A stretch of DNA of 64,000 nt from Macrostomum hystrix. Lineage: Eukaryota; Animalia; Platyhelminthes. Of this stretch, positions 1 through 64,000 are shown in pieces. The stretch is taken from assembly GCA_950097015.1 (NCBI GenBank), contig CATNEN010000007.1, positions 558,001 to 622,000 on the forward strand, written 5' to 3'. A program made the position numbers and the translations under genes. Every line of letters starts with the position of its first letter. Positions within the stretch are counted from its first letter, which is position 1. Under the pieces are notes generated by a model. It was not told the origin of the DNA and did not search any database. It worked only from the letters and a program-made list of their open reading frames with translations.

Positions 1-74
1 CTGAAGTCCTCCAGGTGAGATGGATTGCACATTTTTGCTTTTCGATATCGTAAATCTATGTCAGGGAGAGATGG

Positions 75-1120
75 AATGAAAGGTAGAGTGAGAGGTGGAG
101 TGAGAGTTGGAGTGAGAGGTGGAGTGAGAGGTGGAGTGAGAGTTAGAGTGAGAGGTGGAGTGAAAGGTAGAGTGAGAGGTAGAGTGAGAGTTTAATCCTT
201 GCATTTAGGCCCCGTCTCTGTCTTTTATGTTAAACTGAAGTAGAGTAAGAGGTGGAGTGAGAGGTGGAGTGAGAGGTGGAGTGAGAGGTGGAGTGAAAGG
301 TAGAGTGAGAGGAGGAGTGAGAGGTGGAGTGAGAGGTGGAGTGAGAGGTGGAGTGAGAGGTGGAGTGAGAGGTGGAGTGAAAGGTAGAGTGAGAGGAGGA
401 GTGAGAGGTGGAGTGAGAGGTGGAGTGAAAGGTAGAGTGAGAGGTGGAGTGAGAGGTGGAGTGAGAGGTGGAGTGAAAGGTAGAGTGAAAGGTAGAGTGA
501 GAGGTGGAGTGAGAGGTGGAGTGAAAGGCAGAGTGAAAGGTAGAGTAAGAGGTGGAGTGAGAGGTGGAGTGAGAGAAATGTCTGTCAGTCAAGTCAGTCT
601 GTCCGACAATCTGGTTTAATTCTTTCTCTAAAAGATCTTTTCTAAAAATGACCACTTTCGATATACCTGGATGACTCTCTGGAGCCACCCAGCCTACGCT
701 TCGTCCGCAACCTGATCCAAAGAAAACGGTCCATTGTCGAAACAATTCGGCTATTGAAACCGAGGTCTTTTATGTTAAACTGAAGTAGAGTAAGAGGTGG
801 AGTGAGAGGTGGAGTGAGAGGTGGAGTGAGAGGTGGAGTGAAAGGTAGAGTGAGAGGAGGAGTGAGAGGTGGAGTGAGAGGTGGAGTGAGAGGTGGAGTG
901 AGAGGTGGAGTGAGAGGTGGAGTGAAAGGTAGAGTGAGAGGAGGAGTGAGAGGTGGAGTGAGAGGTGGAGTGAAAGGTAGAGTGAGAGGTGGAGTGAGAG
1001 GTGGAGTGAGAGGTGGAGTGAAAGGTAGAGTGAAAGGTAGAGTGAGAGGTGGAGTGAGAGGTGGAGTGAAAGGCAGAGTGAAAGGTAGAGTAAGAGGTGG
1101 AGTGAGAGGTGGAGTGAGAG
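75..1120. repeat. 12-bp minisatellite (GGTGGAGTGAGA)n in three arrays (~75-192, 241-575, 786-1120)
   Basis: Unit visible directly, with variants GGTAGAGTGAAA and GGAGGAGTGAGA. It explains the RGGV and HSTS repeat ORFs. Confidence 0.95.
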
Positions 1121-1309
1121 AAATGTCTGTCAGTCAAGTCAGTCTGTCCGACAATCTGGTTTAATTCTTTCTCTAAAAGATCTTTTCTAAAAATGACCAC
1201 TTTCGATATACCTGGATGACTCTCTGGAGCCACCCAGCCTACGCTTCGTCCGCAACCTGATCCAAAGAAAACGGTCCATTGTCGAAACAATTCGGCTATT
1301 GAAACCGAG
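220..1309. repeat. Tandem duplication of 545 bp (220-764 / 765-1309)
   Basis: GTCTTTTATGTTAAAC starts at 220 and 765, and both copies end GAAACCGAG. The two ORF-track translations are identical. Confidence 0.95.
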
Positions 1310-1701
1310 GGTGCTCTGCGCTGAAGATATGCGGCAGGCGCGGCGCAAGTTTCAGTGTGGTGTAAGTTATCGATAATCAAAGGGAGTTGAATCAAAGGGA
1401 AATAGAGATGGCGGGTTCATTTCAGCCTAGCACAAATTCTGTCAAAGCCCTTGGTTATAAGATTTCTTCCCATTTATAGTCTGTGTGATGCGCATGATTT
1501 AATTATTGATTGCTAAATTGTTTCCAGTTCCAGATGATCACTTCAGTTGGCACATTCAGATCAGCTATCAACTATAAAGATTCATGCTTAAGATTCATGT
1601 TAGACAGTTCGCAGCAAGTATTTGCGGATCAAACCGAGGACCCAATCCACAATGTCTGGTTTGTTTACCCCGAACATAGCCTCTCCAAATGCCAAATATG
1701 A
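1220..1701 (+). other. Possible last two exons of an unidentified gene
   Basis: An open frame (DDSLEPPSLRFVRNLIQRK...ARRKFQCG) ends at a GTAAGT donor at 1362. An acceptor TTCCAG near 1533 is followed by an in-phase frame MITSVGTF...KCQI*. No family recognised. Confidence 0.25.
1386..1637 (+). repeat. Dispersed duplicate of 22813-23077
   Basis: Near-identical run from GTTGAATCAAAGG to GCGGATCAAACCGA at both sites. Confidence 0.9.
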
Positions 1702-1928
1702 AGGACTGACCAGAGCTGTGAACATTTTTTGTTTGGCTGGCTGTCTATTTAAGCGCCATAAATTATTTACCCGCTTGATGCTGAAAGTGATAGTGAAGGA
1801 TAGTGCTTTGGTTTGCATGGGTGCTTGCGCCTGGGCAAACCGGCTTTAGTGATCAGTCAACCCCTGCCTTTGCTGTGCATCTGTGTGTGGGGTGGGTGGC
1901 CGTCCCCACCCACCCCGACTGCTGCCTT

Positions 1929-2334
1929 TTAAGGTGAGTCTCTCGGCTACTCGCATTTCGCCAGCCGCCTGTCGGCCCAATCATTGTTTATCTATTCCTC
2001 TCTTCCTTTTTTACTTTTCAAAATTAAAGGCAGGGGCTGTTGCGCCAATGACGTAATTCGTTTTATAAGCTCAAGATCAATAAATCTGTTGATTTTTGCA
2101 ATTTGCAATTTTGCGCTGGCTGAGAAAATTGCAATTTCCGATTCATTTTTTCATAATCAATAAGGTTTGACGGATATGTGTTAGGAACGAAAAATGACAC
2201 TTTTTTTATGGCGCCGGCATACTTTTCAATTATCTATTGGCTTTTTATAGAGGAACAAGTGGCGCGAATAGACAAACAGTTTTTTTTTCGATGACAGTCG
2301 GCTGGCGAAATGCGAGTCTCTCACCTCGCGTTAA
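1929..2334. mobile_element. MITE-like element with subterminal inverted repeats, TTAA on both sides
   Basis: 25-bp inverted repeat with 1 mismatch (1949-1973 vs 2293-2317). TTAA at 1929-1932 and 2331-2334. The outermost termini are imperfect. Confidence 0.45.
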
Positions 2335-2831
2335 CTCATTTTGCGCGCTGCTCTTGCTTGAAGTTGAAATTTATGCTTTAATTATCATCTAAAATATGCC
2401 CTTAACTCAAGTTTGACGCTAAACTACATAGCTATTGAGGTCGCTTCTCGCTGCGCGCGCCTCGGCCGCTTGTTCTTCACCATTACATCGCTTTGTGTTC
2501 GGCTGGTCACTGATTAAATGCGCTGGCCATCTATAGGTGCTGATTTTTATTTATTTATTTTTCGATAAGATAAATTAAATTCTTCGACAAACAATAAAAA
2601 AGAAAAAATCAAAGTGTGGTAAAAATAGGATTTTTTTGTTAGGGGGGGAGCGCATGGGAGTTGAAAATGAAAAAGAGCCAAAAACGCAAAGGACAATAGG
2701 AATAAAATAAAATGGTTTCCCAGTCGTCTTGTGACATTTATATAGTAAGATATTTCTTCTGCTCTAAGTGAAGTTTAGAGTTTTCCCCGAAATTTTATTT
2801 GCAAAATTCGATTATGGATCTTTAGAGTTTG

Positions 2832-3165
2832 TGTTGTGGGTTTCGTTACGATAATTCCGTAAATAGTTTTCTAGAACTTTCTACCACTTGTTATAACACT
2901 CTGTTGTTTCCAGAATCTTCTCTGCGCCTCCCCCGCGGGCTATCTATGAGAACTTTCTAGAAAGTTCTCCCACTCGCTCCCCAGGCTATAAATAGAAACC
3001 CCCGCGCGGTGCGCACACTCAAAACCCCTTTCCAGTATTTAATAATACTGCTGTTACAAATATACGCTTATCCAGTCGACTGCCGAGTGCTCCTTTCGGC
3101 GCTATACTTACATTTACCGACACTACAATTGGAATCTCTGTATTCGTAACTTCAAGAATACAACA
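2832..3165 (+). repeat. 5' LTR of Mag-like element
   Basis: Direct repeat of 7558-7891; TG...CA ends; TATAAATA at 2987-2994. Confidence 0.97.
2868..2994 (+). promoter_or_regulatory. Three heat-shock elements plus TATA box in the LTR (repeated at 7594-7720)
   Basis: TTCtaGAActTTC at 2869-2881, TTCcaGAAtcTTC at 2908-2920, GAActTTCtaGAAagTTC at 2950-2967, and TATAAATA at 2987. Confidence 0.85.
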
Positions 3166-3174
3166 GGGATTTTC

Positions 3175-3192
3175 TGGCGTCGCAAGCAGGAT
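3175..3192 (+). other. Primer-binding site, probably tRNA-Ser
   Basis: TGGCGTCGCAAGCAGGAT lies 9 nt after the LTR. Its complement reads ATCCTGC-TTGCGAC-G-CCA, a tRNA 3' end with a G discriminator. Confidence 0.65.
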
Positions 3193-3264
3193 CTTGATCA
3201 ACTTCGAGGACGTCTAATCTACAACGACTGTCACTATTGACCGAAGGATCAAGCTACTACAATC

Positions 3265-6200
3265 ATGCCCGAAACGATGCAAGACGAGGATATAATCAGC
3301 CTCCTACGGCAGCAGATGGAAGAAGAGCGCCAACAGCGGAACGCTGACCGGCAGATGATGCTCGACCTCATTCGGTCTCTAAAGCCTGCAGCGGACCAGT
3401 CCCAGGCTGCAGCTTTGCCGACACATGTGACGACGTCGACTCCGGGTTTCTCGCCATTCGACGCCACGTCCGAGCTCTGGCCCGACTACTTGGCCAGATT
3501 CTGCACCTTCACGGGCGCGAACTCCATACCCGACGACAAGAAGGCTCAGGTGTTCCTGACGAACCAGTCTCCGTCTGTCCACAAGCTTCTCTCAAACTTG
3601 GCAGCGCAGCAGACGCCGCGGAAGGAGATCAACAAGCTCACTATGGACGAGATTGAGAAGTTCATGGAAGAACAGTATGACACCAAGCGCTTCATCGTGC
3701 GGGAGCGTTTCCGGTTCTGGAGCGACATGCGGCGGAAACCGGGTGAGACGATCCAGGAAATGGCTGCGAGAATCCGCCAGGATGCAACCACCTGCGATTT
3801 CTCTTCCATCAAAGATCCACTGGACGAGGCGCTGCGCACGCGTTTCATCTGCTCAGTGAGGAACGAAGCAGTACTCAAAGCTTTGTTCAAATTAAAGGTG
3901 GAAGAGCTCACGTTCGCCCGGGCTGTCGAGATCGCCATCGAGACAGAGGAAGCCGCCCGAGTCGCCAAGGAGACGGTTTACGGCGACAAATCCAGCCCCG
4001 TTAACAAGGTTAAGCAGAAGGTTCGGCGACCCGGAGCCACTTCGGCGAAATTTACGACAGATTCTACTGCTTCCAGGTCTACTACTGACTCTGCGTCTGG
4101 TTCGTGCTACCGCTGCGGAGCGAAGAACCATCGGGCAAACGATTGCCGATTCAAAGACGCGACCTGCCGGCACTGCAAAAAGGTGGGTCACCTAGAATCT
4201 GTCTGCCGTTCCAAGGCCAAAGGATCTGCCCCTGCGGCGAACTTCAAGAAGCCAGTGAAACAGGTCGAGGAGCATGTGCTTGTACATGCTGTAGCCCGAA
4301 CCGAGGACGACCTGCCTAAGCTGGAAGTGTCGATCCACATCCAAGGCAAGGCTCTCGCCATCGAGGTCGACACTGCGACAAACGGCAACTTCATCACAGA
4401 GTCATTCTGGAAGAAGCTGGGGACGCCGCCGCTCGAAGTAGCGAAGTCACGCTACGAGTCCGCCAGCCGACACGACTTACCTCTACTAGGTACCTTCGTC
4501 GGGAAAACGACATTGCCTGGCTCAGCTCCTGAGCACGACATCCAGTACATCGTCACACAGGTGCCCGGCTTGAATCTACTCGGCCGGACCGCCACGAAGC
4601 TGTTGGGAATCTCCGTCGACAAACTGCTCGGCGCTGCCAGCGCCATTCAAGAAGTCAACGCAGTGTTTGACCACCTGCCGCCGGACGAGGCTCTTCAAAA
4701 GGCCTGCCGAAATCTTTGCGACGAATTCCCGGACCTGTGGAAGGACGAGCTGGGTTGCCTCAAGGACTTCAAGCTCGAGTTGCAGTTTAACCCGGATGCA
4801 AAGCCGGTGTTCCGGAAGGCTAGGCCTGTCCCCTTCGCCATCCGCGAGGAGCTCGAGCGCGCCTACAACGAGGGCATCAGGAGAGGCATCTGGGAGCCTA
4901 CTGACTTCAATGACTACGGGACGCCCGTGGTCCCCGTGCGAAAGCCCTCGACCGGCTCAGAGCATCCGAAACTGCGAGTCTGCGGAGACTACTCGTGCAC
5001 TATCAACCCGCAGCTGGAAGACAACCGTCACCCGCTGCCCCTCCCAGAGGAACTGCTACAGAAGCTGGGAGGCAGCTACTGCTTCTCAAAGGTAGATCTG
5101 GCCGACGCCTACAACCAGATCGAGTTGGGACCGATGAGTCAGAGGCGCCTGGCACTGAGCACCCACCGGGGTGTGCTTCTTCAGAAGCGGCTCGCTTTCG
5201 GCCCGAAGTCTGCAGTGGGTGAGTTCCAGTTCTTCATGGAAATGGTAGCCGGTGATCTGCCCGGAGTCGTTTTCTACTTGGACGACTACCTGGTCGGCGG
5301 CGCGACCGCTGATGAGCATCTCGCAAACCTACGCCGGCTTTTGCAACGCCTTTCTGACAAGGGACTTCGCTGTCGACGGGAGAAGTGCAAATTCGCCATG
5401 CCCAGCATCGAGTACCTTGGCTATGTACTGTCGAAAGAAGGCATCGCCAAGGGAACCAAGGTGGACGCTGTCCGCGAAATGCCTCCACCAAAGGACGTGT
5501 CCAGCCTCCGGTCATTCCTCGGCTCGGTCCAGTTCTACGCGAAGTTTCTGCCGCCAAGCATGGCCACGATCTCCGAGCCGCTGTACCGGCTCACCAGGAG
5601 GGACACACCGTGGACCTGGAAAGACACAGAGCAGCGGGCCTTCGACCAGATCAAGGAGGAGCTCTCGTCGGACAACGTGCTGGTCCACTACAATGCCGAC
5701 CTCCCTCTCGGGCTCTCCTGCGACGCATCCAACGTCGGGATCGGCGCCGTCCTGTTCCACCGCTACCCGGATGGTAGCGAGCGGCCGATCGCCAACGCTT
5801 CAAAGTCTCTGACGGATGCTCAGCGCCGCTATCCTCAGATTCAGAAGGAAGCCCTTTCAATCATCTTCGGCCTAAAGAAGTTTTTCCAATACTTGTTCAA
5901 CCGCAAGTTCATCCTGGTCACGGACCATAAGCCGTTGATTTCGCTATTTGGGCCCGAAAAGGAGACACCGGTGATGGCAGCAAACCGACTGGCTCGTTGG
6001 GCGAACCTGCTCCACAATTTCACCTACGAAATCGAGTACCGCCAGACGAAGAGTCACGGAAATGCGGACGCCTTAAGTCGCCTGCCAGTCGGAGACGACC
6101 CAGACTTCGACGGGGAGGAGAGCACAGCCGACTTCGACATGGTCTGTGCGATCAAGGTCCTGAGCCTGCAGATCCGACCGGCTGACGCCTCAGCCGTAGC

Positions 6201-7518
6201 CAAGGAATCATCGAGGGACCCAGTCATCTCCACCGCCATGCGCTACTGTCGAGAAGGTTGGCCGCCAATCGGGCGAGACGAGGACGCTGAGCTGGCCCGC
6301 CTGCGGAAAGTCAAAGATTCGCTGTCCTGCTGCAACGGATGTCTTCTGCAGGGCTGTCGTCTTGTGATTCCTCAAAACCTTCGGAAGGAGGTGCTGAAAA
6401 TCCTCCACCTCGGACACTTTGGAATTCAGAGGATGAAGCAGCTGGCTCGATCGGCAGTCTACTGGCCGAACATCGACGACGACGTCGAGCACCTGTGCCG
6501 CGGCTGCCATAGCTGCGCTGAGCACCAAAATCATCCGCCAAAGGCCGCCGTTCATCCGTGGATGATGCCTGAGAAGCCTTGGAGTCGCCTACATCTGGAT
6601 CACGCAGTCAACTTCCTCGGCACCAACTGGCTAGTGCTCACGGACGCCTACTCGAAGTACCCGTGCATACACCCGACGCAATCCATGTCAACGCGGGCAA
6701 CGATCGAGCTTCTGGAAGAAGACTTCGCCCACTTCGGCTACCCTCACGCCATCGTCACAGACAATGCAGCGGCATTCATGGCTGAGGAGTTTCAAGCTTG
6801 GTGTCGCGAACACGGCATCGCGCACCTCACAGGAGCTCCGTATCATCCTGCAACAAACGGAGCGGCCGAACGACTGGTTCAGACCTTCAAGAAGGCCCTG
6901 AAGAAATCCAGCCTGCCACCTGCCAGGGCGCTACAGCAGTTCCTGATGCAGTACCGACGGACTCCTGCGGTCAACGGCTACTCTCCGAGCGAACTCCTAA
7001 ATGGCCGGCAGATCAGGACGCAGATTGATACTCTGCTGCCATCTCCAGCCCAGGATCGCCAAGTCAAGCAGGCCGAAGAGTCCAGAGCTCGGAAAAAGGT
7101 GTCTCGCGTCCGAGAAGGCTACAACGTCGGAGATCCGGTCTACGCTCGCTACTACGGACCACGCCGCGAGAAGGAAGGCCGCTGGGTTCCGGCAGTGGTC
7201 ACCAAGCGGCACGGCAGCCGCAGCGTCAACGTCAAGGTTGTCCCAAGCGGCCCGGTGTGGCGACGGCACTTCGACCAGCTTCAACCGCGACACGTGTCCG
7301 CGGAAGACAGCGAGCCAGGATCACTGCCGACTCAACAAAACGAAACGGCCGGCCACCTGATGCTGCCGGCCACACCAGCGGTGGCACATCCAGGATCTCG
7401 ACCCAGGCCTCCAGGATGGCGAGCGCCGGACCAAGTCCAACACCCGCCGCCCTACGGACCAGATAATCCACGACGGTCGGCTAGGCAGCGAAAGCCACGG
7501 CTACAAATGGACTTATAG
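3265..7518 (+). CDS. Gag-Pol polyprotein (1417 aa): Gag, two CCHC knuckles, protease, RT, RNase H, integrase
   Basis: CYRCGAKNHRANDC and CRHCKKVGHLESVC knuckles, EVDTA protease, FYLDD RT, CDASNVGIG RNase H, HHCC zinc finger, and D-D-E core (HLDHA, VTDNA, AERLV). No stops. Confidence 0.97.
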   Translation: MPETMQDEDIISLLRQQMEEERQQRNADRQMMLDLIRSLKPAADQSQAAALPTHVTTSTPGFSPFDATSELWPDYLARFCTFTGANSIPDDKKAQVFLTNQSPSVHKLLSNLAAQQTPRKEINKLTMDEIEKFMEEQYDTKRFIVRERFRFWSDMRRKPGETIQEMAARIRQDATTCDFSSIKDPLDEALRTRFICSVRNEAVLKALFKLKVEELTFARAVEIAIETEEAARVAKETVYGDKSSPVNKVKQKVRRPGATSAKFTTDSTASRSTTDSASGSCYRCGAKNHRANDCRFKDATCRHCKKVGHLESVCRSKAKGSAPAANFKKPVKQVEEHVLVHAVARTEDDLPKLEVSIHIQGKALAIEVDTATNGNFITESFWKKLGTPPLEVAKSRYESASRHDLPLLGTFVGKTTLPGSAPEHDIQYIVTQVPGLNLLGRTATKLLGISVDKLLGAASAIQEVNAVFDHLPPDEALQKACRNLCDEFPDLWKDELGCLKDFKLELQFNPDAKPVFRKARPVPFAIREELERAYNEGIRRGIWEPTDFNDYGTPVVPVRKPSTGSEHPKLRVCGDYSCTINPQLEDNRHPLPLPEELLQKLGGSYCFSKVDLADAYNQIELGPMSQRRLALSTHRGVLLQKRLAFGPKSAVGEFQFFMEMVAGDLPGVVFYLDDYLVGGATADEHLANLRRLLQRLSDKGLRCRREKCKFAMPSIEYLGYVLSKEGIAKGTKVDAVREMPPPKDVSSLRSFLGSVQFYAKFLPPSMATISEPLYRLTRRDTPWTWKDTEQRAFDQIKEELSSDNVLVHYNADLPLGLSCDASNVGIGAVLFHRYPDGSERPIANASKSLTDAQRRYPQIQKEALSIIFGLKKFFQYLFNRKFILVTDHKPLISLFGPEKETPVMAANRLARWANLLHNFTYEIEYRQTKSHGNADALSRLPVGDDPDFDGEESTADFDMVCAIKVLSLQIRPADASAVAKESSRDPVISTAMRYCREGWPPIGRDEDAELARLRKVKDSLSCCNGCLLQGCRLVIPQNLRKEVLKILHLGHFGIQRMKQLARSAVYWPNIDDDVEHLCRGCHSCAEHQNHPPKAAVHPWMMPEKPWSRLHLDHAVNFLGTNWLVLTDAYSKYPCIHPTQSMSTRATIELLEEDFAHFGYPHAIVTDNAAAFMAEEFQAWCREHGIAHLTGAPYHPATNGAAERLVQTFKKALKKSSLPPARALQQFLMQYRRTPAVNGYSPSELLNGRQIRTQIDTLLPSPAQDRQVKQAEESRARKKVSRVREGYNVGDPVYARYYGPRREKEGRWVPAVVTKRHGSRSVNVKVVPSGPVWRRHFDQLQPRHVSAEDSEPGSLPTQQNETAGHLMLPATPAVAHPGSRPRPPGWRAPDQVQHPPPYGPDNPRRSARQRKPRLQMDL

Positions 7519-7557
7519 ACTTTCTATCAGCTGTACTCACAGTTTTGGTGGGTGTCG

Positions 7558-7891
7558 TTTTGTGGGTTTCGTTACGATAATTCCGTAAATAGTTTTCTAG
7601 AACTTTCTACCACTTGTTATAACACTCTGTTGTTTCCAGAATCTTCTCTGCGCCTCCCCCGCGGGCTATCTATGAGAACTTTCTAGAAAGTTCTCCCACT
7701 CGCTCCCCAGGCTATAAATAGAAACCCCCGCGCGGTGCGCACACTCAAAACCCCTTTCCAGTATTTAATAATACTGCTGTTACAAATATACGCTTATCCA
7801 GTCGACTGCCGAGTGCTCCTTTCGGCGCTATACTTACATTTACCGACACTACAATTGGAATCTCTGTATTCGTTACTTCAAGAATACAACA
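7558..7891 (+). repeat. 3' LTR of Mag-like element
   Basis: Copy of 2832-3165. It starts TT instead of TG and has one internal substitution. Confidence 0.95.
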
Positions 7892-8060
7892 GTTTGTAAT
7901 TAGGGTTCATTAGGATATATGAAACTTAGCTGACTCCAACAGCATGCAGTCTGCATTTAGTTTGTGTATAAAATTGCTATCCTCATGTCTGGCCCAGCCA
8001 TCTATTCTCTTTAACCCCCTATTTTCAGGTCGTAGGTCGTAGAATTACATAGAGCTTAGC

Positions 8061-8226
8061 ACACAACTAGATGTCGTAACCACAACACACAACTAGATGT
8101 CGTAACCACAACACACAACTAGATGTTGTAACCACAGCACACAACTAGATGTCGTAACCACAACACACAACTAGATGTCGTAACCACAACACACAACTAG
8201 ATGTTGTAACCACAGCACACAACTAG
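8061..8226. repeat. 26-bp tandem repeat, ~6.4 copies
   Basis: Unit ACACAACTAGATGTCGTAACCACAAC. Every third copy is the variant ...TGTTGTAACCACAGC. Confidence 0.95.
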
Positions 8227-8757
8227 CTCACAAACGACGGACAAACCGAATAACGACAAAAATTGCTGTGATGACTTTCAATTTCTAAGGAACTTGTAAA
8301 TTCGGTTGTCGCGGCAGCTGACGGGACTTTGCTTTTAGCCAATTACAACAGCTCGCTTTACTGAATTCTGAACCAATAAGACTGCATTGCTTGTAAGCTA
8401 AAGTCAGGTAGTCGCTGATACTAAATCTACCACGTATGTTAAAGTACCTAAATACCTCCGATTTACACAAGTCATTTGTTTTAATGTTAAGTGTCTACAG
8501 AGCTATTCGTTTTTTAGTACTTCCAGCTCAAAACCCGTTAGTCCCATCATATCATATCATTTTTCAGATAGAAAAGGCCTCCCTACAGTTATACCGCACA
8601 GAAAATCTGTTGAAATTCGCTTTTAATTAACAAGCCCGCATGGATATCTGTTTCCAGCTACAGCTGTGCCTCATCTGCACCATCGGTGCCGTCCATCGCT
8701 GTAAGTGTTGTTACAGTTTAAAGGTTTTTCTTTAAAATGGAATGCAATACATAGGAG

Positions 8758-8880
8758 TAACAACAACAACAACAACAAAGTACGCTGTCAGGTGGAAAAG
8801 GCAGCGTCACAGTGCATGCTTCAGAGCCTGGGCGCGAACAAAGGCCGCACCGCCGGCAGTGTCCGGCAGTGTCCGGCAAT
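8758..8880 (-). mobile_element. Short 3' fragment of an RTE-like LINE with (TTG)n tail
   Basis: The minus strand encodes GAAFVRAQALKHAL*, homologous to the end of the 15924-16500 element; (CAA)n on the plus strand. Confidence 0.75.
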
Positions 8881-8899
8881 ATTCCTTGCAGTGTACTGC

Positions 8900-11800
8900 A
8901 AGGAATATGCAGTAGACTTTCTGACTGATGTGTAAAATGCGAGTCGTTTATTTTAACGAGAGAAAAAACTTCTTTTTGTAGTCAAATGCATTTAAAGCAT
9001 TAATTTCATATGCTAGAATAAATATTAAGAACTAAATATGAGCACATATGAACAGTGAGTGCAACATGGCGATAAATAAAGGTCTTAGTGACAAGAAGAG
9101 ATGTACAGTATCCGACTTTACTGACTGCCAATGAACCATTTCATAAAAAAACAGCAAAATGCAAGAAACAATTTGTAGAAACAAATGTAGATTTGAGGGT
9201 AGCAGGACGAGGAAACAGACGAAGAAACATTGGTTTTAAATTGGCGAAAAGAACTTCCGAAGTTAAGCTTAACGGAACAACGTAGCAAAACCGAGACAAA
9301 ACTGATTGCAGTTTAGGCAAATTGTCCCCTTGTGTGTACTGTGATGTGCAGTAACTTTTATGATCCAACCAAATATAGTTTTGTCTCTTTAAGGAAATGC
9401 GGAACAGTTTGCGACCGACAATAACTCAGACACATTCGAAACACATCCTATGATTGTTGCTTCAGTAGTTATTCGCAAGCCACTCCTCGAAACAGGGGCT
9501 GGGACAAAATGCAGGGGCGCTTGGGCACTCGGTGCAGCAGAAAACAGTGCATTTTGCGTTGCCCCTGCTGTAGCACACGCGACAGCGCTTTGTCGGTCTT
9601 GGATGCGCAATTTGCTGGACATATCTTTTCAGCGAGTGCACAATCAACATGTAAACATGGGCACAGCAGCTGCGCAGTTTAAATGCTGGTACTGGTTGTG
9701 AGTAATATTATCTAGAGTTCCTGTTGTTGTAAAAATATTGTAGCCTTTGTTTTAGCTTTTAGAAGAGATACAGAGATTAAATTGGTTTACCAATGTCCTA
9801 TGTTCGTATGCGATTGGAATGTGCTGCATGTGCTTGTTGTACAGTAATTCTAAATTGGCTTTTAGTGTTCACAGATAAGATTTTAGTGAATGGATTTAGA
9901 CTCATTCAGATTGCGCACGCGATTGCTGAGTGACCTTCAGGTTGCAAAGGAGTTGAGGTGAGGTGAGGCTCAAAAATATATACAAGCTAAATTGAAAAAG
10001 CAAAGCTAAAAATTCATTTAAGAAATTTTATTTAGCAACTTTTCGTCAGCCAATGGTTTCGCTAACCATAGCCAGAACCTCTCTTGGTCTGATTTCATTG
10101 GGTAGGTCCGAAGTAGGCAAACTGGCGAAACGTAAACCTTAAATAAGTGAAAACTGTTCAATTCCATAGGACAATACCTCGTCACTTTCAATAAAACCTA
10201 CTGCTTCACTTTGTCGCAAAGCAATTAAAAGTTTATCATAATTTCTTTATCTTTCTAGGTAGACTTTCAGACTCAGCTGGAATCCATTAGCCTCCTTATC
10301 GATGGATTTCAGGCTGATGCTAACCTGCAGCTGTATGATCTGCATCTTCTCTGGGTGTGAGCTTTTCATTCAGGTTTTGAGCTGCTTTTGAGTTTCAGCT
10401 GTTGATCCATCGGTAGCTCGCAACAGCTACGAAATCATCGAAATTCCGTAAATGCATCCTCACCTGTTACTCATTCTTCAGGCAGCGGCTTCATCGTCAC
10501 CAAAGCCGAAATCGCCGACACCTGGCAGTCGTCCTGGCTCGAGAGCGACAGTCGCTGCTTCCGCCACTCATCGGCCAGACCTGGCGATACGGACTTTTTT
10601 CACTCCAGCAACACTCCGGACAGCTCGGGCTACCAGTGGCTGCTGCTGAAGCTGAGCCGCTGTGTCCGAGTGCGCTCCGTCACTGTCTATGGGAGGCCGG
10701 AGGGTGCGCAAAAGGCAAATTTGATTCAGCCTCTTAGCTACTCGATCATAATTAGTCTTGTAGAGTCTTCAATGTCCTATCAAACTATTGACACCACCTC
10801 ACAATGCCAGTATAATTCAACTTTTTATTGTATTGGCTTTCAAATTAGGTTGCGTTTTGTAAGTTTGATACTTAGAATTTTTTCAGTAATGGTGTCTTCT
10901 TCTCCAGTTCCTGCCAGTGAAAGAGTCAGGGCCCAGGGCATTGAGGTGCTGCTCAGCGACCAGCAACCGGTCGGTCTGACTGAGAATCCGCCAGGCTGCA
11001 CAGCGAGCTTCACTCACAATGTGACCGGATTTCACCTGTGCGGCTCCACCGGCTACTCGGAGAAGCCGGGCTTCGAGTACAAAGTGAACTGCACGGATGG
11101 GAATCATGAAAAGGTTTGATCTGCTTGGTGCAATGTTGGTACATTGTTGGTGCATTTTCCAATAAAATAATATTTTTATTGATTGCAGATGACCCAGTTT
11201 GTACTGCTCAGGAAGTTCGTAACCAAACAGACTAATGATAAGCACATGAACTTCAGACTTCTTGAAATCGATGGAGGTGTGTCATTTTACCCTTTATTTG
11301 ACTCTCCAAAAATTTATAAATTTTACATAATGAAATTATTGCTTACTTTTTCATCTATTTCATAAACTGAGTTTTAAAAAATGTTTTTCAACATCAGTCA
11401 GAGTTTTTTCATTTTCAGAACAGTTCTGCATAAGCGATAGTGCCGGCTGCACAGACAAGTCATTGTTCCTATTGAAGCCCAACGAAAATGTCATGATCAG
11501 AGCATGGCGGCCGTGTGGCAGCCAGCCAGCCAGCACCAACTGCAGCATCGAACTGCCTGACGGGACAGTCAGACAACTGACAATTGTATGCTCCTTGCAT
11601 TTGCATTGTGTGTACTCGTACATTGTGCGAATTCCTAAACAACAGGTCGAGACTGTTTGACATTTCAGATGAGCCGTAACACCGAGTATGCGATCATAAA
11701 ACTCACCAATGTATCATTTGAACTTCACGAATCGACTCTGCAATGTCATCCCAGCTACGCCAATGGGACGTCAATCGAGACTTCACAACTTCTTGGAGTC

Positions 11801-13392
11801 TTCGGTGCGATTGCTTAAAAATCCGAGATATATTGTAACTTAAAGCTCTGCTGCTCCATGTTATATTTTCTGGACTCAAGATGACTCATACCCATTGACC
11901 CCTCAACGAATACATTTTGCACATGCAACTGATTTTACAAGGAAACTAAATTGATTCCAATTTCTGATTCATTTTAACTGCGGTATTTTAGTGAAATCAT
12001 CAAAATCCGACATCGACTTGAACATCACGAAGTTCTGGGTTGTGGGACGGACAGCAGTGTTTACATTCATCACTGAAGGCTCGTTCCCGATGCCAGTGCA
12101 CAGGTGCTGGCTGGTGAATGCTTCTGGTTGGCCAATGAACTCTGTGCTCCCTAAAATCTCAGTAAGAGAGAAATTTCAGTAAGAAAGAATCTCATGTATT
12201 GGAATATTTTATCAGGAATAAAATAGTAAGCTTAATAGTAAGCTATCATCTTAAGAACGGCAGTGTCAATAAGAAGCCACCATTTTCAGAAAAAGAACTC
12301 CAGCAATGGTTTGTTAATCAATCTGAGCACAAACTTCAGCGTGTCTGTAGAGGCCACCCTCGAAGGGCAATCTTTGCATTGTGTGTATCAGGTAGCTGGT
12401 TCAAAAACAAGCGTCAATAAAAAGATCCCCAGGCTACTGAGTAAGCTTTCAACGATTGGCCTGAAAATAAAAGCATTAAATTAAGTTTCTTTAAACCTTG
12501 AACCCGATGCCTTACAGAGCGCTGTGACACGCAGTTTCACCTGAAGCCATCAGCCAGCTGGATTGACGGGCAAACAACAGTCGTGACAGTCGACTCATCA
12601 GATGAGGTCAGAACTGGTGGAGGAGGAGCTAATGTGACATCAGCCAAAAACTAGGTGCCAACAAGCCATGCGTGTGTCATTCAAGACGATGGAAACAGAT
12701 CGCTGCCGATGCAGCTTGTTGAAGTGAGTTGCAGGAATTCATTTTCTGGAACTCATGTTAAATTTTCACGTGAACTTTTAGTAACAACGAAAAACAATAT
12801 CAATAGCACAATTTACATTTCCGAATTGTTTAAAATGAGCAAATTATTCAACTGAAAATAATTGGTATTATTTCAGAACAGCAACATGAGCAGCACATTC
12901 TCGGTGAATGTGAGCAGACACTGGGGCAGCTCAGCATCGATTGCGTGCCTGGTTAATCAGTCAGGACTCATCGAGACCTGGGCTCATCACAGACTGCCAC
13001 CTGTGCTGTGTGAGTTTATAGTGTTTTTGTGCAGAAACCCTTTAACTTATACAAATAGGCTTTATGCACATTTATTGCTCTTTTACATATAATCACACAT
13101 ACATAGACTGTCACAATGCATTTGAATACGCATTCAGTTATAAAGCTGGTGCGTAAAAGGCTGGACTGTTAAATGTTTATTCATATACACAGTATTCTGT
13201 GATTCAATCTATCTGTGACATTCAAACTGCGTAGTTCAAGTAATATCGTAGCGAAAATTATCAGAAGCTGTTAGATTTCTTATGTGATAAGCTCGCTTTT
13301 ATAAACATTTTATTGATACCTTGCAACACAACATGAGTTATCTGAGACGTGATCACAAAAGTTATGCTATTGAGCATGTTTTATGACATCCT
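8900..13392 (+). repeat. ~4.5-kb segmental duplication, copy 1 (copy 2 at 32149-36630)
   Basis: Continuous high identity from AAGGAATATGCAGTAG to ATGACATCCT, covering introns and 9 exons. Confidence 0.95.
9462..9650 (-). mobile_element. piggyBac-like transposase C-terminal cysteine-rich domain remnant (also 32717-32905)
   Basis: KRCRVCYSRGNAKCTVFCCTECPSAPAFCPSPCFEEW matches the CxxC...CxxC...C..PCF pattern. No catalytic DDD domain is seen nearby. Confidence 0.6.
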
Positions 13393-14045
13393 TACGAGTA
13401 GTCAGACACACCGAGACAGATGCAGGGAACTCGTACACTGATAGCACTTGACGTAACGGATTGTTAAAATTTCAAAGACTCAATGATTAGACTAAGCTAG
13501 GACTAATCAAGACGGGATACGAGACTCATGAAGAGGAGCGAGGAAGCGGTGCTTCTTTATAGGCAGGGAGTGCTAAGTTAGAAAGGACGTGATGGAATCA
13601 CGAGGTTTCTAAAAAAAGCAACTGACGTCAGTGGCGCGCAAACGTCACTCCTACGTAGGCTCTGACTCATAATTGGGGTACCAAGTGCAGTAAACATGTT
13701 TACTGAACTTTTAGAAGACAAAGAGAGGCCAGTCACGCGAGACGAAACACGCGATGGCTGGACGTCAGACAGGCACACACAAGAAGGGTGGCAGGGAGAA
13801 CAAAGAGACGCCAGCGTGGGACGAAAAGGTGATGACTCATTCCTTGCAGGGGGAGAAAGCACACTCAAAGTGCAGGCGCGGCCAAGGGGGACAGTCAGGC
13901 AGAGAGGGACAGACCAGTCGGCGCCAGAGAGAGGCGGGCTGGGCAGTCGCTCAGTGCCAAAGAAAGGCACCTAAGCTACCTAAGCAGGTAAGGCAACTGA
14001 CAGCTAGTGAGACACCAATAGGCCTCTAAGCAGTGGCTCACTACG
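13393..14045 (-). mobile_element. Partial LTR related to the solo LTR at 17899-18837
   Basis: Colinear similarity from CTTTATAGGCAGG (13555) to GCAGTGGCTCACTAC (14044). It starts exactly at the duplication breakpoint. Confidence 0.8.
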
Positions 14046-15923
14046 TTTTGTACACTTGTACCATTTTAGTCACTTATAATTGAGGTCAGAATCTCAGAAC
14101 AGCTCAAATTCCTTGGCCCGCAGTCGCTTCAAACAACATCAGCTGGTCCGGTGGGCTGCTCAACGGTTCTGTGCTGAATCTCACGGGGACAACAGCGGAG
14201 GGAAATCCGAGGCCTGGGTTGGACTGCTCACTCAAGACCAGGTCAGTCCTTATCGAGGGAATCGAGGTGAGTCGGAAAAGACTTTTGGCTATCCGAGTCG
14301 TTTTAAAACTCCCAACTTATGAAGTCCCATTTTTTAAACATGTACTCTTTCATGCACTGATCAGGTGATTATAGAGCCCGATGAGAGAGGCAGCAACGGA
14401 GGCTGGGTTCGGACAGCTCGGCTGTTCCACCGATTCACTGAGCAGCAGTCTGAAGTCACAGTCAGCTGCAAGATCAGCCAAGCTCCGTTCTCACCTGTTG
14501 AGAGCACAAGGACTTTTCCAGCTGAGTTCCCAAGGCCACCGAGCAGTACACTTTGCTCCTTTGCGACCGCCAATGGGAGCTCTCCATCGAGCGGATCGGT
14601 GACCATGGTTGTCTTCTGCTGCTCGCTGGCTGCAGCTGCCGCGATCTCCGCCGCGATCTCCGCCGTGGTCACCTTCGCTGTGCTGAAGCGGATGCGAGCT
14701 GCCACCAGCCGCCGAAGCGAGCCTGTGGAGATGCTAGTCAGACAGGCGCAGGTCGAGGTCAAGCCGCCTGATCCGAATGTGAGTAGAGATGCTCATAGCT
14801 CTCAGGTGTTGAATCGTTTGAACAGCATGAATCGAACTGCCATTCCAGACTGTGTACTACGAGGCCTAGAACTGCGAAGTGATCGACAGCTGCGATCTGG
14901 CGCTGACTGTCTGAGTTGAAAGTGAGTGTCACCTCAAAGTGAAAATTGGAAGGAGGAGTGTTCCAAGTACGCCTTTAATGGTTCAAAACACTTGTGCCGA
15001 TTGTAGACTTGATCTTTATGGTCTGTAAGCGTGCACGTCGTGCGATGCTTTCGGAGGTCAATGACCTGTTGGCCACCCCTGCGCCTCGCCCCTCTCTGCC
15101 CCCGCCCATCCGCGCCACCACCTCCCTGTTCTGTTTATTGGCCTGTCTGCCTCCCTAGCTCGCTCACCTGTTTGTTCCGGAGGTAGAGAATAATAATATT
15201 TTTCTTTAACTGCTTGCTTACTCTTCCTTGCCATTTGTGCCGCCCCCAATTTCCCTAGTTTTAAGGCCTTGCTCACTTCTAGTGCTCTAATTTGGCCTTT
15301 ATTTGTTTTGTGTCGCAACTATATTCGGTTGTGATTCCGCATCAACTCGTACCTTAAATACGATTGCATAGGCCCCCAATTTTAAACAGTGGGGTCTCGC
15401 CTTGTGCGGCCCGGTCTCATCTCCACTTGCAGTCTGCTTTTGTCAGGTGCGCTACCATGGAATTAATGCACTACTTCAAAGCTGATCTCCTAGACTGAAC
15501 GGCCCCATTTAGATACTCATGGGTAAAATTAACTATGTTCAATCCGTCACTATCCAAGGAAGCTAATAATATTATGCAGTTTTATGTCGAAAGTTTTAAC
15601 TTTAACTCGTTTAGTCTCAACAACTCACAGCAATAAATCATTAATCAATGCTCATTTAACTAATTACAAGTAATTACAAGTACAAGTCTATACTTGTATA
15701 TTCAGTATCAATGAAGTCATGTTAATGCGGCTTGTGTATTTCTATGAGTGGTGGTTGCTTTTCAATGTAAAACAAGTACATCCATGTATCTAAGAAATGC
15801 TATTTGAATCACTTCAGTGTATTACTGTTACCTGCATGTAAAGCATAAATAAAAAATGTATTCGGTTCTTTGCTCGTTTATCTTGCGAAGTCCAAAAAAC
15901 GGACTTAGGCTTTATGTGTTACC

Positions 15924-16500
15924 CAACAACAAACAACAACATAGTACGCTGTCCGAGTCTAGTACAGCGTCACAGGGCGCGCTTGAGGGCCTGGGCACAA
16001 ACAAAGGCCGCGCCACTGGCAGAGTCTGGAGCGCCGGCATCATCTAGCAGGCAGTCGACGTAGCGCCGGGTACGCGCTTGTCCTCGCCGGTAGGGTGCTT
16101 GTACCGTGAGCAGCAGGACCTCCTGCACCGGCTCTGGGCAGTACGACTCGGCGCGGATGACATGGCTTGCGAGCTGGAGTCGCCGATGGCGCATAAGTTC
16201 GCTTGGCCGGGCCAGGCCGGCGCGGCGGTAGAGTGCCGCATTGGAGACTCGCTGGTCGCCGATCTTGAAGGCAGCGTGCAGCAGGCCAGAGTGCGCCGCG
16301 TCGACCTGATGTTCAAGCGAGTCCGTCAGCGTCCAGGTCTCGGCGTTGTACAAGCGGACGGTCTCGATCACCGCCTGGAACAACGCCGCCCTCTGACGGT
16401 CAGGTAGGGCCTCGGACTGCAGAACGGTCCTCACGGAACGAAAGGCCGCCCATGCAAGCCCGCGGCGACGCCGCAAATCGTCACGAGCGTCGGGTACCAG
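15924..16500 (-). mobile_element. 5'-truncated RTE-like non-LTR retrotransposon
   Basis: Post-RT region DDLRRRRGLAWAAF...LFQAVIETVRLYNAETWTLT...RRLQLASHVIR, a short 3' UTR with a stem-loop, and a (TTG)n tail. Confidence 0.8.
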
Positions 16501-16590
16501 ACGGGTTTAACTATGATTTTCTAAATTACCGGTTCTAGTGTAACGATAATCAATAAAGAAAAAGTTTAAAGGAAAGATACTAGATAAATG

Positions 16591-17258
16591 TGTTGTGTCC
16601 CGAGACGGCCCAGCCGGCTTCGCCTATCGCTCAGGACGAGCAGGGAGGTTCAGCACTTCCGTCCTACTATGTGTCGGCCTACTGTCGCACTAGACGCACA
16701 GGCAGTAAGCCGGCAACCAAGGTCGCAACGAATGCACAGGCCCTGGTGACAAAGTCCTAGTGACTGAACCCCAACAGACAGAGGCAGAACGCCACTTACG
16801 TGGGCTAGCAGTTCTGGTTTGCGCTCGGGAGAGCTGGCTGAGTTGATGTATTTTCCAGAGTAGGCTGTGGTTGGAGTGCTCAAACAAAACCAAAACAGTC
16901 TCGCCAGAGGTGAACGAGCGCGCGCACGCCAATAAATAATACCTGCTCACCCAGGGGGGCTAAGCTGCAGGGTAGACAAACAGCATGTGAGAGAACTAGT
17001 TGCAGCCTCGCCAATCACGCAGGGTCAATAAGACAACTGGGCGAGACGCGAACCAATGAGAGGGCAGGAACGAGAGATAACAATAACTGGGGTACGCAAA
17101 CGTCTTGGCTCAACCAATCAGACGCCAGGGGTGAGAGAAATTGGTAGGCAGGTAGGCGCAGAGCACAGACAGGAGCAGGGGGTAAGCGACTCAAAGTTCA
17201 ACGCGACAGTGAAAGGGCACCAAAAATACAGTACATAGAAAACGAATAAATCACAACA
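16591..17258 (+). mobile_element. Solo LTR (668 bp)
   Basis: TGTTGTG...CACAACA 7-bp inverted termini, 4-bp TSD AATG (16587-16590, 17259-17262), and AATAAA at 17245-17250. Confidence 0.85.
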
Positions 17259-17687
17259 AATGACAAATAAGTGAATCGCAAATCAATGAAAATTGAGCCG
17301 CTGTTAGTTCTAGTCATTCCAGTTTTCTTTGATTCTGTCTGCAACAATCGTGCAGATATTTGTAAACAAGGGCATGTTATCTGGGCATGATGGCGCTAGG
17401 AGATAGCAGAAAGGACATTTTTGTGTGTGCTGTTCTTGCTAAGATTGGTGACACTCCGAGACCACTCATCAAGGCAGGTTGCAGTAAAGGATTAACGAAT
17501 ATGACGCGATTTTTTTTCTTGCGGGGGCAAAAACAAGCACACACCCCCGACCAAAGCCGCAGCGCACCCAACCCAAAATCCAATAGAAATAAGAAAAACA
17601 ACTAGAGGTAAGGTCAGGTGGGCTTCTGGGGGGCTAGCGTGGGGCGACTGACAAAACGCGGTTGACCATTGGCCGCAGGCAACCCCC

Positions 17688-20600
17688 TTATTGTGGCAGG
17701 TAGCGCGAAACCGCGCTGCTGCGCCAGCCGCCGAGCCGCTTGATCTGCTCCATGTCGAGACGGCTGTCGAAAGCTAGGCAGGCGCTGACCTCAGCTTGTT
17801 GATCTTATGGTGTCGCCGCAGGGCCCGTACAGGACAAAGCGGGTGGTCTCCGAGCATCGGCAGGACAGCCTCTTGGTAGTCTTCGCCGCTCTGGTTTGTG
17901 TTGTACCGGTCGTCCTGCTAACAAGGCGGGATCCGGCGAACTCCAATATGAAGTCCAAGATCTCTAGGTAGTGTAGTAGTAGCGCTGCCACCAGGGCGTC
18001 AGTACTTCTGCCTTCGGTGAGGTGAAGGATCCTTGGCCCGAAAAAGAAGAAGTCACGAAGTCTCGAGAAGCACACAGTGCACAGTTTCAGTTGCAAGTAC
18101 AGGCTGTCAGTGTCCTGCGTAGCTCGGATGGTGGGGTGGAAGGCTAAGTTAGTTTCGGGACTTAGCCAGAACTGAGCTTACGAGCAGTCACATGCAGAGA
18201 CTGAAGTAGGAAACTTAGACACTGATGGCACAGTGACTATAACGAAGTCAGAGTATCGCTATCAGAGAAGAACCAGAACTAGAACGACGCTTCTACAATC
18301 GACTTCTAAAGAGCCAGAGGAGCGGGGCCTTTCTTTTATAGGCAGGGGCCTCCCATAGGGTCAGTGCAGAGTTAGAAAACACGTGATGGAATCAAGTGGT
18401 TTCTAAAAATAGCAACTGACGTCAGTGGCGCCAGAAACGTCACTCCTACGTAGGTTCCTGTCCCATAATCAAAGACCCAAGTGCAGTAAACATGTTTACT
18501 TGCACTTTAAAAGACAAAGAGAGAGGCCAGTCACATGAGGAGAATCACGTGCTGACTGAGTGCAGACAACCACACACAAAGAAAATGACAAGGGACAACA
18601 AAGCCAGCGCGGGACAAAGAGGTGATGACTCATCCCTGGGGGGAAGAGACAACACACTCTAAGTGCCGGCGCCGCCGGGAAGGGAAGGGCAGAGAGGGAC
18701 AGACCAGACAACGCCAGAGAGGGCGGGCCGGGCAGCCACTCAATGCTAGCAAAAAGGGGGCACCTAAGCTACCTTGCAGGTGGGGCAAATGACAGCTAGT
18801 GAGACACCAATAGGCCCCAAAGCAGTGGCTCACTACATTTGTCTTGGACTGTCGCACCCGGAGTCTCCAGCACCGACTATCGGGGCGAGCATCGCTGGCT
18901 CGGATAGCGTGACGCCCGCACACATTCGCTTTCCTGAGCAGCGCCCAGAAGCAGCACAGCACGGCAGCCCAAAAGGCGGCATCTGCAGGATCTTCTAGGT
19001 TCACCTGGCTCGCGAGCGAGATAAGCATTGCTGGGGTGATTGGGTCTCGCTGCCTGACCGAGTGGCTGCTCGTTCGCTTCGCGCTCTTAACCGCTAGGTC
19101 GATCAGGGCAGACTTGGTGATGTCGGGCAGTTCTGCGAGCTTGAAGCTCCATCTGATCACCGCCAAGTGGCCGCCGAGGCTGCTGGGTGCCACGCCGCGC
19201 TGAGCCAGGCGCCGCGCTTACTCGGCAAGCTGGACTGGCGATGCCGCTAGTGGGCGGACACCCTCGAGGTCGCAGAAGCGCCGCCACTGCTCGAGATTCG
19301 AGGCGTAGGACGTCTTTGTACTTGGGGCCCAGGCGTTGGCGAGGAAGCGTCCAGAACGTGGAAGGCCCGAAGCCGCAGTCCCCACGCGTCGCACGCAAGC
19401 GACAGCGTATGTGGGATCCGGCTGACGTCGTCGCATGGCGAGCTGAGCTTGTTTAGTGCTCCGACAGCCGCCGAGCTGTCGATGTACACGGCTATGTCCT
19501 GCACCGGCGAAGCGCCTCGGGGCGGGGCAGGCGTGATCGTTTCCTTGACGTTGATGTGGGCCGACGCAGATCGACCGCCAGCATCGTTCTTCCAGTTGAT
19601 GTAAAGCCAGTCGATACTGTCCGCCTAGCGCACAATGCAGGCACCGCCCGAGTTGCAGGCATCGGTCTCGATGACGATCTTTCGCGCGTAGTGAGGCCAG
19701 ATAGGTGCGCAGCCCACAGAGTTGAGGCTTCTCCTCCACCAGTGCAGCAACTCGTTGAGGTGTAGCGCCAGCCGCAGCTTGTTCCTAGGTCTAGCCGCCC
19801 GACTCGCCAACGTCAGCAGGGGGCGAATGGACGCTCGGCCTTTCCTCGTCACGCTGCTCACCCAGGACAGTTTGCCGCAGATCCGCAGGAGTTCACTTTT
19901 GCTGATGACGCGCTGGTGCACGCAGATATGCAGCGCGTTCCCGAGTTCCTTGAGCTTGGCCGGGGGAATGCTCAGTGTCCCTAACTCCGTGTCGATCAAG
20001 ACACCAAGGAAAACGGTGTGCCTCGACGGCGCGCTGGATTTCTGCTCATTGATAATGAATCCCAGTCTTGTCACCAGGTTCCTCACGCTCTCGTAGGCCT
20101 CAGCGCAGGCTTCGTATGTGCTCCCGGCCACGGCGAAGTCATCGAGGTAGCTGACACAGGTGAGGCCGCATCGCTGCATCATGTGCACCACCGCCTTGGA
20201 CAGCCTGTTGAAGTGGTACACCGATGCCGCGGCCCCGAAACTCAGCCGGGTGTCAACCAGGTAGGTCGGTTCGCTGTCGCCACGAACTGCCATTTGATGC
20301 CCACTGCATCCATAGAGGACGGTGGAGACCCGGAGACGAGGTGGATACATTCATACGCCTCCTTGAGGTCGATCTTGGCCGTAAAGTCGCCAGGCTTGAG
20401 CCGCGCGCAAAATCCGCCCACTGTCTCTAACTTGATCTTGTGGTCGGCGAAAAAATGATCGTTGACCGCGCAGCCCTCGGGGCGACTGCAATTGTGGATG
20501 ATGCGGACTCCACCGGCTTCTTTCGGGATGGCACCGAGCGCAGAAACTTTGCATGGGCGTTGAAGGACTTTTACATACCGACCACTAGCCACCTCACGCT

Positions 20601-21420
20601 GCAGCTGCTCATCGACTAACGTATTGTACTCAACGGCAGACGAGTAGTTCTCAACTTCTGAAGGCTTTAAATCAATCTCGGAAGTGAGCGCGAAGCCATT
20701 GCGGACTCCGCCGATTAAAACGGCGGCATCAGGGTCTAGCTCCTTCACCCAAGCATTCAAGTCCAGGGAGCCGCTCGGGTTGTAGCTGAACTCGCGGGTG
20801 GAGTAAAAACTTGGAGTTAAAACCTGCGGCTGCGTACTCGCCGGAGCCACCGCTGGCGGCTCCGCTATTCGTTTTTTTGTCACGTGTTGCGTCTCGCCGT
20901 TATCTGAGCGCAGGCAGACCCGGCATGCATGGCTGTACTTGCAGTTCTGGAACATACAGCCGCCGTGGGTGTTGAACTTAAGGCAGACAGGTGCTTCCTG
21001 GACTACCGGAATCCTCTTCTCCTGGTGTGTGCGGGCATGTTGTTGGGTCTGTTGTGGAGCGATGAGGTGCCTTGCCACTAGCGAGAAACTCGGTTGTGCC
21101 CAGTCCTGCATGCCGGCGTGCTGCTCTCTTCTGAATGCGTCGTCGAATCGCATGATTCTCGCGGTGTCGTAGCCTGCCTCGACCAGCTCGCCAATTTGCA
21201 CGTTGTACTGCAGGTACTGCGGGACACCGTCGAGGTCGAGTTGTCCCCGAGCGATCAGGGCGTCCAGGATACTCACGTTACCGACGATCCACTGACCGAT
21301 GCCTAGCGACTCGGGCCTGGGCTGATTGCCATTTTGACTCGACGTGCTGTCTATACGGAGAGTTGACGCCGTTCTTGGATCACCACCGCAGAAATCCGCG
21401 ACGAGTGGCGTAACATTGGG
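17688..21420 (-). mobile_element. Decayed tyrosine-recombinase retrotransposon (Ngaro/DIRS group): Gag, RT, RNase H, YR
   Basis: Gag zinc finger CLKFNTHGGC...CKYSHACRVC; RT KIDLKEAY...LSFG...YLDD; RNase H TDAC...HINVKE...YIDSSAAV; YR WAPSTKTSY, FWALLRKAN, SKTN, LCPVRAL and IKRLGGWRSSAVSRY. Frameshifts occur near 20285 and in RNase H. No methyltransferase domain was seen, and the element ends are not defined. Confidence 0.9.
17899..18837 (-). mobile_element. Solo LTR (939 bp) inserted in the YR gene
   Basis: Minus-strand termini TGTAGTG...TACAACA and 4-bp TSD TTTG (17895-17898, 18838-18841). Removing it restores SKTNQSGEDYQEAVLP. TATAAAA at 18340-18334. Confidence 0.92.
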
Positions 21421-21698
21421 CCCTGATCGGACCGGTGGATCGGATCGGATCGGTGAGCTTCGCGCACCGATTGCGCCTCTAGTTTACATTCATTGAGCTT
21501 TAAAAAAAAACTCACATCTCCCGATTTTCAGAGTGTATAAGACTTAGAAATCTGAAGGGAATTCAAGAGAGCTCTAGGATAAAACTAGGCCAAAAATAGC
21601 AACACCAGAGAGGGCAAGCAACTGAAAGCAGAAAGATTAGACAAAGATTCGCCCCGAGTTCACCTATTCATTTCAGAGCAAACCCGGTCCGGCATGGC

Positions 21699-21809
21699 CG
21701 CAGCTGTGCTGACGTGGAGCCGCCTGAAATCGACACGCAGCTGTGTTGACGTGGAGCCACCTGAAATCGACCCGCAGCTGTGCTGACGTGGAGCTGCTGG
21801 AATCGACCC
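21699..21809. repeat. 37-bp tandem repeat, 3 copies
   Basis: CGCAGCTGTGCTGACGTGGAGCCGCCTGAAATCGACA starts at 21699, 21736 and 21773. Confidence 0.9.
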
Positions 21810-24800
21810 GGCCCGGCCTGTCCCGACCCGCAGCTGCCTGCATCGACCCAGCCCTGCCTGAAATCGGAGCAGCCCGGACCCGATCTGGAACGAGATCTGG
21901 AGGAGGCCGGGACCGCACAAGAAGACTGGATCGATGAAGGGAAGGGGATAATGAACAGTAGGAAAGAGGCCTCGATAGAAGCGGGAACACTTCCTACTCA
22001 ACTAATGCGTTTTCAGGACTTTTCCCCACCCTCCGTAGAAAAGGGGTTGGTGTGCCTGCCAACCAACTAGTCTAATGATAATGACTGTACTAGACTCGAG
22101 GCTGCTACATCACTCAGCCCAAATTCTCATGCGTACTGTTGCTACGGTATTGTCTTCTCCTCGGAACGAGGGGTTTCGAGGACATTATATGAGTCGGAGC
22201 AGAGCGCAGAAAAATGGACCGCCGAGATTTTGATAGAGAATTATCTTTGAGCTCCGTTAAGCTAGACAATTAGAAAACTAACTGTGTTTATGTTCTTTCT
22301 TGATCTGATCCCGAGGTAAGGATCCGGACGAGGATCGCTACCGCCAGCCAGGATCTTGAGACTCAATAGTCGTTAGTAGTTATAGCCTTCAAGCCATATA
22401 GACTGCCACAAAACGCTAGACTACATAAAGGAAAATAACAAAATAAAACAGAGACCGAAGCTTGAAGCGCTATAGAGTGCTCTGCACTGCTCTTGCCAAA
22501 GTTCGGGGGAGTGAAATTTGGAAAATGAGGAATTTTATAGAAACTTTGCGGATGTGGAAATCATTTCCAAAGCTTTGAGGAAGTGATATATAGGTAAATA
22601 TGATGTTTGGGTTTTGTGGAGTTTAGAGTGAAGTTTTTGAAGTTTACTGAAAGTGCCTAGGATGTACTCTCTTGACATTCTCGAAGGACTGTTGACCCAC
22701 GAACTAATTATACGGAATCCTCTATATATACGTATTCGGCAATTGCATCATAAACAACAAAATGCTTAATTAAGGTGCAGACATGCAGGTACAAATTTAG
22801 CTTGCGATTGCGGTTGAATCAAAGGAAAATAGAGATTGCGGTTTCATTTCAGCCTAGCGCAAATTCTGTCAAAGCACTTGGTTATAAGATTTCTTCCCAT
22901 TTATAGTCTGTACAATGTAAGATGCGCATGATTTAATTATTGATTGCTTATTGTTTGCTGTTTCCAGTTCCAGATGATCCCTTCAGTTGACACATTCAGA
23001 TCAGCTATCAAATATAAAGATTCATGCTTAAGATTCATGTTAGACAGTTCGCAGCAAGTATCTGCGGATCAAACCGATCAAGTCTTATCCATTTTTTTGT
23101 TCCCCGAAAAAAGATACTTATCTATTGGGGTGTTGGGTGATTTGGTCGCACTTTTAGCAAAAAGCAAAACTCGTAAATTTTTGGACCCTTGCACGCCGAA
23201 AATAAGCGAAAATTGCAAAAAATCTCGTTTTCCGGGTTCAGGCGCCTACCGCGCTCAAACAAAGCACTGTCGAGCTTAACTTTCTATTTAACAGTTTATC
23301 TAGATACGGGATTGGATGGAGAGTCAGTGACTAAACAGAATAATCAGCAGACGCATGGATGTGCTTCGCGCTTACTGCAAGTAGCAATGCAAGTGCGCAC
23401 GACGAACACACGAGCATGGACGAAATATGGACAAAATATTCAATGAAGATTCCCATAAGGACATCACAACTTACAAGAATGGCTGGGAGAATATAAATGT
23501 GGCAATGACCCAAATTAACACGCTGCAAGAATAAAGACTATCTAACCAGCCGTAAAAAAACTGTAAATATTGACTATCAAATATGCAAAAAATGAAAATC
23601 TTGCTTGCTTGCTTGTTTCTTTCTAAAGTTATACACGATCAAAGATTCGCTTAAACAGCCCTTTTCGGGGCCAGCCGCGACCCCTTCGCAAATAACAACG
23701 TCACAACGCTATCACTTCAATATTGAGTGCCAGTCAATCATCTGCCGTATTTCGTTTTGTCAACGTGTCAGCTAATCGCTAGACAAGTAATCAGGATTCA
23801 AGCCTATTTTTAATGAGATCAGCGAGTGAACAAAAAAATCTACTCCTGAGTTTAAATATGTTCACATCTGTGTTTAATTCGTGCTTTAACTTTTCCTCTT
23901 GGGAGACATTGCGTGCCTCCAAAATCCGTAAGCAACCCGTCATTTGAGCACCAGTTAAAGCGTCAGATTGAGTGACATCTGTTGGTGCCATCGGTAAGTA
24001 AGTCCTACCGTCGGGATGGACGGTTGGAGACACGATTCCAGTCTATCGACTCCTCCAATGAATTTTGTGCAGCTCGCTACTAACCAGCTGCACTGGCCCT
24101 CCACAATGGGGTGGTCTGTCGCTCAAACGAGCTGTAAGTAAGCACAATCATGAGCAACATCGTGGTGTCCAAGATGCCGCTTTCCAATGCTGGTCATTTT
24201 AAAACCAGGACATTGTAAAACACCAAGGTGAAAGCTTGGAGTTGGGATACCAGCAGTTTTCAGCGAATCAAGGATGACTCTCAGTTTTCTCATAAAACAA
24301 ATAATTTTCTAGACGCTTCAGCTCTCTACCTATTTCATAGTCGAAGTTACCATTCCGTAAACAATCACGAGTTGGTAGAACATGGTCAGGTCTCAGTTCC
24401 AGGCAAACGCAAGTGTTTTCGAAGCAGCTGAGACTAGAAAATTTGTTAGTGGTTGGCTGATGTTCCTTGCATTATCTCACGATTGATAGGTTATGTACCA
24501 CCGATATTGGACGGATAATGTAAAATGAGTGTCTTATGACTGCATTTTGTGGGTACTTAGTTACAAAAATTTAAATCTTACGCATGTTATACGCTTAACT
24601 ATCCAGTGCGACGACCGCATTTTTTACTTTTAGATTCCCGTTTTCTACTGTTCGATTAGAAACATTTACGAGTATCCCACTAATTTTCTAAGCCTGAAAC
24701 CGTCAAGCTAAAACGAAATTGCGCTGCTCAACGGCATAAGATAATTTGGTCAATCGTGTCCTCAGGAATCCGTGTCAAGTATAATCTCGAGGGTTATGCA

Positions 24801-25369
24801 TCTTTCACGCTAAACATAAAATTAGCATTTGGAAAGCAGAATGGCATGTTGATTATTTCTAGATAGCGTCTATAGGGTTGATCAATTATATCCAGTCACA
24901 AGCAACTTAAAGTCTCATTTTCGCGGCCAATCACGCGGTGGACCTGACACTGCTTTACTGACTTCTGCAGAATTAAAACAGCTTGACACGGTAGAATCTG
25001 AGCGGTTTCTCAAGTATCTACATCTTTCCTATGTCAAGCAAGCAAGAGCACTTGAATATCTGACCAGGATTTGTTAAAATTTGACATCATATTTGTTTTC
25101 GTAGAAACAAACAAAGAGCTCTCGGAAATCTGTAAAGCTCTGGTCTGTATCTCTAAATGTGAGCAAAGGGAATTGAGTGCAGTCTGGAGCTGCTGTCGAC
25201 TTAGTTCTTGCGAATTTCAGCATTTATTTTTCACAAATACTTTGATTCACCAGGTTCAGTAATTTGTGAATCCGCGACTTGTCTTTTAGAGGAAAAGTAC
25301 ACTACTGAGCAGAGACAGCAATCAGTCGATCACCTGCAGCTGCAACTCACTTTCTACCTGCCAGTCCGA

Positions 25370-28300
25370 ATGAACTTCCGACTGCAGCTTCTGCTGTTAT
25401 TTAGCTGCACATTCAGCTGTGTTTACTGCAGTAAGTATTCTTAGCAATCAATTTTCAGATTTGAGACTTTTAATACGCAGGTTGTTGTATTTTGATTAAC
25501 TGGGACGATTCGAGTATTGAGCTACAAACTCAGCTTGCACACATCTGTTGTTTATGAAAAACGAGTGAAAATTCCACGCTAACCAGGCCTAAAGAGTTCA
25601 TTCATAGAATTGCAAATATTTTACAGCTAAACTGCTGATACCTTTCTCGACCGGTAACCCCAAAGCAAAACCTGCAAATCCTCGTCTCTGTTCACAAAAT
25701 AAGTAAAAGGGATTTCAAATTTAGCAGGCAGCAGCTTCAACGTCACCGAAGCCGAAATCGCCGACGCCTGGCAGTCGTCCAGGCTCGAGAGCGACAGTCG
25801 CTGCTTCCGACACTCATCGGCCAGACCAGGCCAGTTTGACTATTTTCACCCCAGCGACACTCCGGACAGCTCGGGCTACCAGTGGCTGCTGCTGAAGCTG
25901 AACCGACCTGTTCAAATAAAATCGGTGACTGTCTATGGCCGAACTGACTGTAAGTTACCGAGCAGCTCCAGTTTTTGTGCGTCCGGAAAACTGTAAATTG
26001 AGAAGATTTCCTAAAAACTTCCTTAAACTCACTTCAGCTCCAGAACAGGAGAGGATCAGAGCTCAAGGCATCGAGATTCTGCTCAGCAACAAGAGGCCGC
26101 ATGGTTTTACTGAGAATCCACCTGCTTGCACATCGAGAATCACTCCCCATGTGTGTTTGGATTTCACCTGTGCGGCTCCATCGGCTATTCAGAGGTTCCG
26201 GGTCGGGCATACAAAGTGAACTGCACAGATGTAAAGGATTCCACGGTGTGTAAGCTTTCTTGCTACCAATATTTCTGTTTTGAATTTTCATGTGCGAGCG
26301 TTGCAAACCTCACTTTCCATGAGTTAGTGCTGCTGAGAAAATTCTTGGGCAACCAGACTGACAAGTACATGAACTTCAGGCTTCTGAACATTGAAAGTGA
26401 GTTTCAGTGCTCTGTTCATTGCAATGGTCACATTTTCAATGGCATTGATCGCTGACCCTTGATAAAACTTCAGCCGCTGACTTCTGCTTGTCATCCCAGA
26501 ACACCTGCTCTGAGACAAAACTGTCACTTCTCAAACCAGACGAAAGGCTGATGATAAAGGCGTGGCTGCCTTGTCACAATGTGACCAGTGCATCAACATT
26601 CAGCATGAAAAGTGCGAACGGGACCGTCTTACCTCTAAAGACTGTACGCGTTAGTTTTGACAATCAAAGTTTCTAGTTTGCAACAATTGAACTGAAGGTT
26701 CCCATCATTTTGTGCTCCGTTCATTGTAGAAATCTGCGATGAGGGAATTCATTGTTCTCCAAGAGTTCAACATGAGTACGGAATTTCACGGAGCTTTGCT
26801 GCAGTGCCAGCATAATTGCAGCGATGGGAGTCAGCTGGAGACATCCCGGAAGCTCTACATTTTCGGTTTCTCATCATCTACTTTTTTAGCTTTAATTTTG
26901 AACAAAAAGCTTCTTTAGTATATTGAAGCATAAAATTGGTCATTTAACTTCACTCCATCCCGAATTTGGTGCCAGTGAGCCCCAAGGCTTACAGTCTGGA
27001 TATGAATGTCACGAAGCTCTGGGTTGTCGGCAAGCCGGCATTTTTCACATTCAGCACTGAAGGCTCGTTCCCTCTGCCTGTGCACAGGTGCTTCTTGGTC
27101 AGTGCAGCTGATAAAACTAATGAAAATGACAAACTTTCAGACTACCGGGAAATGGCGCCACTCTCTGTGAGTAGCTCAACGAAATTCAAAGTCGGTGGCC
27201 AGATGTAGTCTAACGTGAATGAAATATGAGCGCTAATGAATCGCTTCGAATGATTTCAGTGAGTCTCGAATTTGAACTTGAATTTCTCCAAACAGCAATG
27301 TTGGGTAATGACAGACCAGACTGACAAAGGCATCATGGTTGAAAACCAGCTGATTGAAAAGCTGTTAATTTCAAGAAAATCCAATGAAAGGATTATTGAA
27401 ATACGAGTATAATACTAGAATTTGGTTTTCAACTCAGTGGATAAATTTTAATTATACACTGCTGACAATGCAACAAACTTTTTCTCTTATCATTTATAAA
27501 TGAGGCACCATGACTGCCGCATATTTGATTGTGGAGTAAATTTTCAAGCAGTGAGCGGTTTGACTTTAAGTCTATAAGAGTCTCTGGATTTCGATTCACA
27601 TCGTTTGAATTTCCTTGCTGTAAATCCTTACTTTACCGTAATTTAGATACTCGTAAAATTTAGCCTGGTGAATCAGTCAGGACTCCTCGATACCTGGATC
27701 CGTCATCCACTGCCTGATGTGCTGTGTGAGTTCTTTGCTAATCTATTCGTTTTAATTCGTAAATAAGGACTATTCGGTTCTTATTTAGTTCTTGTTCATT
27801 TCATTTCTTTTACATGTTTTGCTTTACGATTAACTGAATATTATATTTAATTGACGTTTAATTTCCTTGCCAGCGTAATTTATTCAATGCTTACTTTCAC
27901 AGACCCAGCAAAAAATTTCGATCAAGCTACCGCTTAAGGAGTTACAAGCAGGAGTTCCTGCCAACTTCACCTTGCAAATCTCCGAGCCAGGAAATCCACA
28001 TGCTGTGCCCAGCTGCTCAGTCAGTGGTAGAAGTCTCACGCAGCTCAAGGTAATTCTGAATTAAGGGTGGCTAAAGCAATGACCAACTCAAGAAATTACT
28101 TTATATTATTTATTGGTATGAATAATAAGTCTGTCCATATATTCTGCTAAATGTCTGCTAAATAAAGTACATTTTGAATCCCATCTGACATGATCTCATT
28201 TTGTCGCGGATGGACAAGTTGTGTTGAGTACTCTGTTTCGGTTTTGAAAAGAATCTCATAAATCTGGAAGGTATGGAGCAAAAAAAATGATGTTCAGCAG

Positions 28301-30435
28301 AAGCAGCACAATGGAAATCTTGAAGAGAGAGTCTTGTCGGATTCCGGTGGACATGAAGTGCAGGAAATTAGCAAGGACAACTTAAGAACACCTAAGAACT
28401 TAAGACAACTTAACAACTTTAGTGCTCTTAAGTTGTCTTAGAAAATGAGTCGCTAGTTGTTTACTGAAACTTTTACTCTTCAACAGAAAGAATCCTTCAT
28501 AATCGAATGCCTCGTCCGTGTGGACCATCAGCGCCCTGGTCACTGACAACAAGAAGAGCATCGCCTGCCACGTTGTACAGACTACAAAGGTGCTGTTCCA
28601 TCCGCATAGACAGGGCAGCACCATTCAGTGCTCAGCTAAGCAAACTCTAAACTCACAGACCGTGTTCAACAGCAGCACCGCAGTGGTCTTTCAAGTGAAC
28701 TGTGAGACCAAACTCACTGTGTTGTCTCTGCTTCTGGTTGAACTTTGTTATAAGCATGCCAGACAGCTGAGTGCTGATCATCTGATTACAGAAATGGCCA
28801 ACAATTCTCTGCTGATAAGTCCAAGTTCCGGGATCGCTGAAGGCAGCATCCTGAACGTCGCGCTCGAGTCAGCTGGTGGCAGACCAACAGTCAGCGAACT
28901 CGAGTGCTTTGTATGAGATCTCAGACTCTCTGAGAACAAATCTCATGTACGTACTTTGCTTGTTATCTTCATCAACTGGTTCTTTTGTGACTAGCTCATT
29001 CGTTTGCTTTCCTACAGACCAGAAATGTGACGGAGAAATCGACAAGATAAATAATTTCTGGCTTCAAGCCTCGTGGGTGCACCATGAGAAGATACTCATG
29101 TGCAAATTCGAGCAGGACAAAGTTCTGCGGATGCCCTTTACATTTTCTTTTGGAATTGAGGAGTTCTGACTCTCATTGTTTACTGTAAGCTGATGGTTTT
29201 AAGCGATTTAAAACGACCCAACTCGCATGTGGCTGAAAAAGTTGCTCTAAGAAATTAAGAAATTCAAAACTGATTTTAGACAAGCCAAACGTGATGCTGT
29301 CCGAGCCGAGCTTCAACGGAAGCCACTTTGATGGCACCCTGCGTCTGTCAGGTGGAAACCCCATGCCGGAGGCGGAGTGCTTTGCGAATGGCAATTCTTC
29401 ATCCTTAGTAGGCGAACGTTTCATGAGGCCTAAAATTGTTCCTCTATCTCGCTATTTGAGTACAGTAGTTGAGTCGATGCCTAAAACCATTTTGATTCCA
29501 GATCTTCAGAAACGAAATCTCAAACCGTTCGGTTCTGCTTGGCAATGCGACTCACGCATTAGCATTTGTTCACAATGAGCAAATTCCTTTCATTGAAATC
29601 TCTTTCATGAAGCATAGTTTATATGTGAAGCAAGCAAAGGCTCAAGTATTCACAGCTTATCTTGAACTACACACGATAGCCTCACATCAGGAAAATGCAG
29701 AAATAGGTAGAACAAATGAATATCATTACATTATGAACAATTTATTAATGGATTTGGTGAAGCATATGGAAAATTGAAGCATTCATTCTCATGAAAACCT
29801 CAGCTGAAATGCCTCAGCTGATCGCCACGCCTAACCATGAGCCACAGAGGTCCATGTGGCCTCTGTTGTCCCCGCTGATTCTGCTGCCGCTGCTGCTCAT
29901 CCTCGCAGTGCCTGTTTGGCTGCATCGCCGCAGACTCAACTCGGTTCGGCTACCGATGGCCACCTCGGCTGCGGCCTCTAAAACCAGAAACGAAGAGCGC
30001 CCGTTCAGCCCTGGAGCTCGAGCTGGAGTATAGAAAGTCGCACTACCTGTACCAGGTAATATTTTCTATCGTCACTATGAGCTCGTAAACGGCCTTCTGT
30101 GAAAATCGAAGAAAAAAGGACGTTTTGCAATGTCTAGTAAAATACAGGCGTTTATAAACTGAATGTAATGCAATCTTTCATTTTGCACTTGAAGAATGAT
30201 GCAATGAAGAATCCACAGGCTTCTTAAACTTTGCAACCGAATAGCTTCTCCGTCAGCAGCCGCATCATGTTCCTCATCTTCGCGCCACATCCTGCATTTT
30301 TACCCGCAGAACTTGAGCAACACGGAATACGCCACAGTTGTGGGCTCGGTGCCCGGCCTCTCGGACAGCTGGGAGACTCTCTACTTGCCAATTGTTGGCC
30401 ACCTGGATGAGGAAGGCCACCTGGTGACGGCTTGA
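25370..30435 (+). pseudogene. Locus B: divergent lectin-Ig-TM-ITSM receptor paralog with multiple lesions
   Basis: Leader 25370-25430 and exons 25728-25949, 26730-26865 and 26976-27097 have the same lengths as in A/C. Lesions: +2 frameshift near 26153, weak or absent acceptor near 26320, apparent loss of exon 9 and half of exon 10, +1 in an A-run near 27910, TAA at the 28791 junction, frameshift near 30003. TM WPLLSPLILLPLLLILAVPVWL. Last exon 30310-30435 (NTEYATVV...TLYLPI). Confidence 0.8.
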
Positions 30436-30799
30436 CACTTTAAATAGTTGAGAGGATGTCGATTTGAGGAAACTAATTTAGGGATAGCGTTAATAGCTGT
30501 CGAGTTCTGCCTACCAATTTTGGATGCTAATCCTGTGATAGCATTGAAATCGAAGAACTGCCACATGAATCAGCTAGTCTATATAAGTCTGATTAGAAGC
30601 AGCAATGTCTGTGAAAGATCAAAGCGGAAATGACTGTAACCTGCGCCAGTTTTTATTCGAGAGCAACATGCACAGATTCGATTTTATCAGCTCTATTAAG
30701 CATAAACTTTTTCTGAGAATCAGCGAGTGCTTCACTAGGGTTTCCGTACTCCAGTTAATCAAAGACCTAAACTCGATTTGAGTTACTTATAAATGGTAT

Positions 30800-30908
30800 A
30801 TATTCCCCATTTATTTTGTTGTCTAGCGGGCAAAAGCAAGAGGTGTCTCGTTTATGATCGAGACACCGAGTGCTTTTGGCCCTAGACAGCTAAATGAGTG
30901 GGGAATAT
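30800..30908. other. Imperfect ~110-bp foldback palindrome
   Basis: Nested arms ATATTCCCCA/TGGGGAATAT, TGTCTAG/CTAGACA, CAAAAGCA/TGCTTTTG and GGTGTCTCG/CGAGACACC around an 8-nt loop. Confidence 0.8.
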
Positions 30909-32148
30909 GATATGTATCCCCCGTTCGGTATGTTGGCTGCTAGCGGGGATGAGGGGGCAGATTGGTCGCTGGGGGTGTGAGGGCGAAGCCCCCACTAGGG
31001 GTCTGGGGGTGAAGCCCCCACATTTAGGCCACAGTCAATTTTAATTTATTTGCATCGATGCAAAGTGAGCTAAACTAGCAAAAAGTCAAGGGGAACTAAA
31101 GTACAAAAGAACTATAAAAAAAATAAAAAAATGAAAAGTATAAATTACGTTTTTAGTCTATGGCACAAAGCTGAAGGCTAATCTAGAAAGAAATTACTGT
31201 ACGACGAAGTAAAAGTTATTTGTGCAGCAACACTGCAAGCCAGGACACTTATACAACTGAGAGACGTGCTGATTTTATCGACAAATAAGCCAAGAGATAT
31301 GTCTGGACAGTCTGGTGCTCGACATCAATAAATGAGTTACTTATAAATGTATTTATTTCGTTTCTAATTTAATGGGTGCAGTTTGTTACCGACTCCTATT
31401 AGCCCCAATTTGGCAATTTTCGCTTGTCCTATTTATTCAGTACCAAAGCGAGCGTCCGTCTTGTATGCATAATATTTATCGCTTGGCCTTAGACACTGGC
31501 ACTAGCGAAGCTTTACTCCTGATGAAGCCGAGACTATATTTATAAATTGTTTGTATGAATAGCATATTTAGGTGTACAAATATCCCAGATCTGGCTCAGC
31601 TTATCTACAATCTGCATGCTAAACATTCACGCGAAGGTCGCATTGGAGAGTTTTGTTGAAGCGTTCCTTCTAAACATCACTGGAGTGTGTTCCATTTCTA
31701 AATTTGCTCCAATGAACTCCTCATTTCGTATCAGCTTTCGAATGGCAGCCTGGTGTATTGGTATATAATATTCACCTGTAGAGTTTCTATTTCAGAACGG
31801 CACACAGCAAAACTTAGCAAGATACAAGTTCCCTTCACAGTTGGAGCTGACCAGAACTGAATTAGTAAAATGCGATCAATTTATAGCAACTTCTTCTAAT
31901 TCTTAACAAATTGGGCAAGAACACTTTCCGACACTCGTGTCTTGATTTAACTTCGAGCTGCCGTATGGTCAGCTCTGCCGTTAAAGCTAAAAGCCCTATC
32001 CTGACGAGAAAATTTCGCGCTGTCTATGGGCGAGAAGTTTCACAAAAGCAGAGCGTTTCCTGCTGATCATGCTCAGCAGCGCTTACAAAGTTAGATACTG
32101 CTAAACGTGTCCATCTTGCATACGTTTGCCTACGAGTGAATATGAGCG

Positions 32149-35100
32149 AAGGAATATGCAGTAGACTTTCTGACTGATGTGTAAAATGCGAGTCGTTTAA
32201 TTTAACGAGAGAAAAAACTTCTTTTTGTAGTCAAATGCATTTAAAGCATTAATTTCATATGCTAGAATAAATATTAAGAACTAAATATGAGCACATATGA
32301 ACAGTGAGTGCAACATGGCGATAAATAAAGGTCTTAGTGACAAGAAGAGATGTACAGTATCCGACTTTACTGACTGCCAATGAACCATTTCATAAAAAAA
32401 CAGCAAAATGCAAGAAACAATTTGTAGAAACAAATGTAGATTTGAGGGTTGCAGGACGAGGAAACAGACGCAGAAACATTGGTTTTAAATTGGCGAAAAA
32501 AACTAAAAAAAACTTTTAAAAAGTTAAGCTTAACGGAACAACGTAGCAAAACCGAGACAAAACTGATTGCAGTTTAGGCAAATTGTCCCCTTTCTGTGAT
32601 GTGCAGTAACTTTTATGATCCAATCAAATAAAGTTTTGTCTCTTTAAGGAAATGCGGAACAGTTTGCGACCGACAATAACTCAGACACATTCGAAACACA
32701 TCCTATGATTGTTGCTTCAGTAGTTATTCGCAAGCCACTCCTCGAAACAGGGGCTGGGACAAAGTGCAGGGGCGCTTGGGCACTCGGTGCAGCAGAAAAC
32801 AGTGCATTTTGCATTGCCCCTGCTGTAGCACACGCGACAGCGCTTTGTCGGTCTTGGATGCGCAATTTGCTGGGCATATCTTTTCAGCGAGTGCACAATC
32901 AACATGTAAACATGGGCACAGCAGCTGCGCAGTTTAAATGCTGGTACTGGTTGTGAGTAATATTATCTAGAGTTCCTGTTGTTGTAAAAATGTAGTAGCT
33001 TTTGTTGTAGCTTTTAGAAGAGATACAGAGATTAAATTGGTTTACCAATGTCCTAAGTTCGTATACGATTGGAATGTGCTGCGTGTGCTTGTTGTACAGT
33101 AATTCTAAATTGGCTTTTAGTGTTCACAGATAAGATTTTAGCGAATGGATTTAGACTCATTCAGATTGCGCACGCGATTGCTGAGTGACCTTCAGGATGC
33201 AAAGGATTTGAGGTGAGGTGAGGCTCAAAAATATATACAAGCTAAATTGAAAAAGCAAAGCTAAAAATTCATCTAAGAAATTTTATTTAGCAACTTTTCG
33301 TCAGCCAATGGTTTCGTTAACCTGAATTCATTGGGTAGGTCCGAAGTAGGCAAACTGGCGAAACGTAAACCTTAAATAAGTGAAAACTGTTCAATTCCAT
33401 AGGACAATACCTCGTCACTTTCAATAAAACCTACTGCTTCACTTTGTCGCAAAGCAATTAAACGTTTTATCATAATTTCTTTATCTTTCTAGGTTGACTT
33501 TCAGACTCAGTTGGAATCCATTAGCCTCCTTATCGATGGATTTCAGGCTGATGCTAACCTGCAGCTGTATGATCTGCATCTTCTCTGGGTGTGAGCTTTT
33601 CATTCAGGTTTTGAGCTGCTTTTGAGTTTCAGCTGTTGATCCATCGGTAGCTCGCAACAGCTACGGAATCATCGAAATTCCGTAAATGCATCCTCACCTG
33701 TTACTCATTCTTCAGGCAGCGGCTTCTACGTCACCAAAGCCGAAATCGCCGACACCTGGCAGTCGTCCTGGCTCGAGAGCGACAGTCGCTGCTTCCGCCA
33801 CTCATCGGCCAGACCTGGCGATACGGACTTTTTTCACTCCAGCAACACTCCGGACAGCTCGGGCTACCAGTGGCTGCTGCTGAAGCTGAGCCGCTGTGTC
33901 CGAGTGCGCTCCGTCACTGTCTATGGGAGGCCGGAGGGTGCGTAAAAGGCAAATTCGATTCAGCCTCTTAGCTACTCGATCATAATTAGTCTTGTAGAGT
34001 CTTCTATGCCCTATTAAACTATTGACACCACCTCACAATGCCAGTATAATTCAACTTTTTATTGTATTTTCTTTCAAATTAGGTTGCGTTTTGTAAGTTT
34101 GATACTTAGAATTTTTTCAGTAATGGTGTCTTCTTCTCCAGTTCCTGCCAGTGAAAGAGTCAGGGCCCAGGGCATTGAGGTGCTGCTCAGCGACCAGCAA
34201 CCGGTCGGTCTGACTGAGAATCCGCCAGGCTGCACAGCGAGCTTCACTCACAATGTGACCGGATTTCACCTGTGCGGCTCCACCGGCTACTCGGAGAAGC
34301 CGGGCTTCGAGTACAAAGTGAACTGCACGGATGGGAATCATGAAAAGGTTTGATCTGCTTGGTGCAATGTTGGTACATTGTTGGTGCATTTTCCAATAAA
34401 ATAATATTTTTATTGATTGCAGATGACCCGGTTTGTACTGCTCAGGAAGTTCGTAACCAAACAGACTAATGATAAGCACATGAACTTCAGACTTCTTGAA
34501 ATCGATGGAGGTGTGTCATTTTACCCTTTATTTGACTCTCCAAAAATTTTTAAATTTTACATATTGAAATTATTGCTTACTTTTTCATCTATATCATAAA
34601 CTGAGTTTTTTTATGTTCTTTAACATCAGTCAGAGTTTTTTCATTTTCAGAACAGTTCTGCATAAGCGATAGTGCCGGCTGCACAGACAAGTCATTGTTC
34701 CTCTTGAAGCCCAACGAAAATGTCATGATCAGAGCATGGTGGCCGTGTGGCAGCCAGCCAGCCAGCACCAACTGCAGCATCGAACTGCCTGACGGGACAG
34801 TCAGACAACTGACAATTGTATGCTCCTTGCATTTGCATTGTGTGTACTCGTACATTGTGCGAATTCCTAAACAACAGGTCGAGACTGTTTGACATTTCAG
34901 ATGAGCCGTAACACCGAGTATGCGATCATAAAACTCACCAATGTATCATTTGAACTTCACAGATCGACTCTGCAATGTCATCACAGCTACGCCAATGGGA
35001 CGTCAATCGAGACTTCACAACTTCTTGGAGTCTTCGGTGCGATTGCTTAAAAATCCGAGATATATTGTAACTTTAAGCTCTGCTGCTCCATGTTATATTT

Positions 35101-36630
35101 TTTGGGCTCAAGATGACTCATACCCATTGACCCCTCAACGAATACATTTTGCACATGCAACTGATTTTACAAGGAAACTAAATTGATTCCAATTTCTGAT
35201 TCATTTTAACTGCGGTATTTTAGTGGAACCATCAAAATACGACATCGACTTGAACATCACGAAGTTCTGGGTTGTGGGACTGACAGCAGTGTTTACATTC
35301 ATCACTGAAGGCTCGTTCCCGATGCCAGTGCACAGGTGCTGGCTGGTGAATGCTTCTGGTTGGCCAATGAACTCTGTGCTCCCTAAAATCTCAGTAAGAG
35401 AGAAATTTCAGTAAGAAAGTATCTCATGTATTGGAATATTTTATCAGGAATAAAATAGTAAGCTTAATAGTAAGCTATCATCTTAAGAACGGCAGTGTCA
35501 ATAAGAAGCCACCATTTTCAGAAAAAGAACTCCAGCAATGGTTTGTTAATCAATCTGAGCACAAACTTCAGTGTGTCTGTAGAGGCCACCCTCGAAGGGC
35601 AATCTTTGCATTGTGTGTATCAGGTATCTGGTTCAAAAACAAGCGTCAATAAAAAGATCCCCAGGCTACTGAGTAAGTTCTCAACGATTGGCCTGAAAAT
35701 ATAAGCATTAAATTAAGTTTCTTTAAACCTTGAGCTCAATGCCTTTTAGAGCGCTGTGACACGCAGTTTCACCTGAAGCCATCAGCCAGCTGGATTGACG
35801 GGCAAACAGCAGTCGTGACAGTCGACTCATCAGATGAGGTCAGAACTGGTGGAGGAGGAGCTAATGTGACATCAGCCAAAAACTGGGTGCCAACAAGCCA
35901 TGCGTGTTTCATTCGAGACGATGGAAACAGATCGCTGCCAATGCAGCTTGTTGAAGTGAGTTGCAGAAGTGGATGTTCTGAAACTCTTATGTTAAATTTT
36001 CTTAGGAAACTTTTTATAACAATAAAAAACAATATTTTCAATAGGATCGTATACTTGCGAATTGTTGGAAACGAACAAGTTATAGAATTAAAAAAAGAGT
36101 TGGTAATATTTCAGAACAGCAACATGAGCAGCACATTCTCGGTGAATGTTAGCAGACACTGGGGCAGCTCAGCATCGATTGCGTGCCTGGTTAATCAGTC
36201 AGGACTCATCGAGACCTGGGCTCATCACAGACTGCCACCTGTGCTGTGTGAGTTTATAGTGTTTTTGTGCATAAACCCTTTAACTTATACAAATAGGCTT
36301 TATGCACATTTATTGCTCTTTTACATATAATCACACATACATAGACTGTCACAATGCATTTGAATACGCATTCAGTTATAAAGCCGGTGCGTAAAAGGTT
36401 GGACTGTTAAATGTTTATTCATATACACAGTATTCTGTGATTCAATCTATCTGTGACATTCAAACTGCGAAGTTTAAATAATATCGTAGCGAAAATTATC
36501 AGAAGCTGTTAGATTTCTTATGTGTTAAGCTCGCTTTTATAAACATTTTATTGATACCTTGCAACACAACATGAGTTATCTGAGACGTGATCACAAAAGT
36601 TATGCTATTGAGCATGTTTTATGACATCCT
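32149..36630 (+). repeat. ~4.5-kb segmental duplication, copy 2
   Basis: Matches 8900-13392. Confidence 0.95.
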
Positions 36631-39600
36631 CACAGAACATCAAAGCCAATACGAATTTCAGACCAGCCAAATCCTCCAGCAGTCATCGGCTTGGCAACCA
36701 AATTCTACGAAGGCATCGGCGTGAACTTCTCTGTCAGGTCAGGTGAAGCGAATCCGAGAGTCTCTCACAGCTGCTCCACAGAGCACGGCCTGATTGTGAG
36801 TCACCATAAATATTTCTGCTGCTACTCAAATACTAACACACTGCATACTAACACACTGCACTGACACTGGTCTTCATGCATTCCAGGAAGTCGTCAGTGA
36901 ACCCTCGACCTCTCTTGACTCAGCAACCGAGATGAGTTACAAGCCTGACAAGCGTGACAGCAGAGTGCGCTGCTCAGCCGTGCAGACCTTCCAGTCGCAG
37001 GTCGTGTTCAACTACAGCTTCGAGCACAATGTCAGCGTCAACTGTGAGAAGTTTTCGCCTATCCTGAGATGACCTTCGGGGTTCAAAGTGTTTGAAATGT
37101 TACACAATACACCCCGGTTAAATAGAGAAAAGTTGAGTTTCCTATCTATCATTTTGCATAACGCATTTATTGAGTCTACTCTGTGTTGCAGACAAGGCGA
37201 ACAACACAGTGCTGATCAGCCCTCGTGACTGGTCCGTGGAGGGCCGTGTCACCAACGTCACTCTGGTCTCAGTGGGTGGCAGACCCGCTGTGCGACACTC
37301 CGGCTGCTGGGTTGGCGACAATGAGCTGTTCAGCTCGAGTGTGAGTGCAGCAATCACTTCGCTACCTAAAGAGAGCACTTGTTTCACTTTCCTCAAGCAA
37401 AGCCCATAAAAACAATGACAGGAAAGAGCTTTGGCCAATGCTGAATCAGATCGGAGATCCGAGCAGCATCTTTGGCTTAATGCATCAAGAAGGCACAATG
37501 GAAAGACTCTCAAATGCAAATTCACACAGGACGAGAAACTCATTGAGTGGATTGAAAATTATACGTTCAACGTTTTTTGTAAGAAATTTCATTTTCTGAG
37601 GCCAGTGCTTACATTTTGATATCAAATGGCCAATCAGTTTATAGGTCTTCCTAAAATTCTATGTCCAATCTGAAGCAATCGAGTGAACACATTCGTTTAA
37701 GTCCTCTATTTATTGTATTCACTAACTACTTTCAGTATTTTATGAGATTGCTTGACTTGACTTGACTTGACTCCCTAGTGATTCAGTTCTCCCTGCTGTG
37801 AAAGGGAACCAGCATCAACTGGGGTAGAAATTCAAGTTGGTGTGGCGGCCAGCCCAGTCCACGGACTGAACAGCTGTTCAGTCAGCCTTTGGAAGCGGCA
37901 AGCAGCAGCAATAGCTGCTGCTGTCACTGCCTGTGCATCTGCCCCAACTGGGCTAATGTATCATTCTATAATTCTATACATTATAATTCTATAATTTATA
38001 AAAAATTCGTACTGAGCATTTAAATAAGTGTTTGTTTGAGTTCTATTTGTTTAAGTTCTAGTTTTTTGTAAAGTGCATGCGGTGCAGCCAATAACAGTAG
38101 TAAGACCACGGTGGCTTTCATGTACTCACATCTCGCTTTTTCTGTATCTCCCAAAATATTCGAACAATCGCCATCAAAATCCAGAAAACTGACCAGAATT
38201 TCGCGTGAAGTTTTCGTGGAGCTGTCCTGAAGTAGGCAGTGGGTATTTCAAATACTCCGAGGTCCTTACCCACCGGGAAAATAGCGTGCTCTTTCTACTG
38301 TAAATTAAAAAACTGATAATAAAAAGATTTTAACTAACGTTGAATTCGCGCATTCCAATTCATTTCCAGATGAAGCTGCAGTCGCTTCTATCCGACTGTT
38401 CAGTAAGAAAATACGAAGCGGTTCGTTGACTAAATTTTCGCTTGAATCTTCCCATCAGGGAAATCCACCTGCTCAACATGAGTGCTCTATTTCTGGAAGG
38501 AATCTTAGTCTCATCTTGGTGAGTAGCATTGTGATGATTTCCTTGTAAGAGTGATTGTACAAGCCTTGACCAATCTTTCAGCCTCCGTCTAAGCCCAATG
38601 CCTCATCGAAATGGGAGTTCACACCATTGGTCAGTGACAATGGGAAGAGCATCAGCTGCCGTGTACTGCAGGTAGCTGGTAATGAAGTCAAGTTCAACTG
38701 GTCAGTCAACAGCGAGCCACTCGATGTGCTTTGTGAGTGTGGATTTAAATACTTTAATGATTTATCACCACGCTCACAAGTGACCAAGCCAAAGCCAATT
38801 TTCTCGCAGATGCATCCAACAGCTCCTGGAATGCGACTCAAGCATTTCTAATGAAGGAAGGCGAGTCCATGTCTGTGCGGATGAGCTCAGTCGATGGCAA
38901 CCCAAGCACGACTCACCAGTGCTGGCTACAGACAGCTGAAAACGGTTCGATAAATTTGACTGCCACACCGACGGAAAGTGCAAACACTTCACAGTTGAAA
39001 CTGAGCAGAACTTTCGGCATTAGATTGACGAATCGCATGAATGCCGGTGTGCTGACGTGTCGAGCATCTCAGAAGGGTCTCGAAGATCTGGACGTTGTAT
39101 TCAGACAAAACATTACTGTCTATTGTAAGTTGATTTCATAGCTTCCAATTAGAAAAACTGAAGCACTCTTTTAACGTCTCCTTCAATTATTTTCACCCAG
39201 ACGCTGCTAACGCGAGTCTGCTGGAATCATGCTTCAACGGGACATATTTTTATGCCAACCTAAGCTTGTCGCATGGCAACCCATCACCAGTTGCCAACTG
39301 CACCATTGATGGACGAATTCCGGATGCTTTCGTAAATCCGTGGACCACTTTTGAAGTTTGCTTTCCCCGAGACACAAAGCTTTTCATTTGCTATAATTAC
39401 ATTTCAGAATCTGACTCAAAGGGCTGGTCTATTTCAGAATTCGTCCTATTCCGTCAGCCATAAACTGGATGAGTACAAGGAAACTATTAATATGACATGT
39501 TACTACCTGCAGGTGGGAACAGTGAACTACTCGAGAATTCATAGCTGGTTACTCAATTCTACAGGTAAAGTCACCAAAAGGCCTATTTTGTTTTTAACCA

Positions 39601-40304
39601 AGCAAAGCTGCTCAAAATTTATGTTTCATCTTTTGTCGTATTTTGCAGGAAATTTTTCGCGTCACGATGGCGTGAGCTCAGAAGACTTAAAGGCTAAAGG
39701 CTTAATTTACCTAGGTTTCTTGCTGCCGCTATTGTTTCTATTGTTGGTCTTGGTTGCCGTGGCAACCAAAGTGCTGCTGCGAAGGCAAGCGGCAGTCCAT
39801 CAGGTTGTCATCCGGCCCAGGCAATCAGCTGAAGTTGCCACTGACTGTCGCACGTCGCTCGAGTTGGAGCAGGTGTTCAGAAAGACGCACTACCTGTACA
39901 AGGTGGGCATGGTTAATCGTGCGTGCACACTCACATCCTCATCCTCATCCTCATCCACATCCTCGTCCTCACCCACATCCTCATCCTCATCCCGATCCAT
40001 ATCCACATCCACATCCACACCCACATCCTCATCCTCATCCACACCCACATCCTCATCCTCATCCTCATTCTCATCCTCATCCTCATCCACATCCACATCC
40101 AGAATCCTACACATCCTGGTGTGTATGCCTAATCAGACCTGGCTGTATTTTCTCTTCTCTTCATTTCAGGAACGCGCTGGTATGGAGTACGCCACAGTTG
40201 TCGGGCCAGGTACATCAGCTCCTGGTCTGTCGGACAGTCAGGACACAGTCTACGAAGTAATTGTTGGTCACATCAATGAGCAAGGCGAGCTTGTCACGAT
40301 TTGA
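33716..40304 (+). CDS. Locus C: type I membrane receptor with F-type-lectin-like domain, 8 Ig-like domains, TM and ITSM-like tail (~1.1 kaa; leader exon not located)
   Basis: Exons 33716-33937, 34142-34347, 34423-34510, 34651-34817, 34901-35036, 35224-35345, 35522-35672, 35750-35955, 36115-36247, 36662-36795, 36887-37043, 37192-37340, 37422-37578, 38370-38518, 38582-38732, 38810-39124, 39201-39355, 39408-39564, 39649-39902 and 40170-40304. All are GT-AG, phase-consistent and without stops. Ig motifs include WEFTPLVSDNGKSISCRV. TM LIYLGFLLPLLFLLLVLVAVA. Tail MEYATV and TVYEVI. Confidence 0.85.
38218..38298. repeat. Dispersed ~80-bp repeat, inverted copy at 44798-44877
   Basis: GAAGTAGGCAGTGGGTATTT...AAATAGCG..CTTTCTAC is present in opposite orientations at the two sites. 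Confidence 0.75.
39932..40100. repeat. (CATCCT/CACATC)n microsatellite in the last intron of locus C
   Basis: Seen directly, between the donor at 39903 and the acceptor at 40169. Confidence 0.95.
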
Positions 40305-40413
40305 GTGAGGTAGTTTGGAGATCAACCTGGTGTCTTTTATAAGCATAACTTTTACGCTGCTGGACTTAGGAATCTGTAATCTGGAGGTGGCATTTTATAA
40401 TCCGGTGGGAATA

Positions 40414-40615
40414 GGGGTTTTAGCCTGGTGGCTGGAGCGTCTTACTCACGACTTAAAGGTCGGGGGTTCGATTCCCAACTTCACAAGAAAAATTTTCAAG
40501 AGACTTAACTCTACATGGCTTCAGTTCACCCAGCTGTAAATGGGTACCTGCATTATCTAGGTTAATTGAGGGTGGATGTGGCGACCCTTCCCAGTCCATG
40601 GACTGAACAGCCGTA
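40414..40615 (+). mobile_element. tRNA-derived SINE with CORE-like domain (other copies 37793-37880 partial, 44391-44524 minus, 46296-46770 interrupted)
   Basis: A-box-like TAGCCTGGTGG, B box GGTTCGATTCC at 40465-40475, then GACTTAAC...CAGTTCACCCAGCTGTAAATGGGTACC and a shared 3' CAGTCCAYGGACTGAAYAGCCGTA. Confidence 0.8.
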
Positions 40616-41934
40616 TTAACAAAAATTAATCTTTTTTTCGAGAAAGTAAAAGAGTTAAAAGTTATACTTCTGTTTGGTGGATATTATAATTTACTTCAAA
40701 TATATTTTCGCACAGTAGAGCCCATGAAACATAAAAAATTAATCACGCTATAAAGACTGTCGTTTGATTGTCGAGTATGGCTGTCAGATATCAGAGCCGT
40801 TCTGGAATTCATCAGCCACGTCAGAAGATGCTCCGTGATTGTGTTAGAATTCCCAACTTGTCATTGACATTAAATGGTCGTACGAACGGTCTTTTTAGTT
40901 TTTTTCGTTTTTAAATATAATGTTTTATTTTTCTATTGGTATTTTTTACTCTAGATTCCACAGTTAATCCAGATCTTCATTTTAAACCCGAAGTTTTCGC
41001 TACTCAGAATCACTCATATGATGCAATTGTGTTTTTATAAAATTACTGAGCTCAAGAAATTTAAACGAACTGTCGAATTTTTTGTAATTCAATTCTTTAT
41101 TTGTGGATTCCTGAATATTCCAGAATCTTCCATGTACGTCGTAAAATGCTTACTAACGTTTTTACTCCACGCAAAATCTTATAAAATTCTCTACGAATAA
41201 AAAATATTTATTATTTTAAGGCGTTCATTATAGCAGCACGTTGAAGGGCTATGAATAATCAGTAGTCCTTCATTTTAAGCCAATGAAGCGATATCCTAGG
41301 CATGTTTCAATAACGAATAAACAAAGTGCTGTGAAATTATTGTTAAAGCTTGTTTACAGCGAATTTGAAAAACAAATGAATTTTGCTACGAAGAAGGAAA
41401 CTTATACTCGTATATTTTCCAGCTAACGAGCAGACTAAAAATACGAGCGATATATTATGGCCTTATAATATATTATGGGCAAATATATTTTGGTTGCTTA
41501 TTGCACAATTAGTACGCACGTACATGTACTATTGCAAGTAGCAAGTGCGGATTACGGAAATGTTCAATAAATCATGATGGTATAGGCTGTTAACATGAGT
41601 AGCTTAAAAATCCATTTAAAAATACTGACTACTGTTAGTACTGATTTTGCTTCAAATTTAGCGGAATTAGCTGTATTGACTTTATTTTCTGAAATTACTT
41701 TCCCTCGACTTAATGTTAGTTATCTTTCTTGAAGCTTCACTTGGCCCTTGGTTTGTTGCCAACGCAACCATGCAGGTGGGATGTAGGCTGCAGTACTAAA
41801 GTCCCTAAATATAAAAACTATAGCAAAATGCCACTAGTTTAAGGGAACATCGGCGGAATAAATCGGGTCATCCCGTTAACACGGACTGTGAGCATAGTCC
41901 TTTCTGAGCTGTAAGCTGAGCTGAGGCGGCTGTT

Positions 41935-44900
41935 TCATGGAGCCCCAGAACTGCTGTCGTCTTCACCTGTTGGGGTCATCGAATTGCTTTCTTGAAACTC
42001 TTTGCCTGCTTGCTGCTTCACGTCTTGCTCCGTCTGTAGCAGTGGTGAGAGCTCGCTTTTATCAGCATCTGCTCCTTCCTGCAGCTTGTCGCTAGGGGAA
42101 GCGACATTAAGCGATCTCGCTTCCGACATCTCTAGTTCGTCTGACTTCTGCTTCTGCTGTTTGAGCTTCTTCTGCCGCTGGTGCATTGTGGGCAGCTCGG
42201 CAATATCCGGCAGCCGGGACAGTTTGGATGCTGTGCCATCGACTGTGTCGTCTCGACGCCCAAAGCGAAACTGATCGTCTGGTAGCGAGCGCCAGAGCTC
42301 AGTCATTGCTGAGGGCGAAGCCGCACTGGGCATGCTCTGAGGCTCGCTCTCACTGACTGCTTTCTTTGCACCCAGCTGACTGCGTTGCGGCTGCTTCTGC
42401 TGCTGCTGAATCTGAAGCGGAGACCGCTGGTGGTCGCCGGCAGTAGTTCGGGTCCGTCTGCGGTCGCCTCGCTTGCCTTTCAGAAACGATAAGGACTGTT
42501 GTTTGTTAGATAGACTGAATAGAGAAATTATAATTTGTCTTTCTTAGAGCTACCGAGTGGTCCTAGAAACAAAAGTACAGTCCGGTATTTACTCACCGGC
42601 TGGCTTTTTGAGCTCCTGCAGCAGAGGCGGCAAGCGTCGACCCTGAGCTGCCGTTGCAGTGCCGGCTTCGCAATCGACCACAGCGGCTGACAATGGCCGT
42701 GTTTCCTCCTCGTCATTTTCCGTGTCCTCTTCTTCATCGTCATTCTCGCCATCATCGTCGTTGTCAGTTCCCGTCCCGGAAGCTTCCGGGATGCCCGGCA
42801 GAAGGTTGATTCTGGACGCTGACGGCTCAGTCGGCGTGATCGAAGGCACGGCGATGCTAGCCGTGGAGCCGTACCAGCCATCGCTCATTGCGAACCGCTC
42901 AGAGGCCTCAGTATAGGATAGCTGCGGATCCTCCGACTGCCACCAGACGTCGCGTTGAAGTTTCGGCTCTTTACGGAGCATGCCGTCGACGGCGTAGAGG
43001 CCAACCTTCAGGTTGCGGTCGACGATGAAGTTGCATTCGAAGTCGTCGTCGTCCTCGCCGAATGGATTTAGCATCTGCTCGGCTACCTGAAGGCAGTCGC
43101 GGAGGAAAGTTTGGTGAAGTTATGCTACAGTTTTATGGCTAAGAAGTTTAGACAGAACTGACCTTGAGCCATCCGAGGTAGAAGAACAGCTGCATCAATG
43201 TGTCGATTGGAACGTACAAATCGATGGCGTACTTGGCCGACACTTCTGGTCCAAACTCTGCCCGCACGCTGGTGTGATTCAGGTACTGCCTGGACAGCAC
43301 CGTGTTGATGAAGAAGCCGTACACTGAGATTGTTGCCACCTGAAATCCGATTTAGTTTCCATAGAGCGATAAAAGAAGAATAATAATAATTGCAGGAGGG
43401 CTGCGGCCAATGTCACATCATTTGGTGACACTAGACCCGAAACCAGCGAGGAGGCAATTCTGCCTGACTCCTGTGCACACACGCACACAGATATTGTACG
43501 CAGGCATTCGCTCACACAGGTGTGTACATCTGCCCTGACTTTCTCATCGTCAGGCAGAGTACAGTCTCACTGTCACTGAAAGGCGCAAATTGCAGGATGA
43601 GCCCCAAGCCTTCTCTCCGTGGCTGCGCCCCAAAATGAATGCGGCCTCGCACCGCCACCGACCCCATTCCATAGATCGATAGAAATCGGTAGAAAAGTAC
43701 AACCTAGCCCGATTGGGCCTAGTTCAAACAATGTGTGCAGCGATAGTCCATGGACTGAGCAGGCTACCACACCCACCCAAATTTCTGCCCTAGCTGATGA
43801 TGTCTTGCATATGGACGCAAATTTTATATTTGGACGCTCTTATATTCAATAAACTCAAACACTCAAATTCAATTTTGCTATGGCATTGATGAACTGAATG
43901 TTGGTATGGCATTGCTTGCTCTCTCAAACAACTCAATGAAGTAGCAAAAAAATCCTTACCTGAGTGTAGACCAGTGGCAGGCTGATCCAATCGTAGGAGA
44001 ACACGGTGCCCAAGCAGCTCTTGTAGGTGCTTAGTTCCTGAAAGCGATTCGACAGAAATTCGAAATAATGATCCAATTTTAATAGCGCTCCATATAAAAA
44101 ATAGAGTAAAAAATCACAGTATTAAAGTTATTGCAAAGTTAAAAATAAAAATTATTATTTATATAAAATAAAATCGCCAACATTGAGCAGCACGACCAAG
44201 CTGTAGCTGTCCCGGATCTTCTTCTCCCGGCGGGCCCGGCCGAACAGCATGGCGCACCAGTGAGTCGGCAGCCAGTACTTCGACGAGATGTGCGGCACCT
44301 TCTCGTCGTTGTACAGGTCAAACTCTTGCTTCGTCATCAGGCCTGTTGAGAAGATATGTTGAGACTTCTGATCATTAGAAAACTAACGACTTGATAGCTG
44401 GGTGAGCTGAAGCAGTGCAAAGTTAAGTGTCTTGCTAAAGGACACAAATTATTCCAGTAAAGTCGGGCATCGAACCCCGACCTTCAAGTCGTGAGTCCGA
44501 TGCTCTGAGTGCAAGGCTTAACCACTTGTTTCGACACAAAAATCCGTTGCAATTGTTTATTCATTCTTTTCTGGAACCGGGACAGCAAAGCACGCTAAAC
44601 TCGCCTTGTTTAACTAGGCTTTCAACATCCGGGAAGCGCTTCTTGATTGGCGCACTGACAGCCATCAGCAGCAGCACCTCGGACAGCAGCAGGTATCTGA
44701 TAATGGTCCTCCGCAGCATCACCGTAGCTTCATCTAGACCAGGAATGAGCACACTGATGTAGGACATCATGCTGTGGATGGCGGTGAGTGTTTACCAGTA
44801 GAAAGACCGCTATTTTACCCCAGGGGAAGGACCATGGAGGTATTTCAAATACCCACTGCCTACTTCACGATAGCTCCCAAATGAAATGAACGCTTTTCGT

Positions 44901-47635
44901 GAAAGTTCACCGTATGAATCAATCTTTTCCGCCCTTTACGATGACGAAACTTTCAAAGCCATTCGGCGTCAGCATCGTCGAGATATTCAGCGATTCTTGT
45001 AGGAGACCCTGGTGACAAGGACAAATAACATTGCTCTGGAGTCAGTATTAAACTTCTATGGCGAATCCATATTGGCTCAAAGATAAAACAATAACCGCTA
45101 TAATCAATACAATATAATAAACAATAATAGCCTACATGCATGTTTCATATTGAAACATTTTCAGCAGAAAAGTTATGCCTATATTATTGGTTTTCGCCAC
45201 CAGACACCCCGACAACAATCGTTGAATGTCTCGATGATGCGCATGCTTTGTGATTCTGTGATACATTAACATAAAAATCTGGGTGTTTGAAAAAAACCTT
45301 TTTACTTTACTTTATTGCAGGGGGCCTGTGGCACTCGACGCACAAGCGCAGGAACGGCATGCCCCCAAGCCGGCGAACTAGGTGTGAGTCGCCCATCGCG
45401 CCATCTGGATCCCTGGACACAGGCACCTCACACACAGCCGCAAGCCAAGCGGGGAAGGGGGCGGCAGCCGGAGTGACTCTCACCCCAGGCCCGCACACAC
45501 ACAGAGCTGACCAAACCAGGGGAGGACTTAGATGCCTGAGGGGTTGGGACGAGAGGACCAAGCCACGCGCGCAGACGGCTGGTGAAACCTCGCCGCTCAG
45601 AGCACGCATGGCTGGTGCACACCCGCCCCACCCCCATACAACGCCTCACACCCGGCCCAACGCACAAACACAAACACAAAGAAGCAGGCATGCAGAAGGC
45701 AGGGGTTAAGCTATTTTAAATTAGCTTTGGTTGCCCATAATAAGGTGCATCTCCGCAAGTCACTACTTCGCAAACCTCCATCTAAGCCCCGAAATAATCG
45801 TGACTTGGAGGGAGAAACGAACCAGCGACCATTGGAAAGTGAGGCAGCGCCACTCACTCTCCCCCGTTTGAAAAACCCCAGTGTTCTTTCAACTGTTAAC
45901 CCAGCCGAATGAATAAAAACACGTTAGCTCAGTGGGCACACGAGATCCGCTCACCGATCTGGCCAAGGGATGTTCATGAACTGCGACCACCAGCGCTGGA
46001 CCACAACGCTGACGTAGAAGCCGAGGACGAAGGTCACGGGCAGGATGCTCTCAAAGGTGCCGCAGTAGACGACCACCTTTTCGAATAGCCTGTACGGTTT
46101 TTACCAGGGGGAGTTTGAAGTTTTTTTAAAGGTGTTTTCCTGCAGCGAGTGACTGTGCCCGTGATGAGAGACTGTTCTTAAATGTGCTTGCTTCCAGTGA
46201 GAGACGGTGCATGTGTGAGTAAATCCTGATTATATATAGCCAGTTATCGAACACAGACAAGACTATTGCCGCGCATATATTTTGTACATTATTATAGCAT
46301 GGGATTGTTGCCTAGTCGTTAGAGCGTCAGGCTAACGACTTGAAGGTCAGTTGTTCGATTCCCGACTCCACTGGAACATTTAGTCTCCTTTGGCAAGGCC
46401 TACACACCTGATATTAATAATAATAATTGCAGGAGGGCTGCTGGCAATGGCACATCAACAGGACTCTGATGACTCCTGAGCACACATGCCACAGATACTG
46501 TACAGAGGCACACACTCACACAGGTGTGTACATCTGCCCTGACTTTCTCATCGTCAGGCAGTGCACACTTCCACTGTGCCTTGGAGGTTGACCCTCAAGG
46601 GCGTAAGTTGCACTCCAAGCCCCCAAGCCTTCCCTCCGCGGCTGCGCCCCTTGCAAGACACTTAGCTCTGCTTAAACTTCGTTCATCCAGCTGTTAAATA
46701 GGTACCAGCATTAGCTGTGGTAAGTGAGGGTAGGTGTGGCTTCTCACCAGTCCACGGACTGAATAGCCGTACGCAGCCTTCAGATGCACAGCACTGGGGC
46801 AGTGCTGTCGGCTGCACATCTGAACCAATTCGGGTAGGTGCAATCAATTTTTTTCTTTTTATAAATATTGTAGCTGCTACACGGTTTTCATATTGAAAAG
46901 TAGCTGCTCTACTACATTTGTGTCATGTAGGTGCATGATGCACCTGTGCCTTGTGCAAGCAATTTGTGTCCCTGAGCAAGGAATTCGACTTAATGACAAT
47001 TAGTTTAAAAACAATGGGTTGAATATCTGTAAACACACGTTTTGGAAGAGCCGCGCGATTGCTGCGGCTGCGCCACTGCAGCTGTACATACTTACGTAAG
47101 ACATACCTACGGCAGTCTTACGTTAGCTAGTACAGGCAGTTCTTAGCCTGATGTTGTCAGAGTTGAAGTTGGCAATTAGTCACCGGATGCATTGTGCTAA
47201 TGAACTAGCCGCTTGTTAAAAGCCTTTTTCGTTGTTTATATTCATATTCGACCGTACAGTCCGCAAAATGCATGTTATTACCTTTGCAAAGAACGTCACT
47301 CCAACACAGAAAACCAGGCTTAGCGTTTGTCAAAGTTATTTTTTGCGGGAGCCTTTTAATTCCTTTGAGGTTAGACCTCGTTTCTCATTATTCAAGGCCA
47401 AAAAACAAATAAGCAAAATAAGCAAAACAAAATTCGAGACCAAAATCTCAATTTACTTCTTCTGCGCTTGGTTCAACGCGAACCGGTAGACGCACGAGCC
47501 CGCGGCGTACAGTGTACAGAAGATTAGCAGCTCCAGAAACACCAGCTTGTACACTGACGCTCGCCAGATGGTTAGCAGGCGGGCCAGACCGAACAGTCGA
47601 ACAGATGTGACTCGGTAGGAATACGAGAAGGTCAT
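41935..47635 (-). CDS. BEST: Bestrophin (calcium-activated chloride channel family), 8 coding exons
   Basis: Exons 47635-47457, 46089-45955, 44771-44605, 44342-44182, 44037-43960, 43339-43163, 43086-42597 and 42476-41935. Motifs MTFSYS, FVLGFYVSVVVQRWW, KRFP, YDWISLPLVYTQV and NPFGEDDDDFE. The specific ortholog is not determinable. Confidence 0.95.
43379..43631 (-). mobile_element. Short retroposon-like repeat with (TTA)n tail (second copy 46415-46650)
   Basis: Two colinear copies, TAATAATAATTGCAGGAGGGCTG...GGCTGCGCCCC. The second lies inside a SINE. Confidence 0.7.
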
Positions 47636-50066
47636 TTTCCACACCTCACCCGATGCTGTGCACGTATGCCACTATGCAGGTAAAGCCGGTAGGTGGGCAA
47701 TTGTAGATCTCTTTTTCTAAGCTGCCTCGAAATTCCAGTTAATTAGCCTTGCATATAACAAATTCTAGTTGTTATATAGCAAAATTTGCACGAATGCAAT
47801 ACGTTGCATTAATGTACGCAGGGCTCTAATTTACATTCATTTATTAATTTCTGTGCTTGAAAGAATAATGTACTGGAATAGAACAATATTATACCCTGTC
47901 AGTGGCAATTCGTTGCGCAGAAATAAATAGAGAGCTGCGAGCTAAGAGAGGAAGAGAGAGACGAATCACAGGGTATAATCTTAGTACCTGCTAAGCGTAA
48001 CTACCGGCAAGTTTATTAATAGTTTTTGGCGCGAAAATACACATACGTATAATATAATTTTGTGGCCTTTTACATATGTACATGATGAAATAAGACTATA
48101 AAATACATGTGCTGTTCATCGAACAGTAAAATCTACAGACGCTTTGCAATGTCATTTTTTAAAGCTGTAAGTGAAAATTTTCTGAAAAAACAAGCACATG
48201 CCATGGCCTACCTACAGTAGAATGTATAGACGCAGCACTCAAAATTGACTATTAAAAATGATAAAAGCTAGCCACTCTATTGAAACAAATTCAAATTTAA
48301 GTGTGTACGTAGTAGACATTGGTACTTTTTTCACTGAGAACTTTCAAGTTCATCCCCTATTAGTATAAAGCAGCATTCGTGGAGCTTATTAATTTATTGT
48401 GTTTATTTTTACTAAAGTTTACTATATAGTGTGACATAAACTTATGCTCTCAATGTCGACGTATGACTGGCTATAGGCCTTTACTGGTGTACGTATAACT
48501 GAAAAGATCGTTAAAACTTAGATAATTGTATATAAATTTATATTATAACTCAATGAAAAAATATACAATTTAACATGACACTACGTAATATATACAACTC
48601 CCGTAATACAACCATTATGCGGGAGATTTTCGATCAAACTTTGCTGGAAAAGTAAAAGAAGTAAGTAAGTTCGTAAAAGTAAGTTCGCATGAACCATTGG
48701 TGTTGCAATTTATGCGTCCCGTTTTTACACTTTATGTTGCACACATACAATTGGCAATCGGAAAAGCATTCCTAAATCTTTCTGTAATCTGAACTATTTA
48801 TGACGAAGTTTCGGTCCCAATGTATAGGCGTAGCGGTTCGGTCTATTTGAATAGCAGTAAGGTAAATTATTATTCGGCAGTAAATTGGGTCTTCGAATAA
48901 CGAGATCGCTTAACGGTGAATGCTGGCTATATGACTTAGAGATATGTTAGATGAATCAAGATTCACTTAAAAGCAGTTACGGCTACAGTTGAAATTAGCC
49001 ACACTTAAATAATAGCCAGCACTCAGTCGTAGAACCAGAACCAGGCACGGGGGGAGAGAGAGTCTTCCTGGAAAGGCCTAATTAGAACATTTGAATACGA
49101 CTATATAGTATACTAAAACAAATTAATTATAAATATTAATGTAGAACCAAAGTAATATCGCTAACAATTATATCTAACGAAAATAATGTACATAATTCTA
49201 ACTAGCATATTAAAATTACATTCAATTAGAGAGACAACGTCACACTCGCCTCCCTCTCAGAAGATTAATAGCCTACTAACAGTAGTGGCTACGAACATCG
49301 AAATGGCTTGCGAAAAAAAAACGATTTGCGATTTGAACATTGCTGCTACGTTATTAGAGTTATTATAATAGCTGTCTAGAAATATTTTGAAAATGAGATT
49401 ACCAATGGCAGTTTCAAGTGGCATTAAACTTCAAAGACGAACGGCAAAAACGGAATATCGAGTGGCAAAACTGAACGACGAATGACAAAAATTCGAACAA
49501 AAACGAAAGGCAAAATTCAGCAAGATATTGGCAAATTGAACAACGTCATCAAACCATAGAGGAAATAAAAGGAATTGAAAATATTTATGTTTTAGCAAAT
49601 GCAATGTTTTTTTATTTTTAAACAAAACTGACAACTTGACAAACACGAGAATTGTCTAGGACTGGCGAAAATTTCGGCGAATCGGCGGCGGAGCGAAGAC
49701 CTGGACGGCCTCGACTACAGCACCAGCGGCTGCAGCCAAGCTAAGCTCCTAACTACAGGCTACAAACAATGACTAAGACAAAAGCCTACTCTATGGCCAA
49801 AACCTAATCCGAAGATTCAAGGCTCGACCGCAGAGATACTAAACTAAGGACAAAATGAAGAGATTGGCGAAAGCTATTAAAGAAAAGCTAACAGGCACAC
49901 AGAACACAGGCAGCATACGACACGACTACACCTTAGCTCTCGCTACCTCTCCTGAACAGATTGACCAGCGTGGAAAGGAATCTGACCGGCGGCCTCACTT
50001 GCCGGCCGGACCTCGTAACAGTGCAAGCTGGTCTCTGTGCCTGGTCTGTCTGATCGTGTTCGTGTT

Positions 50067-51611
50067 CTATTTGTGGTTGTGGTTCTGGTGGCAGATTTGG
50101 ACTATTGCTGTTGCCTGAGGATCTGGATTTGGCTCTGCTGTGACTTCAACTTCAGCACCGATGTCTGGCACCTGTTCATTATTGGCAATGTTTACTGCTT
50201 GTGGTGCTTGTTCAGGTTGCACCTCGGGTAATGAATCTAGTTTAGTGACTGGTTGAGCATTTGGCTGTTCCACTGGCAGTGTTTTGATTGGCTGTTGAAC
50301 TGGCTGTGTGACTGGCTGTGTGATTGATGACGATTGGCTTCTCGGAAAAGAGCGGCTCTTCTGACCCGCAGGTGGGACAGTGACCAAGTCTGGTTCGGAA
50401 GTCGAGTCAGAACTAAAGCTCAGCTGTCTGGGGCTGGAATCCAGATCTCCTTGTCCTAGCTTAGATGAGCGTGGCATCCTTGCTACGGTGTCTAATCTAA
50501 ATCTATCAACCACATCCTGATAGTTTGGCTGGCGGATGCACCTCTTCATCCGGTCTACGTTATAGATGTTGTGACTAGGATTCGGGACTCTGAACGGATT
50601 CTCTCGCGAAAACTCTGGAATCAACCTATAGTTTCTCTCAGAGACCTTCTGAATAACCTAATTGTACGGACCAAACCAAACAGCTGGGTCGAGGCCCTTG
50701 TGGTCGGGGTTTAGAACCCACACTAGCTCTCCAACCTCGTAGCTTGACTTATAAACCGATCTGTCATAGTAACGCTTCTGCCTAGCCTGTGCCTTCTTCC
50801 TAACAGCCCGTGCGGTGGCAGAGGTTTCGACAAGAGTTCGGTGGAGTCGGTGCGCGTAACTGTCCGGGTCATAGCAATCTTGCCTTGGTGCGTTGTACAT
50901 CAGGTCTAGGAGCATTTGAAATTCACGGCCCAGAAAAAGCTTAGCAGGTGTCATGCCTGTCGATTCGGATTCTAGAGAGCGGATGCTCATTCCTACACAC
51001 CTAGCGGCAAAGGGCCAAGTCAGATGCCTCTCAGCACAGACTGCTCGAATTTGACTCTTAATAGTCTGGATGTTGCGTTCCACCTTCCCGTTGGCCTGGG
51101 GGCGGCGAGCAGTGATTCTAACGGTATCGATCTCTAGCAAGCGGGTCAGCTCTGCAACAATGTTATTTATGAATGCTGTGCCATTGTCCGAGACCATTTG
51201 CTCCATAGCACCGTAGCGAACAATCCACTCTGTCAGGATTGCTGCCGCGGTTGTCTCGGCAGTTACGTCTTTCACAGGGACAATTTCCACAAATCTGGTG
51301 AATCTGTCAATCATTACAAGCAGATACCGGTAGCCTTCCTGTTCAGGGAACGGTCCGCAATGGTCTACATGCACGACCTGGTTCGGGTACCCGGCTAGGG
51401 TTGGCTGCATCGGAGCTTTGTTCTTTCGCTTGCATTTCTTAGTGCACACTTCTTGCTGCACACCGCTCGGCTCGGATCGGTTCGGTTCAGCTTGGCTTGG
51501 CTTGTTCGCAGATGGCAGGTGCCCTTCAATCGCAGGCCCATTCAACCCGCGAGGCGATGCTCTGATGCTAACCGATTGTTGTTGGCCGCTGTTGCAACTG
51601 CAGGCTGGCAC
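50067..51611 (-). pseudogene. Gypsy integrase core plus GPY/F region, broken by one in-frame TAG at 50660-50658
   Basis: VHVDHCGP, VSDNGTAF and GKVERN give the D-D-E triad. WFGPYN*VIQKVSERNYRL continues in frame into the 50067-50624 ORF. Confidence 0.9.
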
Positions 51612-52290
51612 CGGCTGCCGTAGTAGCTGTTGTCGTGAACAGCTGGTGTAGGGCCGCTGCTGCCGGCGTTTGGCTAATTGACTGCTATTGCTGATGTTGT
51701 AAGTGACGACCCGGCGGAAATGCTTTGCAGTGCTAGCCTGACTCGCCTAGTCCACAAAAATCAAGCGGGGCGCAGGCCGAGAGAACCCTTAGGCAATCGA
51801 TTGCAATGGCTAGGCGCAGTTCAACAGACGAGAGGGGTGGCGCTCGGCGGGCTAAAGCTTTGGGGTTGTTGCGCTTGCAATTAAGAGTTGATACTCCTAA
51901 CCAGGTGTGTTTAGTGGTCACGTGATTGGACACAGGCGCAGAGCACAGAGGTTGGCTGGTTGTCTGACCCTCCTTTAAGCTTAGCGTCTGACTCACTCTG
52001 CGAAGAAACACTGCCGATACGCTTAAGCTGATAAGGTTAGTTGTTGTTTACTTTCTCGATCGACTGTGTAGTAGGTAGGCTGTGCCGTGAACCGATAGTG
52101 CACGTGAACTGAATAGTCTGTGCCGTGAACCGAATCACTGTATCACTGTTGGACTTTAGTAGACGGTCTTACTTGACTTACTTGACTTAGCGGCAGGGAG
52201 CCTCCATGACGGACGCAGCGAGGAGGCGGCTGATGCCGCCCATATCGCTAACCCCTGGCAGCCAGACAGCCTCCAGCGAGGCGGTGCCGC

Positions 52291-55200
52291 TCAGGGTGGT
52301 CCGTCGGTCGATTCCGCCGCGCGATCTTCCTCGCCATAGGCTGGGAAGAAATCAGCTCGGCCGGTATCCCGGAGGAAGTGGGCGAGCTGTGGGATGTTCT
52401 CGGGCGAGCAGGCTTCGGCGAGAGTCGGTGCCGGCCCGAGATGTTTTAGCCTGGCCCGGGTGAAGGCCGGGCAGTGGCAGATGAAATGCTCTGCATTTTC
52501 GCGTCCGGAGCAGCAGAAGGGACACGTTTCCTCAGGCACGTGGCCTTGAAGGTAGCGGTGTCTGGTGAAGCAGCCATGTCCCGAAAGAGCCATAGTGACT
52601 GCTCTTAGGTCTCTGCGGTTAAGCCTGAGTAAGGCCTTACGCAGGTTACTAGAGGGGGTTGGCACCGCAGCCCTGGACTGGCGACAGTTCAGGGTGCTGG
52701 ACCACCTCCTCCGGTGCTGGGTCTCCATCCAGCAGTTGATGCTGGAGTTGACAACTGAGATGGGGATCGGGGACTCCGGGCCCGGGCCCATCAGGGAGCT
52801 GGCTGCTCCAGCCTTAGCAAGCTGGTCCGCCATCTCATTCCCTGTGAACCCGGCATGCCCAGGGATCCATAGCAGCTCCACCTTGTTAGACTGCGCCAAC
52901 CCGTTTAACTGGGTGTTGCAGTCCAAGGTGGTTCTGGAGCGAGAGGTGCAGCGGCTGAGGGCCTTGAGGGCTGCTTGACTGTCGGAGTGAAAGAAGATCC
53001 TCCGACCAGCCAGCTGCCTCTGGCGCAGCTCAGCCGCACAGAAGCTGATGGCGAGCACTTCGTTTTGGAAAACGCTAGAGCTCTTGCCACAGTATTGGGA
53101 GTGGGTCCAGAGGACCTCACCACCCGAGGCGACGCACACTCCGAATCCCGATTTACCGTTCATCAGAGAGCCGTCAGTGTAACAGTGGACTGCCGGGTCA
53201 TCCCAGCAGTCCTTTACCTCATTACGAGGGGAGATGCTGACTTTGTACCTGTGGCTCCGGAGTAAAGTGGCCGGGGCCCCGTCCGAAAGGATGGTGAGCC
53301 CTCCGCACTCGCCCAGAGTTTTCAGGCAGAGGTCAGAGTGAGGCAGAAGGGAGCGCTTCGAGAAGGCTCGCGAATTCTGGAAGGAGACACCCGCATCAAG
53401 AAGACGACGGGTGGACTTTGCTGCTTCCCCCTTGACGAAAATGTCAATGGGTGTAGCGTTGAGGAAAGCATTCATGCCTTCGAAGGGAGTGGAGGGTGGG
53501 GCGCCCAGCGTCATACGACAGGCTCTGCCCTGCACCCTATAAAGCGCCTCCAGGTTTTTCTGGATGCCCATGGCGCTGGCCCAGATGAGGCCAGCGTAAG
53601 CGACGGACGGTCTAATGATCGCCGTGTAAATCCACCAAAGGTTCTTGGGGGTTAGCCCCCAGGTGGTGCCCACGGCACGCCTGACTTGCGCCAGTATGGC
53701 CAGGGCCCTCTTGGCCTTTGTGGTGATGTGTGGGGTCCAGTTAAGCCTATGGTCTAGCACGAGACCAAGGCACCGGACCTGCTTTTCCATGGCAATATTC
53801 TTGCCATAGAGAGTCAGAGGCTTAATGGTCCAGAGCAGTTTGCTGGTAAACATAACCGCAACGGTCTTGGACTCAGAGAGTCGGAGCCCGCATTGGTCCG
53901 CCCAGCGCACCGCCCTGTTGATAAAGCCCTGGATGAGGTCTCTGGTGGTTTCCGCCGAGGGGCCCGCGCAGATGGCGGTCACATCGTCGGCATATCCCAC
54001 CTTCAGGACTGGGTCTGGACGAGTGCTTTTCAGCAGCTCATCCATGACGAGATTCCACAGCAGTGGGGTGAGGACGCCGCCTTGGGGCCCTCCTTTTAGG
54101 ACAGGTGCCGAGAGCAGCCTTCCTTCGAGGTGGGCCACCACGTGGCGATGCCGGATCATGTACATGACCCAGCGAACGAGGTGGGGGTGAGTGGCCCTGG
54201 AGACCAGGGCCTCCTCAAAAGCTTCGAAAACAACGTTATCGAAGGCCCCCTCAATGTCTAGGAAGACAGCCAGGGCAAAACCGCTGCCCAGCACTGCCTT
54301 CTCGAGAGTCTCCACGATGCAGTGGAGGGCGCTCTCCGTGGACCGGCCCGCCCGAAAGGCGTGCTGGTTTGGGGAGAGCGGGGCCCTCCCTAGCTCTACA
54401 GTAAGAAGGCGCCAAAGCACCAGTCTTTCCATGAGCTTGAGGCAGGTGGAAGTCAAACTTATCGGGCGATAGGACTTGACCGAGCGATAGTCGCCTTTGG
54501 CGGGCTTCGGGATGAAGACGACCCGGGCTTCGTGCCACAGCGCTGGTACATAGCCCAGCACGATGCAGGCCCGTAGAAGTCTGCAGAGGAGATGGAGGAA
54601 GCGGCCATTTTTGACCGCTTCATGCAAAAAGGCCGTATAAATACCATCTGGCCCAGGTGCTTTGAAAGGGTTGAATGACTTTGCCGCGCGAACGATGCGG
54701 TCATTCGTGACGAGTGACTGAGCCAGGCCCTGACCTCCACGTGAGTGGTCGTCTGGGCCAAAGTGCGCCGGTACACTCGGGAAGAAATGCCCTAGCATAA
54801 GCTCGAGCGTTTCCTCCGGGCGCTCCGTGATCGAGCCGTCTGGCTTTTTGATCGATGAGAGCTTGGAGAAGCGGTCGTTGGTGAGCGCCTTTACCACGCG
54901 GGCCGTGGGCCGCGAGCCCTCAAGCCCTTCGCAGTATTGCCGCCACTTGTCCGCTTTTGCCCTTCTGACCCGGCCCTTAAACTCATGGATGGCGCGAGTA
55001 TAGGCCTCTTTGTCATCAGGGTCGTGCGAGATTTTCAGCCTCCTCTGGAGAGCCTTTGCTCGGCGTCTCAGGACTCCGAGCTCGGGGTTCCACCAGGGGG
55101 CCGATTTTTTGCCTTTGTAGGCTTTGAGCGGGCAAGCCATTTCGTAGGCCTCTGTGATGGCGCCGCCCAGCAGGGCAGCCACTCCATCTAGGTCCTGCGT

Positions 55201-55997
55201 GGTTGCCATGGCCATGGAGGGGTCGGAATCCCGAAGGCCCTCATGCAGCTTTTGGCTGAACACGGGCCAGTCGGTGTTTCTGACATGGCCCGCCTCCAGA
55301 CAGGCTTTTGCTTCTTATCGGGGGTACCGATGTTGAAGCGAATGAAACGGTGGTCCGAGAGCGAGCTTTCGGTCTCCCACACCTCCCACCCCAGCACCCT
55401 TGGGAGGATGCCGGGTGAGGCCAGGGTGACGTCAAGCACCTCAGCCCACCGCCCATTGTCGAACGTGGGCGTGTTGCCTACATTGCAGAAGTTAAGAGGC
55501 GTGCCGCTAACGAAGGCCAGGAGCTCTTCGCCGCGGTCATTGATTTTTGAGCTACCCCAGTGGGTGTGATGCGAGTTTGCATCTCCCGCGAGGAGCAGCT
55601 CAAAATTTCGTGCCCTGGCGAAATCACAGAGGGCGACGAGGGTATCGCTGACCACGGGGGCGTCGCCTGCCAGGTAGGCGGATGCCACGAGGGTCAACTT
55701 GTTGGGCACAATGTGTGCAGATTGGATGACGCAGATGTCCCCGTTAGAGAGATCGGGTCTCATCCACGCATTTAAGGCTTTTGCAGCATAGATCAGTGAT
55801 CTAGGGCGGACAGAGTCTGCCATGCAGAAGCAGTCATAGCCAGCAGGAATGTTACTTGGCTTGTTTTTTGATAACCAGGGCTCCTGCACAAGTACAAGGC
55901 CCGGCATCGTGCGCTCTGTCGTGCGCATCAAATTGACTGATGCTGCCACACAGTGCTGGGTGTTAACTTGCAGACATGATATTCCGGGGATCATCAT
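52291..55997 (-). CDS. LINE ORF2: AP endonuclease, RT, RNase H, CCHC; one frameshift near 55285
   Basis: LQVN, VQEPW, GDANSHH and SDH (APE); [21 protein letters not shown] and YADD (RT); YTDGS, QNE and HSDSQAAL (RNase H); [18 protein letters not shown]. The frame switches between WRRA and VRNTDW. Confidence 0.92.
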
Positions 55998-57549
55998 GCA
56001 GGCACTTGGAGGGGGACTCAGCCAGAAGGCGGTCCTCCTCCTCCGGGTCGATGTCGGTAGCCATGGGCTCCTCCGTGCCCCGGCCCCGAGCCAGAGGCGG
56101 GAACTCGACGGGGTCAGCCGCCCAGTCCCCACCCCCGGCCCTGAGCCCAGGCCCAGAGTCACCCTCAACCGGTGCCGACACCGCACCCTGGGCCGTGGGA
56201 GGGGCGCTCGAAGGGCCCCGCTCGATGGAGCTGGGCACCTTAGAGGCCTCCCCCATAGCCCTTGGTTGCGGCGCCTGCCCCGGTGGGCCACCGCGCATCT
56301 CAGCGCGCAGCTGGGCCATCCTGGCGGTTCGCACCACCTCGGAGGCCCGCTGGAGAAGGCCCCGGCGCTTTGTGATGCGCGCGGGGCGACGCTCAGAGCT
56401 GCCAGCGATGGCACGCTCTGGCCTTTTTTGGCGAGACGACTGGGCCCTGCCCCCAGTCCCAACCTCGGGGTCCGAGGACCCTTCAGTGGCCGGTACGGTG
56501 GTGGGCCCGGTCTGACCTCGAGATTTATCTGCCTCGAAGGCGAAGATTTTGGTCTTCCACAGACCGATGCAGATGTTGGCGCCATCTGGGTAACGGCGTG
56601 TCCATTGCTCGGACAGGCCCAGAATGGCGGTAAACCCGGTGCCATCGGGGCGCAGGATCGTGCGGTGCACGATCAGGCCCGCTGTCGGCAGCTCCCGGTT
56701 CATCGCGATGAGGCCCATGCGGAGGTCCTCAGCGCTGGTGACGACACTTTTCGCCGGGACGAAAATGCGGTGTCGCTTGGTCTTTGGTGGCTCGTTCTCC
56801 CGGAGGAAATCGAGGCCAGCCGCCCAGCTCTGCGTGGGCAGCAACTCAAGGAGCCGCCGCCCTGATTCCGCGTCGCCGGGCCAGACGACGAAGCACGATT
56901 CCCTGGTAGCGCTTGCGCCGACCGCCAGGGGCTCGCCCTTCAGTTGGAGTTGCCACAGCATAGCATCTATGTTGCGGCAAATGTTGCTGAGCTGTTCGCT
57001 GCTCAGCCTTTTTCCGTCTCTGCCGGTGATGACAACGGCAGGTTGCCTACGTGCGATGGCGGCGTAGGTGGCATGTGGTCCCGGGCCCTGTCCGGTGGCG
57101 ACCCCACCCTCGGGATCAGCGTCGGCGGTGGGCACAGGGCCCTCCGCCTCCGCTTCTCCTTCAGGCCGAGCCGCCGTCCGGATGGGCGCCGGGACCTCCT
57201 TGGCCCGCGACCCTGGCCTCGGGGCGTCGTGGGCTCCGCCCCGTGCAGGAGCCTGGGCAGGAGGCGCAAGGCCCCCCGCCCCAGCCCCCGCCCTAGGCAG
57301 AGCCCCTTCGGCCCCTCTGGTCTGGGCCCGGTCCTCGGTCGATGGAGCCGGCTTGCCGTGGGCCATTAAGCGCCTACGACGCTTTGCCGCTCCAGAGGTT
57401 GAGGAGCGCTTAGCGCCCCGGTCATCGCGCGAGTTGGGCAGCGCGGCATTTGTGGCGGTCGCGGGGCCAGCTAGCCCGGGCGCCGCAGCGTGTATGGCCT
57501 CGGGCACCATGGTGTCCTCGGCCGGAGCAGTTGGTAGGCTGGAAGCCAT
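55963..57549 (-). CDS. LINE ORF1 (Gag-like nucleic-acid-binding protein, no CCHC knuckle seen)
   Basis: Open frame from ATG 57549, overlapping the ORF2 start by 35 nt. Basic and Pro-rich, with a TYAAIAR motif. Confidence 0.8.
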   Translation of the reverse strand: MASSLPTAPAEDTMVPEAIHAAAPGLAGPATATNAALPNSRDDRGAKRSSTSGAAKRRRRLMAHGKPAPSTEDRAQTRGAEGALPRAGAGAGGLAPPAQAPARGGAHDAPRPGSRAKEVPAPIRTAARPEGEAEAEGPVPTADADPEGGVATGQGPGPHATYAAIARRQPAVVITGRDGKRLSSEQLSNICRNIDAMLWQLQLKGEPLAVGASATRESCFVVWPGDAESGRRLLELLPTQSWAAGLDFLRENEPPKTKRHRIFVPAKSVVTSAEDLRMGLIAMNRELPTAGLIVHRTILRPDGTGFTAILGLSEQWTRRYPDGANICIGLWKTKIFAFEADKSRGQTGPTTVPATEGSSDPEVGTGGRAQSSRQKRPERAIAGSSERRPARITKRRGLLQRASEVVRTARMAQLRAEMRGGPPGQAPQPRAMGEASKVPSSIERGPSSAPPTAQGAVSAPVEGDSGPGLRAGGGDWAADPVEFPPLARGRGTEEPMATDIDPEEEDRLLAESPSKCLHDDPRNIMSAS

Positions 57550-57782
57550 TTGAAAGCTGCAATGAGGAGAGGGGCTTCCTGTAGACACAGGCAGGAATAA
57601 CCCGCTCAGCCGCGATCCCAAAGCTGAGCGGGGGCAGCCAAAAAAGACAAGTTACAACCCGGGGTGGGATGCCAGGACCACCGGGAGGAACCGTAGGAGG
57701 CCAGACTACTCCCTGGTCAAGCGTCCATCAGCACGGTCAACACTGGGACATTAGAGGGCGCTATTTGGCCAGCGCCGAGGCC

Positions 57783-58318
57783 TGCGGACTGGCCGCATAC
57801 CCTGTTAAGGTCAAAGGGTGACACCTTTCCCTCAGAGCCGAAGCCAGAGGTACCTGATCACGCACAGGTGCACGAACGCTGCGGACTGGCCGCATACCCT
57901 GTTAAGGTCAAAGGGTGACACCTTTCCCTCAGAGCCGTAGCCAGAGGTACCTGATCACGCACAGGTGCACGAACGCTGCGGACTGGCCGCATACCCTGTT
58001 AAGGTCAAAGGGTGACACCTTTTCCTCAGAGCCGTAGCCAGAGGTACCTGATCACGCACAGGTGCACGAAAGCTGCGGACTGGCCGCATACCCTGTTAAG
58101 GTCAAAGGGTGACACCTTTCCCTCAGAGCCGTAGCCAGAGGTACCTGATCACGCACAGGTGCACGAACGCTGCGGACTGGCCGCATACCCTGTTAAGGTC
58201 AAAGGGTGACACCTTTTCCTCAGAGCCGTAGCCAGAGGTACCTGATCACGCACAGGTGCACGAACGCTGCGGACTGGCCGCATACCCTGTTAAGGTCAAA
58301 GGGTGACACCTTTCCCTC
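57783..58318 (-). repeat. 97-bp tandem monomer array (~5.5 copies) in the LINE 5' UTR
   Basis: TGCGGACTGGCC starts at 57783, 57880, 57977, 58074, 58171 and 58268. Copies differ by only 1-2 nt. Confidence 0.97.
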
Positions 58319-58702
58319 CAACCGGGGCTAGAGGTACCCAGTTAGGCCGGAGGCCCTGGATGGGTCGTCCAGCGCTGTTGCCCATTCTGTCCGGCTGCCC
58401 TAGGGTCAGCCTTGAACACTCGCGGGACGTGTACCCATGGGTCAGCTGACGGGACAACGTGGAGAGGATTCCTTCACCCGGAGGCACAGGTCTCCTTCCT
58501 GCCAAACCTGCTCAAAAAACTACTGCAGGTGTGAGGCATCGCAGACCTTAGCCCGTAGGCCTGGTCTGACTCATACCACACAGGCATTGTGTCCCGCCGG
58601 TGCGAGCTTAGTAGACGGTACTTGGGATCTAATTAATGATGAGCATGAGCTAGCTTTTTGACGAATGACGATGATCGATGACCGAGTTCGAATTGTCATT
58701 GA

Positions 58703-58716
58703 CGGTGGGACCTCCA
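58703..58716 (-). other. Primer-binding site, tRNA-Gln type
   Basis: Minus-strand TGGAGGTCCCACCG is complementary to the ...CGGTGGGACCT-CCA 3' end typical of animal tRNA-Gln. Confidence 0.8.
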
Positions 58717-59862
58717 AATTTATATGACGAAGTTTCGGTCCCAATGTATAGGCGTAGCGGTTCGGTCTATTTGAATAGCAGTAAGGTAAATTATTATTCG
58801 GCAGTAAATTGGGTCTTCAAATAACGAGATCGCTTAACGGTGAATGCTGGCTATATGACTTAGAGATATGTTAGATGAATCAAGATTCACTTAAAAGCAG
58901 TTACGGCTACAGTTGAAATTAGCCACACTTAAATAATAGCCAGCACTCAGTCGTAGAACCAGAACCAGGCACGGGGGGAGAGAGAGTCTTCCTGGAAAGG
59001 CCTAATTAGAACATTTGAATACGACTATATAGTATACTAAAACAAATTCATTATAAATATTAATGTAAAACCAAAGTAATATCGCTAACAATTATATCTA
59101 ACGAAAATAATGTACATAATTCTAACTAGCATATTAAAATTACATTCAATTAGAGAGACAACGTCACATATTAGTCAAGCGTTTCTATTTTCGAAATCGT
59201 TTATGTAAAAGAAATCCGTTGAATATAACCGGGACGACTCGAGTGCCGTATATGTTTATTCTTTCGTAGTCCTCGGAATATAAATGTGTCTATATTTTCA
59301 TAAACGAGCAGATGCAGATGTCGCTTGGTGGTTTCAGGTTCTGATTTTAAATTCTAAAGATGATTAATAATTTTTTAAGTAAAAAAATAATGAATTACAA
59401 CATTTCCGTTTGGTAGGTTTTGTTGTTTTATGTAATAGCTTTTAAGGATGTACGCATAAGTAACTAAATAACTTTAAATTCGAAAAACCATCGCATGCAT
59501 AAAGTCTTACTAATGAAACTTTAGTCATAAATAGTTTAGAAAGCAAATTACTTCAGTAATATTTGCTTATGCGCCAACCAATAAATTAACGGTGTCATGA
59601 AAATTTTTGTACTCATTAAAACTAATTTCTGTTTTGTACTACTAGTTTTAGTTGTCAAAAAATAGCTTTACGATAAAAAAATAAGTTTTAAGACTATTAT
59701 AAAACAAAAATGCTTGGCTTTTAAAGATTTTTTTCGTATCTTAAATGGCGATGGAACTATGGCGAATTCAACATGTAAAGTAACGCATTTTTATACAATA
59801 AAAATATACATTTTTGACACCTTTGTTAACGTTAGTTTTTCCTTTCATAAATTCTTGCAACT

Positions 59863-62800
59863 ATGAAAACTAATCAAGAGAAGGAGGAAGAACCTGAGCC
59901 TACTGTAGAGTCAGAAGATATAAGAGAAAGAATTCAAGCCAGGCGACTCCGAATCGAAAAAAGAATCGAAGCACAAAGAAGGTATGGGTTGATTTATTGA
60001 ACAAGCTGCTGTCGTTAATAACTACAGATAAAAAGAAAGTAAAAAGCTTTATATAACTAAGCCGAATTTTTAGATTTTTTATTTGTATGTCATTTTCTTG
60101 TACTATTTGATCATACGTGTGCACCAATTACAATATAAAAAAGATAAGTGACTGACTGGATAAGCTAGTGATGACTGGATAAACAGAACGGGCTCAATTC
60201 AACTAAATAAATAGTAGTATTACCTAAAATCACATTTTGCATCATGCAGTACAAATATTTAACTTCGGCAAGAAGACTCTGTTTTACTTATTACTGGTTT
60301 GTAGTATATAAATTAAAAGAAAACATTTTACTACTGTACTTATGAAGATTTTGGTATAGATAAAATTTTTTGATTTTTGGAAGTACATTATTTTAACTGA
60401 ACACATGTAAAAATATATGTATCTTTATAACCTAATGGGCATGTAATATATTGACTTGTAGCTAAATGCAGTAAGTGTTCAGTTGAAAATTAACTAACTC
60501 ATCTGAATTGGATAATGAGAAAATATTTTTGGACTACAATAGGATGGAGATTAAAATTACTGAGTTATAATGAAATGAGTCTGTGTGCTGAATTTTTATG
60601 AGTGTTTATTTTTTCACATAATAAAACTTAATATATATTTATGCACAAAAATGTAACGATGCATATGTAAAAATCTGGCATGTGCAAATAGATGGGACAT
60701 CTGTCTGTGCCACAAAAATGAACTGTAAAAGTTACATTAAAAAAAAACACTCTTGTTAATAATTGAACTCTATATATTATAGAGTGAGCAGGCAATTAGG
60801 GCTGCTGATAAAGTTTATTTATCGGCTGATTTATCCTCTTAAAACACTCAGGGCCGACGGCACAGATGAAGAAGAGGGTGTGAAGATCGAGGAGCTGAGC
60901 AAAAGCCTGAAGCAGATCGAGGCTAGCAGGCAGCGCAACACCAAACTGTTGCGCGATGGCAACGAGTTTCTTACGAATGTCCGCGTCGCTGGCGACGCCC
61001 GCGAGAATGCGCGTCGCATCGAGGATGATGAAGCCCGCCGATTGCGCCGCGAGAAACTGGAGGCCGAGGCCAAAGCCGCCACTGAGAAATTCGACGACAT
61101 CACCAAGAAATGGGAGATCGCCCTTCAGAAGGAGATTCCGCAGGTTGATTTATTTATTTAGTTATTTCTGTGAATCAGCATTTTGCTTGAAGCAATCACA
61201 GTGTGCCATTAAAGAACCTGTTACCGTTTCTCACACCTTCTAGGACCTGCACGAGATGCTTCAGGCTCAGCAGGAAGGCTGCGACTCTCTCATTGAGGAG
61301 AAGAACAAGCTCATCAATGAGCTGCTTTTCGAGCTAAAAGCCAAGGACGAGCTCTATGTGAAGGAGCTGAAGAAACAGTCGGAAGAAATTGACCTGCTTG
61401 TGGAGCGAATGGAAGAGCAGGTGCGCACAATGACGCGGGCGTACAAGCTGGAGCTACTCCAGATCGAGAAGGCATTCGTGCATCAACGAGAGGACACGAT
61501 GGAGCGCCAGACATCCGAGTGGGAGGCACTCATGAAGCAGATAGTTGATCGTCAGAACGAGTACCTGCAGGCTCGGCAGCTACGCGTTGACGACTTCGAA
61601 GATCAGCTGGCATCCCTGCGCACTCAACACGCCGAAGAGTTCAACGAGCTGAAAGTGACACTGGAGCAGGACGTTGAACGGCTGCAACAGCAGGTGCAGA
61701 TGATGAAGGCTACGTTCCAGCTGAATCTGGAGAAGCTTGAGTACAACTTTCAGGTGTTGAAGAAGCGAGAGGAGGACAACACGCAGACAAAGTCGCTGCA
61801 GAAGCGAAAGATCACTCGCCTGCAGGACGCGCTTAACAATCTGCGGGTCAAGCTGCGCAAGCAGGAGAAAGAATTCAAGCAGCAGAACGAGCAGCTCACG
61901 GAGGACTACAGGTAAGTAAAATCATTGACCTATCATTTCCTGTCAGAGACGTATGACCTCCAGCAAGTTAGCAACGGATAAGCACACAATAAGTAAATGC
62001 CCGAAAATTTATCAATGCAGGCGCGTCACCGAACAATTCCGCGACCTGATGAAGAAGGCCAAGAATCTTCTTGGCGCCGATGGCAAGAAGTTCCACGACA
62101 TCTGGTTGATGAACGAGGAGGAAGCCAAGCGCCTAGCCGAGCGTCTGCTAGCCGCAGACCGAGTGCTTCACGAGCAGCAGCTCGGCATTCCGTGGTCTGA
62201 GCCCGAGTGCACCTTCCTAGACAACGTCGGTCCGGTCGTTAGCGCCGCCGACCGTGCCAAGAGTGTCCCAGTCGCGCAAGTTGTTCGCGACATGCTCAGC
62301 CGCGAGGGCGGTGACGGTCCCGGCCTTGAACAGTTAAGCTCAGTGGATGAGGCCCGTGGCCTAGCCGCCCGTGAGCTCAACCCGTCCGTGGTGCGCTCTG
62401 TGCTGGAGCTCGTCTGCGACGAGGCCGGCTTCCTCATCGAGAAGAAGCTGAAGACGTTGCTGGCTCCGTTAGACAAGGACGAGCGCAGCCTGATGCAGCT
62501 GGACGCGGTGTTCTCCGCTCTCGGTATCACCTCAGAGGAGGAGATCGACCGGATGCTACCCTACTTTCTGCAGGACGGCGACGCCGAGGAGTCGCCAGAA
62601 GACGATCCAGAAAAGGAGGGAGCTGTGGGCGGCGGCGGCGGCTCAGAGGCCGGCTCCGGGGAAGAAGAGATTCGGCGAATCGTGTCACCCACGGACGGCT
62701 CCAAGGTGACCTTGATTCACCCCAATCGAGTGCGACGAGCTCTGCGAAGCTTCGTCCAGGTGAGATGGCATCGGGACATTAGCTTGTGCAGCCGGTCTAA

Positions 62801-63453
62801 ACTGGTAACTTGGGTTCCAGAAGGTGTCGGAGTCTTGCACAGGCCATTTGTTATGTTGAGTTACTGAGTTAAAAAAGCGAATTTTAACCCTTCATTAATC
62901 ACTGCGAAAGGTTATGCTTCGCTCATGTAGCCCCAGCCCGTATTGTTGGCTCAAGCTTAGTGTATGAGTACTACAGTTATGAAGGACGTCCTTGACTTGG
63001 CTTACCAGGAACTTCAGCGCAACCACCAACAGCGCCAGCGTCAGGGCCAGGGCGGCGGCCAACAGCAGTTCACGCTGAAGGACATCGAAGAGCGCGACGA
63101 CTCCGAGGACGCGGCCTATTGGGCCAGATTTGGCTCGCTGATCGACTCCGATAAGGAAGCATTGTGGGACGCCCTCCTGGCGGGCATGGAGAAGTACAGC
63201 GGCGTGCTGCAGAGCCGTGCCAGCCTGCTAAACGAGACGGACGCCCTGCGGCTGCAGAACGCCGAGCTGAGGCACCTGCTGCAGCAGTACGTCACCTCCA
63301 AGGTGGGTGAAACAGTCTTCATATGCAATTTACACACACGAGGGAATGCCGATTGAGTGCCTTAATTGACGCACATATCGAAAACCCTTTCAGGTGAACC
63401 AGGAGCTCGAGATTCCGCCCACACGAGTGATGCAGCTGGATCGATTGGGTTGA
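59863..63453 (+). CDS. DRC1: Dynein regulatory complex subunit 1 (CCDC164), 6 exons, ~723 aa
   Basis: Exons 59863-59981, 60852-61143, 61244-61911, 62021-62759, 63009-63302 and 63394-63453. Motifs ERIQARRLRI, KFDDITKKW, EEKNKLINEL, ERMEEQV, LNLEKLEYNFQVLKKR and VNQELEIPPT. AATAAA at 63453. The exon 5 acceptor is the least certain call. Confidence 0.93.
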
Positions 63454-64000
63454 ATAAAGCTTCATCGTGGCCTCATCAATGGATCCAGATTTTTTACCTT
63501 TCTAAATATTTTTTAATTTCGTGACATGAAATAAAACTTATTACTTTTCGCAAGCACTTGAATACAGAGACGTACTTTATAGATCAGAGTGAAGTTGTGC
63601 GGAAAATTCTTTCTTTTCTCTGTTTGTTATATAGCTCAGTGTGTGAAATAACTCGACTCTCTAACAGGTCTTTGTGATACCTTGATGCTCTACGCTTATA
63701 AATTTTCTATTATCTATTCTGGAAAAAAGTCCCTTAAAAAGAAAAAAAATAAATGCGACATTTTTTTATTACGAGGTACTTTAACAGAAAAATTAGCTCC
63801 TAAAAAGAATTTGTGTTACGATAATTTCTTTTTGCACTTTAGTTTCTTTTTTTCGCAGTTTTAGTGCGATCATAAAACTTAATTAAAAATTCAGGAAGGT
63901 AGACATTCCGCTTTTATGCGCTATAAATATTGCGATAATTTATCATCAAAGGTCTATGTCCGAAGGACATTTCAGATTGCATGAGTCATCAGTTTCGCTA

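What the first reader, a model, noticed from the sequence alone, without database searches (positions are those of the whole stretch)
8640..40304. Tandem family of lectin-Ig-ITSM receptors: a Siglec/CD22-like design built on an F-type lectin domain
Seen: three paralogs share exon lengths (61, 222, 136, 122 nt) and encode an F-type-lectin-like N-terminal domain followed by Ig-like domains and a TM; A and B have identified leader exons. Locus C has 8 Ig-like domains and a short tail with tyrosine motifs, and B has a similar tail. Established: Siglecs pair a glycan-binding N-terminal domain with C2-set Ig repeats and ITIM/ITSM motifs. Inference: this is a convergent invertebrate glycan-sensing inhibitory receptor family evolving by birth and death. 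I do not recognise this architecture as a named gene.
Basis: partly seen in the sequence, partly recalled or inferred. Interest (0 to 1): 0.85.

Follow-up and report, generated by a model that had tools for sequence, protein, structure and literature searches.

The report
Flatworm fucose-lectin-headed Ig receptor cluster
A Macrostomum-type flatworm carries one intact, transcribed gene and two broken neighbours for an undescribed cell-surface receptor with a fucose-lectin-type head, a stalk of eight antibody-like domains and a tail with phosphatase-docking-type tyrosines; it is built like vertebrate Siglecs from different parts, but its ligand and role are untested.

Summary
Observation largely confirmed. 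Spliced RNA contigs show 16 of its 20 joints (one corrected). A Macrostomum lignano homologue of the head folds as an F-type lectin with the His/Arg/Arg triad aligned; the stalk domain tested is Ig, closest to nephrin/kirre-type domains. All true homologues are M. lignano proteins; one has an ITIM plus ITSM. Corrections: B is a pseudogene; A is a broken chimera (recent copy of C's 5' half with a stop, joined to an older, tyrosine-free TM end). New here: in one RNA run a C-type stalk is spliced to A's membrane-proximal exon, suggesting two receptors with near-identical ectodomains and different tails (paired-receptor pattern; one contig only). Not a Siglec, not a nephrin/kirre orthologue. Glycan binding, SHP2 recruitment and an inhibitory or immune role are inferred only. 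This scan already reported the same family at about eight other loci of this genome.

The parts
33536..33590 (+).
   Evidence: Leader scan; homologous to A and B leaders, 0-2 of 2000 shuffles; joint to exon 2 not tested on RNA
33716..34510 (+). Gene C exons 2-4 (33716-33937, 34142-34347, 34423-34510): F-type-lectin head with His, Arg, Arg triad
   Evidence: (joints 2-3 by loose end, 3-4 direct)
34651..39564 (+). Gene C exons 5-19: eight Ig-like domains (exon pairs 5+6, 7+8, 9+10, 11+12, 13+14, 15+16, 18+19; exon 17 at 38810-39124 is one whole domain)
   Evidence: Open, phase-compatible, all GT-AG; RNA joints; exon 17 folds as Ig, pLDDT 81
39649..39902 (+). Gene C exon 20: transmembrane helix (mean hydropathy 2.9, no charged residue) and proximal tail
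40170..40304 (+). Gene C exon 21: tail with MEYATV (40182) and ITSM TVYEVI (40245), tyrosines 21 residues apart, then stop
   Evidence: dN/dS against B 0.24; RNA contigs run on about 305 nt beyond the exon-20 donor, joint itself not displayed
8640..8700 (+). Older 61-nt leader exon of locus A
8900..13395 (+). Locus A 5' block: recent copy (96% overall, exons 98.7%) of C 32149-36633, with second leader 10302-10356, head, three Ig domains; in-frame TAG at 12652
13396..14060 (.). Retroelement-end fragment (80% like 18363-18840) lying where seven stalk exons are missing from A
14124..14919 (+). Locus A 3' end: divergent membrane-proximal Ig (14124-14266, 14365-) and Ala/Ser-rich TM; possible donor at 14778; no tyrosine in the read-through tail, no tail exon found
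   Evidence: acceptor 14124 used in RNA run X3, joined to a C-type exon 17
25370..30435 (+). Locus B, pseudogene: leader 25370-25430, head, partial and re-ordered stalk, TM exon 29804-30055, tail exon 30310-30435 with ITSMs TEYATV (30322) and TLYLPI (30376); frameshifts near 26155, 27910 and 29970, stops at 28500 and 28914, truncated exon at 27664

Best explanation
C is one expressed member of a Macrostomum-specific family of single-pass recognition receptors. A long stalk of eight nephrin/kirre-type Ig domains holds an F-type lectin head away from the membrane; the head binds fucosylated or related glycans on microbes or other cells through its His/Arg/Arg site; clustering leads to phosphorylation of two tail tyrosines about 20 residues apart, which dock a tandem-SH2 phosphatase (SHP2/corkscrew type) and damp or tune a cell response. 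The cluster turns over by duplication, exon shuffling, 5'-half copying between neighbours and decay. Shown: gene structure, splicing, folds, decay of A and B, purifying selection on the tail. Inferred: sugar binding (about 0.55), SH2-phosphatase docking (about 0.6), recognition or immune role with inhibitory output (about 0.35-0.4).
For: Intact 1,140-aa model with RNA joints. Head: profile hit to fucolectin FBP32 at E 0.0017 with His, Arg, Arg aligned; model's best Foldseek match is eel fucolectin 1K12 and VIA Z 10.0/9.6/9.4 for three F-type domains; His and both Arg kept in A, B, C and most M. lignano homologues. Tail: strict ITSM in C, two in B (shuffle p 0.014), ITIM VVYAQV plus ITSM TEYTEI in a distant M. 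lignano paralogue whose tail does not align to C (p 0.023); TEYATV differs by one residue from the PD-1 ITSM TEYATI that binds SHP-2 (PMC5149523); tail dN/dS 0.24. Multi-copy, genus-restricted, with pseudogenes and shuffled Ig order, as in Hydractinia Alr genes (10.1101/2022.03.04.482883).
Against: Strict fucose motif HX24RXDX4(R/K) and calcium motif h2DGx (PMC5712786) are not met: spacers are 30 and 9, no DG motif. The same fold is used by non-lectin domains (SUN, muskelin discoidin, DDR1) and CBM62 ties for top Z. C's own ITSM is not beyond chance (p 0.32) and its first motif has Met at -2. In this cluster the head is the most conserved part (72-77% B vs C against 39-65% for Ig), unlike an arms-race ligand site. 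No expression-site or challenge data.
Confidence: 0.5

Rival explanations
1. Cell-adhesion or patterning receptors derived from a nephrin/kirre-like Ig protein; the head binds a protein partner or itself (as the F-type-domain protein Furrowed is thought to), and the tyrosines recruit adaptors for junction or cytoskeleton control.
For: Best structural match of the stalk domain is SYG-2 D2 (Z 9.3), also SYG-1 and Rst; profile hits to nectins (E 0.003); conserved head; degenerate sugar and calcium motifs; hydrophobic C-terminus that could bind a PDZ domain (inference).
Against: Many copies, pseudogenes, variable stalk order and genus restriction are unusual for core adhesion genes; basic triad retained; ITIM/ITSM-type rather than Nck-type YDxV motifs (knowledge).
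Confidence: 0.25
2. Endocytic or scavenging lectin: the head captures glycans and the tail tyrosines are YxxPhi sorting signals for AP-2, not SH2 docking sites.
For: YATV and YEVI fit YxxPhi; C's ITSM alone is not beyond chance.
Against: Thr/Val at -2 recurs in B, C and the unalignable M. lignano tail, and the motifs come in pairs 18-27 residues apart, which AP-2 binding does not need.
Confidence: 0.13
3. Reproductive or allorecognition receptors (sperm, ejaculate or partner recognition) in a hermaphrodite; same signalling design, non-immune context.
For: Rapid turnover and many amino-acid differences between the RNA animals and the genome (24 replacement, 10 silent among listed sites); F-type lectins act in fertilisation (PMC5712786).
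Against: No hypervariable head in this cluster; no tissue data.
Confidence: 0.12

Closest known systems
Vertebrate Siglecs (CD22, CD33-related; paired Siglec-5/14 and 11/16)
   Same: N-terminal glycan-binding-type domain, C2-type Ig stalk, single TM, ITIM/ITSM tail; tandem cluster with pseudogenes; 5' halves homogenised between neighbours with different TM/tail ends and null haplotypes (PMC4042635).
   Different: Head is an F-type jelly-roll lectin, not a sialic-acid-binding V-set Ig; no sequence homology found; A's TM has no charged residue for a DAP12-type adaptor; function untested.
F-type lectins (eel AAA, MsaFBP32; mosaic Drosophila Furrowed/CG9095)
   Same: Fold and aligned His/Arg/Arg triad; Furrowed also combines the domain with a TM.
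   Different: Longer spacers, no calcium motif, no vicinal cysteines; partner domains are Ig, which the review's domain-organisation section does not list (PMC5712786).
Hydractinia Alr family and Botryllus fester/co-receptors
   Same: Invertebrate tandem families of single-pass receptors with ITIM/ITAM tails, pseudogenes and exon shuffling (10.1101/2022.03.04.482883; PMC11507803 listed).
   Different: Alr ectodomains are V-set/I-set/Fn3 with no lectin head; no allorecognition assay exists here.
Nephrin/SYG-2 and Kirre/SYG-1/Rst
   Same: Stalk Ig domain is structurally closest to their C2-type domain 2; nephrin also has eight Ig domains (knowledge).
   Different: Lectin head, no Fn3 domain, short tail, multi-copy; no sequence-level hit outside Macrostomum.
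Molluscan Ig-lectin proteins (FREP, CREP, GREP)
   Same: Ig domains combined with a lectin domain in a lophotrochozoan (knowledge; FREP review listed).
   Different: Those are secreted with Ig first and lectin last; here the lectin is first and the protein is membrane-bound with a signalling tail.

Membership tests
Siglec/CD22 | N-terminal V-set Ig domain with the sialic-acid-binding arginine | tested here: not met
   Head folds as a galactose-binding-like F-type jelly roll
Siglec/CD22 | C2-set Ig stalk, single TM | tested here: met
   Exon 17: C2-set_2 clusters at 0.96, Ig fold; TM. Only one of eight domains was folded; the others rest on cysteine pattern and similarity to it and to M. lignano Ig-like proteins
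Siglec/CD22 | ITIM and/or ITSM in the tail | tested here: met
   ITSM in C (no strict ITIM); two ITSMs in B; ITIM plus ITSM in M. lignano P0007
Siglec/CD22 | SHP-1/2 recruitment and inhibitory output | not testable with these tools
   Needs phosphopeptide pull-down and cell assay
F-type lectin | F-type fold | tested here: met
   On M. lignano homologue P0011 (54-63% identical per head exon): top Foldseek 1K12, VIA Z 10.0 to 3CQO, rmsd 2.9 over 114 residues
F-type lectin | Fucose motif HX24RXDX4(R/K) | tested here: inconclusive
   His, Arg, acidic residue and second Arg present and aligned to FBP32/AAA, but spacers are 30 and 9, so the strict pattern fails
F-type lectin | Calcium motif h2DGx | tested here: not met
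   No DG before the His in A, B or C, nor in the aligned homologues
F-type lectin | Binds L-fucose | not testable with these tools
   Needs glycan array
Nephrin/Kirre orthologue | N-terminal Ig domain, Fn3 (nephrin), single-copy conserved orthologue across animals | tested here: not met
   Lectin head, no room for Fn3 in the RNA-confirmed model, homologues only in Macrostomum and multi-copy
Paired receptors (Siglec-5/14 type) | Neighbouring genes with near-identical ectodomains and different TM/tail | tested here: inconclusive
   A and C 98.7% identical over 10 exons; RNA joins a C-type exon 17 to A's exon 14124 in one contig of one run; locus of that transcript not proven
Paired receptors (Siglec-5/14 type) | Activating partner with charged TM residue or ITAM | tested here: not met
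   A's TM is uncharged, Ala/Ser-rich; no tyrosine in the read-through tail; no tail exon found. A decoy role remains possible

The most novel reading that the evidence does not exclude
Macrostomum has independently built a Siglec-like system on a fucose-lectin head, including paired receptors: an ITSM-bearing inhibitory form (C) and a partner with the same ectodomain but a tyrosine-free end (A type, decoy or activating), kept alike by gene conversion and polymorphic for presence or absence, used to tell self glycans from microbial or partner glycans.
Probability: 0.22. Interest if true: 0.85.

Novelty: new variant of a known kind. Interest (0 to 1): 0.57.

Why it matters
Free-living flatworm immune and recognition receptors are almost uncharacterised. 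A large, expressed, genus-restricted family that joins an F-type lectin to an Ig stalk and ITIM/ITSM tails would show that the lectin-plus-phosphatase-motif design arose again from different parts, and Macrostomum offers RNAi, transgenesis and positional RNA-seq to test it. This window adds the longest-stalk type I could document (eight Ig) and a hint of paired receptors with a null haplotype. The general idea (invertebrate Ig receptor families with ITIMs) is already known from Hydractinia and Botryllus, and nothing functional is shown.

Tried and rejected
Pfam per exon gave only sub-threshold F5/8C hits (E 0.04) and nothing for most Ig exons; single-sequence PDB searches found nothing. Word-seeded homologue searches returned only M. 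lignano P0007/P0017 or nothing, so no orthologue of C's TM and tail was obtained. P0005 (5,656 aa) is a spurious hit, a prokaryote-type Big_12 protein. My first model of C exons 18/19 was wrong and was corrected from RNA. Search for a tail exon of A found no homologue of the B/C tail and only weak chance candidates. Assembly-artefact reading of the A/C duplication rejected as unlikely: 4% divergence, different flanks, B and transposons in between; not tested with long reads. Sequencing error as the cause of B's lesions rejected as unlikely because there are at least six of different kinds. Rfam: no hit. The reads stretch was ended at 39929 to stay beside the (CATCCT)n repeat, so the leader joint and the last joint were not displayed.

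Full report
Setting. The window is animal DNA with transposons, a bestrophin gene and a DRC1-like gene. All true homologues of the head are Macrostomum lignano proteins at 42-59% identity, so the source is another Macrostomum species. The scan lists 35 pieces and the M. hystrix assembly has 42 contigs (PMC10468722), which fits but is not proof.

Gene C. Twenty-one GT-AG exons from 33536 to 40304 are phase-compatible and open, giving 1,140 aa. One joint corrected my model (39331 to 39408). Contigs leave the genome at the exon-20 donor and continue about 305 nt, room for the 135-nt tail exon plus UTR, but that joint and the leader joint lay outside the stretch I could lay. A fourth run from another study shows five of the joints. 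The 'no spliced transcript' refutation fails.

Domains. The head is split over exons 2-4, so it was not joined for any search. A natural open frame of A over exons 2-3 scores 0.95 to F5/8C/NedA-like clusters. A profile of the family hits fucolectin FBP32 (E 0.0017) and eel AAA, with His, Arg and Arg in register. The AlphaFold model of M. lignano homologue P0011 (pLDDT 72.5) has 1K12 as best Foldseek match and VIA Z 10.0, 9.6 and 9.4 to three F-type domains, tied with CBM62 and a chitobiase domain. The strict fucose motif and the calcium motif (PMC5712786) are not met: spacers 30 and 9, no DG. Exon 17 folds as an Ig domain (pLDDT 81), scores 0.96 to C2-set clusters and is closest to SYG-2 domain 2 (Z 9.3). 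Seven further exon pairs have the same two-cysteine, phase 1-0-1 layout and cross-match weakly, giving eight Ig domains. Exon 20 has an uncharged TM.

Tail. C has MEYATV and TVYEVI, 21 residues apart; only the second is a strict ITSM, and shuffles match that in 32% of cases. B's homologous exon has two strict ITSMs (p 0.014) and the distant M. lignano paralogue BOX15_Mlig012130g1 has ITIM VVYAQV and ITSM TEYTEI (p 0.023) in a tail that does not align to C. The tail exon has dN/dS 0.24 between B and C, the gene 0.32. TEYATV is one residue from the PD-1 ITSM that binds SHP-2 (PMC5149523). Together this makes SH2 docking likely but not shown.

A and B are broken. B has frameshifts in exon 3, in a stalk exon and just after the TM, two stops, a truncated exon and a re-ordered stalk. 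A is a chimera: an old leader (8640), then 4.5 kb that copies C's promoter region, leader and exons 2-10 (exons 98.7%, introns 95% identical; 13 amino-acid changes, 4 silent, one stop at 12652), a retroelement fragment where seven stalk exons are missing, and an old, divergent last Ig and Ala/Ser-rich TM with no tyrosine tail found. M. lignano homologues use the same Ig modules in other orders. Birth and death with exon shuffling is therefore supported.

A paired-receptor hint. In run X3 one contig ends at C's exon-17 donor and continues with 29 nt that match A at 14124 with one mismatch, just after a canonical acceptor and in the right phase; no other place in the window fits. The last 80 nt of exon 17 occur in two versions at about equal depth, while exons 7-16 mostly collapse into single contigs and the stop of A is not listed among the differences. 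The simplest reading is that the sequenced animals express two genes with nearly the same ectodomain, one ending C-type (ITSM) and one A-type, and that this genome carries a broken A. That is the Siglec-5/14 pattern (PMC4042635), except that A's TM has no charged residue. It rests on one contig; a chimeric allele or a paralogue elsewhere would also explain it.

Mechanism. Most likely a glycan-sensing recognition receptor that signals through a tandem-SH2 phosphatase (0.5). Rivals: nephrin-like adhesion (0.25), endocytic lectin with YxxPhi signals (0.13), reproductive or allorecognition role (0.12). Against an arms race at the ligand site in this cluster, the head is its most conserved part and exon 3 is almost invariant in the RNA, although listed RNA differences elsewhere are mostly replacements (24 to 10; two gene copies are mixed in that count).

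Comparison and novelty. Not a Siglec (head fails), not a nephrin or kirre orthologue, an atypical F-type-domain protein. I found no paper describing F-type lectin plus Ig plus ITSM (the library is incomplete and the main survey of F-type architectures was not read). Invertebrate Ig receptor families with ITIMs are known (Hydractinia Alr). Earlier notes of this scan report the same family at about eight other loci of this genome, some with two Ig domains, hypervariable heads or two tail classes; they are unchecked AI notes and I used them only as context. Verdict: real, expressed, undescribed domain combination; new variant of a known kind; interest 0.57.

Noticed in passing
window 2831-7892: Intact Ty3/gypsy element: one 1,417-aa gag-pol ORF, 336-bp LTRs 99.4% identical, 5-bp target duplication GTTTG; very recent insertion 750 bp upstream of A's old leader.
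   Followed up: partly
window about 16500-22100, minus strand: Retroelement with overlapping ORFs and an RT (Pfam RVT_1 at 19628-20350); ORF text at 18633-19217 resembles a DIRS/Ngaro tyrosine recombinase but had no Pfam hit. A fragment of its end sits inside locus A at 13569-14048.
   Followed up: partly
window 48799-59168: 446-bp direct repeats (99.3%) look like LTRs of an integrase-bearing element into which a LINE (endonuclease, RT, RNase H; 52291-57621, minus strand) is nested.
   Followed up: partly
window 57782-58318: 5.5 near-perfect copies of a 97-bp unit at the 5' side of the LINE, like tandem promoter monomers; no Rfam match.
   Followed up: partly
window about 41900-44400, minus strand: Bestrophin gene, tail-to-tail with gene C (Pfam E 5e-15).
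   Followed up: no
window 60763-63356, plus strand: DRC1/CCDC164-like gene (NYD-SP28 domain split over 60763-61158 and 61256-61912), with long open frames.
   Followed up: no
window 220-1310: Exact 545-bp tandem duplication containing a 12-bp G-rich satellite; possibly an assembly duplication.
   Followed up: no
window 37764-37897, 38191-38366, 40435-40614: Short interspersed repeats in C's introns and 3' flank that are present in many other transcripts (loose ends).
   Followed up: no
window 39934-40100: (CATCCT)n repeat in C's last intron; it creates a spurious His-Pro open frame (39351-40304) that is not part of the spliced gene.
   Followed up: yes
L001 4223-15969 (M. lignano): The distant paralogue with ITIM plus ITSM (804 aa, four Ig-like modules) stands next to a poly(A)-binding-protein gene, with no called paralogue within the fetched 26 kb.
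   Followed up: partly
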